Assembly (NCBI GenBank): GCA_963719525.1 | Contig: CAVRCG010000004.1 | Span: 861,579-925,578 of the forward strand | DNA from: an uncultured Cytophagales bacterium | GTDB taxonomy: Bacteria; Bacteroidota; Bacteroidia; Cytophagales; Bernardetiaceae | Direction: 5' to 3' | Length of the DNA stretch: 64,000 nt | Shown: positions 1-64,000 of the stretch, one piece after another | Layout: every line of letters starts with the position of its first letter | Numbering within the stretch: position 1 is the first letter of the stretch | Made by a program: the position numbers and the translations under genes | The notes under the pieces: generated by a model | Database searches by the model: none | What the model was told of the DNA's origin: nothing | Seen by the model: only the letters and a program-made list of their open reading frames with translations

Positions 1-426
1 ATTCAAAACAGGACTTCTATCTATGTTGAAATTTTCTAAAGTAAGTCGTATATTTTCTTTTTCTGTTTTTATAGATTTAGGAATAGACATAGTTCGCTCT
101 TCTTTTTTCCACAAACTAGTATTGCTTTTCGCTAGTCTATTTATAATTATGGTTTTGTCTTCTGATAAAATATAATAGAGAACATTAGTAGAAAATATCT
201 TTGATATAACTAATTCTTTTGCTCGTGGAAAAATATAAAGTGTCCTTTTAGATTCACAATGCCGTTTCCCCATATATTCCCAACTAGACTTCAAAAAAGC
301 AGATTTACAGTTTGCACAAAAAACAACTTCATCTCCTTCTACAATCAAATCTCCTGTAATTGGGTCTTTGCGCTGTTCGTTTAGAAAATGAATATGTTTT
401 TGATTTGAAATTTTATGAATGTGCAT
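1..426 (-). CDS. hypothetical protein, 3' part running off the window start
   Basis: ATG (reverse complement) at 424-426 and an open frame with no stop down to position 1 (begins MHIHKISNQKHIHFLNEQRKDPITGDLIVEGDEVVFCANCKSAF...). It is not in the ORF track because it is incomplete. No recognised domain. Confidence 0.4.
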   Translation of the reverse strand, partial: MHIHKISNQKHIHFLNEQRKDPITGDLIVEGDEVVFCANCKSAFLKSSWEYMGKRHCESKRTLYIFPRAKELVISKIFSTNVLYYILSEDKTIIINRLAKSNTSLWKKEERTMSIPKSIKTEKENIRLTLENFNIDRSPVLN

Positions 427-525
427 TTTTTTTGGTACTTCAGCATTCTCCACTTTATGAAGGATGAAGTTAGATTTTAGAATTAATGAAATTATGAACT
501 GAAAACTTTTGAAACTCTTTTGTTT

Positions 526-727
526 TTATTAACTGATGTTACGCAATTAAAAAGCTACCACCACCTTCTTCGTTTTTTTGTTTCTACTCTATTCTAAAAT
601 AGGAGTAATTTTAATAAAACGGAAAAGTAGATTCCTGTAAAAAGTAGTAGTTACTTTCCCACGAATAAATTCGTGGGTTTGGTCTAAACTTCTCTAAACT
701 TTGATGTTGCGTAACATCAGTTATTAA
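526..727. mobile_element. MITE-like element with 16-21 bp terminal inverted repeats and an internal hairpin
   Basis: Left arm TTATTAACTGATGTTACGCAA at 526-546 and right arm TTGCGTAACATCAGTTATTAA at 707-727 contain a perfect 16 bp inverted repeat (AACTGATGTTACGCAA). The internal perfect hairpin CCCACGAATAAATTCGTGGG is at 658-677. The element lies immediately 3' of truA. Confidence 0.4.
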
Positions 728-741
728 TAGAAAAGGTTTTT

Positions 742-1515
742 TTATAAAAAAATTTCTTTCGGATATTCTACATTTACCAAAAAAAGTCCATTTGAAGGAA
801 CAGAAAAGCCTGCTGATTTTCTATTTTTATCTAAAATAATTTTCTCAAAATCTTCTATTTCTATCTTTCCTTCTCCTACCAAAAAAAGAGAACCTATAAT
901 GGCACGAACCATTCCTCTCAAAAATCAATTTGCAGAAATAGTAAAACGCCAAAATTCAGTCTGACTATCCTTCTCTTTTGTCCAAATCGCTTTACTAATC
1001 TCACATTCAAAATTACTTACCTGCGTTTTTACCTTACTAAAAGATTCAAAATTTGTGTGATTTAATAAATATTCGGCTGCTTTGTTCATTTTCTCAAAAC
1101 GAGAGTCATCCAGACCCTTATTTTTTCTGTGAAAATGAGCGTGATTTATCAAAAATGGATTTTTTTCAAGAATTACATGATAATGATATATCCTTAAAAA
1201 AGCATCAAAACGAGCATGTGCAGTTTCTATAACTGGAATAACTTTTAAAATAGCAATTTGAGGAGGTAAAAAACTATTCATTCGATATTTTAAATCTTCT
1301 ACATTAATCTTAGTTGAAGTATCAAAATGCGCAAATTGTTTTTTGCAATGTACGCCTGTATCAGTTCTTCCACTTCCTGTAACAGGCGTTTGTGTTCTCA
1401 AAATTTTTGATAAACCATCTTCAATAATTGATTGAATAGTTTTTGGGGTATTATTTTGAGATTGCCAACCGTGGTAATTTGTGCCTTCGTAAGCTATTTC
1501 TAAAAAATGACGCAT
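742..1515 (-). pseudogene. truA: tRNA pseudouridine(38-40) synthase TruA, with an in-frame TGA at 925-927
   Basis: The 196 aa ORF matches the TruA N-terminal two-thirds. In the same frame after the TGA, translation continues [20 protein letters not shown]...EYPKEIFL to the stop at 742-744. Other TruA proteins have R at this position (ISANRFLRGMVR), so the interruption is a CGA-to-TGA nonsense change. Confidence 0.8.
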
Positions 1516-1767
1516 AAGATTGAGTAAGTTGTTGGTGTATTTGAAATACTAGAGTAATCACATCTAATTTAAGGTATTTTTGAATTAATTTTTATTTTTG
1601 TAGATGAACAATATTAACTTTTTGAAGAAATGGAAGACTATTGTATCACAGGTAGGTAAATCGCATCTACTTTGGACTTTTTTTGATTTCAAGCTGTAAA
1701 ATATTAAAATTTGACGTTTTATAAACAAAAATAGACTCTTAGGAAAGTAAAAACCGTCATATAATTA

Positions 1768-2064
1768 TGAATAAATTAAAACAATTTTCAAGTTTTGAAG
1801 AACTAAAAGCAGATGCAAAACCTGCAACAAATATGGAAGAAGCACTAAAAAGACACGAAGAATTTAAAGAAGCAATGATTTTTCTTAGAAGTAAAATAGT
1901 CATAAAACCAACCCTAAATCAAGATGAAAAGCAAAAAACAACGTAATAAAGAGAGAATTTTAAAAGAATTGAAAGAGGCTGTTTTAGAAGTAAAACAAGC
2001 TCGTAAAGAAGGTAGACAACTAAAAACTTTAGAGGATTTTTTGAAAGAACTTGAAAATGAGTAG
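1768..2064 (+). pseudogene. degenerate antitoxin-like gene, homolog of the 15779-16003 antitoxin, split by a frameshift in an A-run near 1935
   Basis: Two short overlapping frames, 1768-1947 (MNKLKQFSSFEELKADAKPA...) and 1923-2064 (MKSKKQRNKERILKELKEAVLEVKQARKEGRQLKTLEDFLKELENE). The C-terminus LKTLEDFLKEL resembles the C-terminus SLKDFLDEL of the antitoxin at 15779-16003. No toxin gene follows. Confidence 0.3.
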
Positions 2065-2096
2065 TTTCATTTGTAGGGAAAATGGCTTGCCTTTTC

Positions 2097-2315
2097 CTAA
2101 ACGGTCTTTCCTCTTTGATAACGCTCTTTTCTAATGATACTTACTTCTTTTACAATTTCCTCTAGTGTGATTGTTGCTTTTGTTCCTTTACTTAATCGTT
2201 GTGCTTCTGCCATCATAACCTGACGTTCCATTGCTTTTCTAAATGCTTCTTGTTCTGCTTCTGATAATTGTGTGGCTAAATTACGAATTTGTTCTACTCG
2301 TTCTTGGGTACTCAT
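2097..2315 (-). CDS. hypothetical small protein (72 aa), charged and helical
   Basis: Complete ORF MSTQERVEQIRNLATQLSEAEQEAFRKAMERQ.... It is convergent with the 1768-2064 locus and separated from it by the GGGAAAATGGCTTGCCTTTTCC hairpin repeat. Confidence 0.35.
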   Translation of the reverse strand: MSTQERVEQIRNLATQLSEAEQEAFRKAMERQVMMAEAQRLSKGTKATITLEEIVKEVSIIRKERYQRGKTV

Positions 2316-2709
2316 ATTCTAAAAAAATTAAAAGTAAATTATTGATTTCTTCTCTATTAAAACGTAAGAAACATCTAAAAAGGTTTGATTACTCACAAAA
2401 AAACCTTCTTCAAATAATAAATTATTCAAAGAAGGTTCTATAAAAACACCTTGCCTTTCCCTAAACACTCCTTCCTGTTTGTAGAATGAGAAAAGGCAAA
2501 CTATTTTAGAATGAAAATTTAATTCCCACTTGCAACAGAAATACATCTACTCGCAAATCTAAGATTTGCCAAACTGATAAATCGTAGTCGCAGACTACGC
2601 TTAACGAGGGGTGAAAAACAAAACTTTATACGATAGAAAAGGAATAAATTTTAACAATTTTTCTAAAGGTTAGACTTGGTTTTACCATAGTTTTCAGGGG
2701 GTGCAGTTT

Positions 2710-3741
2710 TCATCTTTTATACTTATAGGTCTTTGTTGATTTGTGTCCATTTATCTGACTATGAGAGTAGATTGATATTTCATTTAAATGTATTTTTCCT
2801 TTATAAATTACACTCAGTCCTTCCCTTCCTTTCCATCCAGTTTTAAAGAATATACTATCACTTTTGATGGAATAAGTGCCAGTATAGATGAAAGGACTTT
2901 GTTCATCTCTATTAAACCAGTTCTTAACTTTTTTTAAATTATCACTAGATGTAGTTGATATAACTGTTGAATCATCGTAAAACTTCAAATAATAATAATA
3001 TCCATCTCCAGCTTTATCTGTTTGATATAATCCTTTGGTTTTAATAGAAAAAGTAGTCTTAAGTACTCTTTCTTTTTTATTTGTATCTGTTTGAAGTATT
3101 TTTTCATTTTGTTCTGTAGGTGGAAAATTACTTTTTACCTTATTTTCAGCATTTTCTTTCAAATTAATATTACTATCTTCTTCACTTCTGTTTGCATTGA
3201 AAGTTTCTATACTATCTTTATTATTTGTCAATAACTTTTCATCTCTATTATTCCTATTCAAAGAATTTGCAAATATTATTACAAAAAGTACGCATAAACA
3301 CATTACCAATATGTATGCAAAGATAAGTTTAGTTTTACCTTCTTTACTTTTATTTACCTTTTGTTTTATTGTTTCTTCCCGTCTTTTCAAATCATTCTCT
3401 CTTTTAGTTTGCCTTTCATCAACTTCACTTTGTTTACGTTTTAACTCTTCCTCTCGTTTCTTTAACTCTTCCTCTTTTTGTTTACTATAATTATTATTTG
3501 GTTGATTATTATATTGCCTGTTTAAAAATTCTTTCAAACGTATATCATAGCTACTTTTCTTGCTTGGACTGCTAAGTATTTCGTAGGCTTCATTAATTGA
3601 TTTAGATTTTTTTTCAAAAAACTCTCTTTGTTGTGGATTTACGTCAGGGTGAAACTTTTTTACTAATGCTTTATATGCTGCCTTTATCTCATCAAAAGAA
3701 GCATTAGTTTCTAAGCCAAGTATATCATAGTAGTTTTTCAT
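2710..3741 (-). CDS. J-domain (DnaJ-like) membrane protein with a Lys/Glu-rich coiled coil, one TM helix and a C-terminal domain of unknown function
   Basis: The N-terminus YYDILGLETNASFDEIKAAYKALVKKFHPD carries the HPD J-domain signature. A hydrophobic segment LIFAYILVMCLCVLFVIIFA follows. Confidence 0.8.
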   Translation of the reverse strand: MKNYYDILGLETNASFDEIKAAYKALVKKFHPDVNPQQREFFEKKSKSINEAYEILSSPSKKSSYDIRLKEFLNRQYNNQPNNNYSKQKEEELKKREEELKRKQSEVDERQTKRENDLKRREETIKQKVNKSKEGKTKLIFAYILVMCLCVLFVIIFANSLNRNNRDEKLLTNNKDSIETFNANRSEEDSNINLKENAENKVKSNFPPTEQNEKILQTDTNKKERVLKTTFSIKTKGLYQTDKAGDGYYYYLKFYDDSTVISTTSSDNLKKVKNWFNRDEQSPFIYTGTYSIKSDSIFFKTGWKGREGLSVIYKGKIHLNEISIYSHSQINGHKSTKTYKYKR

Positions 3742-3900
3742 AGAATTTAATAATAATAATTACCTGCTAACTTCATTTGTAACAATACTTGAATCTATCA
3801 ATTTTATAAGTGTACAATTATATTATTTGTTATTGGTATATCCAAGTTTGTGAAAAGAGAAAATATAGTGTATAGTAAAATTTTAACAATGATACGAAAT

Positions 3901-4905
3901 TTAACCGTTCAATTTTGTATCTCTGTATATGACACTACCAAAGACTTGAAGCATTTTACCATAATCTGAATTTTGCTCTAAAGACTGTTTTAAGTTTTCT
4001 TGATTTATTTCTAATCCATTATCTATAAACGTATCATCGAATGTTTGAAATGAATTAAGTATATGAGGATTACATACAAATAAATTATTCTTTCTATATC
4101 CAATTATATAATGAGGAAATAATCCACCTGTTAATGTAAATTCCTTTTGCTTAGGGTAGTAATCACTAAAATATATTGGTAATCCTTTCAATAAAATAAA
4201 TTCACTAGATGTATGAATAATTTCAATAGAAGTCCCGAATCTCTCAAGAGGCTTAGGTAACCAGTAATATAATATAATTCCGTCTTTAGTTGAAAAATCT
4301 TCAGCTACTTTAAGTTCAGTAGACAACGAAACACAAAAAGAAAGTTCATTGTAGTTACCCATTTCTCCAATAGTATGCAGAAGTCTTATGTAGTAATTTT
4401 TAACCTTGAATTTATCTAAAAAATTAAATTTTCCAATTTTATTTATAAAATCATTTTGGTTCTCATTTCTACAAAAATATTCTTTGAATAAAGGATTTAA
4501 ATTTTTAAAATTTATGACAACTTCCTTCCGTTTTTTAGTTAAAACAGTCCTAATTTTTATAAAAATTTTTTTAAAAGCCTCATCTGATACATCTTGGATT
4601 AAATCTAAAAAGTCATTAGTTTCAATTTGTTTCTTGATGTTTTCTTTCAAATAGGATTTTGATTTTTCGCCAAAAGAGAATAAAAATCTCATTTTTCCAT
4701 TATCTTCTCCTTTTTTACTAATTTTTTTAATTCGTTTTTTTAATAAGTCTTCTAAAGTTCCTCTGTAAAATAATTGTATGTCATTATCAGTAATTGATTT
4801 ATTCAGCCAAATATTAAAATCTTTAGCTCTTTGCTGCTGATAATCATTTAATTCAATTAACTTATCATTATTACCGATAATTCTTAATTCAAGATTATTG
4901 AACAT
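3901..4905 (-). CDS. hypothetical protein (334 aa), ORFan-like, in an extremely AT-rich segment
   Basis: Long open frame with no domain I recognise. The DNA is visibly more AT-rich than the flanking icmF. Confidence 0.55.
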   Translation of the reverse strand: MFNNLELRIIGNNDKLIELNDYQQQRAKDFNIWLNKSITDNDIQLFYRGTLEDLLKKRIKKISKKGEDNGKMRFLFSFGEKSKSYLKENIKKQIETNDFLDLIQDVSDEAFKKIFIKIRTVLTKKRKEVVINFKNLNPLFKEYFCRNENQNDFINKIGKFNFLDKFKVKNYYIRLLHTIGEMGNYNELSFCVSLSTELKVAEDFSTKDGIILYYWLPKPLERFGTSIEIIHTSSEFILLKGLPIYFSDYYPKQKEFTLTGGLFPHYIIGYRKNNLFVCNPHILNSFQTFDDTFIDNGLEINQENLKQSLEQNSDYGKMLQVFGSVIYRDTKLNG

Positions 4906-4982
4906 TATTATTAGGTTTAAAATAAAAAATAAAAAACCTATAAGGTTTCCAAAAACCTTATAGGTTTGAATAAAATTAAAAC

Positions 4983-7900
4983 CTACATATTCCTCCTATA
5001 CTGCCCCCCAACTTCAAACAAAGCTCTAGTAATCTGTCCTAACGAACAGGTTTTAGTAGCTCTCATTAAGTGTTCAAACATATTTTCGTGTTTGATGGCT
5101 GCTTTTTGAAGGTCTTTGAGTATTTGCTGATTTTTTTGTTCGTCAAAAGAATGTAGCGACTTGAGCATATTTATTTGATACTCTTTTTCTTCTTCTGTCG
5201 AACGAATTACTTCGGCAGGAATAACGGTAGGCGAACCCTTCGAAGACAAAAATGTATTTACACCCACAATCGGATATTCGCCTGTGTGTTTTTGCATTTC
5301 GTAATACATACTTTCTTCCTGTATTTGTGTGCGCTGAAACTGTCTTTCCATCGCTCCCAAAACTCCACCACGCTCTGTAATTTGGTCAAAAATCTTCAAA
5401 ACAGCTTCTTCTACCAAATCAGTCAGTTCTTCAATAATAAACGAACCTTGCAACGGATTTTCATTTTTTGCTAATCCTAATTCTTTATTGATGATAAGCT
5501 GAATCGCAACAGCACGACGAACAGAATCTTCCGTTGGTGTCGTTATGGCTTCGTCGTAAGCGTTGGTATGCAGCGAGTTACAGTTGTCGTAAATGGCATA
5601 CAAGGCTTGTAGAGTAGTACGAATATCATTAAAATCAATTTCTTGTGCGTGAAGCGAACGCCCCGAAGTTTGGATATGATATTTTAGTTTTTGCGCTCTA
5701 TCGTTTGCTCCGTACTTGTTTTTCATCGCCTTTGCCCAAATACGACGAGCCACACGCCCAATAACAGAATATTCTGGGTCAATTCCATTCGAAAAAGAAA
5801 AACGAGAAATTCGGTGCAAAATCATTAATATCCATTCCTCTACTCAAATAATATTCGGCAAACGTAAAACCGTTACTCAATGTAAAGGCAAGTTGCGTAA
5901 TTGGATTTGCGCCTGCTTCTGCAATATGATAACCCGAAATAGAAACCGAATAGAAATTTTGAACGTGATGGTCAATAAAATACTGCTGAATATCTCCCAT
6001 GAGTTTTAGCGAAAATTCGGTACTAAAAATACACGTATTTTGCGCTTGGTCTTCCTTCAAAATATCAGCTTGAACCGTTCCACGTACTTGTGTGAGTGTT
6101 TTTGCTTTAATTTTATCATAAATTTCTTTATCCAAAACTTCATCGCCTGTTGCTCCTAAAAGCATCAACCCTAAACCGTTATTTCCTTCTGGCAAACCTC
6201 CATTATAAGTAGGACGAATTTTGCCTTCATATTTTTTCTTGACTTTTGCCTCAACTTCTTCCTCTAAACCGTTTTCTTTGATGTAAATTTCACATTGCTG
6301 ATCAACGGCTGCATTCATAAAAAAGGCACACACCGTAGCAGCAGGTCCAATTAATGGTCATTGAAACCGAAGTCGTTGGGTCAGCCAAATTAAAACCTGA
6401 ATAGAGTTTTTTTGCATCATCCAAACAACATACATTTACACCCGAATTACCCACTTTTCCATAAATATCTGGACGATAATCTGGGTCTTCTCCATACAAT
6501 GTTACCGAATCAAAAGCCGTCGAAAGTCGTGCAGCAGGCATTCCTTTTGAAAGATAATGAAAACGTCTGTTTGTGCGTTCGGGACCTCCTTCGCCTGCAA
6601 ACATACGAGTAGGGTCTTCGCCAGTACGCTTAAACGGAAAAACGCCAGCCGTAAATGGAAATTCTCCCGGTACATTTTCTTGTAAATTCCATTTCAAAAC
6701 ATCTCCCCACGCTTTGTATTTTGGTAGCGAAATTTTAGGAATTTTGGATTGAGAAAGAGAAACGGTATAAGTCTTTAAACTAAATTCTTTATTACGAACT
6801 TTATAAACAAAATCATCAGCTGTATAAGTAGCTACTTTTGCTTGCCAATCTTCAATTATTTTCCAGTTTGTACCTTCTAAAGTGAGTTTTATTTGTTCGA
6901 AAGTATCTTTCAAGCCATTTATAATAGAATCTTTCAGTTCTTTTTCTAGTTCTTCATTCTCTGAAATAGAATGAATAGAAAGTTCTAAACCGTATAATTT
7001 TTGTGCAATTTCGGCTTGGTCTTCTACATTTTTATCATAACGACGATTACTTTCACTAATTTCTGACAGATAACGAACTCTTGAAGGAGGAATAATATAC
7101 TGTTTTTCAGACGTAGAAGCCGATATTTTGAAAGTAGAATCAAATAATTTTGTAGGCGAATTTTCACTAACTTTATTAATTTGGTCAATCAAAGCACGAT
7201 ACAACGTATTCATTCCAACGTCATTAAACTGCGATGCAATCGTACCATAAACAGGAATTTCTGAATCTGGTGTATCCCACAAATTACGGTTTCTTTTGTA
7301 CTGTTTTTTGACATCACGAAGCGCATCTAAAGCACCACGTTTGTCAAATTTATTGAGTGCAATTACATCAGCAAAATCAATCATATCGATTTTTTCTAAC
7401 TGCGAAGCTGCACCATATTCTGGTGTCATAACGTATAAAGAAGCATCAGAATGGTCTGTAATGGCTGTATCAGATTGTCCAATTCCAGAAGTTTCAACGA
7501 TAATCAAATCAAATTCGGCTGCACGCAAAATATCAATCGCATCTTGAACGTATTTTGAAAGAGCTAAATTAGACTGACGAGTAGCCAAAGAACGCATATA
7601 AACACGGTCGTTTGTAATCGAATTCATACGAATACGGTCGCCTAAAAGTGCGCCACCAGTACGACGACGAGAAGGATCAACTGAAACAATGGCAATCGTT
7701 TTGTCTTCAAAATCCATCAAATAACGTCTTACAAGCTCATCAACAAGCGAAGATTTACCTGCACCACCTGTTCCTGTAATTCCCAAAACAGGAGCTACTT
7801 CTTCTGGAATAAGTGTTTTTATTTTCTTTATAATTTCCTTATTCTTTTCTGGATAATTTTCAACTGCCGAAATAATCCTGCCTATTGTCTTCGAATTTCT

Positions 7901-8395
7901 TTCTTTTATTGTTTCTACTTCGCTAATTTCTACATCGTGTCCTGTTGGAAAATCAGTTTGTTCAAGCAAATTATTTATCATTCCTTGAAGTCCCATTGAA
8001 CGACCGTCATCTGGATGATAAATTTTGGTAATGCCGTAATTATGCAGTTCTTCTATTTCAGAAGGCAAAATCACACCTCCACCACCACCAAAAAGTTTGA
8101 TATGTCCTGCACCTCGCTCTTTCAAAAGGTCGTGCATATATTTAAAATATTCTACGTGTCCACCTTGATACGAAGTAATGGCAATCGCTTGTGCATCTTC
8201 TTGAATGGCACAATTTACAATTTCTTCTACCGAACGGTTGTGTCCTAAATGAATCACTTCTGCACCTGAAGATTGAATAATTCGGCGCATTATATTTATA
8301 GCTGCATCGTGTCCATCAAAAAGTGCTGCTGCTGTAACGACACGCAGTTTGTTTTTTGATGTATAAGGCAATGGAATTGGAGGATTTGTACTCAT
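4983..8395 (-). pseudogene. icmF: fused isobutyryl-CoA mutase IcmF (B12-binding domain, MeaB-like GTPase and mutase substrate domain), interrupted by two single-base frameshifts
   Basis: Three consecutive minus-strand ORFs (6302-8395, 5779-6333, 4983-5825) together make one IcmF-like protein of about 1090 aa. B12-binding N-terminus, GTPase P-loop [12 protein letters not shown], mutase C-terminus. The breaks are an extra T near 6335 (TINW... versus expected TING...) and an extra T in a T-run near 5800 (FSFFFFEWN versus [12 protein letters not shown]). Confidence 0.85.
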
Positions 8396-8846
8396 GGTAT
8401 GTTTGTGTTGTATATATTTTTTTGCTTTTTGTAGAATTTTCTTTATGGTACGCTTCTCACTCTAAAGAGTGAGCTACATTTGATTGGCTATATTATTTCT
8501 CTTTTTTACAAAAATAGTAAGAAAAAGCCAGACTAAACGTACTGTCAAATAGTTGAGCAGTACAAATTTGTTAATTTACAGATTGTATTTACCATTAGTA
8601 ACGTCTATTTTCTCCAAAAATACAAGCCTGCCAAAGTAAAAACTAACTTTCTAAAAAATTATACTCTAAGAAATGAATCAACAAATTTGTACCTTGTAAC
8701 TACTTAAAAGAACGTTTTAACAAAAAGTTTTTGAAGATACATGCATATTCTAATTAGATTTATTCATCCTCCTCTTTTTACTCAGTTTAGTTTCACATAG
8801 TTTAGCAATATCTAAAAATATTGTGTTAAGACTATTGTGAATATTA

Positions 8847-8976
8847 AACATTATCACAGTTAATTTAGTACTGTTCATTTTTCCATAGTGACAAACCTGT
8901 CTCTATGGAAAAATAAGACTGTTTTACTTTTCTATAACAATTGATTAGTGGACCTATAGATAACTGTGATAACGTT
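8847..8976. mobile_element. MITE, copy 1, with terminal inverted repeats AACATTATCACAGTT / AACTGTGATAACGTT
   Basis: 15 bp terminal inverted repeats at 8847-8861 and 8962-8976 flank about 100 bp that contains the internal hairpin TTTTCCATAG...CTATGGAAAA. A second copy of about 88% identity lies in inverse orientation at 47463-47594. Confidence 0.5.
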
Positions 8977-9229
8977 TAATTTACGAAAAATAAATTTTGA
9001 CTTTCCTCTTAGAATAGGTTTTTAATACTTTTTTAACACAGCTCAAACCAAACTTATCATAAATATTTTAGACAAAATGATAAGAAATTCATTTTTAATC
9101 AAAAAATCGTTATTTTTGCAGTATCAAATCTATGAAAAATGATTCTTGCCTTTATTGGTGTTTTAGCGTAGCGACATCAACAAAACGTATATTCAGAATA
9201 CACATTCAAAATTTAAAATAAAATCAACT

Positions 9230-9448
9230 ATGTTAAATACACTTCTCTTTATCGGTGGACTTGGAGCTTGGGAAATTGCTCTTATTATGCTTATTGTCCT
9301 TGTTTTCTTTGGCGCAAAACGCATTCCTGAACTAGCTCGTGGAGTAGGTCGTGGAATCCGTGAATTTAAAGATGCAACAAGTGAAGTTCGTAATTCAATA
9401 GAATCAGAAAGTAAAAAAGAAGACGTTTCTACTAAAAAAGAGGCTTAA
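9230..9448 (+). CDS. tatA: twin-arginine translocase subunit TatA/E
   Basis: 72 aa with an N-terminal TM helix followed by FGAKRIPELARGVGRGIREFK, the canonical TatA amphipathic region. Confidence 0.85.
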   Translation: MLNTLLFIGGLGAWEIALIMLIVLVFFGAKRIPELARGVGRGIREFKDATSEVRNSIESESKKEDVSTKKEA

Positions 9449-9640
9449 TATAAAAGTATAACAGACTTCTTAGTCTGTTTGAAATAATAGAATATAAATT
9501 AATACGAAAGAAAACGAGCAGAATTTTGTAAATTCTATGTTTTCCTTCGTATTTTTGTTTTTATAAATAATTATTAATGTTACTCGTGTCCTTACGAGCG
9601 ACACAAAATATACATTTCTCAATTCGTAATTGAAATTCCA

Positions 9641-11095
9641 TTGAATACTATCTCAGAAACTACTATAAATTCATTCGCTTCTACTAAAAAAGCCATTCAA
9701 AACAAAACACGTACTTGTGTAGAACTCGTCGATCATTATTTGAAAGTCATTAACGAAAAAAATCCTTCTCTAAATGCTTTTTTGGAAGTTTATGAAGAGC
9801 AGGCAAAAACACAAGCAAAACTCGTCGATGAAAAAATCCAAAACGGAACAGCAGGAAAACTAGCTGGAATGATTGTCGGATTAAAAGACGTTTTGTGTCA
9901 TAAAGACCACAAATTAGGTGCAGCTTCAAAAATGTTAGAGGGTTTTGAATCTCAATTTGATGGAACAGCCGTAGAGCGACTTTTGAAAGAAGATGCTATT
10001 GTAATCGGTCGCCAAAATTGTGATGAGTTTGCAATGGGTTCTTCGAATGAAAACTCTGCTTTTGGAGTTGTAAAGAATGAAATCGGTACAAACAGAGTTC
10101 CGGGTGGAAGCTCTGGAGGTTCTGCCGTTGCCGTTCAAGCAGGAATGTGTATGGTTTCGTTGGGTTCTGATACAGGTGGTTCGGTGCGCCAGCCTGCTGC
10201 TTTTTGTGGAATTGTTGGACTAAAACCTACTTATTCACGCATTTCTCGTTATGGTTTGATTGCCTTTGCATCGTCTTTTGATAGCATCGGAATTTTTGCA
10301 AATAATGCTGCTGATGTAGCCATTACCTTAGAAGTAATTGCAGGAAAAGATGGTAATGATAGTACGGTTTCTCAAAGAGAAGTTCCGAAATATTCAGAAT
10401 TAGTAAATCAAGATTTGGGTAATAAAGAAAGTAAAAAGCCTAAAATTGCTTATATCAAAGAAACTCTACATAGTGAAGGATTAAGCGAAGAAATAAAAGC
10501 TGCCACAGTTGCCAAAATTGAAAAGCTAAAAAGCGATGGTTATGAAGTAGAAGAAGTTGATTTTTCACTTTTAAAATATGCGTTGCCAACTTATTATATT
10601 CTGATTACAGCAGAAGCAAGTACTAATCTATCAAGATACGATGGTGTTCGTTATGGTTTCCGTAGTCCGAATGTTACTGATTTGGAATCGATGTACAAAA
10701 AAACACGTACAGAAGGTTTTGGTAAGGAAGTCAAGCGAAGAATTATGTTAGGAACGTTTGTTTTGAGTGCCAGTTATTACGATGCTTATTTTACGAAGGC
10801 ACAAAAAGTAAGGCGCAAAATACAGGAAGCGATGAAAGAATTATTTACAAAATATGATTTTATTATCTCTCCAACAACACCTACAACAGCTTTTGAAATT
10901 GGGAAGTACGAAGGCGAAACGGTAGAACTTTACTTAGCCGATTTGTTTACTGTTCCTGCTTCTGTGGTCGGAATTCCTGCTATTTCTATTCCAAACGGAA
11001 CAGACAAAGAAGGTTTGCCTATCGGTTTGCAAATAATGGGAAATTATTTTTCAGAAGATAAATTGTTGGCTTTTGCTAGTGAGTTGATGAAGTAG
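9641..11095 (+). CDS. gatA: Asp-tRNA(Asn)/Glu-tRNA(Gln) amidotransferase subunit A
   Basis: 484 aa amidase-signature protein with GGSSGGSAVAV and GSDTGGSVRQPA motifs. TTG start in the ORF track. Confidence 0.9.
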   Translation: MNTISETTINSFASTKKAIQNKTRTCVELVDHYLKVINEKNPSLNAFLEVYEEQAKTQAKLVDEKIQNGTAGKLAGMIVGLKDVLCHKDHKLGAASKMLEGFESQFDGTAVERLLKEDAIVIGRQNCDEFAMGSSNENSAFGVVKNEIGTNRVPGGSSGGSAVAVQAGMCMVSLGSDTGGSVRQPAAFCGIVGLKPTYSRISRYGLIAFASSFDSIGIFANNAADVAITLEVIAGKDGNDSTVSQREVPKYSELVNQDLGNKESKKPKIAYIKETLHSEGLSEEIKAATVAKIEKLKSDGYEVEEVDFSLLKYALPTYYILITAEASTNLSRYDGVRYGFRSPNVTDLESMYKKTRTEGFGKEVKRRIMLGTFVLSASYYDAYFTKAQKVRRKIQEAMKELFTKYDFIISPTTPTTAFEIGKYEGETVELYLADLFTVPASVVGIPAISIPNGTDKEGLPIGLQIMGNYFSEDKLLAFASELMK

Positions 11096-11135
11096 GATTT
11101 ATAATTGAAACGTAAACTCGTGATTAATCAATCTT

Positions 11136-11318
11136 ATGAAATCTAACAAAATAGACCAACTCAACCAATCAAAAACTCCTATTATTGTTTTTGATAAAGA
11201 GCTAGAAAAATTACAAGGTGTTGTTCTCTTTCCCAAAAAATTAAAGAGGATAAACGAAATATTGAAAACGGCAGGTTTGCCTAAAGAAATTCCTGCAAGT
11301 AAATTTATTAAATCGTAG
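11136..11318 (+). CDS. hypothetical small protein (60 aa)
   Basis: Complete ORF directly downstream of gatA and followed by a palindromic repeat. No recognised domain. Confidence 0.25.
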   Translation: MKSNKIDQLNQSKTPIIVFDKELEKLQGVVLFPKKLKRINEILKTAGLPKEIPASKFIKS

Positions 11319-11327
11319 TGTTTAAAA

Positions 11328-11364
11328 CCTCGTTGACGGTTTCATTTGAACCTCAACAACGGTT
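11328..11364. repeat. REP-like palindromic element (CCTCGTTGACGGTT ... CCTCAACAACGGTT)
   Basis: Hairpin-forming inverted repeat in a 3' intergenic position. Members of the same family occur at 29886-29916, 33737-33768, 63590-63650 and, degenerate, at 55066-55100. Confidence 0.5.
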
Positions 11365-11440
11365 GATTGTAATAGAATTTGTGAAAAATCGTTTAAGTAA
11401 TTACTTGAACGATTTTTTCTATTCTAAAATAAGCAAAAAT

Positions 11441-12052
11441 CTACAAACCATTTTCCCTTTTCGTTTCGTCTATAATATGCTGCAAAGCTCCTAAAAGCAA
11501 ATCTAATTCATTTATCAAAAAACGCTTTTCATCTATTGTAATCTGATTATTTTCATATCTAATAAAACGCCATTCTACACCTGTTGTAGAACAACCATAA
11601 AGAACTTTTATAGGATTTCCTTCTAGTTCATTTAGTTTTTTTGCACCAATAAGTTAAGCCGAAACTTGTAGCGTCCCTTGTTCTAAATCTTGCTTTTTGG
11701 CTTCTGTAATACAGAAAATAGGAGTTAAGACAAAATCTTGAATCCTGCTAAACGAAAAAACAAAATCACATTCTCCTCGCAATCCCAAATCTGTACTTAC
11801 ATCTAAATTTGCACCCGAATAAATAGAAAAAGAATGTTTGTTTATTTCACTTAGTTCTGTCAAAACAGGACTTACAAGACGTTCAGAACGTGATTTTTCA
11901 CTCCCAAAACCCATTTGAGTAGATTTTTTTAGAGAAGCAACGAGCCATTCGGAAGCTGGAAGAGGAACAAGATTAGGAAATAAATTGGTAGCTCTAAACT
12001 TAATTTCAAACTTGTTTATTAAATCTAAATAGGTAAAATCGTTATATTCCAT
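11441..12052 (-). pseudogene. PD-(D/E)XK nuclease-like protein of the HsdR N-terminal-domain family, with an in-frame TAA at 11654-11656
   Basis: The 132 aa ORF ends at TAA, and the same frame continues LIGAKKLNELEGNPIKVLYGCSTTGVEWRFIRYENN... to the stop at 11441-11443. A D...ExK-like motif (GECDFVF...CITEAKK) is present. The TAA is probably CAA-to-TAA. Confidence 0.5.
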
Positions 12053-12190
12053 CTTTATTTATTTTTATTTTTTATACAAGTTAGTCAAAATATCGCACAA
12101 GAATTGATTGTATGACTTTTATTTAGTAGGTTTAATCAAGTAACTATCCATTCCGAATAATCCTACTTTTTTTATTTTTGTGTTTTGTTT

Positions 12191-13918
12191 ATGCAACCCA
12201 AACGCTGGCTCTTCGAACCTTTACCTTCTAATGAACAAATTTCATTGCTTTCTAAGCAAATCAATGTTAGTACTATTCCTGCAACCTTACTCTTGCAGCG
12301 TGGAGTAAGTGATTTTGAAACTGCAAAAGATTTTTTTCGTCCTTCTCTTTCTCATCTGCATTCTCCTTCTTTGATGAAAGGAATGGAAAAAGCCGTAAAT
12401 CGTTTGAAAAATGCCATAGAAAATAAAGAAAAAATTTTAGTGTATGGAGATTATGATGTCGATGGAGTTACTTCGGTGGCTCTAATTTTTGGCTTTTTGA
12501 GAAAGATTTATCCTGATACAGAAGAGCAAAAAAATCTTTATTATTATATTCCAAACCGAAATACAGAAGGCTACGGAATTACAAAACAAGGGTTAGAATT
12601 TGCAAAAAAAGAGGAAGTAAAACTGATTATCTGTTTAGATTGTGGCGTAAAGGCAAATGAGCAAATTCAGCAAGCCAAAGATTGGGGAATAGATTTTATA
12701 GTTTGCGACCACCATTTGCCAGACGAAGAATTACCTGCTAGTTTTGCAATGCTCAATCCAAAACAAAAAGGCTGTCAATATCCATTTAAAGACCTTTCAG
12801 CGTGTGCGATTGGCTACAAATTTTTACAAGGATTTTGTGAAAAAACAGAAAATTCTATACGAGATGTAGATTATTATTTGGATTTGGTAGCGTTGAGTAT
12901 TGCTGCCGATTTAGTTCCGATAGTAGGAGAAAATAGGACTTTGAGTTCTTTTGGATTAGAAAAAATAAATAATGAGCCACTTCTAGGAGTGAAAGCATTA
13001 CTGAATTTGATAAATGGATATGGAAAAAAAATAGGTGTTCGTGAGATTGTTTTTTCACTTGCTCCTCGTTTGAATGCAGCAGGACGAATTGGAGATGCTT
13101 ATAATTCTTTGGAACTACTTTTGGCTTCATCGGATAAAGAAGCGAATAAATTAGCTAGAGAATTAAATCAAAAAAATGATGAGCGTCGTGATATAGAGCG
13201 TAAAATGATGGAGGAAATAGATGAAATTTTGAAAAAATCAGATCCCAAACGCAAGACAAACGTACTTTTTAGTAGAAATTGGCATAAGGGATTAGTTGGA
13301 ATTGCAGCAGCTAAATGTGTAGAGAAAACCTATCGTCCGACCGTAATTCTGACAAATTCGGATTCTGATAATGGAGAACTGGCTGTCGGTTCGGCTCGTT
13401 CGATTTATGATTTTGATATTTATAAAGCTGTGGAGAGTTGTTCGGACTTATTGACACAATTTGGAGGACACAAATTTGCTTCTGGAATGTCTATGCCTAT
13501 CGAAAACGTAGCACAATTTCAAGAGCGTTTTGAAGCTGCTGTAAAGGGTAATTTGGAAAAGGAACAACTTGTTCAGCCTGTTCGTGTAGATATGGAAATT
13601 GATTTCTCACAGATTACTCAAAAAATGTTTGCTATCATAAAACAAATGTCGCCTTTTGGTCCTCAAAATATGCGACCTGTTTTTGTGGCTCGTAACGTTC
13701 AACTTCTTTCTCCCAAAATTATAAAAGAAACACATTTGAGAGTACAAGTCAGACAAGGAACTTCTCTTTTTTCGGCTATTTCGTTTGGAAAGGCTAATTT
13801 TTTTAATCAAATAAATTCAAAATCTAGGTATGATATTGCTTTTTTGATAAGTGAAAATTTTTTTAGGGATAAAAGTTATTTGCAACTTGAAATTAGAGAT
13901 ATTTTGAAGGTGGAATAA
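12191..13918 (+). CDS. recJ: single-stranded-DNA-specific exonuclease RecJ
   Basis: DHH phosphoesterase motifs (VYGDYDVDGVTS, DHH at CDHHLP) and a DHHA1 domain. About 575 aa. Confidence 0.9.
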   Translation: MQPKRWLFEPLPSNEQISLLSKQINVSTIPATLLLQRGVSDFETAKDFFRPSLSHLHSPSLMKGMEKAVNRLKNAIENKEKILVYGDYDVDGVTSVALIFGFLRKIYPDTEEQKNLYYYIPNRNTEGYGITKQGLEFAKKEEVKLIICLDCGVKANEQIQQAKDWGIDFIVCDHHLPDEELPASFAMLNPKQKGCQYPFKDLSACAIGYKFLQGFCEKTENSIRDVDYYLDLVALSIAADLVPIVGENRTLSSFGLEKINNEPLLGVKALLNLINGYGKKIGVREIVFSLAPRLNAAGRIGDAYNSLELLLASSDKEANKLARELNQKNDERRDIERKMMEEIDEILKKSDPKRKTNVLFSRNWHKGLVGIAAAKCVEKTYRPTVILTNSDSDNGELAVGSARSIYDFDIYKAVESCSDLLTQFGGHKFASGMSMPIENVAQFQERFEAAVKGNLEKEQLVQPVRVDMEIDFSQITQKMFAIIKQMSPFGPQNMRPVFVARNVQLLSPKIIKETHLRVQVRQGTSLFSAISFGKANFFNQINSKSRYDIAFLISENFFRDKSYLQLEIRDILKVE

Positions 13919-14198
13919 TTTTTTACGACAATAAATTCAAACTTAAATTGATTCGATTACCTTTAATCGGAAACAATGTTATAAAAATTACTTAGAATGC
14001 ATTTAAATTTTTATTTATAGATTTTTTTTGAATACTTTCAATATAATTTTTCTACTATAGAATAAAGAGAATTTTTAGAAGGAGTGTTTCTTGTTAAACA
14101 AAAGAGTAAATCAATATACCTTCTAAGCAGTAATGTTGCTTCCTGCTTCAAAATACGTAAGATTACCAAATTTGGATTTTGGTAAGATGCTATGAATC

Positions 14199-15371
14199 TC
14201 AAAACAATCGATTATACATTTTTATCCAACGCTCTGGCATTTCTCCTCTATTAGCTTGTTGATAATCATTATAACTACAAGGAATAATCGATGGACGTTG
14301 ATACGGGTTTTCTTCATTATCTTCTTCAAAATGTGGTGCAGGAACTTCTAACCACCATTTATCGGTCAATTTACTTTTATAAAAAACCATCATAAAGTCA
14401 GTTCGTCCTCCCATTGGAACAAGATATTTTATGTAAAACGGACTTCCAAAATCATATTCAGCTTGGCGATTATAAAATCCTTCTACAAAATACCAAATCA
14501 TTGTCGAAATAATACTTGCTGTATGTCCGTATAAATCTAAGTCAGGATTATATTCGTAAAATCCTATTGAGGTCATCTGTACATTATTTCCTGCATACCA
14601 ACAAATTCGTGTCGCTTCTTCTGCTGAAAGTCCAAAAGGTTGAGCGAGTTTGTTTGCTGCTGCATCGGCTGCACGAATAGCACTCAAATCAAAACTAAGT
14701 AAATCGGCAGTTCTTACAAGTGGTTCTATTTCTTCTGGTTTATCCCTAATTTTCCCTACTCCAACAACATCAAAATTTAGTTTTTGATATAATTTTATAA
14801 AATCTAACGGAATCAAATATTCTTGACTAGCCAAATGAGTAATATTAAATAAATAATTGGGTTGTAATTTTAATATTTTATCTATAAAACTATCTGCTGG
14901 GAAATTACTATTTACATCTAAATCAATCTTGGCATCAACACATAAAAGCGAAAGCATTTTGTCCAATGGTTTATAGGCTTCATATTGTGCCAACGTCAAA
15001 TTGTGGCTTCCTCCAATAATTATTGGCAAAACATTTTTCTGTAAAAGTCTATAACACACTTCACTCAAACGCTCTTTTGTCTGACTTTCATCTTCTGTTA
15101 ATCTCAAATTTCCTAAATCTATAATGTTATATTTGTGCGCTCGTCCTTTCTGCAAACGATATAATTTTTGACGAACAGCATCGGCAGCATTAAGCATCGA
15201 TTTGTTTTCAGAGCCATTTTTGTCATCAACTCCAATGATTGCGATTTCGGCATCTTGCCACGAAGTATCAGCCGAAAAATTACCAGTCAAGATTTCAAAC
15301 CATGTGTTTTTATGGTTTTGTCCATCAAAATTGGATAAGGAAGGTTTGTTGAAGAATAGTTCTAGGTTCAT
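14199..15371 (-). CDS. arginase/agmatinase/formiminoglutamase family protein (ureohydrolase superfamily)
   Basis: 390 aa with manganese-ligand motifs (IGVDDKNG, IIGGSHN, DLS). Confidence 0.7.
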   Translation of the reverse strand: MNLELFFNKPSLSNFDGQNHKNTWFEILTGNFSADTSWQDAEIAIIGVDDKNGSENKSMLNAADAVRQKLYRLQKGRAHKYNIIDLGNLRLTEDESQTKERLSEVCYRLLQKNVLPIIIGGSHNLTLAQYEAYKPLDKMLSLLCVDAKIDLDVNSNFPADSFIDKILKLQPNYLFNITHLASQEYLIPLDFIKLYQKLNFDVVGVGKIRDKPEEIEPLVRTADLLSFDLSAIRAADAAANKLAQPFGLSAEEATRICWYAGNNVQMTSIGFYEYNPDLDLYGHTASIISTMIWYFVEGFYNRQAEYDFGSPFYIKYLVPMGGRTDFMMVFYKSKLTDKWWLEVPAPHFEEDNEENPYQRPSIIPCSYNDYQQANRGEMPERWIKMYNRLF

Positions 15372-15396
15372 TTATGTAATTTTTTCAAGAAATCAA

Positions 15397-15789
15397 TTAG
15401 TTTTGCTCTTTATCTTCTCCATTAAGTTTGTCGTTTATTCCCAAAATAACGTCCTTTAAATAGCTTTCTGATATAGTTTCCATTTCTGATTTGTCATAAA
15501 TAGCAACTAAGAAAATAGTAGTTTCATCTTCTAAATCTTTTTCAATTACATCTACTAAAACTTCGACCACGTAAGTAACAACACGCAAACCTCCTCTTTT
15601 TCCTTTGCCTTTACTTTTTACGGCTAAACGAATTTTGTACGTATTTTCAGAAATTAAAGTGCCTATTTTTGGATTATTGATAAGTTGTTGTTGTAATTCA
15701 GCTAATTCCGATTTGAGAGAAATGTATTTTTTCAAAAGTTTCTTAGCATCTCTCTTAAATTCATCGATAAGAGTTATTTTATAGTTCAT
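15397..15789 (-). CDS. type II toxin, RelE/ParE superfamily (HigB-like killer protein)
   Basis: 130 aa with KGKGKRGGLRVVTYVV...IFLVAIYDKSEMETI, typical of addiction-module killer proteins. It overlaps the upstream antitoxin gene by 11 nt. Confidence 0.7.
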   Translation of the reverse strand: MNYKITLIDEFKRDAKKLLKKYISLKSELAELQQQLINNPKIGTLISENTYKIRLAVKSKGKGKRGGLRVVTYVVEVLVDVIEKDLEDETTIFLVAIYDKSEMETISESYLKDVILGINDKLNGEDKEQN

Positions 15790-16003
15790 CTAAAAAATCT
15801 TTTAATGAAGTTCCTTTTTTTTCTCCTCTTTGTATTTGTCGTACTTCTCTGAAAGCTCTTTCTAGTTTGTCTTTCATTAATAGCTTATTTTTCATGTCTT
15901 CAATTTCTTGTACAAAATTTTCCCATTCTTTTAAGCTAAGTTGTACAACGGTTTCTTTTCCTTCTTTATCTTCTATATAATGTGGTTGTGGAATTTTTAT
16001 CAT
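15779..16003 (-). CDS. cognate antitoxin (74 aa)
   Basis: Small protein upstream of and overlapping the toxin gene, with the C-terminal motif GTSLKDFLDEL. Confidence 0.6.
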   Translation of the reverse strand: MIKIPQPHYIEDKEGKETVVQLSLKEWENFVQEIEDMKNKLLMKDKLERAFREVRQIQRGEKKGTSLKDFLDEL

Positions 16004-16824
16004 TTCGTTTTTTATTTAAAGTGTTTTTCTGAATAAACGCATTATCTCCAAAGTTAGTTTTTATTTGAAATGAATTGGAAATCTAATCCTAAAAATTATA
16101 TCACAAGTTAGAAAATATTTCCACAACAAGTTTGGTTTATAAAAAAATAATTCTTACCTTTGCAACTCGTTAAAGAAAGCCATAGGAAAAAGCCTAAGCT
16201 ACTGCGTCTAGTTAAATGTTTGAATAATGATAGTAAATTGTAAGTAAATTATTACTAAGTAAAATTACTACTTCATTAAACAGACAGAAAAATTTAACTA
16301 TTGAAATATAGAAAACTTTGATTTAAAAGTACATATTTAAAAATTCCGAAATACTTCTGACTTCTAATTTCAGACTTCTGAATTTATTATTGTACCTCTT
16401 TTCTGTTCACTACACAAGAAGTCTTTGTTGAGTTAGCTTGCGTTGTGAAATTTAATTTAATTATATTTTTATTAATACTGATTAAATTATTTTTCAAATC
16501 ACAAAACAAACCGTTCAACGCCTCCCACAAAAGCTTCTCACTTAGCACAAACCTCAAAGTCATCTAGGTTTCGTCTTTTTGACTCTATCAACACTTGATA
16601 AAATATCGTATTTGTTTAATTATTTAGAACTATAAATTTTACTCTCATAAAGTTCTGCATGTATATGTAGTTTTTATTGATTGCTCTTTATTTTCTTATC
16701 TAAATTATTACGTTCAAATAAATTTGTTTATCCGAATTGATACATATCTGACCGTCTGCTTATTCGTTTTTTTGAGTTGCTTTCTACAATTATTTACAAT
16801 ATATAATTTATTATAGTTTTTAGT

Positions 16825-18222
16825 ATGGAAAAGACAATAGAAAAAAAATCAAAGAAAGTAACTGAATCTACACAATCAACAGAGGTAACTTTGAAATTTA
16901 CAGACATGAATCTGTCTGATGAAGTAAAACGTGCCGTTGAAGCAATGGGATTTGAATCTCCATCACCAATTCAAGAACAAGCAATTCCTTTTTTATTAGA
17001 AGGTAGAGATGTAATCGGACAAGCACAAACAGGAACAGGAAAAACGGCTGCATTTGGTATTCCTCTTATTGAAAGAATTATCAAAGCAAACGAGAATAGC
17101 GAATTTGACAGAAATTCAAGATTACCGAAAGGAATTATTTTGTGTCCTACTCGTGAACTTGCCGTTCAGGTAGCAGGAGAATTAGAAAAATTAGCAAAAT
17201 ACCGTAAAGATATTTTCGTAACGGCTGTTTATGGTGGCGAATCTATTGAAAAACAAATTCGTAACCTTAAAAGAGGTGTTCAAATCGTAGTAGGAACTCC
17301 AGGACGTACCATTGACCATATAAAAAGAGGAACTTTGAAGCTAGAAGAAATTACAAATGTAATTTTGGATGAAGCCGATGAGATGCTTAATATGGGTTTC
17401 AAAGAAGATATTGAGCTTATTTTAGAAGAAATCACGACAGAACACCAAACTGTTTTGTTCTCGGCTACAATGCCTAAACCGATTCTTCAAATTGCTAAAA
17501 AATACCAAAACAATCCAGAAATTGTAAAGGTAATCAGTAAAGTATTGACAAGCGATAACATTGAGCAATCGTTTTTACCAATTAATCCAAATTACAAAAC
17601 AGAGGTTTTAGTTCGTTTGTTGGCGTATAATGGTTGGGAATCAATGCTTATTTTCTGTAACACAAAACAGAGAACTGACGAAGTAGCAGAAAAATTAATC
17701 CAAAAAGGATATTCAGCAGAAGCATTGCACGGAGATTTGGCACAACACCAACGTAATTTGGTAATGAATAAATTCCGTCACGGTCGTGTTCAAGTTTTGG
17801 TAGCGACAGATGTTGCAGCTCGTGGAATTGACGTGGATAATGTAGAAGCAGTTATTAATTATGATGTGCCTTTAGATCCAGAGTATTATGTTCACCGTAT
17901 TGGTCGTACTGGTCGTGCTGGTAATACAGGTGTTTCGATTACATTTATTTCTGGTCGTAGAGAAGTTTATCGTCTGAATGATATAGAGCGTTATTCTAAA
18001 TCCAAAATTTCTCAAGGAACAATTCCTACTCAAGATGAAGTTTTGGCTAAGAAACAAGTTCGTTTTATGGAAAACTTAAAAGCAACTATCAATGATGAGA
18101 AAAAAGCTGAAGAATTAGAAGGCTTTACAGCTCTTATTGAAATGTTGGAAATAGAAGGAATTACTGCAAAACAAGTAGCTGCTGCCGTTTTGAGCCTTCA
18201 AATTTCGAAACAAACCTACTGA
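16825..18222 (+). CDS. deaD: DEAD-box ATP-dependent RNA helicase (DeaD/CsdA-like) core, truncated by a frameshift just before its C-terminal extension
   Basis: Q motif, AQTGTGKT (motif I), DEAD, SAT and HRIGRTGRAG motifs. The stop at 18220-18222 is followed in the +1 frame by the expected C-terminal domains. Confidence 0.9.
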   Translation: MEKTIEKKSKKVTESTQSTEVTLKFTDMNLSDEVKRAVEAMGFESPSPIQEQAIPFLLEGRDVIGQAQTGTGKTAAFGIPLIERIIKANENSEFDRNSRLPKGIILCPTRELAVQVAGELEKLAKYRKDIFVTAVYGGESIEKQIRNLKRGVQIVVGTPGRTIDHIKRGTLKLEEITNVILDEADEMLNMGFKEDIELILEEITTEHQTVLFSATMPKPILQIAKKYQNNPEIVKVISKVLTSDNIEQSFLPINPNYKTEVLVRLLAYNGWESMLIFCNTKQRTDEVAEKLIQKGYSAEALHGDLAQHQRNLVMNKFRHGRVQVLVATDVAARGIDVDNVEAVINYDVPLDPEYYVHRIGRTGRAGNTGVSITFISGRREVYRLNDIERYSKSKISQGTIPTQDEVLAKKQVRFMENLKATINDEKKAEELEGFTALIEMLEIEGITAKQVAAAVLSLQISKQTY

Positions 18223-18688
18223 CAAACTTTCAGAAGCTGAAATCTGGGATACTAGAGATAGAAGAAGAGATGGACGTGGTGGAAACGACCGTAGAGGTGG
18301 TGGACGTGATAGAGGTGGAAGAAACGACCATAGAGGTGGGCGCAATGATAGAGGAAGTCGTAATTCTAGTTCTTCTCGTCGTGATGATAGAGGTGGAAGC
18401 CGTGACCGTAATGATAGAACAAGCCGTCCTTCTTACAAAGATCGTGGCGACCGTGCTGATATGGTTCGTTTGCGTATCGATTTGGGTGCAACTGAAAATG
18501 TGCGTAAAGGCGATATCTTAGGAGCAATTGCAGGAGAAACAGGAATGCGTGGCGACAAAATCGGTTCTATTCGTGTAAACGAGAGAGAATCTTTCGTAGA
18601 AGTACCACAGTCTGACGTTGATAATATCATCAGAGTAATGAACAAGTCTAAAATAAAAGGTAAAAAAGTTGAGTTTGAAAAAGCTTAA
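18191..18688 (+). pseudogene. deaD: out-of-frame C-terminal part of DeaD: RGG/RD-rich linker plus DbpA-type RNA-binding domain
   Basis: The +1 frame reads KPTDKLSEAEIWDTRDRRRDGRGGNDRRGGGRDRGG...MVRLRIDLGATENVRKGDILGAIAGETGMRGDKIGSIRVNERESFVEVP..., which is the canonical DeaD C-terminus. The shift is within CAAATTTCGAAACAAACC near 18205-18215. Confidence 0.75.
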
Positions 18689-18900
18689 GGAAAACCAGTT
18701 TAGAAGTTAGATTTTAGAATAAATTTCACTTCTGAATAATTACCTAAAAAATCCATTTTTCTAATTTATTTTAGGGAAATGGATTTTTTGTTTTGTTGAT
18801 TTAGCTGTTTTAAGTCGTAGGAAAAAAATATGTCTTTTCCCACTCTACTAGAACTTTCGCAATTCAGAAAACTGACAGAATTTTGTTTTGTAAAAATGGT

Positions 18901-18920
18901 AGTTGTGTAGGGACAACGCA
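18901..18920. repeat. perfect 20 bp palindrome GGACAACGCATGCGTTGTCC
   Basis: Exact reverse-complement symmetry. Intergenic, between the deaD 3' end and the histidine kinase gene. Confidence 0.5.
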
Positions 18921-19113
18921 TGCGTTGTCCTTACTAAAATGCAGAAAACAAAATGAAATTTTGATATACAAGAGATTTGCGAAAGTCCTATCTACCTAAA
19001 TAATATAATCAATTTTGTATTTTTGGTAGTAAAATCTTATCTTTAAAGAAGAACTCAAAACTACTTGTTCAATCTGATTCCTTAAAAATATTCTTTCTAT
19101 TAGTATCAAATTA

Positions 19114-20946
19114 ATGAAAAACCTTTTTCCTTTTTTATTCTTCTTTCTTTTCATACTTCAGTTTTCAACTTTCTTCAGCAATTCTTCTTTTGCACAAGAT
19201 GAATATACAAAAGATGGAAAAAAGATAAGTGTTGAAAAATATCTTTCTATGTCTAAAGAAAGAGAACAACAAGGAGATTTTCGTGGTGCAAGTGATTTTT
19301 TGAATAAAGCTGCACTTGTAAAATGGGAAGAAAAAGACCTTCGCCCTGCTATTAATTATTTCCACCAGTCATTGATTTTCAACAAAAAAGTTGATAATCA
19401 GAGTGGAATGTATGGCATTTATAGTAATTTGGCTATGATTTATGCTGATTTATCAAAATATGATTCTTCGCTTTATTTCTTTCAAAAAACATTAAAAGGA
19501 AGACGAAAAAATTCTGAAAGCACAACTATTATTTCTTCTCTTATTAATGTTTCTGTTGTACTTAATAACTTGAAAAGATATGATGAGTCAGCTAAGTTTT
19601 TGGAAGAAGCCTTGAAGTTAGCACAAGAAATGAATGATGTTGAACAGATGAGAAGTTGTTATGGAATGCTTGCCGAAACGTATGAGAAAGCAGGGAATGG
19701 TAAAAAGAAACTCTATTATTTCAATCTTTACAAGACTTTTCATGAACTTATTCAACGAGAAAAAATTGCAAAAGTATCACAAGAATTAGATGGAGAAAAG
19801 CTAAAAGCCGAAGTATTAGCACTTCAAAAAAAGAAAGCAGATTTAGAACTAATAAATAAGAGTTTGGAGTTGCAACAGAAAAACGAAATTGTTGAGAGTC
19901 AGCAAGATAGTTTGGGAGAACTGACTAGCAGATACACAAAACAAGAACTTGCCATTCAGCTTATGGAAGAAAAGGCAAATGCAGAACGTGCTGAAACAAT
20001 GGTAAAGATTCAAGAGCAAAAAGCAATTACTAAAACTGCTATTTTGATAGCTTTTTTTGTCTTGGTGGTTAGTGGTCTTTTATTTTACTTTTATATCCGT
20101 ACACGAGAAAAAAATAAAGATTTGGCTCTTCAGCGCAATCAGTTGCAAGAACAAGCTATTTTATTAGAAGAACAACAAGAAGAATTAGAAACTCAAAAAT
20201 CACTTGTTGAAAATCAAAGAGATGAGTTAGAGGCGAGTAATGGGGTAAAAGACAAGTTATTTTCTATTATTTCGCACGACCTTCGAATACCTTTTACGTC
20301 TGTAAATGGTTATCTGACACTTATTCGTTATGGTGCGCTGGATTTGAAAGAAGTTACGACGCTGGCAGCAGAAGTAAAACTTTCAGTTGATCATCATTTG
20401 GAAACACTAAATAATGTTTTGGAATGGTCTAGGGCGCAGATGTCAGGCTTGCAACCTGTTCCTGAGAAAATTGATTTGAATAAAATTGCTCAAAATCAAC
20501 AAAAGTTTTTCAAATCGTTAGCAGAAAGTAAAGAAATAGAAATCGTAAATAAAGTAGATAAAGAAATAAAAGCCTTTGCAGACCCAAATCAAATAGACGT
20601 GATTTTGAGAAACTTAGTAGGAAATGCGCTCAAATTTACTCCTAAAGAAGGCAAAATTACAGTTTCATCATCCATTAAAAATGATTCTGTTATTGTTTCT
20701 GTAACTGATACAGGAATTGGAATGAGTAAAGAAAATGTAAACAAACTCTTTAAAAAAGACGAACATTTTACCACACAAGGAACAAATAATGAAGCAGGAA
20801 CAGGTCTAGGACTTCTTTTGTGTAGAGATTTTGTAGAAGCAAATGGAGGAAAGATAAATGTGGAAAGTGAGGAAGGCAAGGGAACAACTTTCAAATTTGA
20901 TTTGCCTTTAGCTGAACAGTTGCAGGAAGTGGGAGCTGGGATTTAG
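19114..20946 (+). CDS. sensor histidine kinase with periplasmic TPR repeats, one TM helix, a coiled coil, HisKA and HATPase_c domains
   Basis: Signal peptide; TPR-like repeats; TM helix AILIAFFVLVVSGLLFYFYI; H-box FSIISHDLRIPF; N, G1 and G2 boxes (LRNLVGNALKF, DTGIGM, GTGLGL). Confidence 0.85.
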   Translation: MKNLFPFLFFFLFILQFSTFFSNSSFAQDEYTKDGKKISVEKYLSMSKEREQQGDFRGASDFLNKAALVKWEEKDLRPAINYFHQSLIFNKKVDNQSGMYGIYSNLAMIYADLSKYDSSLYFFQKTLKGRRKNSESTTIISSLINVSVVLNNLKRYDESAKFLEEALKLAQEMNDVEQMRSCYGMLAETYEKAGNGKKKLYYFNLYKTFHELIQREKIAKVSQELDGEKLKAEVLALQKKKADLELINKSLELQQKNEIVESQQDSLGELTSRYTKQELAIQLMEEKANAERAETMVKIQEQKAITKTAILIAFFVLVVSGLLFYFYIRTREKNKDLALQRNQLQEQAILLEEQQEELETQKSLVENQRDELEASNGVKDKLFSIISHDLRIPFTSVNGYLTLIRYGALDLKEVTTLAAEVKLSVDHHLETLNNVLEWSRAQMSGLQPVPEKIDLNKIAQNQQKFFKSLAESKEIEIVNKVDKEIKAFADPNQIDVILRNLVGNALKFTPKEGKITVSSSIKNDSVIVSVTDTGIGMSKENVNKLFKKDEHFTTQGTNNEAGTGLGLLLCRDFVEANGGKINVESEEGKGTTFKFDLPLAEQLQEVGAGI

Positions 20947-21087
20947 GAAATGGAGAATGAAAATACAATTCTTCTTTTTGTTAGTAAAATACTATAAGAA
21001 AAATTCGTACTTTTGGCTTCTGATTTAGTGATTCATCAAAAACTAATCACTAATCACTAAAAATTAATCACTAATCACTAGAAAAAA

Positions 21088-21381
21088 ATGAAAGTAACCG
21101 TAGATAAAAAACTAATTGAAGATATTTCACACCTTTCTCGTTTGGAGTTTTCGGAAGAAGACAAAACTTCAATGGCTAATGATTTGAATGAAATCTTAGA
21201 CTGGGTAGAGCAGCTCAACGAAATTGATACAGAGAATACATTGCCACTTACACATATTTCAGAAGAAGTAAATGTGATGAGAAGCGACGAAATAAAAGAT
21301 GTTCTTTCGCACGAAAAAGCATTGAAAAACGCACCTAAAAAGGATTCAGATTATTTTAGAACGCCGAAAGTAATTGAGTAG
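21088..21381 (+). CDS. gatC: Asp-tRNA(Asn)/Glu-tRNA(Gln) amidotransferase subunit C
   Basis: 97 aa, with HLSRLEFSEEDKTSMANDLNEILDWVEQLNEIDTENT matching GatC. Confidence 0.85.
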   Translation: MKVTVDKKLIEDISHLSRLEFSEEDKTSMANDLNEILDWVEQLNEIDTENTLPLTHISEEVNVMRSDEIKDVLSHEKALKNAPKKDSDYFRTPKVIE

Positions 21382-21424
21382 GAATTGGGAAATAGGGAAT
21401 GGGAAATAGGGAATGAAAATGCAA

Positions 21425-22618
21425 CTACTCTACATCTTTGATTAATTCTACGAACATATTTATTCCTGCTTGTGTAATTTCATCTGGAAAATCATAATTG
21501 GAGTGATGAAGTTCTGGCGTATCTGTTCCTGCACCCAAACCAAACATTGCACCTTCAAAACGCTGGGTAAACTGTCCGAAATCTTCCGACCAACTAAACG
21601 GTTTTTGTTTATCTTGATATTCTAAATCTAACTTTTCGGCAGCTTTTTTTATTAATTCTACACTTTTTGGTGTGTTTGTAGTGGCTGCAAATTTTTCTGA
21701 ATAGCTGATTTTTAGTTTTAAATTATACGTTGCAGCTAATTCCTGTGCTTTTTGTTCTGTCTTTTGAGAAAGCAGTTTCAAATCTTCATCTAAATAACTC
21801 CTCAACGTAGCACAAATACGAGCCTTTGCAGGAGAAACTCCAAAAGCAATATCATTCAGACTTTTTCTTGATGTTTCTCCCAAAACGGCATCTACAACGG
21901 TTACTAAAACGAAATCTTTATTCTCTTTTTGTTCTATCACTTTTTCTGATAAAAAATACAGAAATTGAGTTAGTTCGCTTAATGCTAGAGCAGGATTATT
22001 TCCGTTTTGAGGTTCGGCTGCGTGTGATGTTCGTCCTTCAAACTCTATGATTATCCCTGTAGAAGCTGCTGCGAAGGTGGTTGACCTACAAACAATCAAA
22101 TTTTTCTGATAAGAAGGAATATTATGAAGCGCAAAAAAGTAATCAATTTTCAGATTTAGATTTTGCATTTTCTTGTCTTCCAACATTTGTAAAGCTCCTT
22201 CTCCTGTTTCTTCGGCAGGTTGAAAAAGTAGGATTATTCTCTTTCCTGTTTCTTCAGTATTTTCTTTACTTATTGTATCAAAATTCTCCTTCAAATACTC
22301 TGCAACTCCTAACAGAATTGTTATATGTCCATCGTGTCCACATTTGTGAGAAACTCCATTGTGTTCTGATTTGTATTCAAAAGTATTTGGTTCTGGAATA
22401 GGAAGTGCATCTAATTCGGCACGAAAAGCAATGGTTTTGTGTTTTCTTGTATCAAAATTTTTATCTTCCCAAATAGCTATAATTCCTGTATTTCCTATGT
22501 TTTGATGAATAGAAGTAGGATTACATTTTGTGAGAAAATTAGCTACAAATTTAGTTGTTTTGTACTCTTGGTTGGAGAGTTCGGCTATTTTATGCAGACT
22601 TTGGCGAGTTTTTGTCAT
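21425..22618 (-). CDS. M20 family amidohydrolase (N-acyl-amino-acid / hippurate hydrolase type)
   Basis: 397 aa with the metal-binding HKCGHDGH motif and an M20D dimerisation region. Confidence 0.8.
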   Translation of the reverse strand: MTKTRQSLHKIAELSNQEYKTTKFVANFLTKCNPTSIHQNIGNTGIIAIWEDKNFDTRKHKTIAFRAELDALPIPEPNTFEYKSEHNGVSHKCGHDGHITILLGVAEYLKENFDTISKENTEETGKRIILLFQPAEETGEGALQMLEDKKMQNLNLKIDYFFALHNIPSYQKNLIVCRSTTFAAASTGIIIEFEGRTSHAAEPQNGNNPALALSELTQFLYFLSEKVIEQKENKDFVLVTVVDAVLGETSRKSLNDIAFGVSPAKARICATLRSYLDEDLKLLSQKTEQKAQELAATYNLKLKISYSEKFAATTNTPKSVELIKKAAEKLDLEYQDKQKPFSWSEDFGQFTQRFEGAMFGLGAGTDTPELHHSNYDFPDEITQAGINMFVELIKDVE

Positions 22619-22759
22619 GTTGTTTTTAAATACGAATGAGAATGCGTTTCGAACACAGAATTACAGAGAACACAGAATTTAAAGAGGAAAAAGAGAATTG
22701 TAAGTATTTTATATTTGCCTCGCCTCCCGTCCCTAATCTCTCGCCCCTATTTCCCCCCA

Positions 22760-23227
22760 TTATTTCTTCCATCTCATCTCTAAATATTTATTTGTAAAAC
22801 CTAATTTTTCATAGAGTTTTTTAGCAGGATTATCTGGCTCTACGTGCAAGGCAATCGAACCTTTTACGTTCTCCATTGCTTCTTGCATTATTTTTTTACC
22901 AATTCCTTTTCCACGCTGCGAACCATCAACGGCAATATAAACCAAAATATTTTCTGGAATATAATCTTCCATTCCTGTTTCGTTGATGACAGTTGCACCA
23001 ACTATTTTTTCGTTTCCATTTTCGTCTTTTACTTCACTTTCTGTAGCATAAAAAATATATCCTCCTTTTCCTTTTTCTTTTGAAAGTGAATAGTCCATAG
23101 CTTTTTTGATGTCAGCTTTTGGGTCGCCGTACTGTTCTAAATGTTTGAAAAGAAATGTATTGATATTTTCTACTAATGAATTATCAAAAGTAGAAGTAGG
23201 AGTGAGTTTTTTTATGGAAATAGACAT
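22760..23227 (-). CDS. GNAT family N-acetyltransferase
   Basis: 155 aa with an acetyl-CoA-binding motif (QRGKGIGKKIMQEA). Confidence 0.75.
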   Translation of the reverse strand: MSISIKKLTPTSTFDNSLVENINTFLFKHLEQYGDPKADIKKAMDYSLSKEKGKGGYIFYATESEVKDENGNEKIVGATVINETGMEDYIPENILVYIAVDGSQRGKGIGKKIMQEAMENVKGSIALHVEPDNPAKKLYEKLGFTNKYLEMRWKK

Positions 23228-23477
23228 AGAGTAGGGTTTGGGTTAGTAAAAATATAAAGGTAGAGAAATAATAGCTTTTTTTCAAGTAAGATTTTATTAC
23301 TACTATTTTGATAGATTTTCTGAATAAAACAATCTACCAATTTCAATTTTTAGGAAAAATCAACATATAATCAACACCTTTATTCAAAATAATTGCTAAC
23401 ATTATCCGTATATTTGTTAATATAGTATTGACTAAATTTTACTTTAAATTATTCATTAAATTTTACCTAATTCTCTA

Positions 23478-26400
23478 ATGAAAAATAATTCTATTTCAAA
23501 ATATATCTACTGCAAAGAAATTCGATTTCTTTTGTTAGTTGGTTTCTTATCTATTTTAGGCTCAACTCAACTCTTTGCACAAACCTATTATTCTAGAGCT
23601 ACTGGAGATTGGAACAATCCTAACACGTGGAGTACAGTAGCTTGTGGAGGAACGGCTGCTGCAACTATTCCTACTACTACGAGTAATGTTATTATTTGTA
23701 CTGGAAATACTGTAACATTAAATATTGCAGCAACTTGTAATAATCTTACTGTAAATAATACAGGAACTTTGCAAATAACTAATTTTAACTTTACTGTCAA
23801 TCAAACCACTACTATCAATACAGGAGGAATGATTGATGATAATGATCAAGGAGGAAGTAACACATATGCTACTATTATCAATAATGGAACTTTTACTGCT
23901 AATCTTGCAGGAACACATACTACCTTTTTTGGAGGTAATATTACTAACGACGGTACATTTTCTCTATTAGGTTCAAGTCAATATGCTTTTACAAGTGATT
24001 TAATAATTACCAATAATGGAGGCAATATGCGATTTAGTTCAAACTCTGCGAGTGGAGGTTGTTCTATTAATGCTGGTACTACTGTTACGATTGCCAATGG
24101 AACTTCTACAGGTTTTGTGGCTCTTTATGCCAATGTAGTTAATCTTAATGGAGCAATTAATAATAACTATAGCAATGGGCGATTGCGATTAAGTAAGTTC
24201 AATGGAACAGGAACAGTTACCAATTCAGGCTATATTTATTATGAATCTACTAATACTCCTCCTACTGCAAATCTTGTTAATAATTCAGGTTCTACTTTTG
24301 ATTATGCCTATGATAGCCAAGTAAAATTAGTTACTTATAGTAATCTCGTGTTTTCTTATTCTAGCTCTTTCGCTAGTGGTTTGATAGGAGATATAACAGT
24401 AAACGGAAATTTATCTATTATACACCCTAATACTATATTGAATGCCAATACGCACAACATAGATATAAAAGGAAATTGGTCAAATACAGGTACTTTTAAT
24501 GGAGGCACAGGAACGGTAAGTTTTACAGGAACAACCAATCAAACCATAGATGGCAGTACCTCTTTCAACAATCTAATTGTTAATAATTCTAATAATGTAA
24601 CAATAAATAATAGCAATAATGCAGCTACTTCCAATTTGACACTTACAAATGGAAACGTGATATTAAATAACGCTTCTAATTTAGGTTTCAATACCATTAC
24701 TGGAGCTAACGCTACAAAATATATTGTTACTAACGGTACAGGGAGTTTGAGAAAAATAACTGCAGCTACAAATGTTGTTTTTCCTGTAGGAAACGCTTCT
24801 AATTATCAACCTTTGCGCTTATCTACTGCTGCTGCAAGTTCAGACGTTCGTTTTGGAACAGGACTCAATACTCCTGCTGGTGGAGTGGGTTCGTGGTTTG
24901 TAAACAATGGAACAACTGCTTCTAATCTAACAGTATTAAATCCACAAGGAGGAACTCTTTTACCCACCTCTAGAATTAGTGTAAATTCTTCTGGTTGGCT
25001 TCCACTAGCAACTACGTTTGCTTTCTCTGCTTACAGTACCACTTCGCCTTTTGCCTTTGCTACTACTCACGAGTTTTCTGTATTTAGTGTTCCTACCATT
25101 AATCTTTCTGTAAGTTCTAATGCAGGTTCGGAAGCAGCAGCTACTTCTATTACCGTAACAGCAACAGCTTCGACAGCAGTAGTGGGAAATCAAAGTGTAA
25201 ACTTAGCTATTACAGGAACAGGAATTACTACAGGAGATTATACATTGAGTAATGCTACAATTACTATTCTTGATGGACAGACTGTAGGAACAGTAACTTT
25301 TACAGTTGTAGATGATGCACTGGTAGAAGGAACAGAAACAGGCTATCTTGACTATCAATACACCTTCACAAGGAGTACTTTTAGGAACAACTACTACACA
25401 GAATGTCGTCATTACTGATAATGATTCTGAAGCAGAAATCAATCTTCAAGGAAACGCAAATAATATTAGTAGTGGAACTACTACTACAAGTGCAGTAAAT
25501 AATACAGATTTTGGAAATGTTTTGGCGTGTGGAGCAAATACAGTTTCTAAAACCTTTGTTATTCAAAATACTGGAACTTCTGTCTTAAATATTACAGGGA
25601 TTTCTATTGGAGGAACACATGCTACTGACTTTACATTAGGAACTGTTCCTACAACAGTCGCAGGAAATAGCAATCAAAGTTTTGTTATCACTTTTGATGC
25701 TTCTGTAGCTGGAAACAGAACTGCTACAGTAAGCATAAGTAGTAATGATACTGATGAAAATCCATACACTTTTGCTATCAATGGAAATGGAATTGATAGA
25801 GAAATTAATGTTTTAGGAAATTCGGTTTCTATTACAGATGGAGATACTTCGCCAGATGCGAGTGATAATACAAATTTTGGAAATACAGCTCTTCCTAAAA
25901 CTATGAGTTATACCATTCAAAATACAGGAACAGAGGTACTTACTATTTCTTCAATTACTTCAAGTAACACGGCTGATTTTACCATAACAGGAACAGTTCC
26001 TACTTCGGTAGCTGCTGGTGGAAATGCTACATTTGATGTTACCTTTACCCCTTCTACATTAGGTTTGAAAACAGCGACTATTACCGTAAATAACGATGAT
26101 TGTGATGAAGCAACTTTTGATTTTGCAGTACAAGCAACGGTAATAGTTGCTCCAACTCAACCCGTAGGAAATAGAGGACTTTATTTTGATGGCGTTGATG
26201 ATTATGTGAATATAGGAACATCTAGTAAGATTAATTTTTCAGGTAGTGATAATTTCACTATCGAAATGTGGATAAAAAGTAATGGTACTGGAGGAATGTT
26301 GTTTGACAAAGTCCCTCTTTTTCCTTCTCTTCCAAATACATTAGGAATATGGACACAAATTGATGCTAGTGGTATTCTTTCATTTCATTTAGGTAAAGAA

Positions 26401-29400
26401 GGAACAGGATGGGACTTCTTATCTACTACTGATCCTGTTCAAACTAATCGTTGGACACATGTAACATTTGAGAAGCAAGGTAGTACCTCTAGAATTTATA
26501 TAGATGGAATACTCAAAGCATCTAGAAATTTGCCAAATTCTTCTACTGCTATAGCTGATGCTTCTCCTGCAAATTTAGGTAGGTTTAGAAGAGAACCTGC
26601 TTTTAAGTATTTTGGTGGACAGATAGATGAATTTCGTTTATCAAACAATTCTAGATATGGAGGAGCTGCTTTTACTCCACAAGAGAGTTATACAGTTGAT
26701 CTAAATACTATTTTGTATTATCCAATGAATGAAGGTACAGGACAAACAGTTGCAGATGCTTCTGCTAATCCATTGATTGCTAGTTTGGGAGAAACTACAG
26801 CAGCAGAAACTCCTATAGACCCTCTTTGGGCATTGCGAGTGAAAAATGTAAATAATACTGGTTCAGAAAGTATTGTAGAAGTGATAACACAATCAAACGC
26901 ATTAGCTGGTAGAAATTATGTTGATTTTAGTATTGACAACACAACACCTACTGTTCGTACTATCGCTTTAACTGGTGCATTGAACGTAACTGAACAAGTT
27001 CTTATCAATGGATATTCAGCTTTTGGTAGTGATACAGAATTGCGTATAGACATAAATGGAAATACAAACAATATTTTCAATTTTAATTCTAATAATTCTA
27101 CTCTACAAGGACTGATTATGCGAGATGCTGGTTCAGCAGTCAATGTAAATGCTGCAAATAATGGCAATAAAATTTCTAGAAATAGCATTTTTAATAATAC
27201 TGTTGGTATTAATTTGAATAGTACAGGAAATGGAGGTAAAGTTGCTCCTGTAATCACATCTGCTACTATTAGTCTTATTTCAGGAACTTGTGCTACTTGT
27301 GTTGATGGAGAAGTGATAGAATTATTTAGAGATAATCTTACTACACCCACAGCAAACAAACAGGGAAAAGAGTATTTAGGTACAGCAACAGTTACCTCAA
27401 ATGCTTGGAGTATGGCAGCACCGTTTACCATGACACTTAGTTTGGGCGACTTCATAACTGCTACAGCTACCAATATTACTTCCAATAATACGTCTCCCTT
27501 TTTCGACGGCTTTTCCTATCGTAGATATTATCTTAGGGACAATTACACCTACTACCTACTGTACAGGTTCGACAATTACTATTCCTTTCACAACTGGAGG
27601 AGCATTTAATACTGGAAATACATTTACGGCTCAATTATCAGATGCAAGTGGTAATTTTGGAACACCTACAGCAACGCAAACAGGAACAAGTTCGATTGCT
27701 TTAGTCATTCCAAATACAGCACCAGCAGGAACAAATTATAGAGTGCGTGTGATTTCTTCAGATCCAGTTATAACTAGTAATTTGTCACCTGTACTTACTA
27801 TTAGTGTACTTCCTTTGGATAGAACAATTGTAGCAAATCCTGCTACTATCAATTCAGGAACAAGTAGTGTTATTGAAGTTCCCAATTCAGAAACAGGAGT
27901 TTCTTATCAATTACAAGATGTTACCAATGGAAATACAGATGTAGGAACAGCTTTAATAGGAGATGGAACAACGCTTTCTTTGCCCACTCAAACCCTTACA
28001 GCCACTAATGATTTCAGAGTAGTTGCTACCAGAACAGGTTGTTCAATTACTCTCAATACAGTAACTGTAATTACCTCTTCTGGTGATGTTCTGTTAGTAG
28101 AAACAGGAGTTAATTATCCAACTATTCAAGCTGCCGTAAATGATGCTGTAGCAGGAAATACAATCCGTCCTCTGACTGCTAGACCTTATCCTGAAAGCGT
28201 AGTAGTAGATAAAAACCTTACCTTTACTTCTCCTACTCAGCCTATTTTTGATGATTATAGAAGCATAAACATCAATGGTATAACTGTAAGTACAGGAATT
28301 AGCCTAGTTATTGATGGCAATATGAGCGTGAACAAAGTAGTAGAAATGGAAGGAACAGCACAAATGAGCGTTGTTGGAGGTAGAGATTTTGCCCTTCGTT
28401 CAACGATAACCGAAACGGCACTACTAATAAATGGTTCTACTACAAACACAATTGTTGGAAACGTAATTATGGAAAGATATATGCCAACTGTTTCTGATTT
28501 ATCAGGTGGCTATGATGCACAGGCGTATCATTTGTTCTCTTCTCCATTTTCTAATTCAACTATTTCACAGTTTGGAGATGATATGAGTTTGGTTTTGAAT
28601 ACAGCTTATAATACAGCACCAGAACCTGCTTTTGTACGTCCTTTCCCTACGTTTTTTCATTATGTAGAAACAAATGGTAGAGCAAACACAAGTGCATATT
28701 ACAATCCGTTTATTTCAAACTATAAAGTTCCTACAGGTACAGGTTTAGAAATTGCTAGAGGCTATCAAGCTAATATTGCCACAACAACAACGGTAGATTT
28801 GAATGGTACACTAAACAATGGTAATATTTCCATTGCAGTAACTAATTCTAGTGGAGATGCAGCCGATGGATATAATCTGGTTGGTAATCCATATCCTTCT
28901 CCAATTGATTGGGATTTGATTCATGCAGCTTCTTCAAATGTAGAAAGTGCGCTTTATTTGGAAATTCCGACAAGTCAGTACGACGGACGTTTTGCCGAAT
29001 ATGTAGCGGGAACAGGTGTTATAAACAATGGAGGTAAAAAAGAAATTGCCTCAATGCAAGGCTTTTTTGTCAGAACAACGGCTGGAGGAACGGTTAATAT
29101 GAATAATACAGTTCGTCTTGATGCAGATGCTCGTTTTTATAAAACTACCGAAACCGAAGACCTAAAAGAAGGCTTAGTAAGAGTAGCTTTACAGGGAAGT
29201 AATTCGTTAGACGAAACAACAGTTTATTTCCAAAACGGTGCAACTTCTAACTTTGATGGAAAGTATGATGCAGCCAAAATCCATAAGTTCAATAGTAAAT
29301 TATCTACTTTATATTCTTACAATGAAGATGCAGAAACAGCAGAATATTTTGCCATTAATGGTTTGGGAAGTTTTGATTCTGATCAGACTTTACCTTTAGC

Positions 29401-29866
29401 AATGAATATTCTGACAGAAGGCGAATATGAAATTACACTTCGTACAATGAAATATTTCCATTCTAAACACGAGCTTTATTTATATGATTCTTTGACAGAT
29501 TCGCTTCATAATTTGCGTGCAGAAGGCGATTATAAGTTTGCAGCTACAAAAGGCTACGAAGTAAAACGTTTCGTTCTTTTATTCAAAACAGATGCAAATC
29601 AAGACTTCTTTATAGATGAGAAAGTGGTAGTTTATCCAAATCCAACTCCAGATGAATTTTCATACAGTTTGAAGACAGATAGAGAAGGAGACTATACAAT
29701 TCGTCTTTTTGATGCAACTGGTAGAGTACTATTTGAAGAAAGCAAAACAAAAGAAGGTGCATTTTTAGAAGGAACATTAAGTTTAGAAAAACACGCTGCT
29801 GGACTTTATTTGCTGCAAGTATCTGATGCTCAAAAAACAGTTACAGTACGTGTTGTGAAAGAATAA
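23478..29866 (+). CDS. giant T9SS-secreted adhesin of about 2100 aa (Calx-beta, Ig-like repeats, T9SS type A C-terminal sorting domain), present as three ORF fragments joined by two single-base frameshifts
   Basis: The fragments are 23478-25418, 25348-27609 and 27743-29866. Junction 1 near 25345 splits a Calx-beta domain (VDDALVEGTETGYL | TINTPSQGVLLGTTTTQNVVITDNDSEAEI). Junction 2 is in a T-run near 27500, after which the +1 frame reads an Ig-like domain (TITPTTYCTGSTITIPFTTGG...). The C-terminus VVVYPNPTPDEFSYSL...LYLLQVSDAQKTVTVRVVKE is a type A (Por_Secre_tail) sorting domain. Confidence 0.75.
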
Positions 29867-29885
29867 GTGCGTATCCTACTTTTAT

Positions 29886-29961
29886 CCTCAACGACGGTGA
29901 AACCTCGTTGACGGTTAAAAAATAAAGCAAAATAACCGTATTGATTAAACTCAATACGGTT
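29886..29961. terminator. two consecutive palindromic hairpins (a REP-family member and AACCGTATTGA-TTAAAC-TCAATACGGTT) 3' of the adhesin gene
   Basis: CCTCAACGACGGTGAAACCTCGTTGACGGTT at 29886-29916 and a perfect 11 bp stem at 29934-29961. No clear T-tract follows, so these may be REP elements or a factor-independent terminator. Confidence 0.4.
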
Positions 29962-30008
29962 AATTTTTCAAAAAACAAAACACAATTTACTTATAAATCA
30001 ATCAAATT

Positions 30009-30227
30009 ATGTTCAAAAAAATTGTATTACTCCTTATCGGATTTTTTATTGTAGATTTTGCAATGGCACAAGGGGGAGGGTTTCCTGTTAATCCAAATGC
30101 TATCGGTGCGCCAATAGATGGAGGGCTTTCCCTTTTACTAGCAGCAGGAGCAACATATGGAGCTAAAAAGGTCTATGACTATAGAAACAAAGACAAGCAA
30201 AGTGAAGATGAACAAGAAATGAAGTAA
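30009..30227 (+). CDS. tiny secreted protein with an exosortase-type C-terminal sorting signal (PIDGG motif, TM helix, KK); candidate XrtF substrate
   Basis: 72 aa. The signal peptide MFKKIVLLLIGFFIVDFAMA is followed by QGGGFPVNPNAIGAPIDGGLSLLLAAGATYGAKK and an acidic tail. The layout parallels PEP-CTERM (motif, TM, basic cluster). It lies directly upstream of xrtF. Confidence 0.55.
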   Translation: MFKKIVLLLIGFFIVDFAMAQGGGFPVNPNAIGAPIDGGLSLLLAAGATYGAKKVYDYRNKDKQSEDEQEMK

Positions 30228-30374
30228 AATAAATCTTTTTTTGTCTTATCTATTTAGCAAAAATAGCTATTCAATTTATTTCAAACTTATAAAAAGAGTG
30301 AGAAATAGAATGTTGAATGGCTATTTTATTTTGTATATTTCAATTTTAAAAAACCAGACATTTCAAAAGTAAAT

Positions 30375-30893
30375 ATGAAAAATCCTGTTACATGTTTTGT
30401 TATTTTATTTGTAGCTATTTATGGAAGTTGGTATTTATTATATGAACTTTATTTAGCTAGAAATACGTCTATTGATAGAATTTTGATAGAAGTAGTAGGT
30501 AAAAGCAGTACAGAATTACTGACTTGGCTTGGCTTTGATGCTTCTTATCAAGTTTTGCCTCATACGGTTTCTCTTAACTCTTTAGTCTGCGTTTCGGTAG
30601 GTGCGCCTTGTAATGGTCTTGCCCTTTTTGCGCTTTTTGCGTCCTTTATTTTGGCTACACCTGTTTCAATAAAACCAAAATTAGTGTTTATTCCTTTAGG
30701 AATTATTGTAATTTTTTTATTGAACATAATTCGCATTTCAGCTCTTACTCTAAATGTTAAATATTATCCTGAAAGTGTAGAATTTAATCATCATTATTTA
30801 TTTACTTTCATTGTCTATGGGGTTACTTTTTGGATTTGGATGATTTGGGTAAACAAATTTATGATTCCTAGTTTAAAGAAACAACAAGACTGA
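30375..30893 (+). CDS. xrtF: exosortase family protein XrtF
   Basis: 172 aa multi-TM protein with the conserved exosortase Cys (VGAPCNGLALFALFASFIL) and Arg (NIIRISAL) motifs. The size is typical of the short Bacteroidetes-specific XrtF class. Confidence 0.75.
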   Translation: MKNPVTCFVILFVAIYGSWYLLYELYLARNTSIDRILIEVVGKSSTELLTWLGFDASYQVLPHTVSLNSLVCVSVGAPCNGLALFALFASFILATPVSIKPKLVFIPLGIIVIFLLNIIRISALTLNVKYYPESVEFNHHYLFTFIVYGVTFWIWMIWVNKFMIPSLKKQQD

Positions 30894-30918
30894 TTTTATA
30901 GTAAAACTTCTAACCATT

Positions 30919-31297
30919 TTGCAAAAAAAAACACCTTATTTTTTACATATTACTGGAATTATCTTGCTATTTTTAGTATGGTTCTTCTTAGGAATGAGTC
31001 GGATGAAATTAGCCGAATACATCTCTAATACATTTCCAAATATTCCTTTTATATCGGTCACTAGATATGGGAATGATTAGCCTGTTGTTTATTCTGCTCA
31101 ATGGAATTATTATTTGGGTTTGTTTTTCTTCTCTTTCTATTCTCAAAAAAACGCTGGCTGTTCATCTCTCAGTTTATGTATTTATTGTTACTTTGACGTT
31201 AGCTTACAAATTCTTCGAAACACGTTTCTTATTCAATTTATCCGAAAATCTACTTCGTTTCTTCTTTTCTCCTTTGATTCCTCTTTTTTTATATTGA
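30919..31297 (+). CDS. exosortase F system-associated membrane protein, probably frameshifted near 31060
   Basis: A hydrophobic small protein immediately after xrtF. It reads in two frames: LQKKTPYFLHITGIILLFLVWFFLGMSR...ISVTRYGND stop, then MGMISLLFILLNGIIIWVCFSSLSILKKTLAVHLSVYVFIVTLTLAYKFFETRF.... The 76 aa downstream ORF alone is short for this family. Confidence 0.4.
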
Positions 31298-31402
31298 TTT
31301 TTTATACAATAAGAAAATTAGAAGAGTAAAAGCTATGTAGGTATAGAAAAACAATCATTTTCTTTTCCATTCTCTAATTCCTATTCCCTAATTCTAAGAA
31401 AT

Positions 31403-32881
31403 TTAATCTTCTTTGTCCAAATCTCTTTGGCGTACTTTTCTACCTACCAAAAAGCTCAAACCTAAAATTAAAACAAGTAAAATAGCAATTCCATTGATTC
31501 CGTATTTTTCCCACCTTATTTCATTTTTACTTCTCAAATTGTTGCTCTCCTCATTAATTCTATCATAAAAAGAACCCAAATCAGCATTTCCAATAGAAGC
31601 ATTCTTTCTGCTTTCACCAGTTACACTTAAGGTTAGGGACGAAACAAGAGTGTCATAATCCCCTTTCTTAGTATTAAAAAAGATATAATTAAAATAATCT
31701 TTCATTGGATAAAGACCTGGTTCGTTTGGAATAATATAATAATTAAAATCCTTCGTTCCATAAACAGCATTATTATTTCTTCGTAACATTTCGGAAATAG
31801 TAGGTTCATAAAAATCAAAATTACCTGTCTTGGGCAGGTTTGGCTTATCTATAACAGACAAATTTCCTTCTCCTTCTATTCTAAATTGATATTGGACACT
31901 TTTTCCAGTCTCAACGTTTGTATTCGAAACCTGCTCTTTCAAAATATAATTTCCTACAGGAACTTGGTCTTTTAATGGGTGTGGAGGTAATTCTTTCACT
32001 ACCATAGAAATAGGGTCACTATAATAAGTCTTTATATTTTCTTTCATTTGATTAAAAATACTTTGTGAATTTACGGCTACATCGTATTTTACCATTTTAA
32101 AAGGAATAGCAGGAATAGAAATCTTTTGAGGACTAAGAGAATAAAAAACAGCTTGATAAACTTTATATTGGCGATATTCTTTCCCTCTTATTTTTACCAT
32201 TTCTGGAACAGGCTGAATAATATTAAAATTTTCCTCCAACGTATTTTTTGGTTTTATTTGCTTTAATATTTCTGCTTTCTGTTCTCCTAACTCATAAAAA
32301 TTAAGTGTTGCACGATTAGAAACGGCTACATAAAATGACATTGTAATAGTAAAACCTTCGCCTACATAAGGGTTTTCTTTATTGGTTGTGATGGCAAAAA
32401 AGGCATCATCTTTTACCGATATATATTCTGTATTTTCGGTTTTGCCCCAAAAACTATCAAACGGATTTGTGGTAGTGGATTTGCCTTTTACGTCAATACT
32501 TGCGCCTGCATGACGAACCTGCTCGCCATTGACAGTCATAGTAAAAGGACGCAAAAAATAAGTTCCCTGTCTAGAAGCTCGGTAACGCTGAGTAACGGCT
32601 TGCGTTTTGGAAACTTGTCCGTTTACAAAATTTATTGATTGCGAAGTATATATTTCTGCTTTGTTCATTCCGTTTATTTTAGGAAATTCAGAATATTTTT
32701 TCAAATTATCATCTTTTACAGTAACCGTAACTTCAAAATCTTCGTTCAAACCGATAGTTGTAGTTCCTACTTGTAGAGTTATCTCCTGACAAATACCAGT
32801 TGTGGGAATTATAAATTCCATTACGAAAACTAGAAAACAGACACTAATAAATCTTAATTTGTTGAAAGCTAATAAGTTCAT
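31403..32881 (-). CDS. BatD family protein (aerotolerance/oxygen-tolerance operon-type membrane-anchored protein)
   Basis: 492 aa with an N-terminal signal peptide, a large extracytoplasmic domain, a C-terminal TM helix (ILLVLILGLSFLVG) and a basic tail. Confidence 0.6.
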   Translation of the reverse strand: MNLLAFNKLRFISVCFLVFVMEFIIPTTGICQEITLQVGTTTIGLNEDFEVTVTVKDDNLKKYSEFPKINGMNKAEIYTSQSINFVNGQVSKTQAVTQRYRASRQGTYFLRPFTMTVNGEQVRHAGASIDVKGKSTTTNPFDSFWGKTENTEYISVKDDAFFAITTNKENPYVGEGFTITMSFYVAVSNRATLNFYELGEQKAEILKQIKPKNTLEENFNIIQPVPEMVKIRGKEYRQYKVYQAVFYSLSPQKISIPAIPFKMVKYDVAVNSQSIFNQMKENIKTYYSDPISMVVKELPPHPLKDQVPVGNYILKEQVSNTNVETGKSVQYQFRIEGEGNLSVIDKPNLPKTGNFDFYEPTISEMLRRNNNAVYGTKDFNYYIIPNEPGLYPMKDYFNYIFFNTKKGDYDTLVSSLTLSVTGESRKNASIGNADLGSFYDRINEESNNLRSKNEIRWEKYGINGIAILLVLILGLSFLVGRKVRQRDLDKED

Positions 32882-33736
32882 AATTATTTTTATTTTTGAA
32901 TTGAATTTTATCCTACTTTTTCTAATTAATTTTGTTCTTTAATTAATTTTAGATTATTCTATATTACAAATCTCTCAAAAATACCAAATCTTCTAAAATT
33001 ATACTTGTTTTTTAAGTAAAAAAAATGTATTTTTGGTACATATCAAGCTTTATAAAAGGTAATAAATTGTTTTAACATATTTCAATCAATTTTTAACTTG
33101 AATTACCACTATTTTCGCAAACAGAACTTCCTCTTTTTACGTTTTGATAATGATTATTTAAGTTAATATCTATTTATATATCTATCGAGTAGGAGATGAC
33201 AAAATTTATTAGTACCCAAATAATTATTTAACCAAATATAAGTCCTTTTTTTGTAAAAATGATTTACCCAATTTTTTGCTAAATCAAAATAAAGTTTGAT
33301 AAACTACACACAAATAATAAACACACTCACTTAAATTTTTTTCGCTTATGTTAGAGTATCAAAAAATCATCATTCAGAAAGTTAGTTTTTCTAAATCACT
33401 TTTTGAAAAAGAATTACGCAAAACAATAGCTCTCCTTTCTTCAAATGAAGTTTTCAAACTTCGAAACTGGGCTATCTCCCAATTTGGACAAACGTATTCC
33501 GATATTTTACAACGTTGTTTTGCTACTTCAAGAGTAATGGCTTAATTTGATTTTGCTATCATTTTCTATCATTATTCTAACTCAATTTTTTATATACATT
33601 TAGCCAAAAATAATTTGAAACACTTTTAGTTTTTAATTTCTGTAAAGTAAAATAGAATAAAATAAGTATAACCTACAAAAAATCATTTTTTAACTTTTCT
33701 CTATTATTTATAATAGGGAAAAGTTATTTTTTTAAC

Positions 33737-33768
33737 CCTCGTTGACGGTTCAAACCTCAACAACGGTT
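33737..33768. repeat. REP-like palindromic element (CCTCGTTGACGGTT ... CCTCAACAACGGTT)
   Basis: Same family as 11328-11364. It lies immediately 3' of queG. Confidence 0.5.
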
Positions 33769-33774
33769 TGTATT

Positions 33775-34725
33775 TCAATCATTTTTCACAAATTCAATAT
33801 TCCGTTTCAACCCTTCGAACTTAGTTCTTTTTACAGCACTTCCCATAAAAAGTTCATCAAAAAGTTCGTGTGTGAGTTCTTCCCATTCTTTTTTGGTCAT
33901 TTGTTGTAATAACTCCGAAGGCATAAAATCGTTTTGAGTATGAGGAATTTGTGCTGATTTTCGCTTGTTCCACGGACAAACATCTTGACAAATATCACAA
34001 CCAAAAATCCAATCTTCAAATTTTCCCTTCATTTCTGACGGAATCTTGTCTTTTAATTCTATCGTAAAATAAGAAATACATTTACTTCCATCAATTTGAT
34101 ACGGATTTTCCAAAGAAAGCGCATCGGTCGGACAAGCATCTAAACACAAAGTACAATTTCCACAACGGTCTTTTGTAGGATTATCGTATTCCAATTCAAC
34201 ATCCAAAACTAAAGTAGCCAAAAAAAAGAAACTCCCTGTTTTGGGATTAATTGCGTTGGTATGCTTTCCTTGCCAAGTAATTCCACTTTTTGCAGCCCAA
34301 ACTTTTTCCATAATAGGTGCAGAATCTACAAAAGCACGTCCATTAAAATCGCCAAACTCTTCTTTTAAATGATTTATGAGGTGTTTCAATTTCTTTTTGA
34401 TGACTTTATGATAATCCCTTCCATAGGCATATTTCGAAATTTTGTAATTATTTTCTTGATTTAATTTTATAGGAGGGTAATAATTATAGGCAAATGTCAA
34501 GACTGACTTTGCATTATCCACCAAAAGACGAGGATCAAGACGAATATCAAAATAATTTTCAATCCATTGCATCTGTCCATTTTTTCCTTGGGTAAGCCAT
34601 TTTTCTAAATCTCTAGCTTCTTTTTCCAGAAATGTAGCTTTACTTATTCCACAGTGTAAAAATCCAGCTTCGAAGGCTAAGTTTTTGAAACGCTCCGTTT
34701 TTTGATGTAGAAGAATAGAATTCAT
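33775..34725 (-). CDS. queG: epoxyqueuosine reductase QueG (tRNA queuosine biosynthesis)
   Basis: 316 aa with two 4Fe-4S ferredoxin-type clusters ([23 protein letters not shown]). Confidence 0.85.
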
Positions 34726-35240
34726 AAACTAGAAAAAAAAGGTTAAGCAAAAGCATAAAGCTAAAACTATAAAAATATATTCTAAAACTAAGGCAAAATG
34801 CAGTAAAAAAGCAACTGTAAAATAAATGCAAAATTATCTTGTTATCTTTAAACAAAGGTAGGAAAGCATACCAAATTATCAATAAATCTGTTAGATTAAA
34901 ATAATGTAAAATACGCTAACGTTCTAACTGATAGCTATTTGTATCACTTTCAACAAAATGGATAATTAGCTTAATTATATTAGTTTTTGTAAATTTGTTA
35001 GAATATAGAATCTTATTTGGCAAAACACCACTTTTGACAAATATTTATAATAGGATTGGGTTTTGATAAACATTACTATTATGCGTAAATTTAGGACAAT
35101 CTTATTCTAACGAGAGATACAAAAATTTGTTTTTATGATTATTAATTCTAAATTATAGAAATAAACGATTCTACACAAAATCAACATAACTAAAATTATA
35201 TCTACTTTAATTTACTATTAAGTTATTTAATCAATCATAT

Positions 35241-35666
35241 ATGAAAATGAAAAATCCCCCTTTATTTTGCAGCTTGATTTTTTTCATGGTTGCTTTTTTT
35301 GTGTCTTCTAATCTTGCACTAGCGCAAAACGAAAGAATAGAAGACTTGCCAAAGGCTTATATTACAAACGAACTTTATGTAATGCTTGATGGAGATAATG
35401 CTCCACAAAATGCAAAAGTATTTGAAGCTGATATTCTAGAACTACACTTGGCTACAAAAGAACAAGCCGATCGTTTTTTTGGCTTTTTTAATGATGCTAA
35501 TGTAACTTTTGAAACAAATATTATTACTCAAAAAACGATTGTTACTCTAATCCCTGATGTAGAAAAGCAAAATTGGACAGTAAAGCAATGGGCAATGTAC
35601 CTAAAAAATAAAATATCTGCCCAGCGAGAGCAATTCGGAACTTATATTGATTTTACCAAAAAATAA
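35241..35666 (+). CDS. hypothetical secreted protein (141 aa)
   Basis: Signal peptide LIFFMVAFFVSSNLALAQ. It ends 12 nt before the start of the giant gene and may be co-transcribed with it. Confidence 0.5.
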   Translation: MKMKNPPLFCSLIFFMVAFFVSSNLALAQNERIEDLPKAYITNELYVMLDGDNAPQNAKVFEADILELHLATKEQADRFFGFFNDANVTFETNIITQKTIVTLIPDVEKQNWTVKQWAMYLKNKISAQREQFGTYIDFTKK

Positions 35667-35678
35667 CCAGCCACACAA

Positions 35679-38600
35679 ATGAACAAATATTTTTACTCTT
35701 TTCTTGCTGTCTTATTGACAGTACTTTTTTGTGCTTTTTCGTGGCAAAATGTATATGCGCAAGGAGATGTTTGTGCTACTGCTACTCCATTTTGTACAGG
35801 TGTACCTACTCAATACCCTGCTGGTTTTAATCCTTCTGGTAGTGTAATAGCACCTAGGGGGCCTGATTATGGCTGTATAGGTGCAGAGAGAAATCCTGCT
35901 TGGTTTTATTTGCAATTTGATCAGATTGGTACAATAGAATTAAGCATTGGAAGAAGCCCTGCCAGAGATATTGATTTTGCTATTTGGGGTCCTTTTGCAC
36001 CTGGCACTACTCCATCGGCAGCATGTACAACATTGAACCAAGGAAATATAGCTCCAGCAGATTGTAGTTACGCTGGAGGAACAGGAATAGAAACTCCTGA
36101 AGTTACGGCTACTATACCAGGTCAAATTTTTATATTGATGGTTACAAATTTTAGTAATGCACAAACAGACCTTACCATTACTCAAACAGGTTCAAGTACA
36201 GGAACAACAGATTGTGCTATTATTAATGATGATTGTGACGTAAACTTGGGAGCAGATATTAATCTTTGCCAAACAGACCCAAGACCTACACTTGACGCTC
36301 GCCGTCCTTCTCACAACGCAGATACTCGTTATCAGTGGTTTGTAGATGGAGTTTCTCAAGGAGCAGCTTCTACTACCTCTACTCTTGCAGTTCAACCTCA
36401 TGTTCCTTCACTTACGCCTCATATATACAAGGTAATCGTAACAAGTATTGGTACTGGCTCTACAGGTTGTAACGAAAACGAAGATGAAATAAACGTAGTT
36501 ATAAAACCTACTCCAGCAATCAATCGTACTGTATTTCCAAATGATAGTACGCTTTGTAGTTCGGCAGGTGCTGCTGTCAGAATTGTGGCTTCTCAACCTA
36601 ATATAAGTTATCAACTTCTTAGAAATGGAACTCCTTTTGGTGGTCTGGTAGCAGGAAACGGAAATGTTATTCAACTTCCTCTCACAGGAATTCCAGCAGG
36701 TGTTTCTACTATTCAAGTGCAAGCAAGATATACAACTGCACCTACTTGTACAGTTGTGCTAACCGAACAAGCAGAACTCACTATTTTAGGAAACATTCAA
36801 GTGAATTTAGGACTAGACAAAGCAGTTTGTGAGAACGTGAGTGTGCCTTTAGATGGTTCTGATGCTTCTCAACCAGCAAATGCTACTTTTCAATGGCAAC
36901 GAAGTACAGACGGAGGAACTACTTATACTGATATTCCTTTGGCAACAAATCCAACTTATACAGCTTCTGAAACTTTAGTTACACCAAATACTCCTTTTGA
37001 AGTTTTCTATAGACTAAAAGTTATTATTCCTGCTAGTGTATGTACATATTCAGATGAAATAAAAATTACTTTCGAACCTTTTCCTCTTACAGATAGAACT
37101 ATAGAAGTAGATTCACTTTGTGTTACAGGACAAGGAAATATTAGAATCGTTAATCCACAAGCAGGCGCAAGATATAGCTATCAACTTCGTGAAAATAATG
37201 CAGGTGTAGTTGGTGCAGCTATTGGAACAGCACAATTTTCAGCAACAGGAAATCCTATTATTCTTACCACTCCAACTATTACTACTACTACAAAGTATTT
37301 TGTTGAAGTAAAAAATACATTAGCAGAAGCTCCTTGTTTGGTTTTATTAAGTACAGAACCAGAAGTTATTATACACCCACTTCCGACAGCAGAATTTAGT
37401 GAAGGAGAGGATTTGTGTCAAGGCGAAACAACAGAGCTTACTGTTACTATGACAGGAACGCAGCCTTTCACAATAACTTATCAAAAAGATGCAGACCCTG
37501 ATGTTATCATTACAGGAATAAATTCTAATACCTATTCTTTCTTTACCGATGAGCCTGGAATTTATACAATAATTAGGATTCAAGATGCGTTTTGCGAAAA
37601 CCTAAATAATCCGATAGATGGTTTGGTAAACGTAAATCCAATTCCTACTTTCACATTAGGAAATGATACTACACTTTGTGACAGTCAAGCACCTTTAGTT
37701 TTGAGAGCCAAAACGCCAGTTGATTTTGAAAACCCTACTTATGTTTGGCTTAGAGATGGTGTAGAACTGATTGGAGAAACAGGAGAAACTCTTACTACTA
37801 CCGAAAGTTCGGTCGGCTTGGCAGCTACAACCTATGAATATACTTTGGAAGTAACCAACAATGAAGCTCTTGATGTTACAAACTGCTTCTCATCAGATGA
37901 TATTTTAGTTACTTTTACGCCAAACCCAAGTTCGGTAATCACTTTTGCAGGTTCTACTTTTACCAATACTGGTGGTTTGTTGCAGTTCTGTGATACATTA
38001 GGAACACAAACTTTAAATGGTTTGATGCCAGACCATGCTAGTTTTGCAAATCTTGCTTACCAATGGAAAGATTTGGGAACAAATACAGTTGTAGGAACAA
38101 ACTCAACATTACCTGTTTCTAATTTTGGAGCTACAACTACGTATGAGCTTTTGGTAACCGACGGAGGAACGAATCCTTTATGTTCGAATACAGCTTCTGT
38201 TACGGTTCAGTTTATTACAAATCCAGTCGCTACCATTTCGCACAACGGAACAGTAGTTCCAGCAGGTGGAAGTCTTGATTTTTGTTTTGATGAAGGTGTA
38301 CAAGTTTTAAATGGAGTAGATGCCAGTCATGCAACCATTGCGAATGTAAAATACCAATGGAACAATCTCACCACAGGAACTTCTTTAGGTACAACACCTC
38401 AAATTAATGTCTCAAATCCGACAAATACATTTTCTTCTGTTGATTATCAATTAATTGTAAGTGATGAATCAAATACTGTTTTTTGTGATAGAATGGCAAC
38501 CATGACGATTAATTTTTATCCTAATCCAGAAGCAGTAATTAGTTTCAATGGAACGCCTACAACTTCGGTAGAGTTTTGTGATTCGGACGGAGCAAAAGTT

Positions 38601-41600
38601 TTGAGTGGTGTAACGCCAGACCACGCAGGTTTTCCTTCTATTACGTATGAATGGAAAAATGTAGCAACAAATGCAGTAGTAGGAAACGATCCAACGCTTA
38701 CAGTAAATAATTTTAGTGCAACTACTAACTATATACTTACAGTCGGAAATGGAATAACTCCTTTATGTGGAAGAACAGCAACAGCAACCGTTCAATATAA
38801 TGCGAATCCAGTTGCAGAAATTTCTCACAACGGAACAGCCGTTCCGAATGGTGGAAATCTTAATTTCTGTTTTGATGAAGGCGCACAAACTCTAAACGGT
38901 GTTCATCCAAGTCATACAGGATTGACAGTTACGTATCAATGGACAGATATTACAAACGGAACTGTTTTAGGAACAACTCCACAAATACCTGTTTCTAATC
39001 CTACAAATAGCTTTGCTTCTATTGATTATCAATTAATCGTAAAAGATGAATCAAATACTGTTTTCTGTGAGCGAACAGCTACAATGACAGTTAATTTTTA
39101 TCCAAATCCAGAAGCAGTAATTAGTTTCAATGGAACGCCTACAACTTCGGTAGAGTTTTGTGATTCGGACGGAGCAAAAGTTTTGAGTGGTGTAACGCCA
39201 GACCACGCAGGTTTTCCTTCTATTACTTATGAATGGAAAAATGTAGCAACAAATGCAGTTGTGGGAACAAGTCCAACATTTACTGTAGATAATTTTAGTG
39301 CAACTACTACTTATGTACTTACAACAAGTAATGGGATAACTCCTCTTTGTGGTCGTACAGCAACCGTTACTGTTAAATATAATGCGAATCCAGTTGCAGA
39401 AATTTCTCACAATGGTACAGCCGTTCCGAATGGTGGAAGTCTTAATTTCTGTTTTGATGAAGGCGCACAAACTCTAAACGGTGTTCATCCAAGTCATACA
39501 GGATTGACAGTTACGTATCAATGGACAGATATTACAAACGGAACTTCATTAGGAAATAATCCTCAAATAGATATTTCAAACCCTACAAATACATTTGCTA
39601 GTATTGATTATGAGTTGATTGTTAGAGATGAATCAAATGCAGTTTTTTGTGAGCGAACAGCTACAATGACGGTTAATTTTTATCCTAATCCAGAAGCAGA
39701 AATTAGTGTAAACGGAAACGTTCAAACAGGAAATACGATAGAGTTTTGTGATTCAGAAGGAGTTCAAACTCTTGATGGCACAATTCCAAATCTTGTTGAT
39801 GTTCCGACAGTTACCTATCAATGGACAGACTTAACTACAAATACAGTTGTAGGAACAGTTGCTACGCTTGATGTAGATAACTTTGGACAAACAACAACGT
39901 ATGAACTTTTGGTAAGTGATAATTTGCCTACTTCGTGTGAAAGAACGGCTCAAATTACTATCAAGTTTGTAGAAAATCCGATTGCAGAAATTTCTCACGA
40001 CGGAACAGCAATTCCAGATGGTGGCAATATAGATTTCTGTTTTGATGAAGGAGCGCAAACTCTAAACGGTGTTCATCTAAGCCATGCAGGTAGAACTATT
40101 CAATATGAATGGTTTGATGTTACTGCTGGAGTGAGTTTAGGAAATACGCCACAAATTTCGGTTTCAAGTCCTAGCAATACGCCTAATTCAATAGAATATG
40201 CTTTACAAGTAACAGATTTAGACAATGTAGCTATTTGTGAGAGTGCTACAACAATTACAGTAAATTTCTTAGAAAATCCAGTTGCAGAAATTCAGTTTAA
40301 TGGAACTCCTGCTCCTGCTACTTTGGCATTTTGTGATTCGGAAGGCGCACGAACTTTAGAAGGAGCTTTACCTTCTCATGCAGCTTTTGGTTCGGTTTCT
40401 TACGAATGGACACAAGTAGGAGTTGGAGTGGTAAGTAACATAAGTACACTTGTTACACCAGCATCAAACTTTTCTGCTTCGGCTACTTATGAATTGAAGG
40501 TTATCAGTAATGATAACCCTAATCTTTGTAGTAGAACAGACCAAGTAGTAATAGAATTTTTCCCTTCTCCAGATACAAATATTAGTTTTGAAGGAGCTAC
40601 CGTCACAGAATTAGGATTTTGTACAAGTGAAGGTGCAAAAACAGTTTCTGCTCCTGCTTCTCCTTTTTATACTTATCAATGGTACAGAGGAACTTTAGCA
40701 AATCCTTTACAAACTGCTTTAGGAACAATTCGTACTCAATCTGTGGATAATTTTGCTACACAAGGTGGAGATACAAATTCGGCTATTTATACTGTTGTCG
40801 TTACAGATACAAGAGCAACCTGTCCAGCACAAAGTTTTGTAAAAGTAGATTATTATGCAGAACCAGAAATTGATGCAGCTACATTAGTCGTTACAGCATT
40901 ACCAGCTACGCATTGTGTAACAGGAACTTCTACTATTTCGGTAAGGAATGCAGAGCAAGGTGTTGAGTATCAATTGACTAGAGCTGGCGTTCCTGTTGCA
41001 AGTTCAACACAAACTCCAAATGTTGATTTATCTACCATTACATTCCCAGTTACAGAATCTACAACACTTACAACAGGTGTAAGTAGATTTGAGTATGGAA
41101 TAATTGCAACCAGAATTGGAGCTTTTGGAAGACGTTGTACGCAAACATTAGCCGATACTGCAACATTACTTGTCTATCCTGCACCAACAGCAACAGTAGC
41201 AGGAACAGCAACAGTTTGTGCCAACGAACCAACAAATGTAACTTTTACGATTACAGGTAATTTTCCAGCAACACTTGTTTATCAAGTAACAGATACATTT
41301 AATGTTGCCAGAACAGAAACTCAAATAGTAGGAGCAGTTGGAAGTTCAAGTCCTCAAACTTTTGTAATCAATACAAACAGAAATAGCTACAGACCTCTTT
41401 CAATTACAGACAGATATTGTAGTGGAACAGTTACGGCAACCGAAGCAGTTGTTACGACAGTTCATCCTCCAATAGTAACATGGGTAGAATACGATACAGC
41501 TTTTTGTATTAATGAGGCAGCAACATTTAAAGTAAGAGGAGGAATAAGCCAGAGATATTATATCAACGGTTTGCCAGTTTCTACTCAAAATCCATACATT

Positions 41601-44549
41601 ATTCAACCAAATACCTTAGCAGTAGGAACGTATAAAATATATGCAAAAGGATTTGCAACGGCTAATGGTTGTTCGGCTAATAGTGATACCATTACATTTA
41701 GAGTTCATCCTCTGCCAGTTGTTGATTTGGGAGTAGATAGAATAAAATGTAAAGACGACACTACTTATTTAGTTGTCCGAAATACAGGTTCTTTTATTTA
41801 TGATTGGAAACGAATTAAGACAGATAATACTGTCGTAAGTGTAGGAAATGGTAATGATTCGTTAGGAGTTTCTCTAGCAGGACGTTATTTTGTACTTGTT
41901 ACTAATTTGGCTACAGGTTGTAGTGATTCTAGTAATATTATCAAAATTGAGAATTATACGCCCGTTCTTAGAGTAAATCTAGGACCAGATGTAACCGTTT
42001 GTAGTCCTTCAACTGTTCCTCATAGATTGGTTGCTTCTGATATTGCACACCCACAAGGAACGCTTTATAAATGGTACAAAGAAAACAGTAATGCAGTAAT
42101 CGGAACAGATTCTGTTTATTCTGCAACAGCCGAAGGTATTTATAGAGTAACCGTAACCGACCCTAGAGGTTGTAAGGCAAAAGATACTATTCGTGTAAAC
42201 TTTACAGCAGACCCAGATTTCAGAATTACAGGACACGATAATTATGCATGTGGAGTTCAAGATACCTTGAAAATAGAAGCGACAAATCTTCGTAGAATGC
42301 TAATCAACTGGCAAGGCGCAGGAATTGTAAGTTTGAGCGATTCTAATCGTAGAGCAATCGTTAATGTAAGTGGAATTTATACCGTAACAGTTACAGACAC
42401 AAGTACGGTAGCAAGATGTTCGACTACAAAATCAGTAGAAGTATTTGTTCGTCCTAAGATTGCATTAGTTCTTCCAAATACAGGAACAGGCGATACAACA
42501 ACGATTTGTCAGGGAGATTCTTTAGTTTTGAATGCCTTTGACCCAATTCATAACGATAATTATCAATACCGTTGGAAATGGTTGGAAGCAAATCAAGTAA
42601 TTGCTACCACTTCGAAAGTCAAAATCACTTATAATACAACGCAGAGTTTTACTTCGCAGCGTTTTGAAGTAAAAGTAACTGACCCAAATGGAGAGTGTTT
42701 TTCTACTGATACCGTGAATGTTCGTTTTAGAAGAAAACCGATTGCAAGAATTACTGCAAGTGATTCAGTAATTTGTATTGGAGAAAGTATAGTTTTGCAA
42801 GGAGGAGAAAGTTTTGGAAATCGTTTTGAATGGATAAGACTTCCAGAAACAGCTTCTTTTGCAACAACTACAAACGTAACTGTTACACCAGATTCAGTTG
42901 GCGAAACAGTTTATATTTTGAAAGCCTATTTTGATTCTTCTACACCTTGTGGAGCAATCAATGATACCATCCGAATTCGTGTAAATCGTAAAGCTGTTGC
43001 AAATATAGAACAAGACGAAATTCGTTTGTGTGAAAACGAACAACTTGAAATTGATGGTTTCTTACCAGAAAATCCAGCTCTTACAAGATACGTTTGGACA
43101 CATGAAGAAAACAATTTAGTTCTTTCGACCGATTCTGTTTTGAATGTTTCATTTAGTGATATTCAACCGATTTCTTACGAACCTTTCCATATTGTCTTGA
43201 CAGTTTATGACTTGCTGACAGGTTGTGATTCTACCGATAGAGTTTTGGTTAAATTTAATCGTGCTTCCAAAATTACGATTGACTCTACTTATAGAAGAGC
43301 CGTTTGTTTAGGAGATTCTGTTAAACTAAGAGCAAGAGGAGCAACTTCTTATTCGTGGAGAAGATTAGGAGATACAACAAATACTGTTTTGGATAGTACA
43401 AGTCAGATTACTGTAAAACTAGATACCGTTGGTTTCCATACTTTTATTGTAACAGGTGGCTATTTGAATGAATGCCAAAACACAGGAGATACAGCTATTA
43501 TTTTTGTAAATCCGTTGCCAACAATTAGAGCGCATAGCGTGGACACAGTTAGTATTTGTGCTGAAGATTCAATTACGCTTACTCCTTCTGGTGGAAAAAG
43601 TTATGTATGGCTAAATGACCCAACTGCTTTTGAGACGATTAGGGTAAGTCCGAAAGTTCCGACAAATTATATCGTTTTGGGTACAGATTCAAATGGTTGT
43701 CAAGCGATTGATACGGTTCATGTCTATGTAACTCCTACTTTTGAGTTGCCAGAATTATTGCAAGTGTGTGAAAAAGAAATGGTAATGATTGGAGATTCTC
43801 TAAACTTTACTGATTCGTTGGCTAATACTCGTGTATCTTATTTCTGGAGAGAAACAGGCGATACAACTTCATTTATAACTGTTGGAGAATCTGGAACATA
43901 TACCGTAGAAGTAAGCATAGATGATTGTAATTTCACTAGAACAACAGAGGTACAAGTCAAAGAAAAGCCAAAATTAGAACTCGTTTCTGATACAACACTT
44001 TGTTTTGAATTGGGAGAAGAAGACCGTTTCCAACGAGGAGAAACACATATTTTGCGTTCTAAACTCTTGAATAAAGATTCTACAACTACTTATTTGTATG
44101 TTTGGACAGACTCAACAGGTCAGTTCTTAGGAAACAGAGATTCTTTAGAAATTGATGCAGGTGGGAATTATCGTCTTCGTGTTATTGCTCGTTACGATAC
44201 AGAGTGTGAAACAAGTGATAGTACTTTTGTAGTAGAACTTTGTCAGCCACGTTTTTATGTTCCTGAAGCATTTACACCGAACGATGATAATCTGAATGAT
44301 AACTTCGAAGTATTTGGTAAGCACATCAAAAACTTCGAGATGCAAATCTTTAATCGTTGGAGTGAAGTGATTTATGAGGTGAAAGCGAAAGATATGGAAG
44401 ACTTGCAACCTCAAGACTTCTGGGACGGAAAACACAAAAATAAAAATGTTCCGACGGGAGTTTATATTTGGATTATCCGTTATACCGATCCATTTAGTGG
44501 TTCTACCAAACAGGTTCAGAAAACAGGTTCGCTTATGATTGTTAGATAA
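35679..44549 (+). CDS. giant (2956 aa) cell-surface repeat protein with a gliding-motility-associated C-terminal domain (CHU_C / T9SS type B sorting domain)
   Basis: Signal peptide, dozens of about 100 aa Cys-containing Ig-like repeats, and a C-terminus ...YVPEAFTPNDDNLNDNFEVFG...IFNRWSEVIYEV...GVYIWIIRY... that matches the type B sorting domain. Confidence 0.85.
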   Translation: MNKYFYSFLAVLLTVLFCAFSWQNVYAQGDVCATATPFCTGVPTQYPAGFNPSGSVIAPRGPDYGCIGAERNPAWFYLQFDQIGTIELSIGRSPARDIDFAIWGPFAPGTTPSAACTTLNQGNIAPADCSYAGGTGIETPEVTATIPGQIFILMVTNFSNAQTDLTITQTGSSTGTTDCAIINDDCDVNLGADINLCQTDPRPTLDARRPSHNADTRYQWFVDGVSQGAASTTSTLAVQPHVPSLTPHIYKVIVTSIGTGSTGCNENEDEINVVIKPTPAINRTVFPNDSTLCSSAGAAVRIVASQPNISYQLLRNGTPFGGLVAGNGNVIQLPLTGIPAGVSTIQVQARYTTAPTCTVVLTEQAELTILGNIQVNLGLDKAVCENVSVPLDGSDASQPANATFQWQRSTDGGTTYTDIPLATNPTYTASETLVTPNTPFEVFYRLKVIIPASVCTYSDEIKITFEPFPLTDRTIEVDSLCVTGQGNIRIVNPQAGARYSYQLRENNAGVVGAAIGTAQFSATGNPIILTTPTITTTTKYFVEVKNTLAEAPCLVLLSTEPEVIIHPLPTAEFSEGEDLCQGETTELTVTMTGTQPFTITYQKDADPDVIITGINSNTYSFFTDEPGIYTIIRIQDAFCENLNNPIDGLVNVNPIPTFTLGNDTTLCDSQAPLVLRAKTPVDFENPTYVWLRDGVELIGETGETLTTTESSVGLAATTYEYTLEVTNNEALDVTNCFSSDDILVTFTPNPSSVITFAGSTFTNTGGLLQFCDTLGTQTLNGLMPDHASFANLAYQWKDLGTNTVVGTNSTLPVSNFGATTTYELLVTDGGTNPLCSNTASVTVQFITNPVATISHNGTVVPAGGSLDFCFDEGVQVLNGVDASHATIANVKYQWNNLTTGTSLGTTPQINVSNPTNTFSSVDYQLIVSDESNTVFCDRMATMTINFYPNPEAVISFNGTPTTSVEFCDSDGAKVLSGVTPDHAGFPSITYEWKNVATNAVVGNDPTLTVNNFSATTNYILTVGNGITPLCGRTATATVQYNANPVAEISHNGTAVPNGGNLNFCFDEGAQTLNGVHPSHTGLTVTYQWTDITNGTVLGTTPQIPVSNPTNSFASIDYQLIVKDESNTVFCERTATMTVNFYPNPEAVISFNGTPTTSVEFCDSDGAKVLSGVTPDHAGFPSITYEWKNVATNAVVGTSPTFTVDNFSATTTYVLTTSNGITPLCGRTATVTVKYNANPVAEISHNGTAVPNGGSLNFCFDEGAQTLNGVHPSHTGLTVTYQWTDITNGTSLGNNPQIDISNPTNTFASIDYELIVRDESNAVFCERTATMTVNFYPNPEAEISVNGNVQTGNTIEFCDSEGVQTLDGTIPNLVDVPTVTYQWTDLTTNTVVGTVATLDVDNFGQTTTYELLVSDNLPTSCERTAQITIKFVENPIAEISHDGTAIPDGGNIDFCFDEGAQTLNGVHLSHAGRTIQYEWFDVTAGVSLGNTPQISVSSPSNTPNSIEYALQVTDLDNVAICESATTITVNFLENPVAEIQFNGTPAPATLAFCDSEGARTLEGALPSHAAFGSVSYEWTQVGVGVVSNISTLVTPASNFSASATYELKVISNDNPNLCSRTDQVVIEFFPSPDTNISFEGATVTELGFCTSEGAKTVSAPASPFYTYQWYRGTLANPLQTALGTIRTQSVDNFATQGGDTNSAIYTVVVTDTRATCPAQSFVKVDYYAEPEIDAATLVVTALPATHCVTGTSTISVRNAEQGVEYQLTRAGVPVASSTQTPNVDLSTITFPVTESTTLTTGVSRFEYGIIATRIGAFGRRCTQTLADTATLLVYPAPTATVAGTATVCANEPTNVTFTITGNFPATLVYQVTDTFNVARTETQIVGAVGSSSPQTFVINTNRNSYRPLSITDRYCSGTVTATEAVVTTVHPPIVTWVEYDTAFCINEAATFKVRGGISQRYYINGLPVSTQNPYIIQPNTLAVGTYKIYAKGFATANGCSANSDTITFRVHPLPVVDLGVDRIKCKDDTTYLVVRNTGSFIYDWKRIKTDNTVVSVGNGNDSLGVSLAGRYFVLVTNLATGCSDSSNIIKIENYTPVLRVNLGPDVTVCSPSTVPHRLVASDIAHPQGTLYKWYKENSNAVIGTDSVYSATAEGIYRVTVTDPRGCKAKDTIRVNFTADPDFRITGHDNYACGVQDTLKIEATNLRRMLINWQGAGIVSLSDSNRRAIVNVSGIYTVTVTDTSTVARCSTTKSVEVFVRPKIALVLPNTGTGDTTTICQGDSLVLNAFDPIHNDNYQYRWKWLEANQVIATTSKVKITYNTTQSFTSQRFEVKVTDPNGECFSTDTVNVRFRRKPIARITASDSVICIGESIVLQGGESFGNRFEWIRLPETASFATTTNVTVTPDSVGETVYILKAYFDSSTPCGAINDTIRIRVNRKAVANIEQDEIRLCENEQLEIDGFLPENPALTRYVWTHEENNLVLSTDSVLNVSFSDIQPISYEPFHIVLTVYDLLTGCDSTDRVLVKFNRASKITIDSTYRRAVCLGDSVKLRARGATSYSWRRLGDTTNTVLDSTSQITVKLDTVGFHTFIVTGGYLNECQNTGDTAIIFVNPLPTIRAHSVDTVSICAEDSITLTPSGGKSYVWLNDPTAFETIRVSPKVPTNYIVLGTDSNGCQAIDTVHVYVTPTFELPELLQVCEKEMVMIGDSLNFTDSLANTRVSYFWRETGDTTSFITVGESGTYTVEVSIDDCNFTRTTEVQVKEKPKLELVSDTTLCFELGEEDRFQRGETHILRSKLLNKDSTTTYLYVWTDSTGQFLGNRDSLEIDAGGNYRLRVIARYDTECETSDSTFVVELCQPRFYVPEAFTPNDDNLNDNFEVFGKHIKNFEMQIFNRWSEVIYEVKAKDMEDLQPQDFWDGKHKNKNVPTGVYIWIIRYTDPFSGSTKQVQKTGSLMIVR
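38220..40560 (+). repeat. intragenic tandem repeat array of 585 bp (195 aa) units, four copies, the first two nearly identical over 165 bp or more
   Basis: Exact repeat of TTTTATCC(T/A)AATCCAGAAGCAGTAATTAGTTTCAATGGAACGCCTACAACTTCGGTAGAGTTTTGTGATTCGGACGGAGC... at 38511 and 39096 (offset 585). Protein units begin NPVA(T/E)ISHNGT. Confidence 0.8.
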
Positions 44550-44708
44550 ACGTTTCATAAATTAGAGCTAATCAAAAAGCCTATTCAGTCATAAAGATTG
44601 GATAGGCTTTTTTTTGTATCTTCGTTAAAAATAAAAGGATAAAAGTTGAGAGAATAAACTTGAAACGTTAAGAAATGAATATGTCTAAAAAAGTAAAAAA
44701 TTTGACTT

Positions 44709-44975
44709 AGTGATAATTTGATTTGTAATTGCAGTTACTTCTAAAATCTAAAATCTAAATTAGTTTCTCTTGTGTGCCTTTGTGTTCCTTAATTTGCCTT
44801 AGTGGTAATTTGATTTGTAATTGCAGTTACTTCTAAAATCTAAAATCTAAATTGGTTTTTCTTGTGTGCCTTTGTGTTCCTTAATTTGCCTTAGTGGTAA
44901 TTTGTAATTGTAATTTCATTTGTAATTGAAATTACTTCTAACTTCTAACTTCTAACTTCTGAATTCTAAATTTAT
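44709..44975. repeat. intergenic tandem repeat of about 92 bp, 2.5 copies, ending in an ACTTCTA microsatellite
   Basis: Copies at 44709-44800 and 44801-44893, with a diverged partial third copy to about 44975 ((ACTTCTA)x4). Related ACTTCTGA/TTCTAA-rich motifs occur at 16340-16393 and 18693-18760. Confidence 0.75.
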
Positions 44976-45427
44976 TATTGGCAGTTTATACAATCTTCTA
45001 CTGTTGTTTCGTGAGGATTTTTGTCTATTTTTCCCCATACAACACGCTCCCAAGCACGTTCGTGAAAATAATAGAGAGCTAATTTAGTAATTACTTCAAA
45101 GGCTGCAATTTGAGAAGCTGCAAAAGGTTTTCCTGTAAAAAAGAAAGCAATCATAAATGTATCTAGTGTTCCAAAAACTCTCCAACTGACACCTTTTATA
45201 AAACTTTTTCCGTGAGAAATAAATTTATTATTACTTAGCTTAATGCTATTCCAAACTCTCTCGTGCAGAAAATAAAGAATTGTCTTAGTAAAAACCTCTC
45301 CCAAACCTATTTTTAGTGCGTTCTCAAAATGTCCTGTAACAAGCCAAGCTAAAAGAATAGTATCTATGGTAGCAAATATTCGCCAACTAATCCCTTTTAT
45401 GATGCTTCTATATATCGTTTCTTTCAA
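44975..45427 (-). CDS. DUF2061-type small membrane protein (two tandem repeats of the domain)
   Basis: 150 aa with the internal duplication IKGISWRIFATIDTILLAWLVTG / IKGVSWRVFGTLDTFMIAFFFTG. Confidence 0.55.
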   Translation of the reverse strand: MKETIYRSIIKGISWRIFATIDTILLAWLVTGHFENALKIGLGEVFTKTILYFLHERVWNSIKLSNNKFISHGKSFIKGVSWRVFGTLDTFMIAFFFTGKPFAASQIAAFEVITKLALYYFHERAWERVVWGKIDKNPHETTVEDCINCQ

Positions 45428-45699
45428 AATCTTTTTTTATTTTAGTAAGAACCTTATTTGATAAACTATCCTCTTAATAAAAATTAATAGTAAAGCTATC
45501 ACTACATTACTTAACGAACTTTGAATGAGAGTGTTTCGTTTGCACATTGTTTTATTTATACCAGCTTTGACATTAAAAAAGAACATTCCATAAATTCCCT
45601 TAAAAATCATTCAAAATTAATCTATTTTTAGCTAAACTAATTATTTTTTCGTTAGATTATTTACCTACAAAATTCATCTAGAAATTAAATTAATATACT

Positions 45700-46335
45700 A
45701 TGGTTGTTTCAGTTTCTTTAGCTATTTTAGTTATCACAATTATTATCAGTGTTTTGGGATTTAATAATCCAGAACTACAAGGAAAATTAATACATAATCC
45801 TTTTCTAGCAAACAAAAATAAAGAATATTATCGTCTTCTTACGTCTGGATTTATTCATAACGGTTGGTCGCATTTGGGTTTTAATATGCTTACTTTCTTC
45901 TTTTTTGGAGGAGTTGTAGAACAGGTTTACATCAAAAATTATGGTTTTGGTTTGGGTTCTGTTATCTTTTTGGGTGTTTATTTGGTTGCCATTATTATTT
46001 CCGATTTGCCTTCTTTTTTTAAGTACAAAGATATGCCTGCGTATAGTTCATTAGGAGCTTCTGGTGGGGTTTCGGCTATCGTTTTTGCTTCTATTTTGTT
46101 TCAGCCTACCAATGATTTGTTTTTATTATTAATTCCGATTCCAATTCCTGCTTTCGTTTTAGGAGCTTTGTATGTCATTTATTCTTATTATCAAAGCAAA
46201 AACTCAACGGATAACATCAATCATTCGGCTCACTTGTACGGTGCTGTGGCTGGTTTTGTGATTAGTGCGATACTTGTTCCGAGTGCAGTTTCCGATTTCT
46301 TTATTCAGCTTTCTAAGTATCGTTTGCCTTTTTAA
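45700..46335 (+). CDS. rhomboid family intramembrane serine protease
   Basis: 211 aa polytopic protein with the catalytic GASGGV (Gly-x-Ser-Gly) and downstream His (HSAHLYGAVAG) motifs. Confidence 0.8.
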   Translation: MVVSVSLAILVITIIISVLGFNNPELQGKLIHNPFLANKNKEYYRLLTSGFIHNGWSHLGFNMLTFFFFGGVVEQVYIKNYGFGLGSVIFLGVYLVAIIISDLPSFFKYKDMPAYSSLGASGGVSAIVFASILFQPTNDLFLLLIPIPIPAFVLGALYVIYSYYQSKNSTDNINHSAHLYGAVAGFVISAILVPSAVSDFFIQLSKYRLPF

Positions 46336-46341
46336 TCTATA

Positions 46342-46866
46342 TCAAAAATAGTCTTGATTTGTTGAGTTGGAATAAACTATAAATTGTTCTCTAAACTCTT
46401 TCAATTCTTCTTTTTTATAAACTCCACGAACGTAATACATAACAGGAATCATGACAGACGAAAATACAGCAGCAGACCCAATTCCCATAAATATTTCTTT
46501 CCACTTAATTTGCCAAAAATAATGACTACCGTCGTATGCTTGCTGGTAGTTGATAGTTGAGTTTAATAATGTAAATAATAGTGAAAGTAGAAATATAAGT
46601 ATCAAAAACTTACCAAACTTGTTAAGTTTTGTGTTGAGAACTATCTTTTTTTGTCCTTCTTTTTCTACTATTTTTCCAACAATAGTTGTATAAAAAACTC
46701 CTTGTCTATTGCTACGTTTCCAAATAGCAAAACCATTGCTATCCACGCTACCTGAATACGCATAATCTTGTTCAATAAGAGTTAGAAAATGATTCCAAAT
46801 AGTAGCTTTACGCTTATGTTTTAGGTCGTTTTCTAAGTTGGATAAAGTTTTTCCTAAGTCTGTCAT
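46342..46866 (-). CDS. hypothetical membrane protein (174 aa) inside the AT-rich insert
   Basis: Complete ORF with two hydrophobic helices. No recognised domain. Confidence 0.4.
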   Translation of the reverse strand: MTDLGKTLSNLENDLKHKRKATIWNHFLTLIEQDYAYSGSVDSNGFAIWKRSNRQGVFYTTIVGKIVEKEGQKKIVLNTKLNKFGKFLILIFLLSLLFTLLNSTINYQQAYDGSHYFWQIKWKEIFMGIGSAAVFSSVMIPVMYYVRGVYKKEELKEFREQFIVYSNSTNQDYF

Positions 46867-46927
46867 ATTTTGAATATAAGTTTTTTCGTTCTTTGTTAAT
46901 TACGTTTTATCAACAATAAATGTTATT

Positions 46928-47215
46928 ATGCTAGATTTTTATGTAATAGAAGAACATCAAACTACACCAAAATCGCCAAAAGGTTTAGCATTTGTGAAAG
47001 GTCTGGAATCAGATATAGTTGGAAGATTAAAGCAGAAAAACATAATTCCAAATCAATACGATTATTATTCAGACTTTAGATGGAGTTTGGAAATTATAGA
47101 ACGGTTAATTTTGAAGTTAGATGAAAATACTACTGATACTGACCAACTTATTCTGTATGATTTACTTTTTAAAGCTACATCGCAAAAGATGGGTTTGATC
47201 GCTTTTTGTGATTGA
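46928..47215 (+). CDS. hypothetical protein (95 aa) inside the AT-rich insert
   Basis: Complete ORF. No recognised domain. Confidence 0.3.
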   Translation: MLDFYVIEEHQTTPKSPKGLAFVKGLESDIVGRLKQKNIIPNQYDYYSDFRWSLEIIERLILKLDENTTDTDQLILYDLLFKATSQKMGLIAFCD

Positions 47216-47418
47216 TTAATTATTATTTCATCAAATTAAGTGGAAGTCGTTTTATAAATTATTTGGGCATTATTCTTCCTAACTCTACGATTTATTTACA
47301 CGTAACATTACCTGTATATATTCATTTCATAACAAAACCCTTCTTTATTAAAAATAAATGTTATTCTGCCAGTTTCATATTCAATAAAGATAGTATTACT
47401 CGTTTTCAAGCAGTTACT

Positions 47419-47463
47419 AATTTCTTTATTCAGCTCTCCAAATATCGTTTGCCGTTTAAATAA
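47419..47463 (+). repeat. duplicated 3' end of the rhomboid gene (direct repeat of 46294-46335), candidate att-type site
   Basis: AATTTCTTTATTCAGCTCTCCAAATATCGTTTGCCGTTTAAATAA against GATTTCTTTATTCAGCTTTCTAAGTATCGTTTGCCTTTTTAA. Both encode FFIQLSKYRLPF with only synonymous differences. Confidence 0.6.
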
Positions 47464-47594
47464 ACGTTATCACGGTTATTTATAGATCTAATAATCAATT
47501 AGTTGTAGAAAAGCAAAACAGTCTTATTTTTCCATAGCGATAGGTTTGCAAGCTATGGAAAAATGAACAGTACTAAATTAACTGTGATAACGTT
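47463..47594. mobile_element. MITE, copy 2, inverse orientation relative to copy 1
   Basis: Terminal inverted repeats AACGTTATCACGGTT (47463-47477) and AACTGTGATAACGTT (47580-47594). The internal sequence is about 88% identical to 8862-8961, including the TTTTCCATAG...CTATGGAAAA hairpin. Confidence 0.5.
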
Positions 47595-47734
47595 TAATAA
47601 AAATAAATTAATTTTTCTTCTCTTTTGTTTAACATAAGAAGCAAAATCTAGTTATAGAATTTACTAAGTTAGATTTTATCTTTTTAGTAAACTCACATTT
47701 TTTAAACTCTACTTTTTTATCTTCTAACTTTATC

Positions 47735-48868
47735 ATGAACGAAAATCTACAATTCACTAAACTCCCCTTTTCCATAAAGACAGCATTTTACATTGTTGCT
47801 TTCTTAGTACTTTTCGTTTTTACAATCATAGAAGCAAAAGGGCTTTTAATCCCTTTTACCTACTCGGTTTTACTCTCATTTATTTTGTATCCAATGTGCA
47901 AATTTTTTGAAGATAAAGGCGTACCTCGTGTGTTGAGTATTCTAATTTGTTTTTTAATAGTTGTGACTGGTCTTTTCGGTTTGTTTTACTTTTTTTCTAC
48001 GCAGGTAGTTAGTATTATAAGTGAATTTGACGATTTTAGAGGAAAATTATTAGGATTGGTTCATCAAGGAATAGAAAAATATAATCATATCGTTCCAAAC
48101 TCAAAACTAGACGATGAGAGTTTGCTCAATCAAGCCAAAAAATGGCTTTCTAGTTCGGGAAGTTCGTTTCTTTCAGGCACACTTAATCAAACGAGTAACT
48201 TTTTTTCAGGATTGATACTTGTTCCGATTTATGTTTTTTTATTACTGCTTTATAGAACTGGAATAAGAAAAGTATTGATGCGTTTTGTACATCATGATTA
48301 TCGTGTTGCTTTTACGCATTTGATGGAAGATATTCAACAAGTAGGACAAAAATATATTGGAGGATTACTTACTATTATTTTTATAATTGGTCTCTTGGAT
48401 AGTATTGCTCTCTGGATTATTGGTATTGATTCTCCTTTCTTTTTTGGTTTTTTAGCTGCTTGTTTGGCTGTCATTCCTTATATCGGAACAGGAATTGGTG
48501 CGCTTTTACCTGCTTTATACGCACTCATGAACTATAGCCCAACAACGGCTTTGTATGTTTTGATTGCTTTTTGGGCAGTTCAATTTTTAGAAGGTAATTT
48601 TCTTACTCCAAAAATTATTGGTGGAGAAGTAAGTCTAAACCCTCTAGCTGCAATTTTGTCCTTAGTAGCTGGTGGATTTGTTTGGGGAGTATCTGGAATG
48701 GTATTGTTTATTCCTCTAGCTGCTATTTTGAAAATAGTTTGTCAGAATTATGAACAATTAGAACCTATTTCTGGACTTATGGGAGATGAAATTACACAAG
48801 GAAATGAAATTGTAACAGGAAAAAAACATGAACCAAAAAAGCCGTTTTGGAAAAAATTATTTAATTAG
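47735..48868 (+). CDS. AI-2E family transporter (PerM / UPF0118)
   Basis: 377 aa with 7-8 TM helices and conserved AI-2E C-terminal region (IIGGEVSLNPLAAILSLVAGG...FIPLAAI). Confidence 0.75.
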   Translation: MNENLQFTKLPFSIKTAFYIVAFLVLFVFTIIEAKGLLIPFTYSVLLSFILYPMCKFFEDKGVPRVLSILICFLIVVTGLFGLFYFFSTQVVSIISEFDDFRGKLLGLVHQGIEKYNHIVPNSKLDDESLLNQAKKWLSSSGSSFLSGTLNQTSNFFSGLILVPIYVFLLLLYRTGIRKVLMRFVHHDYRVAFTHLMEDIQQVGQKYIGGLLTIIFIIGLLDSIALWIIGIDSPFFFGFLAACLAVIPYIGTGIGALLPALYALMNYSPTTALYVLIAFWAVQFLEGNFLTPKIIGGEVSLNPLAAILSLVAGGFVWGVSGMVLFIPLAAILKIVCQNYEQLEPISGLMGDEITQGNEIVTGKKHEPKKPFWKKLFN

Positions 48869-49050
48869 AAGTTGATAGAGTATTCGAATCGCTTTTTGTT
48901 TATTTTACCTTCCCTGAGAACTCTGTTGTTTTCAAAGACGAGTAAAATAAATGGTTGTTGGAGCGATCTTGTGGAGAAGATAAAAAATCTTTGGTAAGAA
49001 ATCAACAATGGATAGTTTTTGTCATTAGAATACCCTTAAGACACAAAACC

Positions 49051-52000
49051 TTACTCCACTTTCACTCCCACTACTAGAATATCATCGGTTTGTTTCAAAT
49101 TTCCTCTCCACATCTCTAAAGCTGTTTGTAGTTTCTCTTCTTGTTCAGTACACGACAAATAGTGATATTCTAACAAAAATTCTCTAAAACGACGACTCAT
49201 AAACTTACGATTTTCCTCTCCTCCAAACTGGTCTGGAAAACCGTCTGTATAAAGGTAAAACAAATCTCCTTTTTGATACTTCAAACAATGCGTTTTGAAG
49301 TTTTTTTCCTGCACTCGGTTTGTACCCATATTCCCAATAGGGTAACGAGTAGCCTTTATTTGATGAATTTCGTTGTCTCTAATAAAACACAAATCTAGTT
49401 TTGCAGCAGCATAATTAAGTACTTTATTAGATTTATTTACACTAAAAATTCCGATGTCCATTCCATCTTTTCTTTTGGAGTCGTTTGAAAACGTTTCTTC
49501 TAACTTTTTATCCAAAACCGTCAGGATTTCGGCAGGGTCTTCAATATGACTTTCTCTAACAATCTGGTTCAGAATAGAATTTGTCATCACAGTCATAAAT
49601 GCACCAGGAACACCGTGTCCCGTACAATCAATGGCAGCAAAAGTAAGAACACCTGTTTCTTTATTTTCATAAAACCAGTAAAAATCACCACTCACTACAT
49701 CACGAGGACGATAGAAAACAAAGGCATCTTCAAAATAAGATTTTATCTTTTCTGGTTTTTTCAAAATGGCTTGCTGAATTCTAAAGGCGTACTGAATACT
49801 GTCCGAAAGATGTCCAACGGTATCTTGTAAGGCTTCTTTTTGAAGATGAACTTCTCTATATGCTCTTGCTTTGAGAAATGAAGAAACGGCATGTTCGGTA
49901 AAACGCTGCAACTGACGAGATTCTGTCAAAGAAAAAGAACGCTCCTTCTCAAAATCAAAAACTAAAATAGCTTCTGGAAAATTACCTATCAAAATCGGAA
50001 TGACAAGCGAAAAACGAGGTGTGTAAGGTGTAAGTAAATATTCTCTCTCTGTTGGATATACTTTATAAAAATAACGAGCCAACGGAACGCCCCATTTTAG
50101 GTAATTAATTACTTTATCAAAAGAAAGTTTTTCGGGCAAACGGTGCGTGTAACCATGTGGAACAGCAAGATGAAAATAATCTTCTTGGTAATATAAAAAG
50201 TAGGCTTTATTTGTACCTTTTACAAGTGTAAGAGCTTGTTTTAAAAGTGTATTCAAAACATTCTCGAAGGTAACTTGCTGATTTACACTTGCTACAATTC
50301 TATCAATTACGGCTAATTCGGATGCTTGATTTTGAGTTTCAGTAGTCTGGATTAATAAGGCTTCTGTACGGCTTTCTACCAATTCCTCTAATTTTTTACG
50401 TTGGTTTTCAATAATTCCTGCTCGCCATTGATAAACAAAATATATTATCATAATAATAAGAAAACCCAAAGCCAACCAGAACCAAATAATCTGAACCAAT
50501 TTAGGTTTTATTCTAAACGAAAAACTTGTTCCTTCTTCATTCCAAACGCCATCACTATTAGCAGCCTTCACTTTAAAAATGTACTTATTAGGAGGTAAAT
50601 CTCCATAAAAAACAGTTCTTTTGTTTGTAAATCGCCATTCTTTGTCATATCCTTCTAACTTGTATTTATACATTACTTTTTTAGGAGAAACAAATGTAAG
50701 CGCATCAAAGTGAATTTTTAAAGTATTAAATTCAGAAGGAAAAACTACTCTTCCTTTTTTGTCCGTTTCTTTCAAAACCCAATTATTTCCATTACTATCA
50801 AAAACTCCCTCTACAATTACGTTTGGCTTTGGTAAAAGGCTATGTAAGACAGTATAATTAAAGGAAGAAAAACCTTGCGCTGTAGGAATCCAAATATGCC
50901 CATTTTTGTCAGTTGTAATAGCAGGATAAGAAAGAGAAGCACAATCACTACTGCGAAGACCATCGTTTTCGTCGTAAGAAGTAATTTTCAAACTATCCGT
51001 TTTTTGTGCAATCCACTCTCTAAAATTATCATTTGAAACAGTCCAAACGCCATCATTACTCGTAAACCACCACGTCGAACTTACCTTTAAAATAGAATGA
51101 ATGGCATCACTAGACCAATGGCTCGTTGATTTTGGAGTAATTATTTTTCCATTGTCATAGGTAGAAATCCCATTTTTAGTTCCTATGTAAATGGTATTGT
51201 CCAAAGGGTCTTGATACAAACTCAAAACCAAATTATCTGCCAGTCCATCTTGTGTAGTAAACGAAAAAAACGAAGGAGGATTTACATTTTTATTCTCTTG
51301 ATACGGATTTTCTATTAACAAAATACCATTGTCTTTTGTCCCTAAAAATAGCTGTCCTTGCTGGGTTTCCAAAACGCACGTCAAATTATTAGATGCCAAA
51401 CCGTTTGAAGTCGTATAATTTGTAAATCTGTTTGTCCTTATATTTGCTTCACTCTCTTCAAAAATACTTAGTCCTTCTGTTGTGGCAATCAAAAGCGTTT
51501 TAGGGTTTTTCTTACTTACTCTAATTGCTCGTACAAAATTACCTACCAATCCACTTTTTGTGTCAAAAGCAGTAATTTGTTTGTTTCCAGAATTGTATTT
51601 TGCTATTCCTCCTCCATACATTCCTATCCAAAAAGTAGGTTTTTTTAGTTCATTTTCTGTAGCTGTAATACTTCTAACATGGTTGTGAGGCAATCCATTT
51701 TTGATGGTTAGATAAGAAAAAGAATTATCTTGGTTTAATATAGAAATTCCATCACTTTGTGTTCCTATCCAAACTTGACTTTTATCGTCTGTATTAGCAG
51801 AGTAGGTAAAAACACAGTTTGTAAGATTATCTGAAAGCCCTTCTAAGGTAGAATAAGGCGTAAATTTGCTATCATTCAATCTCAAAAGTCCTCCTCTATT
51901 CATTCCGACCCATAAACTGCCTTCTTTATCTTCGAAAAGTGCCGTAATACTATTGCTTGCCAGTCCTTCTTTTGTCGTTAAGGCTTCAAATTTTTCTAAT

Positions 52001-53022
52001 GTTGGAGTGTAGCGTAAGAGTCCTCTACTGTTTGTACCAATCCAAAGCGAGCCTAATTTATCTATCAGTAAAGCATTAATAGTAGCATCTTTGACAACTT
52101 CGTTTTTATTGAAATATGTATTTGTAATCATTGGATCACTACTCCTATTAGCAGTTGAGTTTTCAGAAAAATCATTGAAGCTCTTTAGTTCATTTGTTTC
52201 TTTATTCCAATAAAAAAGACCATTTGCAGTTCCTATATAAAGGTTGTTTGTATCGTCTACTTCCAAAACTAATATTTGCAAGTCTGGCAGAGGAAGAGAA
52301 ACGGAAGTAATTTTGCCAAAATCCAAATCAAATTTTGCCAGTCCTTCATCTGTTCCAATCCAAAGTATATTTTGTCCGTTTTTGGTATCTTTCAATAGCG
52401 TATTTATCTTTATACTTAAGAGTCCGTCTTGTTGAGTATAGTTTCTAAATACATTTCTACGATAACGGCTAAGTCCTTTTGGCGTTCCTATCCAAACACT
52501 TTCTTCCCATTCTTCCAAGCACAAAATAGTATTATTGATTAAATCTTTTTGTGTATCAAAATTCTTGAATGCAGAAAAATTATAGTTAGAAATGCCTTCT
52601 CCATTTGTTCCAATCCATAAGCCTTCATTTTGTGTCTTTTGAACCACAGAAACAAAATTATCAGGAATTCCAGTATTAGCATTATTTTTTGAATCAGTAG
52701 GTGCCGAAAAAACAATAAAATCTTCACCATCAAATTTTACAAGTCCGTTATGCGTTCCTATCCATAAATATCCGTTATCAGATTGCGTAATTGAAGTGAT
52801 ACTATTCTGTGGAAGACCATCTCTTTTTTGCCATGTACTTTGACTATATTGAGTAATTTTTTTAGAAGAGGAAAGAAAAGACTGAGCGTAAGAAGGAATA
52901 GCAGAACTAAATAAAAAATTGAATAAGAAAGCAAAAAATAATAAAATCCACAAACAAAAATCCTTTACAAGTAGTAAATTAGAAGAAAAATGGACTAGAT
53001 TTTTATTGTATATAAAAAACAC
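49051..53022 (-). CDS. large sensor protein: periplasmic two-component-regulator propeller (Reg_prop / Y_Y_Y) domains, one TM helix, GAF-like region and a C-terminal PP2C/SpoIIE-type serine phosphatase
   Basis: 1323 aa. Many WIGT/GL-type beta-propeller repeats, the Y_Y_Y-like stretch KVMYKYKLEGYDKEW, a TM helix FWLALGFLIIMIIYFVY, and a C-terminus SGDFYWF...DCTGHGVPGAFM...GDLFYLYTDGF typical of SpoIIE-like phosphatases. Confidence 0.75.
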   Translation of the reverse strand: MFFIYNKNLVHFSSNLLLVKDFCLWILLFFAFLFNFLFSSAIPSYAQSFLSSSKKITQYSQSTWQKRDGLPQNSITSITQSDNGYLWIGTHNGLVKFDGEDFIVFSAPTDSKNNANTGIPDNFVSVVQKTQNEGLWIGTNGEGISNYNFSAFKNFDTQKDLINNTILCLEEWEESVWIGTPKGLSRYRRNVFRNYTQQDGLLSIKINTLLKDTKNGQNILWIGTDEGLAKFDLDFGKITSVSLPLPDLQILVLEVDDTNNLYIGTANGLFYWNKETNELKSFNDFSENSTANRSSDPMITNTYFNKNEVVKDATINALLIDKLGSLWIGTNSRGLLRYTPTLEKFEALTTKEGLASNSITALFEDKEGSLWVGMNRGGLLRLNDSKFTPYSTLEGLSDNLTNCVFTYSANTDDKSQVWIGTQSDGISILNQDNSFSYLTIKNGLPHNHVRSITATENELKKPTFWIGMYGGGIAKYNSGNKQITAFDTKSGLVGNFVRAIRVSKKNPKTLLIATTEGLSIFEESEANIRTNRFTNYTTSNGLASNNLTCVLETQQGQLFLGTKDNGILLIENPYQENKNVNPPSFFSFTTQDGLADNLVLSLYQDPLDNTIYIGTKNGISTYDNGKIITPKSTSHWSSDAIHSILKVSSTWWFTSNDGVWTVSNDNFREWIAQKTDSLKITSYDENDGLRSSDCASLSYPAITTDKNGHIWIPTAQGFSSFNYTVLHSLLPKPNVIVEGVFDSNGNNWVLKETDKKGRVVFPSEFNTLKIHFDALTFVSPKKVMYKYKLEGYDKEWRFTNKRTVFYGDLPPNKYIFKVKAANSDGVWNEEGTSFSFRIKPKLVQIIWFWLALGFLIIMIIYFVYQWRAGIIENQRKKLEELVESRTEALLIQTTETQNQASELAVIDRIVASVNQQVTFENVLNTLLKQALTLVKGTNKAYFLYYQEDYFHLAVPHGYTHRLPEKLSFDKVINYLKWGVPLARYFYKVYPTEREYLLTPYTPRFSLVIPILIGNFPEAILVFDFEKERSFSLTESRQLQRFTEHAVSSFLKARAYREVHLQKEALQDTVGHLSDSIQYAFRIQQAILKKPEKIKSYFEDAFVFYRPRDVVSGDFYWFYENKETGVLTFAAIDCTGHGVPGAFMTVMTNSILNQIVRESHIEDPAEILTVLDKKLEETFSNDSKRKDGMDIGIFSVNKSNKVLNYAAAKLDLCFIRDNEIHQIKATRYPIGNMGTNRVQEKNFKTHCLKYQKGDLFYLYTDGFPDQFGGEENRKFMSRRFREFLLEYHYLSCTEQEEKLQTALEMWRGNLKQTDDILVVGVKVE

Positions 53023-53358
53023 TTTTACGAGAATGGATATAGAAATAAATTATTTATTTTGAGGTAATTCTATTTGATAACATTCTTTCATTCTCATCTA
53101 ATAGATCAAAATCCTGTTTGATTAAAAGATAAGGACACATTTGTATCTTTAATAGATTACTAATGTAGTGAATTATTTGTTAAAAGAATAAGAATAATTT
53201 GTATCTACTAGTTGTTTATCAAATCTCACTTACAATTAATTACAATCAACTAATAAATCAAGATTAAATTCTATTTTTTACTTAATTTTGCAATCTCCTC
53301 TTAATAAATATAACAAAGAGAGTTTGGAAATGCAACTCACAAATATAACACAAAGATT

Positions 53359-54084
53359 ATGACAGTTATTCCTTATAAAGACCAAACGGCTTCTAAAAAA
53401 GACCAAGTAGCTCAAATGTTCAATAACATATCGAATAATTACGATTTGCTCAACCGAATATTAAGTGGTGGAATAGATATTATCTGGAGAAAAAAGGCCA
53501 TTTCTTATCTAAAATCCGAACGCCCAGAATTAATGCTTGACGTAGCGACAGGAACAGGTGATTTTGCTATTGAAGCCTATAAAAAGTTGAAACCTAAGAA
53601 AATAATTGGCGTAGATATTTCGACAGGAATGCTTTCTTATGGAAGAGAAAAAATAGAAAAACTAGGACTTCAAGATAGTATTGATTTGAAAATTGGAGAC
53701 TCCGAAAAATTACCTTTTCCTGATGATACATTTGATGCCGTTACGGTTTCTTTTGGAGTGAGAAACTTTGAAAATTTGGAACAAGGATTAAGAGATATTT
53801 ACCGAGTTTTGAAAAAAGGTGGTTCACTTGTTGTATTAGAATTTTCTCAACCACAAGCATTTCCTGTAAAACAATTTTATTCATTTTATTCATCACAGGT
53901 ACTCCCAAGAGTGGGAAAAACGATTTCGAAAGATACATCAGCCTATACATATCTGCCCGAATCTGTTGCTGCATTTCCGTATGGAAAAGATTTTCTTCAA
54001 ATTATGCAGAAAGTAGGTTTTGTCTTTACACGAGATGAAACGCTTACTTTTGGAATAAGTTCAATTTATTACGGAAAGAAATAA
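53359..54084 (+). CDS. ubiE: demethylmenaquinone / ubiquinone C-methyltransferase UbiE/MenG
   Basis: 241 aa SAM-dependent methyltransferase with LDVATGTGD and the UbiE-typical FDAVTVSFGVRNF... motifs. Confidence 0.85.
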   Translation: MTVIPYKDQTASKKDQVAQMFNNISNNYDLLNRILSGGIDIIWRKKAISYLKSERPELMLDVATGTGDFAIEAYKKLKPKKIIGVDISTGMLSYGREKIEKLGLQDSIDLKIGDSEKLPFPDDTFDAVTVSFGVRNFENLEQGLRDIYRVLKKGGSLVVLEFSQPQAFPVKQFYSFYSSQVLPRVGKTISKDTSAYTYLPESVAAFPYGKDFLQIMQKVGFVFTRDETLTFGISSIYYGKK

Positions 54085-54213
54085 TTTGTTTAAAAAATCG
54101 TTGGTAAGTATACTAATTTTTCCCTAGAAAAGAGGAAAAAATTTTTGTGTAACATAAAATAAAACTGTACTAATCTTGCCGATGCTTTTATCCGATGACA
54201 AAAAATATAATAT

Positions 54214-55023
54214 ATGAAAATCAGACAAAAAAATAATTTGTATTCGCTCTTTAGTTCTACTTCTATAATAGGATTATTTTCTATTCTTTTTGTTTTTCTA
54301 TTCTTTTTTGGAAACATATCTTATGTTTCTTCTCAAGTTGTGAATAAAAAGAAGCCTGTAAACCAAGATAAAAAATTGAAGGACAAAAGTTTGAACATTC
54401 CTGATTATGATAACAAACCATTACATTATGGCTTTATCTTGGGAATGCACTACGCTACTTTTAGAATAGATTATTCAGATTATTTTACTAAAAACGAAGA
54501 TACTACAATTGCATTATTACCACAAAGGTCATTAAGTAACTTTGCTGTCGGAATGATTATTGATTTTCCTATATCGAGCCAATGGAATTTTCGTTTTACG
54601 CCAACTGTAGGTTTGTATGAATATAGCGTTATACACAAACAGTTGGAACGTTTGACGGGGAAATATATCAATACACAAGTTCCTGTGGAAAGCGTATTTT
54701 TTGATTTTCCAATTTTACTCAAATACAAATCTTTAAGAAGAAACAATAATCGTTTGTATATGGTAGGTGGGGTTGTGCCAAGTATAAAAGTAGGTGGAAG
54801 AAAACAACGTGATAACAAAGAAGCCTTTGGAATGGAAGATTATAATCTGGAAGTTACATATGGTTTGGGATGGGATCATTATTTTAGTTTTTTCAAATTT
54901 GCACCTGAAGTTCGTTTTTCACACGGAATCGCAAACATGAACTTGCGCAATCAAAGTGTGTATTATAGAAATATAGAAAGAATGACGACACATAAAGTAT
55001 CACTATTATTTCATTTTGAATAA
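54214..55023 (+). CDS. PorT-like outer-membrane beta-barrel protein (T9SS-associated PorT/SprT family)
   Basis: 269 aa with a signal or anchor segment, alternating-hydrophobic beta-strand pattern, and a C-terminal aromatic residue (LLFHFE). From memory, ubiE-porT adjacency occurs in other Bacteroidetes. Confidence 0.5.
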   Translation: MKIRQKNNLYSLFSSTSIIGLFSILFVFLFFFGNISYVSSQVVNKKKPVNQDKKLKDKSLNIPDYDNKPLHYGFILGMHYATFRIDYSDYFTKNEDTTIALLPQRSLSNFAVGMIIDFPISSQWNFRFTPTVGLYEYSVIHKQLERLTGKYINTQVPVESVFFDFPILLKYKSLRRNNNRLYMVGGVVPSIKVGGRKQRDNKEAFGMEDYNLEVTYGLGWDHYFSFFKFAPEVRFSHGIANMNLRNQSVYYRNIERMTTHKVSLLFHFE

Positions 55024-55382
55024 ACTAAGTTGAGGTTTCAGAATTGATAAAAAGGGAAATTAAAATTTGCCGTTGTCGATGTCCTGTCCTTACCAACAAC
55101 AAGAACGAACCAAATAGAATTATCTATAGGGAAAAGGAATATCTTTTCCCTTTTTTTATGCTTAATTGTTTAAAACTAGAAGCACTATTTTAAAGCTAAT
55201 ATTTTTTACAAACACGTTAAAATCATATTTTATTTAGATTAATTCTAATTAAACACTAATTTGGCAAGATAATTGAATTATTTAGAGTAACATTTATACA
55301 AAACAAAGTTTAATCTTCAATTTACGTTATTTACTATTTGAATACTTAAATTTGTTTTTAATACTCACTAACAACTATTATT

Positions 55383-56021
55383 ATGGTCACTATTCGCAAT
55401 TACATTTTATCAATTCTTTTATTAGCCTCTGTTTTTGGTTGTGTTGCATTTTCTCAAAACGAAAATGTAAGCCAGAACACAAATAAAGAGGAAGGAAAAA
55501 TTTTTTCAGTTTCAGATGCTTCTTCAATTGGAGAAGGTAATATTGAAGGAACTAAAAAAGCAGATGGAAAAATAAACAAAGAGACAATTAATTTGGGCAA
55601 AACAAATAATTTTGTAGCTTCTATTTTAAAACTGGCTACTTCTTTAGAAGGAACTCCTTATGTATATGCTGGCAAGTCGCCACAAGGTTTTGATTGTTCT
55701 GGATTTGTCTATTATGTTTTCAAAAACCATGATATTGATCTTCCTGCTTCTTCAAGAATGTATGATAAAGTAGGCAAAAAGGTAGCTCTGGAAAATGCCA
55801 AGAAAGGTGACATTGTTTGTTTTACGGGAACAGATCCAACTATTGACCGTACAGGACACGTTGGAATTATTGTAGAAAATAAGTCCAACGAGCCGATCAA
55901 GTTTATTCATGCTACGTCTGGAAAAGCCTATTCAGTAGCTTATAGTACACTTTCAAAAGATGGAGACGGACATTATGCAAAGCGTTTTCGCTCTATTCGT
56001 AGAGTAAAGGCTGCAAGATAA
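55383..56021 (+). CDS. NlpC/P60 family (C40) peptidoglycan peptidase, secreted
   Basis: 212 aa with a signal peptide, the catalytic Cys in GFDCSGFVYYVF and a His in GHVGII. Confidence 0.8.
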   Translation: MVTIRNYILSILLLASVFGCVAFSQNENVSQNTNKEEGKIFSVSDASSIGEGNIEGTKKADGKINKETINLGKTNNFVASILKLATSLEGTPYVYAGKSPQGFDCSGFVYYVFKNHDIDLPASSRMYDKVGKKVALENAKKGDIVCFTGTDPTIDRTGHVGIIVENKSNEPIKFIHATSGKAYSVAYSTLSKDGDGHYAKRFRSIRRVKAAR

Positions 56022-56399
56022 AATATTAAAAATTCAAAATGGTGAAGTGTTCTATAAAAAATGGTAAAAAAGAGCTAATTCTTATAAATCAAATTTATGA
56101 AAGTTGGCTTTTTTAAGTTTTATAGAATACTGATTCGTTATTGGCTTATAATTACTCTAAATTATTTTAACAAATCTATCAAAAATCCTTCTAACGTAAC
56201 TTCTTGTATTAAGTTGCATTTTTTTTGAGACAATAAAGCATTAATTTTGTAGTATATACTTTAATATAAGTTTTGAAATGATACTACAGAACACAGAATA
56301 ATTTATTGAATACAACTAAACTGATTATTATAACTAACGATGTAGTCAAAATTTGATAGAATTAATGTCCAAAATATTCCTTACTAAACCTACTTTATT

Positions 56400-56924
56400 A
56401 TGAAACTCTCTTTATTTATTCTTCCTATTATCGCTATGAGCTTGTTTGTTGTAGGATTGTGTGGCAATATATTTTCTCCTTCTCCTTCAAAATCTTATTC
56501 TGTTACAACAAAAACTATAAATTTAAAAACTCCTCTGGGCGAAACAATAGAATTAGAAAACCTTAATCAGAATGAAAAATTAAAAGGAAAATGGATACTT
56601 TTAGATTTTTGGGCTTCTTGGAATACTGAAAGTATGAAAGATAGAAATACACTAAGCGATGTGTATTCTAAATATAATTCTAAAAACTTGGAAATTGTAT
56701 CAGTTTCTTTAGACAATTCAAAGGAGCGTTGGAAAGATGCTATTGCCCAAAATAATTCTTCATGGTTAGAAGTATCAGATTTGAAAGGTTGGGAAAGTGC
56801 AGCTTGTAACAAATATAATGTTTCTGGACTTCCTTATCATATACTTATCAATCCAGAAGGCAAAATCGTAAAAACAGCTGTTTCTAATCAAGAGTTAGTA
56901 GAGGTTTTGAAAAAGGTATTGTAA
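56400..56924 (+). CDS. TlpA-like thioredoxin-fold protein lacking the CXXC active site
   Basis: 174 aa. ILLDFWASWNTES occupies the position where TlpA/ResA homologs have WASWCGPC, so both redox cysteines are absent. The rest of the fold signature (VSLDNSKERWKDAI..., SDLKGWES) is conserved. Confidence 0.7.
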   Translation: MKLSLFILPIIAMSLFVVGLCGNIFSPSPSKSYSVTTKTINLKTPLGETIELENLNQNEKLKGKWILLDFWASWNTESMKDRNTLSDVYSKYNSKNLEIVSVSLDNSKERWKDAIAQNNSSWLEVSDLKGWESAACNKYNVSGLPYHILINPEGKIVKTAVSNQELVEVLKKVL

Positions 56925-57075
56925 AACGGAACAAAACAATTGAAAATTACTGAATCCTTGTTGTTTAAGAGCAATTAGGATTTTTTTTGTGTAAAAAAAA
57001 CTTCAAAATTTTATTTTCTACTCTCATTTTCTGTAATTGCATTTAATTTTAAATTAAAAAGACTAAATCAAAAAT

Positions 57076-57567
57076 ATGGTTTCGATAATAATGGGTAGTC
57101 GTTCCGATTTACAAGTAATGTCAGCAGCAGCAGAAGTTTTAGACGAGCTGAAAGTAGAATATTCTTTGACAATCGTTTCAGCACATCGCACGCCAGAACG
57201 TCTGTTTGATTTTGCAAAATCTGCAAGAAAAAATGGAACAAAAGTAGTCATTGCAGGTGCTGGAGGTGCAGCTCATTTACCTGGAATGGTGGCTTCACTC
57301 ACTTCTCTGCCTGTTATCGGTGTTCCTGTAAAGTCTTCAAATTCTATTGATGGTTGGGATTCTGTTTTGTCTATTTTGCAAATGCCTTCAGGTGTTCCTG
57401 TAGCGACTGTAGCTTTAGACGGAGCAAAAAATGCAGGTATTTTGGCTGCTCAAATTTTGGGAACTTCTGATGAGCAGTTGGCTATTCGTTTAGATGAATT
57501 TAAAGAATCGTTAAAAGAAAAAGTAATCAATGATATAGAAAATATTGATAAAAATGGTTGGAAGTAA
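57076..57567 (+). CDS. purE: 5-(carboxyamino)imidazole ribonucleotide mutase PurE
   Basis: 163 aa with IMGSRSDL...SAHRTPER...AGGAAHLPGMVAS, canonical PurE motifs. Confidence 0.9.
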   Translation: MVSIIMGSRSDLQVMSAAAEVLDELKVEYSLTIVSAHRTPERLFDFAKSARKNGTKVVIAGAGGAAHLPGMVASLTSLPVIGVPVKSSNSIDGWDSVLSILQMPSGVPVATVALDGAKNAGILAAQILGTSDEQLAIRLDEFKESLKEKVINDIENIDKNGWK

Positions 57568-57598
57568 GTTATTTAATAATTTTTAAAAAAAATAAGAT

Positions 57599-58405
57599 AT
57601 GATAGGTAAAGTTTATAAAAAAATAATGCAAGCCAGCAAAGGAAAGAAAAAATTTCAGTATTTATTTCAAGTGTTGCACAATACAGCAATAAGTGGAATG
57701 AATTATGGAAACGGTGGCGATTTCAAACAAAGTGGGGAAGAATTTTGCATTGATTATGTACATCAAGAGCTAAAGAAAATGAATAAAGATAATATTGTAG
57801 TATTTGATGTCGGAGCAAATAAAGGACATTATTCAGAATTACTTGCTCAAAAGTTTTCAAGTCAAGCTCAAATTTATTCCTTCGAACCTTCTAAGATAAC
57901 GTTTGAAAGAATGAAAGAAACCAACTTGAAAAATAAAAATGTAAAACCTTTTAATATAGGGTTTGGAAGCGAAACCAAAACACTCAAACTTTTTACAAAT
58001 TCATATTTATCTGGCTTGGCTTCCGTTTATCAAAGACGTTTAGATCACTTCGATATAGATATGAATAAGTATGAAGAAGTAATTGTTTCTACTTTAGATA
58101 CTTTTTGTAAAGAAAATATGACTGAAAACATAGACTTTCTAAAGCTTGATGTAGAGGGACACGAGTTGGAGGTATTGAAAGGAGCTAAATATTTATTAGA
58201 AAATAATAAAATTAAGTTTATTCAATTTGAGTTTGGAGGAGCAAATATAGATTCCAGAACTTTCTTTCAAGATTTTTATTATTTACTTTCTGAAAAGTAT
58301 CATATCTATAGAATTTTGATAGATGGACTGCAAAAAATAGACAACTACGATGAACGTTATGAAGTTTTTAATTCCATTAATTATCTAGCCGAAAGAAAAG
58401 AATAA
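57599..58405 (+). CDS. FkbM family methyltransferase
   Basis: 268 aa with a SAM-binding motif (VFDVGANKGHYSE) and FkbM-type C-terminal region. Confidence 0.7.
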   Translation: MIGKVYKKIMQASKGKKKFQYLFQVLHNTAISGMNYGNGGDFKQSGEEFCIDYVHQELKKMNKDNIVVFDVGANKGHYSELLAQKFSSQAQIYSFEPSKITFERMKETNLKNKNVKPFNIGFGSETKTLKLFTNSYLSGLASVYQRRLDHFDIDMNKYEEVIVSTLDTFCKENMTENIDFLKLDVEGHELEVLKGAKYLLENNKIKFIQFEFGGANIDSRTFFQDFYYLLSEKYHIYRILIDGLQKIDNYDERYEVFNSINYLAERKE

Positions 58406-58418
58406 TTTTATAGGTAAT

Positions 58419-59714
58419 CTAAATATCATCAAAAAAACTTCCCTCATCTTTTGCATCTTTGTTAGCTTTTTGGTTTTTCTCTATTTCTTCTTTCTCATCT
58501 TCAAAATCTGGAAAATCCTCTAAATCATAAACATCCAAATTCTTTTGAGCATCTTTAAAAATAGCATCATCGCTTTCTACTTCGTCAAAAAAGTTTGCAT
58601 CAGTAGTAGTAGGTGGAACTGAATTTAAAGGTTCATTTAGATCCAACTGTTCGTTATAAATAGGGTTCTTCAATTCACTATCATCTAAACTATCTACCTC
58701 ATCAAAAAAGTTTGCATCGGTTGTTTGAGTAGGAATTGAATCTACATTTGTTAACGGTTCATTTACATCAGACTGTTGTTCGAAAATATTTTCTTCTATC
58801 TCATTACTAGTAGTTGGAGTATCTACATTGGTTATAGCGCCCATACTATTTACATTACCTGCACTTTCTACCTCATCAAAGAAGTTTGCATCGGTTGTTT
58901 GAGCAGGAATTGAATCTACATTTATTAACGGTTCATGTATATCAGATTGCTGTTCAAAAATTCTTTCCTCTATCTGATCAATAGAACTTATATTTTGGGC
59001 ATTTTCTACACTATCAATTTTATCAAAAAAGTTTTCATCAGAATTTCCTGTTGTATTTTCTGCTTTTTCCAAATCTTCATTACCTTCCAGATCATCAAAG
59101 AAACTAGAGGAGTCAATTTTATTCTCAATAGTTTCTGTTTTAGATGTAAAATCATCGTCTTCTATTTCATCAAAAAAACTAACTGAAGCAGTAGATTTCT
59201 CTATTAAATTTTCATTCTTGTTTTGCGTTTCTTTTAAAGCATCTTCTACTAAAATTTCAGTTTCTTCAACACTATTTTCTAACTCTTTTACTTTTTCTTC
59301 TAATTCAGTTGTCTTTTCATCTTCTTTACTCTCTTGAGGTGCTTCTTCGATTACCTTAGTCGTTCCTACAAGTTTGTCAAAAGCATTTATAGATTCTGTA
59401 TTGATAATATCCAAATTTTCTCTACTTTCATTATTTTCTGCTTCCAAAGCAGTTTTCTTGGCTTCTGCTTCCTGTTTTTCTTTCTCCAATTCTTGCCTAT
59501 ATTTTTCATCTAACCAACTGCGCAACACTCTACGATCTGCCGAACGAAGCGCAGCCATTTGTGTATTCTGCTGAACAGGATTTGATTTAGCCAAAAAAAG
59601 TGCAGCCGTTTGAAAGTAAGGGTGTTTTCTCAATATCCTCTCAAAACCACTAGTTTCGGAAGGAGTAATGGAAGAAAAATCTTCTATAAATGTATTAAAA
59701 TTTGATGAATTCAT
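58419..59714 (-). CDS. hypothetical highly acidic repeat protein (FFDE / DANFFDEVES repeats)
   Basis: About 430 aa from the internal Met (MNSSNFNTF...). The N-terminal region is conserved-looking, followed by a coiled-coil Glu/Lys stretch and at least eight short acidic repeats containing F-F-D-[DEK]. Confidence 0.55.
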   Translation of the reverse strand: MNSSNFNTFIEDFSSITPSETSGFERILRKHPYFQTAALFLAKSNPVQQNTQMAALRSADRRVLRSWLDEKYRQELEKEKQEAEAKKTALEAENNESRENLDIINTESINAFDKLVGTTKVIEEAPQESKEDEKTTELEEKVKELENSVEETEILVEDALKETQNKNENLIEKSTASVSFFDEIEDDDFTSKTETIENKIDSSSFFDDLEGNEDLEKAENTTGNSDENFFDKIDSVENAQNISSIDQIEERIFEQQSDIHEPLINVDSIPAQTTDANFFDEVESAGNVNSMGAITNVDTPTTSNEIEENIFEQQSDVNEPLTNVDSIPTQTTDANFFDEVDSLDDSELKNPIYNEQLDLNEPLNSVPPTTTDANFFDEVESDDAIFKDAQKNLDVYDLEDFPDFEDEKEEIEKNQKANKDAKDEGSFFDDI

Positions 59715-60053
59715 GAATGAATTGAAGTAAAAAAGCGTGTCTGTTCTCGTGTTTTGAAATAACAAACTATCTCTAACACTAATTTTGGATAGAATAATAC
59801 GTAATTTTTACATTTTATTTCAATTTTCCAAATATAAAACCTACAAATCACTTATTTTTTTGATAAAATTTTATTTTCTAACAAATCAGACTAAATACAG
59901 TAGTCTAAAGTATCTTTGTGTTCTTATATTAGAGTAAGGCACATAAATTGTCTTTCTAATAGTAATGAATAGTTTAGACAGATTATATAATTTATAACTT
60001 GTTTGAAAGACTTCATTATTTTTATTAATTTTATTCATTATTACTACAATCTT

Positions 60054-60983
60054 ATGTTAAAAATTTCAACTTTTAATTCAATCTTTACTTTATTTTTAGT
60101 GTCTATGATGACATTATTTTCTGCTTCGTCTTCTTTTGCTCAACTTACAATGCCACAGCCTAGTCCCTCAGCCATGGTAAAGCAAACAGTTGGTCTGACA
60201 GATATTACCATTGAATATTCTTCACCAGCTATGCGTCAACGTGAAGTTTGGGGTGGTCTTGTTCCGTATGGCGAAATTTGGCGCACAGGTGCAAATAAAG
60301 CTACAAGTATCACGTTTTCGGATGAAGTTTCTATTGAAGGAACAAAAATTCCAGCAGGAACGTATTCAATTTTTACTATTCCAAGCGAAAAAGAATGGAC
60401 AGTAATTATCAACAAAAATGCAGAACAATGGGGTTCGGGAGAATACGATGAGAAACAAGATGTAATTCGTTTTCAAGTAACACCAATGATTTCTCCAATT
60501 ATCAATGAACGTATGATGTTTACTATTGCTGCTATGGAAGAGCGTCAGGGAGAAATTTCTCTTTGGTGGTCGAATACCAGAATTTCGTTTGTCGTAGATG
60601 CTGACCCAGTAGCGAGAATGGTTTCGAATATTGAAAGTACAATGAAACAAGCCGATAATTTGTGGTATACTTATGCACAGTCTGCTGAATATTATTTAGA
60701 AAATGGTCAGAATAAAGAGCAAGCTAAAGAATGGGTAGAAAAATCAATTGCTATGAAAGACCATTTTTATAACAACTGGGTAAAAGCTCGTATTTTAATG
60801 GCTCGTAATAATTCAGGTGGTGCTGGTGATGCAACGGCAGCCGTAAAGATGGTGCAAAAAGCAATGGAAATGGGAGAAAAAGAAAATACAAGTTTTTATA
60901 AGCGTCTGAAACCTAAAATGGAACAGTTTGTCAAAACGTATTCTCAACAAATGCCTGCCACAAAAGGAAAGAGCAAATTCTAA
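60054..60983 (+). CDS. DUF2911 domain-containing secreted protein
   Basis: Signal peptide MMTLFSASSSFAQ, then QTVGLTDITIEYSSPAMRQREVWGGLVPYGEIWRTGAN... characteristic of the DUF2911 family, with a C-terminal helical region. Confidence 0.65.
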   Translation: MLKISTFNSIFTLFLVSMMTLFSASSSFAQLTMPQPSPSAMVKQTVGLTDITIEYSSPAMRQREVWGGLVPYGEIWRTGANKATSITFSDEVSIEGTKIPAGTYSIFTIPSEKEWTVIINKNAEQWGSGEYDEKQDVIRFQVTPMISPIINERMMFTIAAMEERQGEISLWWSNTRISFVVDADPVARMVSNIESTMKQADNLWYTYAQSAEYYLENGQNKEQAKEWVEKSIAMKDHFYNNWVKARILMARNNSGGAGDATAAVKMVQKAMEMGEKENTSFYKRLKPKMEQFVKTYSQQMPATKGKSKF

Positions 60984-61573
60984 AATCAAGTTATAGGTTT
61001 TTTGTTAAAAAATAATTAATACCTTCTTTGCTTTATTGTAGGGAAGGTATTTTTTTGAAATAATTTGTTAGTAGGTAAAGGCAAGTTCTATAAACAGGGC
61101 GTTGCGCTGCAACTTGAATTTCAATTTAGAAAATAGTAGGGTACAGTAGGCAAGTCTTTAAACTACTAATTTCCAAATTCCTTTCAATGTATTAACATTT
61201 AGCCTACAAATTTCGATGTTCTTCCAAACAAATAAACCAATCAAAATTTCCTTTTCCTATCAAAAGTTCTTATCTTTGTAGTTCATTTCAAAATAGAGAT
61301 ATAAGTTTCTATAAATCAATTATTTACTTTGATTTGTCGTGGCGATATTTTTACCAATAAGTTTGCCCTTATCGGTATGTTCACTAACGACATTAAAATT
61401 GAAATGAATTTTAATCAAATTATTTTATTCACAGTTAAGAAATACCTTATAAACATAATTAATCATTAATTTAATTATCTAATTTAGAAAGTCAAGATTA
61501 ATGAAAAGACATGTTACAGAGGCAGGCACTCACAACAAGCCTGAAAGCAATTGTTGATTATTTATTTTATTAT

Positions 61574-63415
61574 ATGAGTGATTCAAACATTTCAGCAGGC
61601 GAAATCAATTGGGACGAATTAGAGTCTAACAAAACAGGATTTGGTGCAGGTTACAAAGATGCACGCCAACAAGAATTAGCAGACCTTTACGAAGAAACAC
61701 TTACTGAGTTTTCGGAAAATGAACTTGTTACTGGTACAATTGTAGGCGTTACAGACCGTGAGGCTATCGTAAATATCGGACACAAATCAGACGGACTTGT
61801 ATCTCTTTCAGAATTTAGAGATTTACCTGAACTTAAAGCAGGCGATCAAGTAACGGTTTATGTAGAAAAACAAGAAGATGCAAACGGACAAATTTTGCTT
61901 TCTCGTCGTAAAGCAATGGCTCTACAGGCATGGAAAAAAATTGAGCAGTCGCATCAAGGCGATGAAGTTATTGAAGGAGTTATCAAACGCCGTACAAAAG
62001 GTGGTTTGATTGCAGATATTTTTGGTATCGAAGCATTTTTACCAGGTTCACAAATTGATGTTAAGCCGATTCGTGATTTTGATATTTATGTAGATAAGAA
62101 AATGGAATTGAAAGTTGTCAAAATCAATTATGCGAATGACAACGTAGTAGTTTCTCATAAAATTCTAATTGAGAAAGATCTTGAAAAACAACGTTTACAA
62201 ATTCTTGACAACCTTGAAAGAGGTCAGGTATTGGAAGGTGTAGTTAAAAATATCACTAATTTTGGTGCTTTTGTTGATTTGGGTGGCGTAGATGGTTTAC
62301 TTCACATTACTGATATTTCTTGGGGACGTATTAGTCATCCAAACGAAATATTAGAATTAGATCAAAAACTTAATGTTGTTGTTCTTGATTTTGATGAAGA
62401 TAAAAAACGTATTTCACTTGGTATGAAACAACTTCAAGAACATCCTTGGGATTCGCTTGAAGCTACTTTAGAAGTAGGTACAAAAGTAAACGGACGTATT
62501 GTGAATGTGGCTGATTATGGTGCATTCTTAGAAATCAAACCGGGTGTAGAAGGTTTGATTCACGTTTCGGAAATGTCTTGGTCGCAGCACTTGCGCAATC
62601 CACAAGAATTTTTGAGCATTAATGATACAGTAGATGCAGTTATTTTGACTATTGACCGTGAAGAACGCAAAATGTCATTAGGTATCAAACAACTTACTGA
62701 AGATCCTTGGACGAAAGAAGAAGTGAAAACAAAATATGCTTCTGGACAACGTCATACAGGTACAGTTCGTAATCTTACTAATTATGGTTTGTTCTTAGAA
62801 TTGGAAGAAGGAATTGATGGGCTTGTTCATATTTCTGACCTTTCTTGGACTCGTAAATTCAAACATCCGTCTGAATTTATTAAAGTAAACGAAAAATTAG
62901 AAGTTCAGGTATTAGAACTTGATACCGAACAACGTCGTTTAGCTCTTAGTCATAAACACATGGAAGAAAATCCTTGGGATACTTTCGAAACTATCTTTAC
63001 ACCAAATAGTGTGCATAAAGGTACGTTAGTGAACAAAAATGATAAAGGTGCAAACATCGAACTTCCTTATGGTGTGCAGGGTTTCTCTTCTACAAAACAT
63101 CTTACTTTAGAGGAAACAGGAAAAACTGCTGAGGTTGGAAACAATATTGATTTCAAAGTAGTAGAGTTTTCTAAAGACGAGCAACGCATTATCCTTTCTC
63201 ACGTAGCGACATATCGTAGTGGAAAAGAAGAAACGGCTGCTGCTCCTGCAAAGAAAGCAAAATCAAAAGCTCCAAAAGGAGAAGCAAGTGAAGAAACAAC
63301 TTCAAAATCTAAAGACATGAAAAAATCTAAAGATTTGGGAACGACTAGTTCGTTAGGAGAAAATTCTGCACTTTCTCAACTGAAAGACGATATGAAAGGC
63401 GATGAGAGTAAATAA
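61574..63415 (+). CDS. rpsA: 30S ribosomal protein S1
   Basis: Six S1 RNA-binding domains (repeated G.V..I..FGAFV.L..G..GL.H.S...W pattern). The internal Met at 61574 (MSDSNISAGEINWDELE) fits the Bacteroidetes S1 N-terminus. Lys/Ser-rich C-terminal tail. Confidence 0.9.
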   Translation: MSDSNISAGEINWDELESNKTGFGAGYKDARQQELADLYEETLTEFSENELVTGTIVGVTDREAIVNIGHKSDGLVSLSEFRDLPELKAGDQVTVYVEKQEDANGQILLSRRKAMALQAWKKIEQSHQGDEVIEGVIKRRTKGGLIADIFGIEAFLPGSQIDVKPIRDFDIYVDKKMELKVVKINYANDNVVVSHKILIEKDLEKQRLQILDNLERGQVLEGVVKNITNFGAFVDLGGVDGLLHITDISWGRISHPNEILELDQKLNVVVLDFDEDKKRISLGMKQLQEHPWDSLEATLEVGTKVNGRIVNVADYGAFLEIKPGVEGLIHVSEMSWSQHLRNPQEFLSINDTVDAVILTIDREERKMSLGIKQLTEDPWTKEEVKTKYASGQRHTGTVRNLTNYGLFLELEEGIDGLVHISDLSWTRKFKHPSEFIKVNEKLEVQVLELDTEQRRLALSHKHMEENPWDTFETIFTPNSVHKGTLVNKNDKGANIELPYGVQGFSSTKHLTLEETGKTAEVGNNIDFKVVEFSKDEQRIILSHVATYRSGKEETAAAPAKKAKSKAPKGEASEETTSKSKDMKKSKDLGTTSSLGENSALSQLKDDMKGDESK

Positions 63416-63459
63416 TATTTCTTAACAGAATTAGTATAAACTTTTCGCTTTACACAAAA

Positions 63460-63493
63460 ACCCTTATTTCTTTATTGAAGTAAGGGTTTTTTT
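63460..63493 (+). terminator. rho-independent terminator of rpsA
   Basis: CCCTTATTTC-TTTATT-GAAGTAAGGG, a 10 bp stem with one G-U pair, followed by TTTTTTT. Confidence 0.75.
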
Positions 63494-63510
63494 GTGTCTT
63501 GGAATTTCTT

Positions 63511-63540
63511 GGTAGGGAAAATGGCTTGCCTTTTCCTAAA
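63511..63540. repeat. 28 bp exact repeat TAGGGAAAATGGCTTGCCTTTTCCTAAA, also present at 2073-2100
   Basis: Identical copies at 2073-2100 and 63513-63540. Each forms a GGAAAA...TTTTCC hairpin and sits in a 3' intergenic position. Confidence 0.7.
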
Positions 63541-63589
63541 TGTATGGATTTATAAACATATCTTGCCTTCTTTGATGTCTTATCAACGA

Positions 63590-63650
63590 CCTCTAATAAT
63601 CCTTGCCGTTGTTGGTGTCTCACCAACAACTCAACGACTTCCAATAATCA
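63590..63650. repeat. REP-like palindromic element (TCAACGAC...GTTGTTGGTG-TCTC-ACCAACAAC...TCAACGAC)
   Basis: 9 bp perfect stem GTTGTTGGT/ACCAACAAC flanked by direct TCAACGAC repeats. It belongs to the same CAACGAC/GTTGACGG family as 11328, 29886 and 33737. Confidence 0.45.
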
Positions 63651-64000
63651 ATTTATTTTTATTTTAGTCTTTAACTTTTTTTAATGTATGAAAAATAAAT
63701 AAATTATTATTCGCTAATAACTACTCTAAACAGAATAATATTTTGTCTAATTAATTTTAGCAGAATAATATTTTTCACTAAACAGGGGGTTGCATATCGA
63801 TTTAGCTGTTATGATTTATTGTGATTTTGATTTTAATGGAAAAGTTAATTTAACATAACAAAAACTAAATTTAAAATTAAATACAATAGAATTAAAATTC
63901 TGTAAAATATAATTTTGATTTATTGAATAATAAGTAGATATAATTTTGGGTTGCACGTTTTTTAGTTAAATAGTTTGTCTATCGAAAGCAGTATTTGAAG

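Follow-up and report, generated by a model that had tools for sequence, protein, structure and literature searches.

Genes broken by single-base changes are known from several described systems. Early genome decay leaves many young pseudogenes, e.g., in Sodalis glossinidius, Shigella and Mycobacterium leprae, and mismatch-repair deficiency concentrates indels in the longest mononucleotide runs and adds transitions. In nanopore-only metagenome-assembled genomes (MAGs) that went through one Medaka round, residual errors were found, above all where coverage and GC were low (PMC12313526), and it was established that long-read consensus indels fragment gene calls below approximately 40x coverage (PMC9262707). 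The window considered here, i.e., the whole analysed stretch of 64,000 nucleotides from one contig of an uncultured, marine-type bacterium of the Bernardetiaceae (Cytophagales), carries nine single-base lesions in six of its approximately 44 genes. These lesions are most likely, with a probability of about 0.8, uncorrected consensus errors of a long-read metagenome assembly without short-read polishing.

Seven of the lesions are one-base indels (six insertions, one deletion), the other two are C>T changes to a nonsense codon, and three of the six genes are hit twice. Nine one-base edits restore all six genes to full-length open reading frames (ORFs), which agree with orthologues where close ones exist, the adhesin described below having one distant homologue only; an ORF-adjacency scan of the whole window gave no further lesion candidates. 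The sequence-only reading of this DNA had counted at least nine interrupted conserved genes, a figure that has to give way to nine lesions in six genes, but the breaks it placed in truA, icmF (two), a 203-codon gene, deaD, an adhesin gene (two) and the gene of an exosortase partner are all present. Its two C-to-T stops were found as well, as a TGA in truA and a TAA in the 203-codon gene. It had further described the lesions as mostly one-base indels in homopolymers, of which the first half stands (seven of nine are one-base indels) and the second does not, since only three of the seven indels lie in runs of at least four bases; such runs hold 12% of coding bases. The remaining four sit at runs of 0–2 bases, and a single one of the 181 coding runs of at least six bases was hit. 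Homopolymer length spectra did not differ between the window and its short-read and long-read relatives. All nine lesions fall within the first 1–31.3 kb, the closest two being 225 bp apart, and the other 32 kb is lesion-free; under a uniform spread over coding sequence such confinement has P of approximately 0.0014, in a test made post hoc. As to other elements, the window holds two copies of a MITE-like repeat of 140 nt, and Rfam and tRNA scans of it returned no match and no tRNA, respectively.

The gene icmF, encoding the fused isobutyryl-CoA mutase (4983–8395, minus strand; 1136 codons when repaired), is divided into three ORFs by two +1 insertions: an extra T that turns T4 into T5 at 5792–5796, and an extra T at 6349–6350 that turns AAT into AATT (AAT-T-GG). 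Both were called against intact relatives with DNA 95–96% identical. The repaired IcmF is 98% identical to the proteins of two relatives (P0022 and P0146), the latter having exactly the repaired length (1136 aa), and 95% identical to those of the isolates B. litoralis DSM 6794 and ABR2-2B. The private changes of this icmF comprise 8 nonsynonymous and 47 synonymous ones, with ratios of 6:44 and 19:61 in intact relatives, and only one private amino-acid change lies downstream of the first frameshift. The gene is thus under normal purifying selection and bears no trace of relaxed selection.

In truA (742–1515, minus strand; 257 codons) an in-frame TGA at 925–927 takes the place of an arginine, Arg197, that is invariant in 12 of 12 relatives and is encoded by CGT in the closest one; the frame runs on past the TGA, intact, to its natural stop, and the repaired TruA has 257 aa. 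An antitoxin remnant had also been listed among the interrupted genes, at position 1935, where two overlapping small ORFs of 59 and 46 codons (1767–1946 and 1924–2064, plus strand) lie around an A6 run (1933–1938). This pair is not a lesion, because the copy in a relative (L082, 86% identical) has the same A6 run and the same two-ORF layout. The second nonsense codon, TAA at 11654–11656, interrupts the 203-codon conserved hypothetical gene (11441–12052, minus strand), for which a relative, the nanopore MAG L003, has CAA at this position and a TAA of its own elsewhere in the gene. This gene was earlier labelled HsdR-N-like, and its product gave no match in Pfam or NCBIfam. Past the TAA the differences number 14 synonymous to 2 nonsynonymous, in line with normal purifying selection. 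A methylation-like motif common to the two C>T sites was considered and rejected, as the surrounding sequence would be ATCGAT in truA but is GCTCAAC at the other site. In deaD (16825–18688, plus strand; 620 codons when repaired) a +1 insertion, AA to AAA at 18208–18210, shifts the DbpA RNA-binding domain out of the reading frame. Bernardetia sp. OM2101 has an intact DeaD, and the repaired protein of the window has 620 aa.

The two remaining genes are concerned with the cell surface and membrane. The gene of a T9SS-sorted surface protein or adhesin (23478–29866, plus strand; 2128 codons when repaired) carries two +1 insertions, an extra G at 25341–25342, supported by a syntenic short-read scaffold of a relative (L083), and an extra T at 27499–27503 (T4 to T5), supported only by ORF continuity. 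The repaired product of 2128 aa ends in a C-terminal sorting domain; the closest homologue has 69% identity along 36% of the query, and the adhesin is not widely conserved, although it had been listed among the conserved genes. Downstream of an exosortase gene, the gene of an exosortase-associated membrane protein (the partner; 30919–31329, plus strand) has an extra A at 31060, outside any run, and lacks one T at 31284–31290 (T8 to T7), both called against L083 and another relative, L087; when repaired it encodes approximately 111–136 aa. The exosortase had been labelled xrtF, yet it scores best as XrtX (NF046081; 184 bits, cut-off 170), with 93 bits for XrtF (TIGR04128; cut-off 90). The partner matches the XrtX-associated family weakly (19 bits, cut-off 75), and the ORF adjoining the exosortase carries a PID-CTERM domain. 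The 8.9-kb giant surface-protein gene (35679–44549, plus strand; 2956 codons) was rightly described as intact. Upstream of it a 141-codon ORF (35241–35666, plus strand) is closed by a stop, and its 141-aa product is on record from Logan too.

Wherever a comparator exists, the lesions are unique to the present assembly, and neither close relatives nor isolates nor short-read assemblies have them; this comparison covers every site except the second of the adhesin (27499–27503), for which there is no comparable relative. The sister-strain comparison proposed in the sequence-only reading thus gave relatives without the lesions wherever they align. The short-read scaffold L083 is syntenic with the window over approximately 20 kb, its genes there are all intact, and it has zero lesions in 27 kb; in isolates IcmF, TruA and DeaD are full-length. 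Lesions of other genes were found in long-read-style contigs of relatives, which belong to the ENA assembly ERZ25039505 and bear names of the Flye type (contig_N). One of them, L087, has five +1 insertions, three deletions and one TGA within 1.8 kb of a histidine-kinase gene, nine private lesions that are missing from both the window and L083; the nonsynonymous to synonymous ratio of this gene is 84:155 vs. 123:156, with no nonsynonymous excess. In the other, L082, a +1 insertion splits an ABC transporter gene that its sister contig L084 has intact. A high density of lesions was also looked for at the locus of the nanopore MAG L003 and rejected, since what seemed to be split ORFs turned out to be distinct genes, with a single stop as the one lesion.

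Records of the strain itself were searched at the level of exact sequence. Over 2,643 bp the window agrees at 100% with two Logan contigs from run ERR12040027, so the assembly is accurate where it can be checked; neither contig spans a lesion. The run and analysis accessions gave no hit in the literature. The window proteins, fragments included, are on record only from one contig of 3,796,523 bp (NCBI and ENA), which carries no protein accessions. Eight repaired proteins (three forms of TruA, with R, W or G, the 203-codon gene's product, two versions of the partner, DeaD and IcmF) were sought as exact sequences in a collection of 15 billion proteins and none is there, hence an intact allele of this strain did not turn up; a look-up of the post-lesion ORFs of truA and deaD likewise found nothing.

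The reading of the lesions as assembly errors is favored by their single-base nature, the repair to full length, the intact orthologues, the lack of a relaxed-selection trace in icmF and the 203-codon gene, and the private lesions that long-read contigs of relatives have in turn. In such an assembly, low or uneven coverage, or cross-mapping reads of co-occurring close strains, would cause the consensus or polishing step to fail, and a base would then be kept or dropped, or a C miscalled as T, after which gene callers would break one gene into several ORFs. The clustering of the lesions, down to a distance of 225 bp, suits a local failure of this kind. The sequencing technology of the contig, the mechanism of error, and the expectation that the reads would not support the lesions are inferences; for long reads without short-read polishing the evidence is indirect, namely a 3.8-Mb contig devoid of protein accessions, and relatives that come from Flye-named and MFD nanopore assemblies. 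Several features count against the artefact. The indels, with six insertions among the seven and three of them in runs of at least four bases, are not the classic nanopore deletions in long homopolymers. Since approximately 5% of random substitutions create a stop codon, two nonsense codons would imply that the 64 kb hold about 40 substitution errors, more than the indel count suggests, or else that the cause is non-random. Double lesions, found here in three of the six genes, are often seen in true pseudogenes. The exact match of the Logan contigs and the missing intact allele of this strain weigh in the same direction. Finally, at 3.8 Mb the contig falls short of those of the isolates (4.9–5.9 Mb), and a reduced genome could account for this, provided that the contig represents it completely. 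The sequence-only reading had offered a homopolymer-error-prone chemistry as one alternative, and of this the artefact is the part that survives, as the homopolymer mechanism fits only three of the seven indels. The other alternative, a mutator or a history of relaxed selection, is not supported: the longest runs do not attract the indels, icmF has no nonsynonymous excess, and IS elements are lacking in the window.

If the lesions were genuine, they would be very recent, in a lineage newly under relaxed selection (through a bottleneck or host restriction) or with a mutator phenotype, and the genes would have been inactivated almost simultaneously. This is unlikely, although it can draw on the two C>T transitions, on the three genes with two lesions each, on a contig smaller than the genomes of related isolates, on the absence of the lesions from reads, which could not be demonstrated, and on a rate argument that permits a burst if it took up less than approximately 5–8% of the private branch. 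However, the doubly hit genes show no other degradation, there is no nonsynonymous excess in icmF or in the 203-codon gene past its stop, and relatives 95–98% identical do not have the lesions in common with the window. A mutator would sit poorly with one hit among 181 long coding runs and with an indel rate that does not rise steeply with run length. No IS element or transposase was found among the Pfam matches of ORFs in the 64-kb window, the housekeeping genes deaD and truA are hit while the adjoining 32 kb is clean, long-read relatives show like lesions in other genes and a short-read relative shows none in 27 kb, and IcmF, TruA and DeaD are full-length in isolates. In its fullest form, at least as doubtful, the idea would be of a real burst of inactivation in a free-living environmental population of Bernardetiaceae with a reduced genome of approximately 3.8 Mb, in which housekeeping (deaD, truA), metabolism (icmF) and surface genes (the T9SS adhesin and the exosortase partner) went before other signs of decay. 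Such a case would show decay in a free-living lineage at an unusually early stage, a snapshot of the very first step of genome reduction.

The lesions might also be real in some cells only, the contig being a chimeric consensus of co-existing strains, so that they would not occur together in one genome. Within the assembly ERZ25039505, sister contigs with 97% identity (at least two) stand beside other relatives, and therefore close strains of the clade co-occur; moreover, several insertions fit a synonymous third-position variant of which both alleles were kept, e.g., in deaD as TCG+A, where L083 has TCA. Nevertheless, a relative's allele matches this both-alleles reading at one of the five sites checked, and the idea is for this reason kept as speculation only. 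Frameshift alleles of deaD, truA and icmF should be rare because they are strongly selected against, and in practice a mixed population overlaps with the artefact explanation; we regard it as quite improbable. Programmed recoding, stop-codon reassignment or phase variation, by which frameshifts or stops would be bypassed or switched, could be invoked for the lesion in the T8 tract of the membrane-protein gene, and is still far less credible. The TGA stands at an invariant Arg and the TAA at a Gln, and all three stop codons end intact genes of the window (TAA 19, TGA 6, TAG 6). No motif is common to the lesion sites, and the orthologues have sense codons and are in frame at every alignable site, so there is no conserved slippery site.

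Because the lesions look like uncorrected assembly errors and not like decay, each of the six split genes is best treated as an intact one. If they are artefacts, then pseudogene counts, metabolic reconstruction and completeness estimates of this MAG are biased, 14% of the window genes being affected. As locally clustered one-base insertions outside long homopolymers stand here together with C>T stops, a homopolymer-focused correction would miss most of them.

When set beside the known systems, the locus resembles early decay, as in Sodalis glossinidius, Shigella and Mycobacterium leprae, in that six of approximately 44 genes are broken, some doubly, by frameshifts and nonsense codons; it differs from it in that the window has no IS expansion, dN/dS is not raised, close relatives lack the lesions, housekeeping genes are among those hit, and half of the window is free of lesions. 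It is like the spectra of mismatch-repair mutators in that each stop arose by a C>T transition and every indel is one base long, and unlike them in that one of seven indels falls in a run of at least six bases despite 181 such coding runs. The comparison with gene-fragmenting errors of long-read assemblies (nanopore, of the Flye/Medaka type), as seen by IDEEL-type length ratios (PMC9262707, PMC12313526, PMC12007338), leaves differences, since the window has mostly insertions at runs of 0–2 bases instead of long-homopolymer deletions, and two of its lesions are substitutions. In other respects the likeness is close: single-base indels split genes that are otherwise intact, only one assembly has these lesions, its GC content is low, a multi-megabase contig was derived from an environmental sample, and similarly assembled relatives have lesions of their own.

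Nine lesions, i.e., 1-base indels or C>T stops that break an open reading frame (ORF), were located in six of the ~44 genes of the window: six +1 insertions, one −1 deletion and two C>T stops. The sequence-only reading had claimed at least nine interrupted genes; the lesions are indeed present, but the counts changed: one site was dropped and another joined the list. Checking every pair of neighbouring same-strand ORFs across the whole window brought up no more candidates, and domain coverage of the genes at 31–64 kb is complete. The “antitoxin remnant (1935)”, formerly listed among the interruptions, is not a lesion, since its A6 run and two overlapping small ORFs are laid out identically in an 86%-identical copy on the Flye-named contig L082. 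This pair (1767–2064; L082, 16080–16810) consists of a 59-codon ORF overlapping a 46-codon Lys/Glu-rich ORF and has no family match; L082 also carries a second, solo paralogue of the 59-codon ORF.

In icmF, the Pfam MM_CoA_mutase profile is spread over three successive ORFs of the minus strand, each in its own frame, which cover its positions 22–135, 150–251 and 249–511. Alignment to the intact genes of L082 (95.2% DNA identity) and its sister contig L084 (96.4%) revealed exactly two 1-base gaps within the gene, that is an extra T in AAT|T|GG (6349–6350, −) and T5 in place of T4 (5792–5796, −), and removal of both extra bases gives a protein of 1136 aa, equal in length to an intact relative. 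In deaD, Pfam coordinates put the DbpA domain in another frame than the DEAD/Helicase_C domains, with one extra A at 18208–18210 (+), where TCGAAACAAACC stands in place of S-N-K-P-T-D of the relatives. They likewise split the adhesin into three overlapping ORFs in different frames; one lesion (25341–25342, +) reads ACAGGCT vs. AC-TGCT in the short-read scaffold L083, the other (27499–27503, +) is T5 where T4 preserves the frame, as judged by ORF continuity since no relative spans the site. The repaired adhesin has 2128 codons and ends in a T9SS sorting domain. The truA gene contains an in-frame TGA (925–927, −) at codon 197, which is an invariant Arg in 12/12 relatives and CGT in the nearest one. 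The gene for a 203-aa protein (11441–12052, −), previously called HsdR-N-like, matches no Pfam or NCBIfam family and has TAA at 11654–11656 (−) where the nanopore MAG L003 has CAA.

The remaining broken gene (30919–31329, +) encodes an exosortase-associated membrane protein with weak likeness to the XrtX-associated one (19 bits, cut-off 75). As compared to both L083 and the syntenic, Flye-named contig L087, it has an extra A in GTC-A-CTA (31060, +) and T7 in place of T8 (31284–31290, +), only 225 bp apart in a small gene. For the exosortase itself (30375–30893) the highest score is that of XrtX (184 bits, cut-off 170) and not that of XrtF (93 bits, cut-off 90), the earlier label; the small ORF upstream (30063–30227) has a PID-CTERM sorting domain.

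Other elements of the window were also noted. An intergenic repeat of ~140 nt with 17-nt terminal inverted repeats (AAACRTTATCACAGTTA), present at 8842–8981, at 47458–47599 (inverted) and in the relative locus L001 (4938–5096), looks like a MITE. At 15397–16015 (−) the stop of a 78-codon ORF, which has a weak RelB-like match, overlaps the ATG of a 130-codon ORF, a layout resembling that of a toxin-antitoxin pair; the pair is missing at the corresponding position of L083 and L087. Directly downstream of the giant surface-protein gene a 92-nt intergenic unit is tandemly duplicated (44699–44882, 96% identical). Short direct repeats, 79–85% identical (46285–46336 vs. 47410–47461; 46906–46948 vs. 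47344–47386), connect an 83-codon ORF (47212–47463) with the rhomboid gene's 3′ end and with the beginning of a 95-codon ORF, and may represent a partial duplication. Scans of the 64 kb found no tRNA genes and no Rfam matches.

What could have produced the lesions? The window (32–33% GC) has its nearest relatives among Bernardetia/Flexibacter (Bernardetiaceae, Cytophagales) MAGs and isolates, with GatA 94% identical to three MAGs and IcmF 95–98% identical to environmental contigs, B. litoralis DSM 6794 and Bernardetia sp. ABR2-2B. In exact-sequence look-ups its proteins, truncated fragments included, are recorded from one 3,796,523-bp contig in NCBI and ENA, without protein accessions; this fits a MAG that lacks annotation and has a contig of several megabases, and suggests, by inference, a long-read assembly. 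The artefact, one of two alternatives in the sequence-only reading, is supported, whereas the homopolymer-prone chemistry invoked for it fits poorly: only 3/7 indels lie in runs of at least 4 bases (4, 4 and 8 before the lesion), the other four being at runs of 0, 1, 1 and 2. Since runs of at least 4 make up only 12% of coding bases, there is mild enrichment at most. All nine lesions fall within the first 31.3 kb (p ~0.0014 under uniformity over coding sequence, post hoc test), and the second half (31300–64000; ~27 kb coding, including 8.9- and 4.0-kb genes) has none, with local coverage or mixing of strains as the suspected cause.

Against an artefact it may be argued that the indels are mainly insertions outside long homopolymers, that three genes have two lesions apiece, and that two nonsense codons exceed what the indel count predicts, as ~5% of random substitutions yield stops. 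Furthermore, two Logan contigs (run ERR12040027) are identical to the window over 2.6 kb, thus the assembly is accurate wherever checkable; exact look-up of the repaired proteins found no intact allele of the strain, look-ups also turned up no reads at any of the lesions, and the 3.8-Mb contig is shorter than contigs of related isolates. Genuine, very recent inactivation is nevertheless unlikely. Of the icmF changes private to the window's branch, 8 alter an amino acid (always conservatively, and just one of them downstream of the first frameshift) vs. 47 synonymous codon changes (6:44 and 19:61 in two intact relatives), and the 203-aa gene downstream of its TAA differs from L003 by 14 synonymous and 2 nonsynonymous changes. 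If real, the lesions would have struck six genes at once and, by our estimate from the icmF counts, would have to be younger than roughly 5–8% of the private branch. With no decay signs in these two genes tested and 1/181 coding runs of at least 6 bases hit, the suggested mutator or relaxed-selection history is unsupported. Real minority alleles caught in a strain-mixed consensus are still less probable, and programmed recoding is contradicted by orthologue alignments and normal stop-codon usage.

The most telling result is the behavior of related assemblies. On L087 (contig_18598, 739 kb, ENA assembly ERZ25039505) a histidine-kinase gene (12446–14279) has five 1-base insertions (mostly outside runs), three small deletions and one TGA within 1.8 kb, all absent from the window and L083. 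Had the gene been a pseudogene for long enough to gather nine inactivating lesions, a large excess of substitutions would be expected, yet the nonsynonymous:synonymous count of 84:155 is not above that of intact L083 (123:156). In L082 (contig_15093, same assembly) a +1 insertion splits an ABC transporter (3280–5068) that is intact in the 97%-identical L084 (contig_15094, 3096–4883), and L003, from Microflora Danica, has its own TAA in the 203-aa gene at codon 52 (GAA in the window), the two stops being independent. All these genes are intact in L083, syntenic over ~20 kb, and IcmF, TruA and DeaD are full-length in isolates; private, locally clustered 1-base lesions therefore track assembly type, not lineage. 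The finding is best handled as a data-quality flag, with the six genes taken to be intact. Nanopore-only MAGs of the MFD catalogue, polished by one Medaka round, were reported to carry error signatures at lower coverage and lower GC (PMC12313526), and long-read consensus indels were shown to fragment gene calls below ~40x coverage (PMC9262707).

Follow-up and report, generated by a model that had tools for sequence, protein, structure and literature searches.

The icmF gene of an uncultured Bernardetia-group bacterium (Cytophagales) lies in three reading frames in its deposited sequence, separated by two single extra bases that are most likely errors of the assembled consensus and not mutations, the gene being intact in the organism. 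The bases were analysed within a window of 64,000 nucleotides, which is the whole stretch of DNA considered here.

Three minus-strand ORFs (Table 1) match successive segments of a single IcmF protein in the NCBIfam equivalog profile NF045497, as the original prediction had it when it assembled a full IcmF from them. The first covers the B12-binding and MeaB-like G-protein domains and runs into the mutase barrel (Pfam MM_CoA_mutase positions 22–135), and the third encodes the C-terminal part of the mutase (positions 250–511) up to the true stop codon. Across the fragments the product contains PF02310 (residues 18–120), PF03308 (172–404) and PF01642 (570 to the C-terminus). As deposited, the three pieces reach 995, 243 and 498 bits against NF045497, each below the curated cut-off of 1500 bits that applies to the whole protein. 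When both extra bases are deleted they become a single ORF of 1136 amino acids (1090 had been predicted) with no internal stops, which scores 1773 bits and so passes as an IcmF equivalog. The repaired protein aligns colinearly over its full length with the solved IcmF 4XC6 (1385 bits), without gaps at either junction, the region of the first repaired site included. It has the P-loop (GTGGAGKSS) and NKFD motifs, and carries B12-binding, MeaB-type G-protein and acyl-CoA mutase substrate domains on one polypeptide in the same order as the Cupriavidus metallidurans IcmF (PDB 4XC6 and related entries; NF045497). It differs from 4XC6 by an insertion of about 40 amino acids between two aligned blocks (query 718–759), which is common to its close relatives, and apart from lying in three frames as deposited the gene has nothing unusual about it. 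Judged by its sequence, it is a typical representative of a well-studied family, and its product would most likely be a fused isobutyryl-CoA mutase that unites a B12-binding domain with a MeaB-like GTPase chaperone and a mutase barrel. A terminator-like hairpin past the icmF stop codon presumably closes a single transcription unit covering all three fragments.

The icmF frames step from 1 to 0 to 2 (codon-start coordinate modulo 3, minus strand), and each break is therefore a +1 shift. Alignment with four intact relatives (L001, L081, L082 and L087), all of which lack both extra bases, shows that these are the only frame-breaking differences in the icmF coding region, and the two single-base insertions that had been proposed are thus both present. 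The first had been placed near 6335; the break exists, but at 6349–6350, after which fragment 1 loses its frame and runs to a stop at 6302–6304, and at 6333 there is no more than the earliest start codon available to the middle ORF (listed as 5779–6333, 184 amino acids, GTG start), whose frame is open from 6357. The second site lies in a run of five Ts; at the first the run is of only two bases, no real homopolymer, and no TCGA is close by. The second site reads CTTTTTCGAA in the window and CTTTTCGAA in the relatives; its context, TTTTTCGAA, is a T5CGA, a combination that the window has only twice. Both break points fall inside the mutase TIM-barrel (Pfam MM_CoA_mutase positions ~135–150 and 250), and a real break would therefore kill the enzyme.

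Table 1. Features of the window discussed in the text
Feature	Position	Strand	Description
Terminator-like hairpin	4934–4967	-	15-bp stem followed by a T-run; 16 nt past the icmF stop
icmF fragment 3	4983–5825	-	280 aa as called; NF045497 profile positions 803–1076
icmF fragment 2	5779–6357	-	NF045497 profile positions 692–805; Pfam MM_CoA_mutase 150–251
icmF fragment 1	6302–8395	-	697 aa as called; NF045497 profile positions 1–667
icmF frameshift site 1	6349–6350	-	Extra T on coding strand, AATTGG vs AATGG; AA on + strand
icmF frameshift site 2	5792–5796	-	Coding-strand T5 vs T4 in all relatives; directly before CGA
truA	742–1515	-	In-frame TGA at 925–927; conserved Arg (CGT) in relatives
Conserved 203-aa gene, function unassigned	11441–12052	-	In-frame TAA at 11654–11656; Gln in Hymenobacter homologue
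deaD	16825–18688	+	One extra base at 18207–18210; repaired protein 620 aa
T9SS-sorted adhesin gene	23478–29866	+	Two +1 insertions; repaired protein 2128 aa

All of the relatives found, five close Bernardetia-group relatives among them, carry an intact icmF encoding 1124–1136 amino acids without either extra base; nucleotide identity to the window gene is 96.4% for L087, 95% for L081, 93% for L001 and 92.5% for L082. The genes flanking icmF and deaD are arranged differently from one Bernardetia genome to another. A search by exact match for independent intact copies gave no entry for the repaired IcmF or DeaD, nor for TruA (tried in six variants) or the 203-aa protein (in four). A full-length IcmF made by recoding, through programmed +1 ribosomal frameshifting or slippage during transcription, is hardly credible: tRNA-Phe could, from a reading of the sequence, re-pair in the +1 frame at the T5 run of the second site, but the gene would require two independent shifts, both shift sites lack the conservation that a programmed one should have (every relative has the gene in a single frame), and runs of 2 and 5 nucleotides are far below the lengths at which productive slippage is known.

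icmF is not the only broken gene in the window, which contains seven disruptions in five of about 45 genes over 64 kb, the housekeeping genes truA and deaD included. Five are frameshifts, all +1 insertions with no deletions, and two are nonsense codons, which the original prediction had not mentioned. The recurrence of the icmF signature in deaD and in the adhesin gene, which had been claimed earlier, was confirmed. The deaD break reads TTTCGAAAC in the window and TTTC-AAAC/T in relatives and adjoins a TCGA; the same event can also be read as an inserted G that creates the TCGA. The first adhesin insertion, located by Calx-beta domains from a protein search, lies in the GG at 25341–25342 and is not at a TCGA. 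The second most likely lies in the T5 at 27499–27503, the second T5CGA site of the window; codon-usage switch-point mapping of this junction gave a likelihood that is flat over about 20–40 nt and compatible with that site. A combined truA and adhesin-junction query, which was swamped by multi-copy Calx-beta proteins, returned neither an adhesin orthologue nor a close truA. Both nonsense codons (in truA and the 203-aa gene) are C-to-T changes on the coding strand, though the truA TGA requires an assumed synonymous CGA intermediate because the relatives carry CGT, and the TAA codon of the 203-aa gene is not at a TCGA. A further case named in the original prediction, an antitoxin remnant, did not hold up: the only antitoxin-like ORF found (15782–16015, a weak RelB-like match) forms an intact overlapping gene pair with 15397–15789. 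Two other candidates were also rejected, 35211–35666 followed by 35679–44549, which are two separate genes, the second with its own signal peptide, and 14199–15371 with 15397–15789, between which both frames contain stop codons. A search of the window for Rfam families gave none.

Such a collection of broken genes could reflect real and very recent pseudogenisation, in which icmF, deaD, truA, the adhesin gene and the small conserved gene are being lost in genome decay of the kind known from bacteria that have small populations or have lately become restricted to a host. The breaks do stand in the deposited sequence, where gene callers split icmF, their position in the TIM-barrel would inactivate the enzyme, and disruptions of several types (frameshifts and nonsense codons) occur together. 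Reductive evolution would also fit the source contig of 3.80 Mb, compared with 4.9–5.9 Mb in cultured relatives; from general knowledge, the pseudogene-rich genomes of recently host-restricted bacteria are likewise smaller than those of their relatives and have several disrupted genes per 64 kb, housekeeping genes among them. Nevertheless we consider this explanation unlikely. Selection on icmF has not relaxed despite the two breaks: dN/dS is 0.075–0.10 between the window and its relatives and 0.08–0.11 among the intact relatives, the synonymous to nonsynonymous ratio on the window lineage (54.5:22.5) is like that in other lineages, and downstream of the first break there are only two amino acid changes and one Leu-Leu recoding. 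No relaxation of purifying selection, and no other indel or stop codon, was detected in the 3.4 kb of the gene. Bacterial pseudogene decay is deletion-biased, whereas all five indels here are insertions, and the involvement of truA and deaD, which are housekeeping genes, also counts against decay. The window differs from host-restricted genomes in its lack of relaxed selection, of deletions and of IS elements at the breaks, and in that its breaks cluster at one tetranucleotide.

This tetranucleotide, TCGA, occurs 73 times in the window, and only 1.4% of positions are within 4 nt of one. Clustering at the motif well beyond chance, as expected of a motif-linked consensus error, was found for three of the five insertions, which lengthen a homopolymer that touches a TCGA, and for both T5CGA sites. 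There are 189 A/T runs of exactly five in the ORFs, and the only two that abut CGA are the two frameshift sites, a coincidence with a chance of 1 in 17,766. We know of no decay process that predicts insertions clustered at TCGA-flanking runs, and this too speaks against pseudogenisation. Generic homopolymer error is ruled out as well, since the 102 longer A/T runs in ORFs (73 of six bases, 26 of seven and 3 of eight) all stay in frame. Of the two options offered earlier, gene decay and homopolymer error in the assembly, the evidence thus favours assembly error, but not of the generic homopolymer kind, because the breaks sit in runs of 2–5 while the runs of 6–8 are in frame. Within icmF one of 29 conserved TCGA sites has a window-private substitution (G-to-A at 7129, E-to-K), a number too small for a test. 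A search for a second motif shared by the three events away from TCGA (icmF site 1, adhesin site 1 and the TAA codon) gave nothing convincing.

The closest relatives of the window are found in the ENA metagenome assembly ERZ25039505, and two of its contigs, L081 and L088, are 99.77% identical over 16.8 kb; a third contig, L087, served as arbiter between them. Eight of the 16 positions at which L081 and L088 differ in their first 15.1 kb are in or against a TCGA. The frameshifts differ by contig, icmF being broken in L088 and an ABC transporter gene in both but at different sites. All three frame-breaking differences between these two contigs are +1 in a TCGA-flanking run, and L087 has the shorter version every time. 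A single ATCGAT site reads ATCGAT, ATCAAT and ATTGAT across the three contigs. This disagreement at the motif between duplicate contigs was seen in the sister assembly; the window appears to come from the same kind of data, the link being relatedness and the shared error signature. We note that the sister contigs have Flye-style names (contig_15093 and others), the only hint of a long-read platform. That the window's breaks have the same signature as the discordance between these duplicate contigs is further evidence against their being pseudogenes of the organism.

Native-DNA nanopore assemblies are known to contain strain-specific, motif-linked C/T and A/G errors (PMC11610573; PMC11610603), and the preferred reading, consensus error, may be cast in these terms. 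The bacterium most likely carries a single intact icmF encoding 1136 amino acids; a site-specific error process would over-call by one base the homopolymer flanking a TCGA and, in the same assembly, mis-call C/G positions as T/A, a pattern typical of base-modification-linked errors in a long-read (nanopore-type) consensus. TCGA would accordingly be a putative methylation site in the window organism. The errors described by Lohde et al. 2024 (PMC11610573) and in Genome Res 2024 (PMC11610603) resemble those found here in that they recur at a short strain-specific motif, are dominated by C-to-T and G-to-A substitutions, survive into the consensus and vary when the same DNA is assembled more than once. 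Those reports stress substitutions, whereas the frame breaks in the window are +1 over-calls of the T/A run that flanks the putatively methylated TCGA. The C-to-T nonsense codons are not predicted by a pure indel-error model but are predicted by a motif-linked (methylation-type) long-read error model.

The three events away from TCGA call for a second class of error, and icmF site 1 probably belongs to the background of consensus errors in this assembly. It could be argued that only the second icmF site is an artefact and that the first, which lacks the TCGA context of the systematic error, is a genuine frameshift that leaves icmF truly inactive. This seems very improbable, since selection is not relaxed downstream of the break and L081 and L088 disagree by about 4 single-base indels away from TCGA per 33.6 kb of sequence; at that rate a background error in a gene of 3.4 kb is several-fold likelier than a real frameshift. 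Still more remote is the notion that TCGA truly mutates at a raised rate in these bacteria (methylation-dependent damage or repair being a possible cause), which would make the TCGA-linked insertions and C-to-T changes genuine polymorphisms. TCGA does vary with TTGA or TCAA among the relatives, the isolate genome L082 and the older MAG L001 included, and 5-methylcytosine is known as a hot spot of C-to-T change by deamination; however, deamination does not lengthen adjacent T/A runs, and the two nearly identical contigs, which belong to one assembly, would have to have acquired separate inactivating insertions, in different genes.

Were the breaks real after all, which we think improbable, they would record early reductive evolution in this 3.8-Mb Bernardetia-group lineage, with icmF, deaD, truA and the large adhesin gene just inactivated, possibly by a TCGA-linked mutational process that lengthens the flanking homopolymer by a base. 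On the consensus-error reading, the false frameshifts and stops in the window assembly and the sister contigs are non-random, being concentrated at TCGA and its flanking T/A runs, and long homopolymers do not explain them. Such TCGA-linked errors are predictable, and can be masked, or fixed by re-basecalling or polishing, ahead of metabolic or evolutionary claims. The icmF breaks are most likely not a real biological feature; taken at face value, they would lead an annotator to record the loss of B12-dependent interconversion of isobutyryl-CoA and butyryl-CoA, would inflate the pseudogene count of the genome, and could suggest genome decay.

Three minus-strand ORFs arranged head to tail match consecutive segments of NF045497, the IcmF (fused isobutyryl-CoA mutase) equivalog of NCBIfam (cut-off 1500 bits), and Pfam domains follow along them in the order B12-binding, MeaB-type G-protein and methylmalonyl-CoA-mutase, the last in successive parts. 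The codon phase makes a +1 step at both junctions, and removal of one T from AATTGG (site 1) and one from CTTTTTCGAA (site 2) yields a single ORF of 3411 nt and 1136 codons with no internal stops. Its product scores 1773 bits against NF045497 and aligns over its full length (1385 bits) with the Cupriavidus metallidurans IcmF of known structure (4XC6), without a gap at either junction. The original prediction of one icmF gene split by two +1 insertions therefore holds, but the repaired protein has 1136 rather than 1090 amino acids, and DNA alignment to relatives moves the first junction from near 6335 to 6349-6350. A terminator-like hairpin with a 15-bp stem lies 3' of the last stop codon.

Features of the window discussed in the text
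Feature	Position	Strand	Description
icmF ORF 1	6302-8395	minus	697 aa; NF045497 positions 1-667
icmF ORF 2	5779-6333	minus	184 aa; NF045497 positions 692-805
icmF ORF 3	4983-5825	minus	280 aa; NF045497 positions 803-1076
icmF breaks	6349-6350 (site 1), 5792-5796 (site 2)	minus	two +1 insertions
deaD break	18207-18210	plus	one +1 insertion
T9SS adhesin breaks	25341-25342 (site 1), within 27458-27606 (site 2)	plus	two +1 insertions; 2128 aa
truA	742-1515	minus	in-frame TGA 925-927; conserved Arg (CGT) in relatives L089 and L090
Conserved 203-aa gene	11441-12052	minus	in-frame TAA 11654-11656; Gln in Hymenobacter homologue L060
Toxin-antitoxin-like pair (candidate)	15397-16015	minus	78-codon ORF (weak RelB-like match) overlapping 130-aa ORF without Pfam match
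CHU_C-type surface protein	35679-44549	plus	2956 aa, uninterrupted
Reg_prop/Y_Y_Y/SpoIIE regulator	49051-53022	minus	1323 aa, uninterrupted
Non-coding stretches	2379-2611, 1759-2060		putative dispersed repeat

The source organism is a member of the Bernardetia group (Cytophagales), and in every relative found, including B. litoralis DSM 6794, Bernardetia spp. ABR2-2B, MNP-M8, OM2101 and Wsw4-3y2, a Flexibacter MAG and several metagenome contigs, IcmF is encoded in a single frame (1124-1136 aa). Four relatives were aligned with the window gene, the metagenome contigs L087 (96.4% identical) and L081 (95%), the older MAG L001 (93%) and the isolate genome L082 (92.5%); in the coding region no difference other than the two extra bases breaks the frame, and these two bases are absent from all four. 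Neither shift site is conserved among relatives, which contradicts programmed frameshifting. The main rival explanation, a real and very recent pseudogenisation, draws some support from the size of the source contig, 3.80 Mb versus 4.9-5.9 Mb in cultured relatives; however, dN/dS of the repaired gene against its relatives (0.075-0.10) matches that of the intact relatives among themselves (0.08-0.11). Changes on the window lineage (54.5 synonymous to 22.5 nonsynonymous) are in the same proportion as on other lineages. A gene dead long enough to acquire a second frameshift is expected to show more damage, and only two private amino-acid changes lie 3' of the first break, so the breaks are either extremely recent or not real.

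Bernardetia genomes do not share a conserved gene order near icmF and deaD (the window compared with relatives L082, L083 and L086), despite 90-95% identity of the genes themselves. The non-coding stretches in the table have counterparts of 91-97% identity in L001, L081 and L087, a few kb downstream of icmF, and L082 has at least four copies; they look like an intergenic repeat, dispersed and with a hairpin, and have no Rfam match.

A stop-to-stop scan of the window with a codon-usage score, followed by family searches, identified seven disruptions, spread over five of some 45 genes. Five are indels, every one an insertion, and the other two are nonsense codons, both of them C-to-T changes on the coding strand. 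As predicted, deaD and the adhesin gene share the icmF signature. In relatives DeaD is 600-617 aa long and keeps its DbpA domain in frame; where they read TTTCAAAC/T the window reads TTTCGAAAC, the result either of over-calling in the A-run that follows TCG or of a G insertion by which TCGA arises. Adhesin site 1 is fixed by Calx-beta homologues that read VEGTETAILTI ungapped, and site 2, placed to about 40 nt by codon statistics, is most likely TTTT(T)CGA. The truA stop falls between the two PseudoU_synth_1 halves, and a single C-to-T step separates its context, AAT TGA TTT, from AAT CGA TTT (ATCGAT). The TAA of the 203-aa gene (63% identical to its Hymenobacter homologue over 200 aa) is not at a TCGA; the protein has no Pfam match, and its EAKK motif makes it look PD-(D/E)xK-like. 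Exact look-ups of the repaired IcmF, DeaD, TruA and 203-aa proteins returned no independent intact copy. A frameshifted antitoxin remnant, also predicted, was not found, as the candidate pair reads as intact. Two very long genes are uninterrupted, so disruptions are not simply proportional to gene length.

The window contains 73 TCGA sites, and positions within 4 nt of one make up 1.4% of it. Site 2 of icmF reads TTTT(T)CGA, and no T5CGA/TCGA5 string occurs in the window outside the two T5 frameshift sites. ORFs hold 189 A/T runs that are exactly 5 nt long, and the chance that the two frameshifted runs would be the two abutting CGA is 1 in 17,766. The 102 A/T runs in ORFs that are 6-8 bases long all stay in frame. 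Of the decay or homopolymer assembly error originally proposed, assembly error is thus favoured, the ordinary homopolymer kind is ruled out by these in-frame runs and the breaks at CGA-abutting runs, and decay is improbable, since random decay would not produce breaks linked to TCGA. Among the TCGA sites of icmF that all four relatives conserve, just one has a substitution private to the window, at 7129 (minus strand, TTCGAA to TTCAAA, conserved Glu to Lys), and it may be another consensus error of this class.

The closest relatives, L081 (contig_15093, 32 kb), L087 and L088 (contig_18598, 739 kb, also deposited at NCBI), are contigs with Flye-style names from one ENA metagenome assembly, ERZ25039505. 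L081 and L088 are 99.77% identical over 16.8 kb, and eight of their 16 differing positions in the first 15.1 kb lie in TCGA or a run touching it (discrepancy sites include 3449, 3595, 4608, 4699, 7477, 7585, 7886 and 11491 of L088). Their frameshifts differ: icmF is split by TTT(T)CGAAC in L088 and intact in L081, and an ABC transporter gene is broken in both, at TCGAA(A) in L088 and at a separate site, TCGAAA(A), in L081. At all three frame-breaking differences the broken copy carries the extra base and L087 backs the shorter run, and at one site the three contigs all differ, with ATCGAT, ATCAAT and ATTGAT. Disagreement of nearly identical DNA at a single palindromic tetranucleotide, in the form of +1 insertions and of C/T or G/A calls, points to consensus error rather than biology, and the deposited MAG containing contig_18598 probably has many spurious pseudogenes. 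In nanopore assemblies of native DNA, motif-linked, strain-specific C/T and A/G errors have been attributed to base modification (PMC11610573, PMC11610603); TCGA may be methylated in the source organism. Two further discrepancies (L088 6423 and 6705) share the context CCA[G/A]AT, possibly another error-prone motif; the CCA(A)TT that icmF site 1 shows on the plus strand resembles it but is not identical.

Site 2 of icmF is an exact match to the TCGA error signature. Site 1 is away from any TCGA, as a mixed case with one artefact and one genuine break would allow; however, L081 and L088 show about four single-base indel discrepancies outside TCGA per 33.6 kb, so in a 3.4-kb gene that is otherwise perfectly conserved a background error is several times more likely than a real frameshift, and we regard the mixed case as very improbable, even less probable than recent pseudogenisation of the gene, itself unlikely. 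It is quite likely that both breaks are artefacts and that the organism has a normal IcmF.

Follow-up and report, generated by a model that had tools for sequence, protein, structure and literature searches.

A predicted exosortase X locus with a PID-CTERM mini-protein gene next to a RemA/RemZ-like adhesin gene

Introduction

What could be the role of a 72-aa protein that is composed mainly of a signal peptide and a sorting signal, and which exosortase would act on it? This question is raised by a small gene lying directly before an exosortase gene in a 64,000-nucleotide stretch of DNA from an uncultured Cytophagales bacterium of the Bernardetiaceae (hereafter, the window). The initial annotation took the enzyme for XrtF and the small protein for its substrate. 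All the window genes discussed below are on the plus strand.

The mini-protein and its family

The mini-protein gene (30009..30227) encodes MFKKIVLLLIGFFIVDFAMAQGGGFPVNPNAIGAPIDGGLSLLLAAGATYGAKKVYDYRNKDKQSEDEQEMK. The product is predicted to start with a signal peptide of the usual n/h/c layout, which ends in AMA followed by Q (aa 1-20; 30009-30068). A Gly/Pro linker of 14 aa (30069-30110) leads to the PID-CTERM domain (30111-30179), in which PIDGG is followed by 15 small or hydrophobic residues, and 18 residues after KK form a charged, presumably cytoplasmic tail, which extends with the stop codon to 30227. Thus, the signal peptide, the PIDGG motif, the helix, and the KK pair had been recognized correctly, while the mature part is to be supplemented with the linker and the charged tail.

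The curated NCBIfam model NF046080 (PID-CTERM) matches residues 35-57 with 43.5 bits (E 2e-11; cutoff 26), and the match together with the PIDGG, helix, and KK elements bears out the tripartite exosortase-type reading of this C-terminus. The mini-protein has 56 close homologues of 44-89 aa. PF28310 (PID_CTERM) is on record for all 56 of them in precomputed tables, although a Pfam search of the mini-protein sequence itself gave no match. With a cutoff of E<=1e-3, a profile search retrieved 3675 cluster representatives; the top 150 of the 3675 are without exception 54-125 aa in length. Because of the NF046080 match, the 56 homologues, and the 3675 profile matches, the ORF at 30009-30227 is judged to be a real, conserved gene and not a chance ORF. 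Another short ORF, at 30241-30372, is not taken for a gene, since it matches no family and sits in a conserved intergenic gap.

In the alignment A1, P35, I36, D37, G38, G39, L40, S41, L43, L44, A45, A46, G47, G51, K53, and K54 are invariant, so that the pattern PIDGGLS-LLAAG--G-KK is unvarying in 36 mini-proteins from distant taxa. The tail is much better conserved than the linker, which fits a stable membrane subunit equally well as a cleaved signal. NF046080 also matched all of ten diverse mini-proteins from other loci, nine of them over the cutoff.

Is the tail ever attached to a larger protein? A 51-aa protein query of the tail ranked mini-proteins alone because the linker contributes to the score; a tail-only DNA pattern search was used. 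It yielded 119 true PID tails, 112 of which lie in a complete reading frame, and the stop-to-stop frames of all the 112 are 49-187 codons long. Thus, the "cargo" would be a Pro/Gly-rich, low-complexity stretch of about 7-30 residues alone. All of 59 mini-proteins of other loci show the tripartite layout, and 56 of them have a helix of exactly 15 aa. The linkers of the 59 are 7-44 aa in length (median 19; Pro+Gly 51%). In 25 of the 59, a C-[WI]-P-P-P-C motif directly precedes PID; outside this Cys subfamily, the linkers show little conservation and low sequence complexity.

The enzyme is assigned to XrtX

The exosortase gene (30375..30893) encodes a protein of 172 aa. In the ranking of exosortase models, NF046081 (XrtX) comes first with 184 bits against a cutoff of 170, while TIGR04128 (XrtF) gives 93.1 bits against a cutoff of 90. 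The enzyme thus scores double on the XrtX model, a lead of 91 bits, and by its sequence it is to be called XrtX and not XrtF, contrary to the initial annotation. It has the features of the exosortase/archaeosortase superfamily (TIGR04178, 52.3 bits; PF09721), namely Cys, Arg, and His residues in a polytopic membrane protein. The putative catalytic residues Cys79 (30609-30611), Arg120 (30732-30734), and His139 (30789-30791) are invariant in 22 homologues, in agreement with the Cys/Arg/His triad described for exosortases (Haft). No solved structure related to XrtX by sequence was found. The orthologues in Bernardetia already bear the names "exosortase X" and "PID-CTERM protein-sorting domain-containing protein".

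The third gene (30919..31329) stands where the XrtX-associated protein would be encoded; it codes for a membrane protein but is broken into three frames, namely 30919-31080, 31067-31297, and the tail to 31329. A DNA alignment with three relatives (L001-L003) revealed one additional nucleotide at about 31060 and one missing nucleotide in the T-run at 31284-31290. Programmed frameshifting was considered and rejected: the two shifts compensate each other, no shift is present in the relatives, and two changes of frame are also seen in the adhesin gene described below. More probably, the shifts reflect an error in the assembly or a recent decay of the gene. With regard to its family, this protein is divergent from the curated XrtX-associated family NF046082, whose cutoff of 75 is reached neither by the window fragment (17.4 bits) nor by the Bernardetia orthologue (20.2 bits); the frame-repaired protein gave no match to this model at E<=0.01. 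In a comparison with the ORFs downstream of xrtX in other loci, hmmsearch gave E ~1e-8 in a four-sequence target set and hhalign a probability of 74%, so that any relationship is remote. The name of a usual XrtF-associated protein does not hold, as TIGR04127 gave no match. The protein is thus regarded as a putative and, at best, remote relative of the NF046082 family.

Distribution of the gene pair

Is the adjacency of the two genes common? Of 80 XrtX loci in other genomes, 57 have a PID-CTERM mini-ORF as the immediate upstream neighbor of xrtX, on the same strand and 8-364 bp away, and 2 more have it just downstream. The window has the same order of mini-protein gene, xrtX, and membrane protein gene, and an ORF of at least 100 aa directly follows xrtX in 78 of the 80 loci. 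No PID tails were found elsewhere in a total of ~1 Mb of sequence flanking the XrtX loci. The co-occurrence of xrtX with short PIDGG-type ORFs, the check that had been proposed for the locus, was thus observed, as scored by gene neighborhood. The idea of a mini-substrate encoded in cis is supported as well. About one-fourth of the XrtX loci have no adjoining mini-protein gene. In all 19 loci for which the sequence before xrtX is available and contains no strong PID match, XrtX is still the best model of the enzyme, and 17 of the 19 are over the cutoff. Conversely, only about one-third of the mini-protein genes adjoin xrtX, while about two-thirds do not.

The RemA/RemZ-like adhesin gene upstream

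[quoted passage not shown] The region contains overlapping same-strand frames, and the gene probably reaches back to about 23460, with changes of frame in between. The module of ~450 aa is homologous to the Flavobacterium gliding adhesins RemA and RemZ; a profile of 70 modules matches the PDB chains of RemA (8gl6_D, E 1e-49) and RemZ (8gl8_D, E 2e-46). The RemA link of the window protein goes through this 70-sequence profile, since a phmmer search of the PDB with the window protein alone reaches a CTD only and not RemA. Among 76 proteins whose genes precede other mini-protein genes, 53 align with the window module.

This arrangement is a general one. About 85-90% of the mini-protein genes lie directly downstream of a large T9SS cargo gene, and the ORFs upstream of them have a Por_Secre_tail in 69 of 84 cases and a CHU_C domain in 6 of 84. 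Is the link one to T9SS cargo in general? This was rejected, since the association is specific to module-bearing proteins: of 109 ORFs with the module, 92 are directly followed by a mini-protein gene, while only 6 of ~100 adjoining CTD ORFs lack the module, and 4 of these 6 are short fragments. Three genes recur in the neighborhood of the mini-protein genes, namely the adhesin gene, xrtX, and wza. For RemA, neither an exosortase nor a small partner of the PID type is known from the literature, and the pairing of mini-proteins with RemA-like gliding adhesin genes is an unreported part of the system. The function of a mobile surface adhesin in gliding is established only for F. johnsoniae RemA.

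Relation to known systems

The XrtX/PID-CTERM system is already known to the curators of NCBI and Pfam, who have modeled the enzyme, the sorting domain, and the associated protein (NF046081, NF046080, and NF046082; PF28310), although no paper mentioning PID-CTERM or XrtX was found. The window shares the gene order of this system, and both its mini-protein tail and its exosortase score above the curated thresholds; it differs in the divergent, sub-threshold, and frameshifted third gene. A cognate sorting domain is thus already curated, and the initial finding, which rediscovers a system that curators had modeled, adds little by itself.

Nor is the arrangement new. One-to-one "dedicated systems" of adjacent exosortase and target genes are described as the rule for such pairs (Haft), and XrtJ is likewise paired with a small target, the PExPT-CTERM protein, whose model TIGR04200 ("targ_of_XrtJ") covers a whole protein in 57 positions. 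The PID-CTERM mini-proteins, for their part, are multi-copy and are mostly encoded away from xrtX, beside adhesin genes. The PEP-CTERM/XrtA and PGF-CTERM/ArtA systems have the tripartite C-terminal signal and a polytopic Cys/Arg/His enzyme in common with the window. Their signals occur on many proteins with real domains, while all PID-CTERM carriers measured here are in the short frames mentioned above. In the PEP-CTERM and PGF-CTERM systems, cleavage goes together with the addition of an anchor, a lipid in the case of ArtA (Haft).

XrtF belongs to a sister class of Bacteroidota exosortases, and in Flavobacterium johnsoniae it is likewise encoded adjacent to a small membrane partner (Fjoh_1448/Fjoh_1449; TIGR04128). 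Mutations in xrtF and in the partner gene impair colonization and biofilm formation in the same way as mutations in the T9SS attachment genes porU and porZ do (PMC10936215). No substrates of XrtF have been published. On the adhesin side, the RemA/RemZ-type module of the window lies in a T9SS type A cargo protein; in P. gingivalis, PorU removes the CTD of such cargo and attaches it to anionic lipopolysaccharide (A-LPS).

A possible pathway and its alternatives

How may these genes work together? The reading I favor as a whole, with a probability of roughly 80%, is that the locus is a member of the XrtX/PID-CTERM system, that XrtX cleaves the signal of the mini-protein, and that the resulting peptide most likely serves RemA/RemZ-like adhesins. 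Of this, the gene identities, architecture, conservation, and neighborhoods are observed, whereas the signal-peptidase site, the topology, cleavage by XrtX, the fate of the peptide, and a role with the adhesin are inferred. The mini-protein would be exported by Sec and cut by signal peptidase I after Ala20 to leave Gln21 as the N-terminus; an N-terminal Gln after signal-peptidase cleavage is usual in Bacteroidota. The C-terminal helix may then hold the protein in the inner membrane with PIDGG at the periplasmic face and KK and the charged tail in the cytoplasm. XrtX is predicted to be a membrane cysteine protease or transpeptidase with four helices, and the positive-inside rule would place its three putative catalytic residues at the periplasmic face of the membrane. 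It may recognize and cleave the PID-CTERM signal, possibly with the product of the following gene as its partner. Cleavage would remove the helix, and the Pro/Gly-rich peptide of ~14 residues would be released or, more likely, transferred to a lipid or glycan acceptor. Gln as the predicted N-terminal residue would probably cyclize, and this speaks against the α-amine of the peptide as the acceptor.

Since the mini-protein genes are multi-copy, with one copy in cis to xrtX, and are paired gene by gene with RemA/RemZ-like T9SS adhesins, the processed peptide most likely serves these adhesins at the cell surface, e.g., as an anchor, a tether, or a partner. A stronger version, in which the mini-proteins are dedicated adhesin partners rather than "sorted cargo" and XrtX turns each of them into a short membrane- or glycan-anchored Pro/Gly-rich peptide that anchors, tethers, or is otherwise needed for surface display of the adhesin encoded upstream, is tentative and, in my view, somewhat doubtful. 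Several observations count against the favored reading: the xrtX loci without a mini-protein gene, the mini-protein genes without xrtX, the frameshifted partner gene, and a bidirectional terminator-like hairpin (29933..29962) with a 12-bp stem and a T-run on both strands, which separates the adhesin gene from the mini-protein gene.

Might the helix be functional in itself? The mini-protein could be a stable single-pass subunit or regulator in the inner membrane, acting with XrtX and its partner or else in export and assembly of the neighboring RemA-like adhesin. The unvarying tail pattern, the nearly fixed length of the helix, the short ectodomain conserved in composition only, the one-to-one pairing with adhesin genes, and the location of most mini-protein genes away from xrtX would all suit such a subunit. 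This is unlikely, however, because a motif followed by a helix and a basic cluster characterizes cleaved sorting signals, the synteny with a Cys/Arg/His exosortase gene is strong, the curators class PID-CTERM as a sorting domain, and 15 residues are short for a permanent transmembrane anchor.

Cleavage by XrtX may also be imagined as the whole of its task, with the mini-protein giving rise to a small peptide that is set free as a signal or RiPP-like product, and XrtX as a mere maturation protease. The very short ectodomain, the adjoining gene of a dedicated protease, and the Cys motif, which could form a disulfide loop, would agree with this. I regard it as quite improbable, since the linker outside the Cys subfamily shows little conservation, no modification enzymes or exporters recur among the neighbors, and the products of the characterized relatives are anchored and not set free. 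Least probable of all, and hardly tenable, is the original proposal of an XrtF system in which the mini-protein would represent a previously unrecognized substrate class and a new substrate arrangement. The enzyme does pass the XrtF cutoff, if barely, its relatives are named XrtF in older annotations, and the true XrtF substrates in F. johnsoniae are unreported; however, XrtX is by far the best model, the sorting domain was already modeled and the orthologues named to match, the XrtJ target is likewise a small whole protein, and dedicated adjacent pairs of enzyme and target are on record.

Use of the system and minor features of the locus

The XrtX/PID-CTERM system is not known to have been studied experimentally, and it is unusually tractable. 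What an exosortase attaches to its substrate has been a question since 2006. The substrate of this system is ~70 aa in length and the expected processed peptide has ~15-25 residues, and thus mass spectrometry could show directly what is attached. The pairing with RemA-like adhesins offers concrete phenotypes, namely adhesin display, gliding, and biofilm formation, as well as a lead for XrtF substrates. If the mini-proteins are indeed adhesin partners, an exosortase pathway would be linked to type IX secretion and the gliding apparatus, and this would suggest what the substrate-less XrtF of Flavobacterium acts on.

With regard to transcription signals, a sigma-70 scan of the locus gave no plus-strand site and fewer sites than in shuffled sequences, and a scan of 29540-32890 for TAnnTTTG, the -7 motif of Bacteroidota, gave none on the plus strand. 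As for the very end of the mini-protein, the NF046080 match stops 15 residues before the C-terminus. Compared with the XrtX system in general, the mini-proteins of Bernardetia are longer by an acidic stretch of ~15 aa that follows the basic cluster.

A PID-CTERM mini-protein gene lies upstream of xrtX

The ORFs described in the initial annotation are present in the region. The first (30009-30227, plus strand) encodes a 72-aa protein, hereafter the mini-protein, with a classical signal peptide (MFKK-IVLLLIGFFIVDF-AMA/Q), a 14-residue Gly/Pro/Asn linker, P-I-D-G-G, 15 small or hydrophobic residues, KK, and an 18-residue charged tail. An NCBIfam search assigned its tail to NF046080, "PID-CTERM protein-sorting domain" (43.5 bits; cutoff 26). 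All close homologues are 44-89 aa in length and bear Pfam PF28310 (PID_CTERM), and several Bernardetia copies already carry the name "PID-CTERM protein-sorting domain-containing protein". In an alignment of 36 homologues, PIDGGLS-LLAAG--G-KK is invariant, Q21 is at least 90% conserved, and the tail is far better conserved than the linker. At least three paralogous mini-proteins (P0001, P0009, and P0012; 75% identity) are encoded on one 3.8-Mb contig of the window's own genome. P0012 also occurs in identical form on a metagenome contig (L081, 344-556), where it stands apart from xrtX and precedes a gene encoding an M43 peptidase that bears GEVED and T9SS tail domains.

The second ORF (30375-30893, plus strand) encodes a 172-aa polytopic exosortase. 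It had been called XrtF, but its best model is NF046081, "exosortase X" (184 bits; cutoff 170), compared with 93.1 bits for the XrtF model (cutoff 90). By best-scoring model it is therefore an XrtX, not an XrtF. A Bernardetia orthologue is named exosortase X in UniRef and XrtF in older records. Thus, the mini-protein/exosortase locus was observed correctly under the wrong enzyme name and is already known at the database level. C79, R120, and H139 are invariant among 22 XrtX sequences; Cys, Arg, and His form the triad described for exosortases and archaeosortases (10.1101/2023.06.07.544157). By the positive-inside rule, all three residues are predicted to lie at the periplasmic membrane face, and an N-out/C-in mini-protein would place its PID motif at the same face. 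The 147-nt AT-rich gap between the two genes (30228-30374) has no terminator-like site, and a 43-aa ORF inside it (30241-30372) matched no family. Hymenobacter loci repeatedly show a comparable gap of about 115-150 nt.

An ORF does follow xrtX, as annotated, but in this assembly the "usual associated membrane protein" is interrupted by frameshifts (plus strand; 30919-31080, 31067-31297, then back in the first frame up to 31329). Aligned with the DNA of three relatives, the region shows two compensating frameshifts, one extra nucleotide at about 31060 and one missing from the T-run at 31284-31290. They reflect either assembly error or recent decay; assembly indels are a likely cause, since the large upstream gene also shifts frame twice. 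The 31067-31297 fragment scored only 17 bits against NF046082, "XrtX-associated membrane protein" (cutoff 75), and the frame-repaired protein is still under the cutoff. Its position is conserved, and an ORF is present there in 78 of the 80 XrtX loci described below. The repaired protein resembles such ORFs remotely (hmmsearch E of about 1e-8 against a four-sequence target set; hhalign probability 74%), and they have an L-x-x-x-L-x-x-F-x-x-SPL motif in common. A BatD gene (31403-32881, minus strand) comes next; XrtX loci and the Bat/aerotolerance operon possibly form a recurring neighbourhood.

Co-occurrence of mini-proteins with xrtX

An alignment of XrtX homologues yielded 80 loci from different genomes, including Hymenobacter, Bernardetia, many Flavobacteriales and Bacteroidia MAGs, and a Chitinophaga-labelled MAG. 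All six frames of these loci were searched with the tail HMM. A PID-CTERM ORF lies 8-364 bp upstream of xrtX on the same strand in 57 loci and just downstream on the opposite strand in two. Two further loci are too close to a contig end to be judged, and 19 have no strong match, although XrtX is the best model in all 19 (above the cutoff in 17). Elsewhere in the roughly 1 Mb of flanking DNA, the HMM found no PID tail. Chance falls far short of explaining this co-localisation, and the proposed neighbourhood of short PIDGG-tailed ORFs and the enzyme gene is borne out. The reverse association is weaker: of 85 motif-selected mini-proteins followed by 900 nt or more of sequence, 29 adjoin xrtX, and the loci of 55 contain no exosortase at all.

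NF046080 matches ten of ten diverse mini-proteins, nine above the cutoff; the tenth is a P-L-D-S-S variant (L071, 3339-3599; 22.8 bits, just below the cutoff). It lies between a RemA-like gene and an xrtX itself just below its cutoff (168 versus 170). Hymenobacter loci L005-L008 and L010 have no adjacent mini-protein; xrtX in two of them (L005 and L006) abuts a long ORF on the opposite strand that resembles a MoxR-type ATPase by eye.

The PID-CTERM tail is found on small proteins

Since profile searches favour full-length mini-proteins, metagenome contigs were searched with a DNA pattern encoding only P-I-D-G-G-x-S-x-L-x-A-x-G. Of 124 matches, 119 are true tails (HMM score of at least 20 bits and at most 60 aa to the stop codon); they form 100 clusters at 70% identity and are thus largely independent. 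In the 112 tails with a complete upstream frame, the stop-to-stop frame is 49-187 codons and the length from the first Met is 54-184 aa (median about 71). Longer database entries, where inspected, are upstream start-codon miscalls.

In 59 mini-proteins from genome loci, the stretch separating the predicted signal-peptidase site from the PID motif spans 7-44 aa (median 19) and is 51% Pro+Gly. Gln occupies the predicted +1 position in 41, with a site picker biased towards Gln, and 56 have a helix of precisely 15 residues. C-[WI]-P-P-P-C directly precedes x-P-I-D(-G-G) in 25 of them (e.g., L022, L029, L036, L040, L045-L048, L050-L052, L054, L056, L059, L064, L068, L069, L077, and L078). A disulfide between the two cysteines could close a loop at the membrane surface.

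RemA-like adhesin genes precede the mini-protein genes

The constant neighbour of the mini-proteins lies upstream: of 58 stand-alone mini-proteins with 1 kb or more of sequence before them, 57 are preceded by a same-strand ORF of at least 100 aa ending within 700 nt. Of 84 upstream ORFs of this kind, 69 have the T9SS type A domain Por_Secre_tail at their C-terminus and six bear CHU_C; the F. johnsoniae total of CTD proteins, for comparison, is 52 (PMC9127263). With the CTDs removed, 76 of 77 upstream proteins fall into one BLAST cluster. What unites them is a module of some 420-450 aa that immediately precedes the CTD and contains GW-L-GNPYPS-IDW and QGFFV motifs; Pfam and NCBIfam hold no model of it. 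The module occurs in 109 of the 1917 ORFs of at least 150 aa in all sequence collected, and 92 of the 109 lie immediately upstream of a PID mini-protein. A profile of 70 modules shows homology to RemA (PDB 8gl6_D; E 1e-49; residues 887-1385 of 1436) and RemZ (8gl8_D; E 2e-46). RemA is a gliding adhesin of F. johnsoniae and RemZ its homologue; both are T9SS type A substrates (PMC10994853). At XrtX loci, 27 of 60 mini-proteins have a module/CTD-type gene directly upstream.

The window conforms to this pattern: both the module and a CTD are encoded by the gene that ends at 29866, and the mini-protein gene begins 142 nt further on, beyond a terminator-like hairpin. Three long plus-strand frames overlap head-to-tail (23460-25418, 25327-27609, and 27458-29866); the second lacks a CTD and the third a signal peptide. 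Together they resemble a single giant adhesin gene that frame changes have broken up, a hint of indel errors in the assembly.

Possible role of the mini-proteins

The curated sorting-signal reading is best supported. The mini-protein would be exported, kept in the inner membrane by its own tail, and processed by XrtX at the PID motif. ArtA couples cleavage to the attachment of a lipid, and PEP-CTERM proteins remain cell-associated (10.1101/2023.06.07.544157); by analogy, the short peptide would probably be passed to an acceptor, not simply released. The main rival is that the mini-protein is a stable membrane subunit, for which the extreme conservation of the tail speaks. That the genes are paired suggests joint action of the processed product and the RemA-like adhesin. 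By phenotype, F. johnsoniae mutants of xrtF and its partner gene group with porU and porZ mutants (PMC10936215); this is consistent with the adhesin idea but concerns the sister enzyme.

The arrangement had been proposed as new. However, a dedicated target encoded beside its exosortase is an existing concept, the "dedicated systems" of Haft (10.1101/2023.06.07.544157), and the 57-position "targ_of_XrtJ" model is a precedent for a small one. A literature search found no paper mentioning PID-CTERM or XrtX, and none linking RemA with an exosortase apart from the colonisation screen (PMC10936215). What merits pursuit is the pairing with RemA-like adhesins, together with the lack of cargo throughout the PID-CTERM family.

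Downstream of 70 mini-proteins, the recurring genes are xrtX (20, by Pfam) and wza-type polysaccharide export genes (nine), with a wzc-like gene following in ten loci. L100, L107, and about eight other metagenomic loci have a stand-alone mini-protein followed by wza-type (Poly_export/SLBB) and wzc-like genes. The mini-proteins are thereby tied not only to adhesins but also to exopolysaccharide loci.
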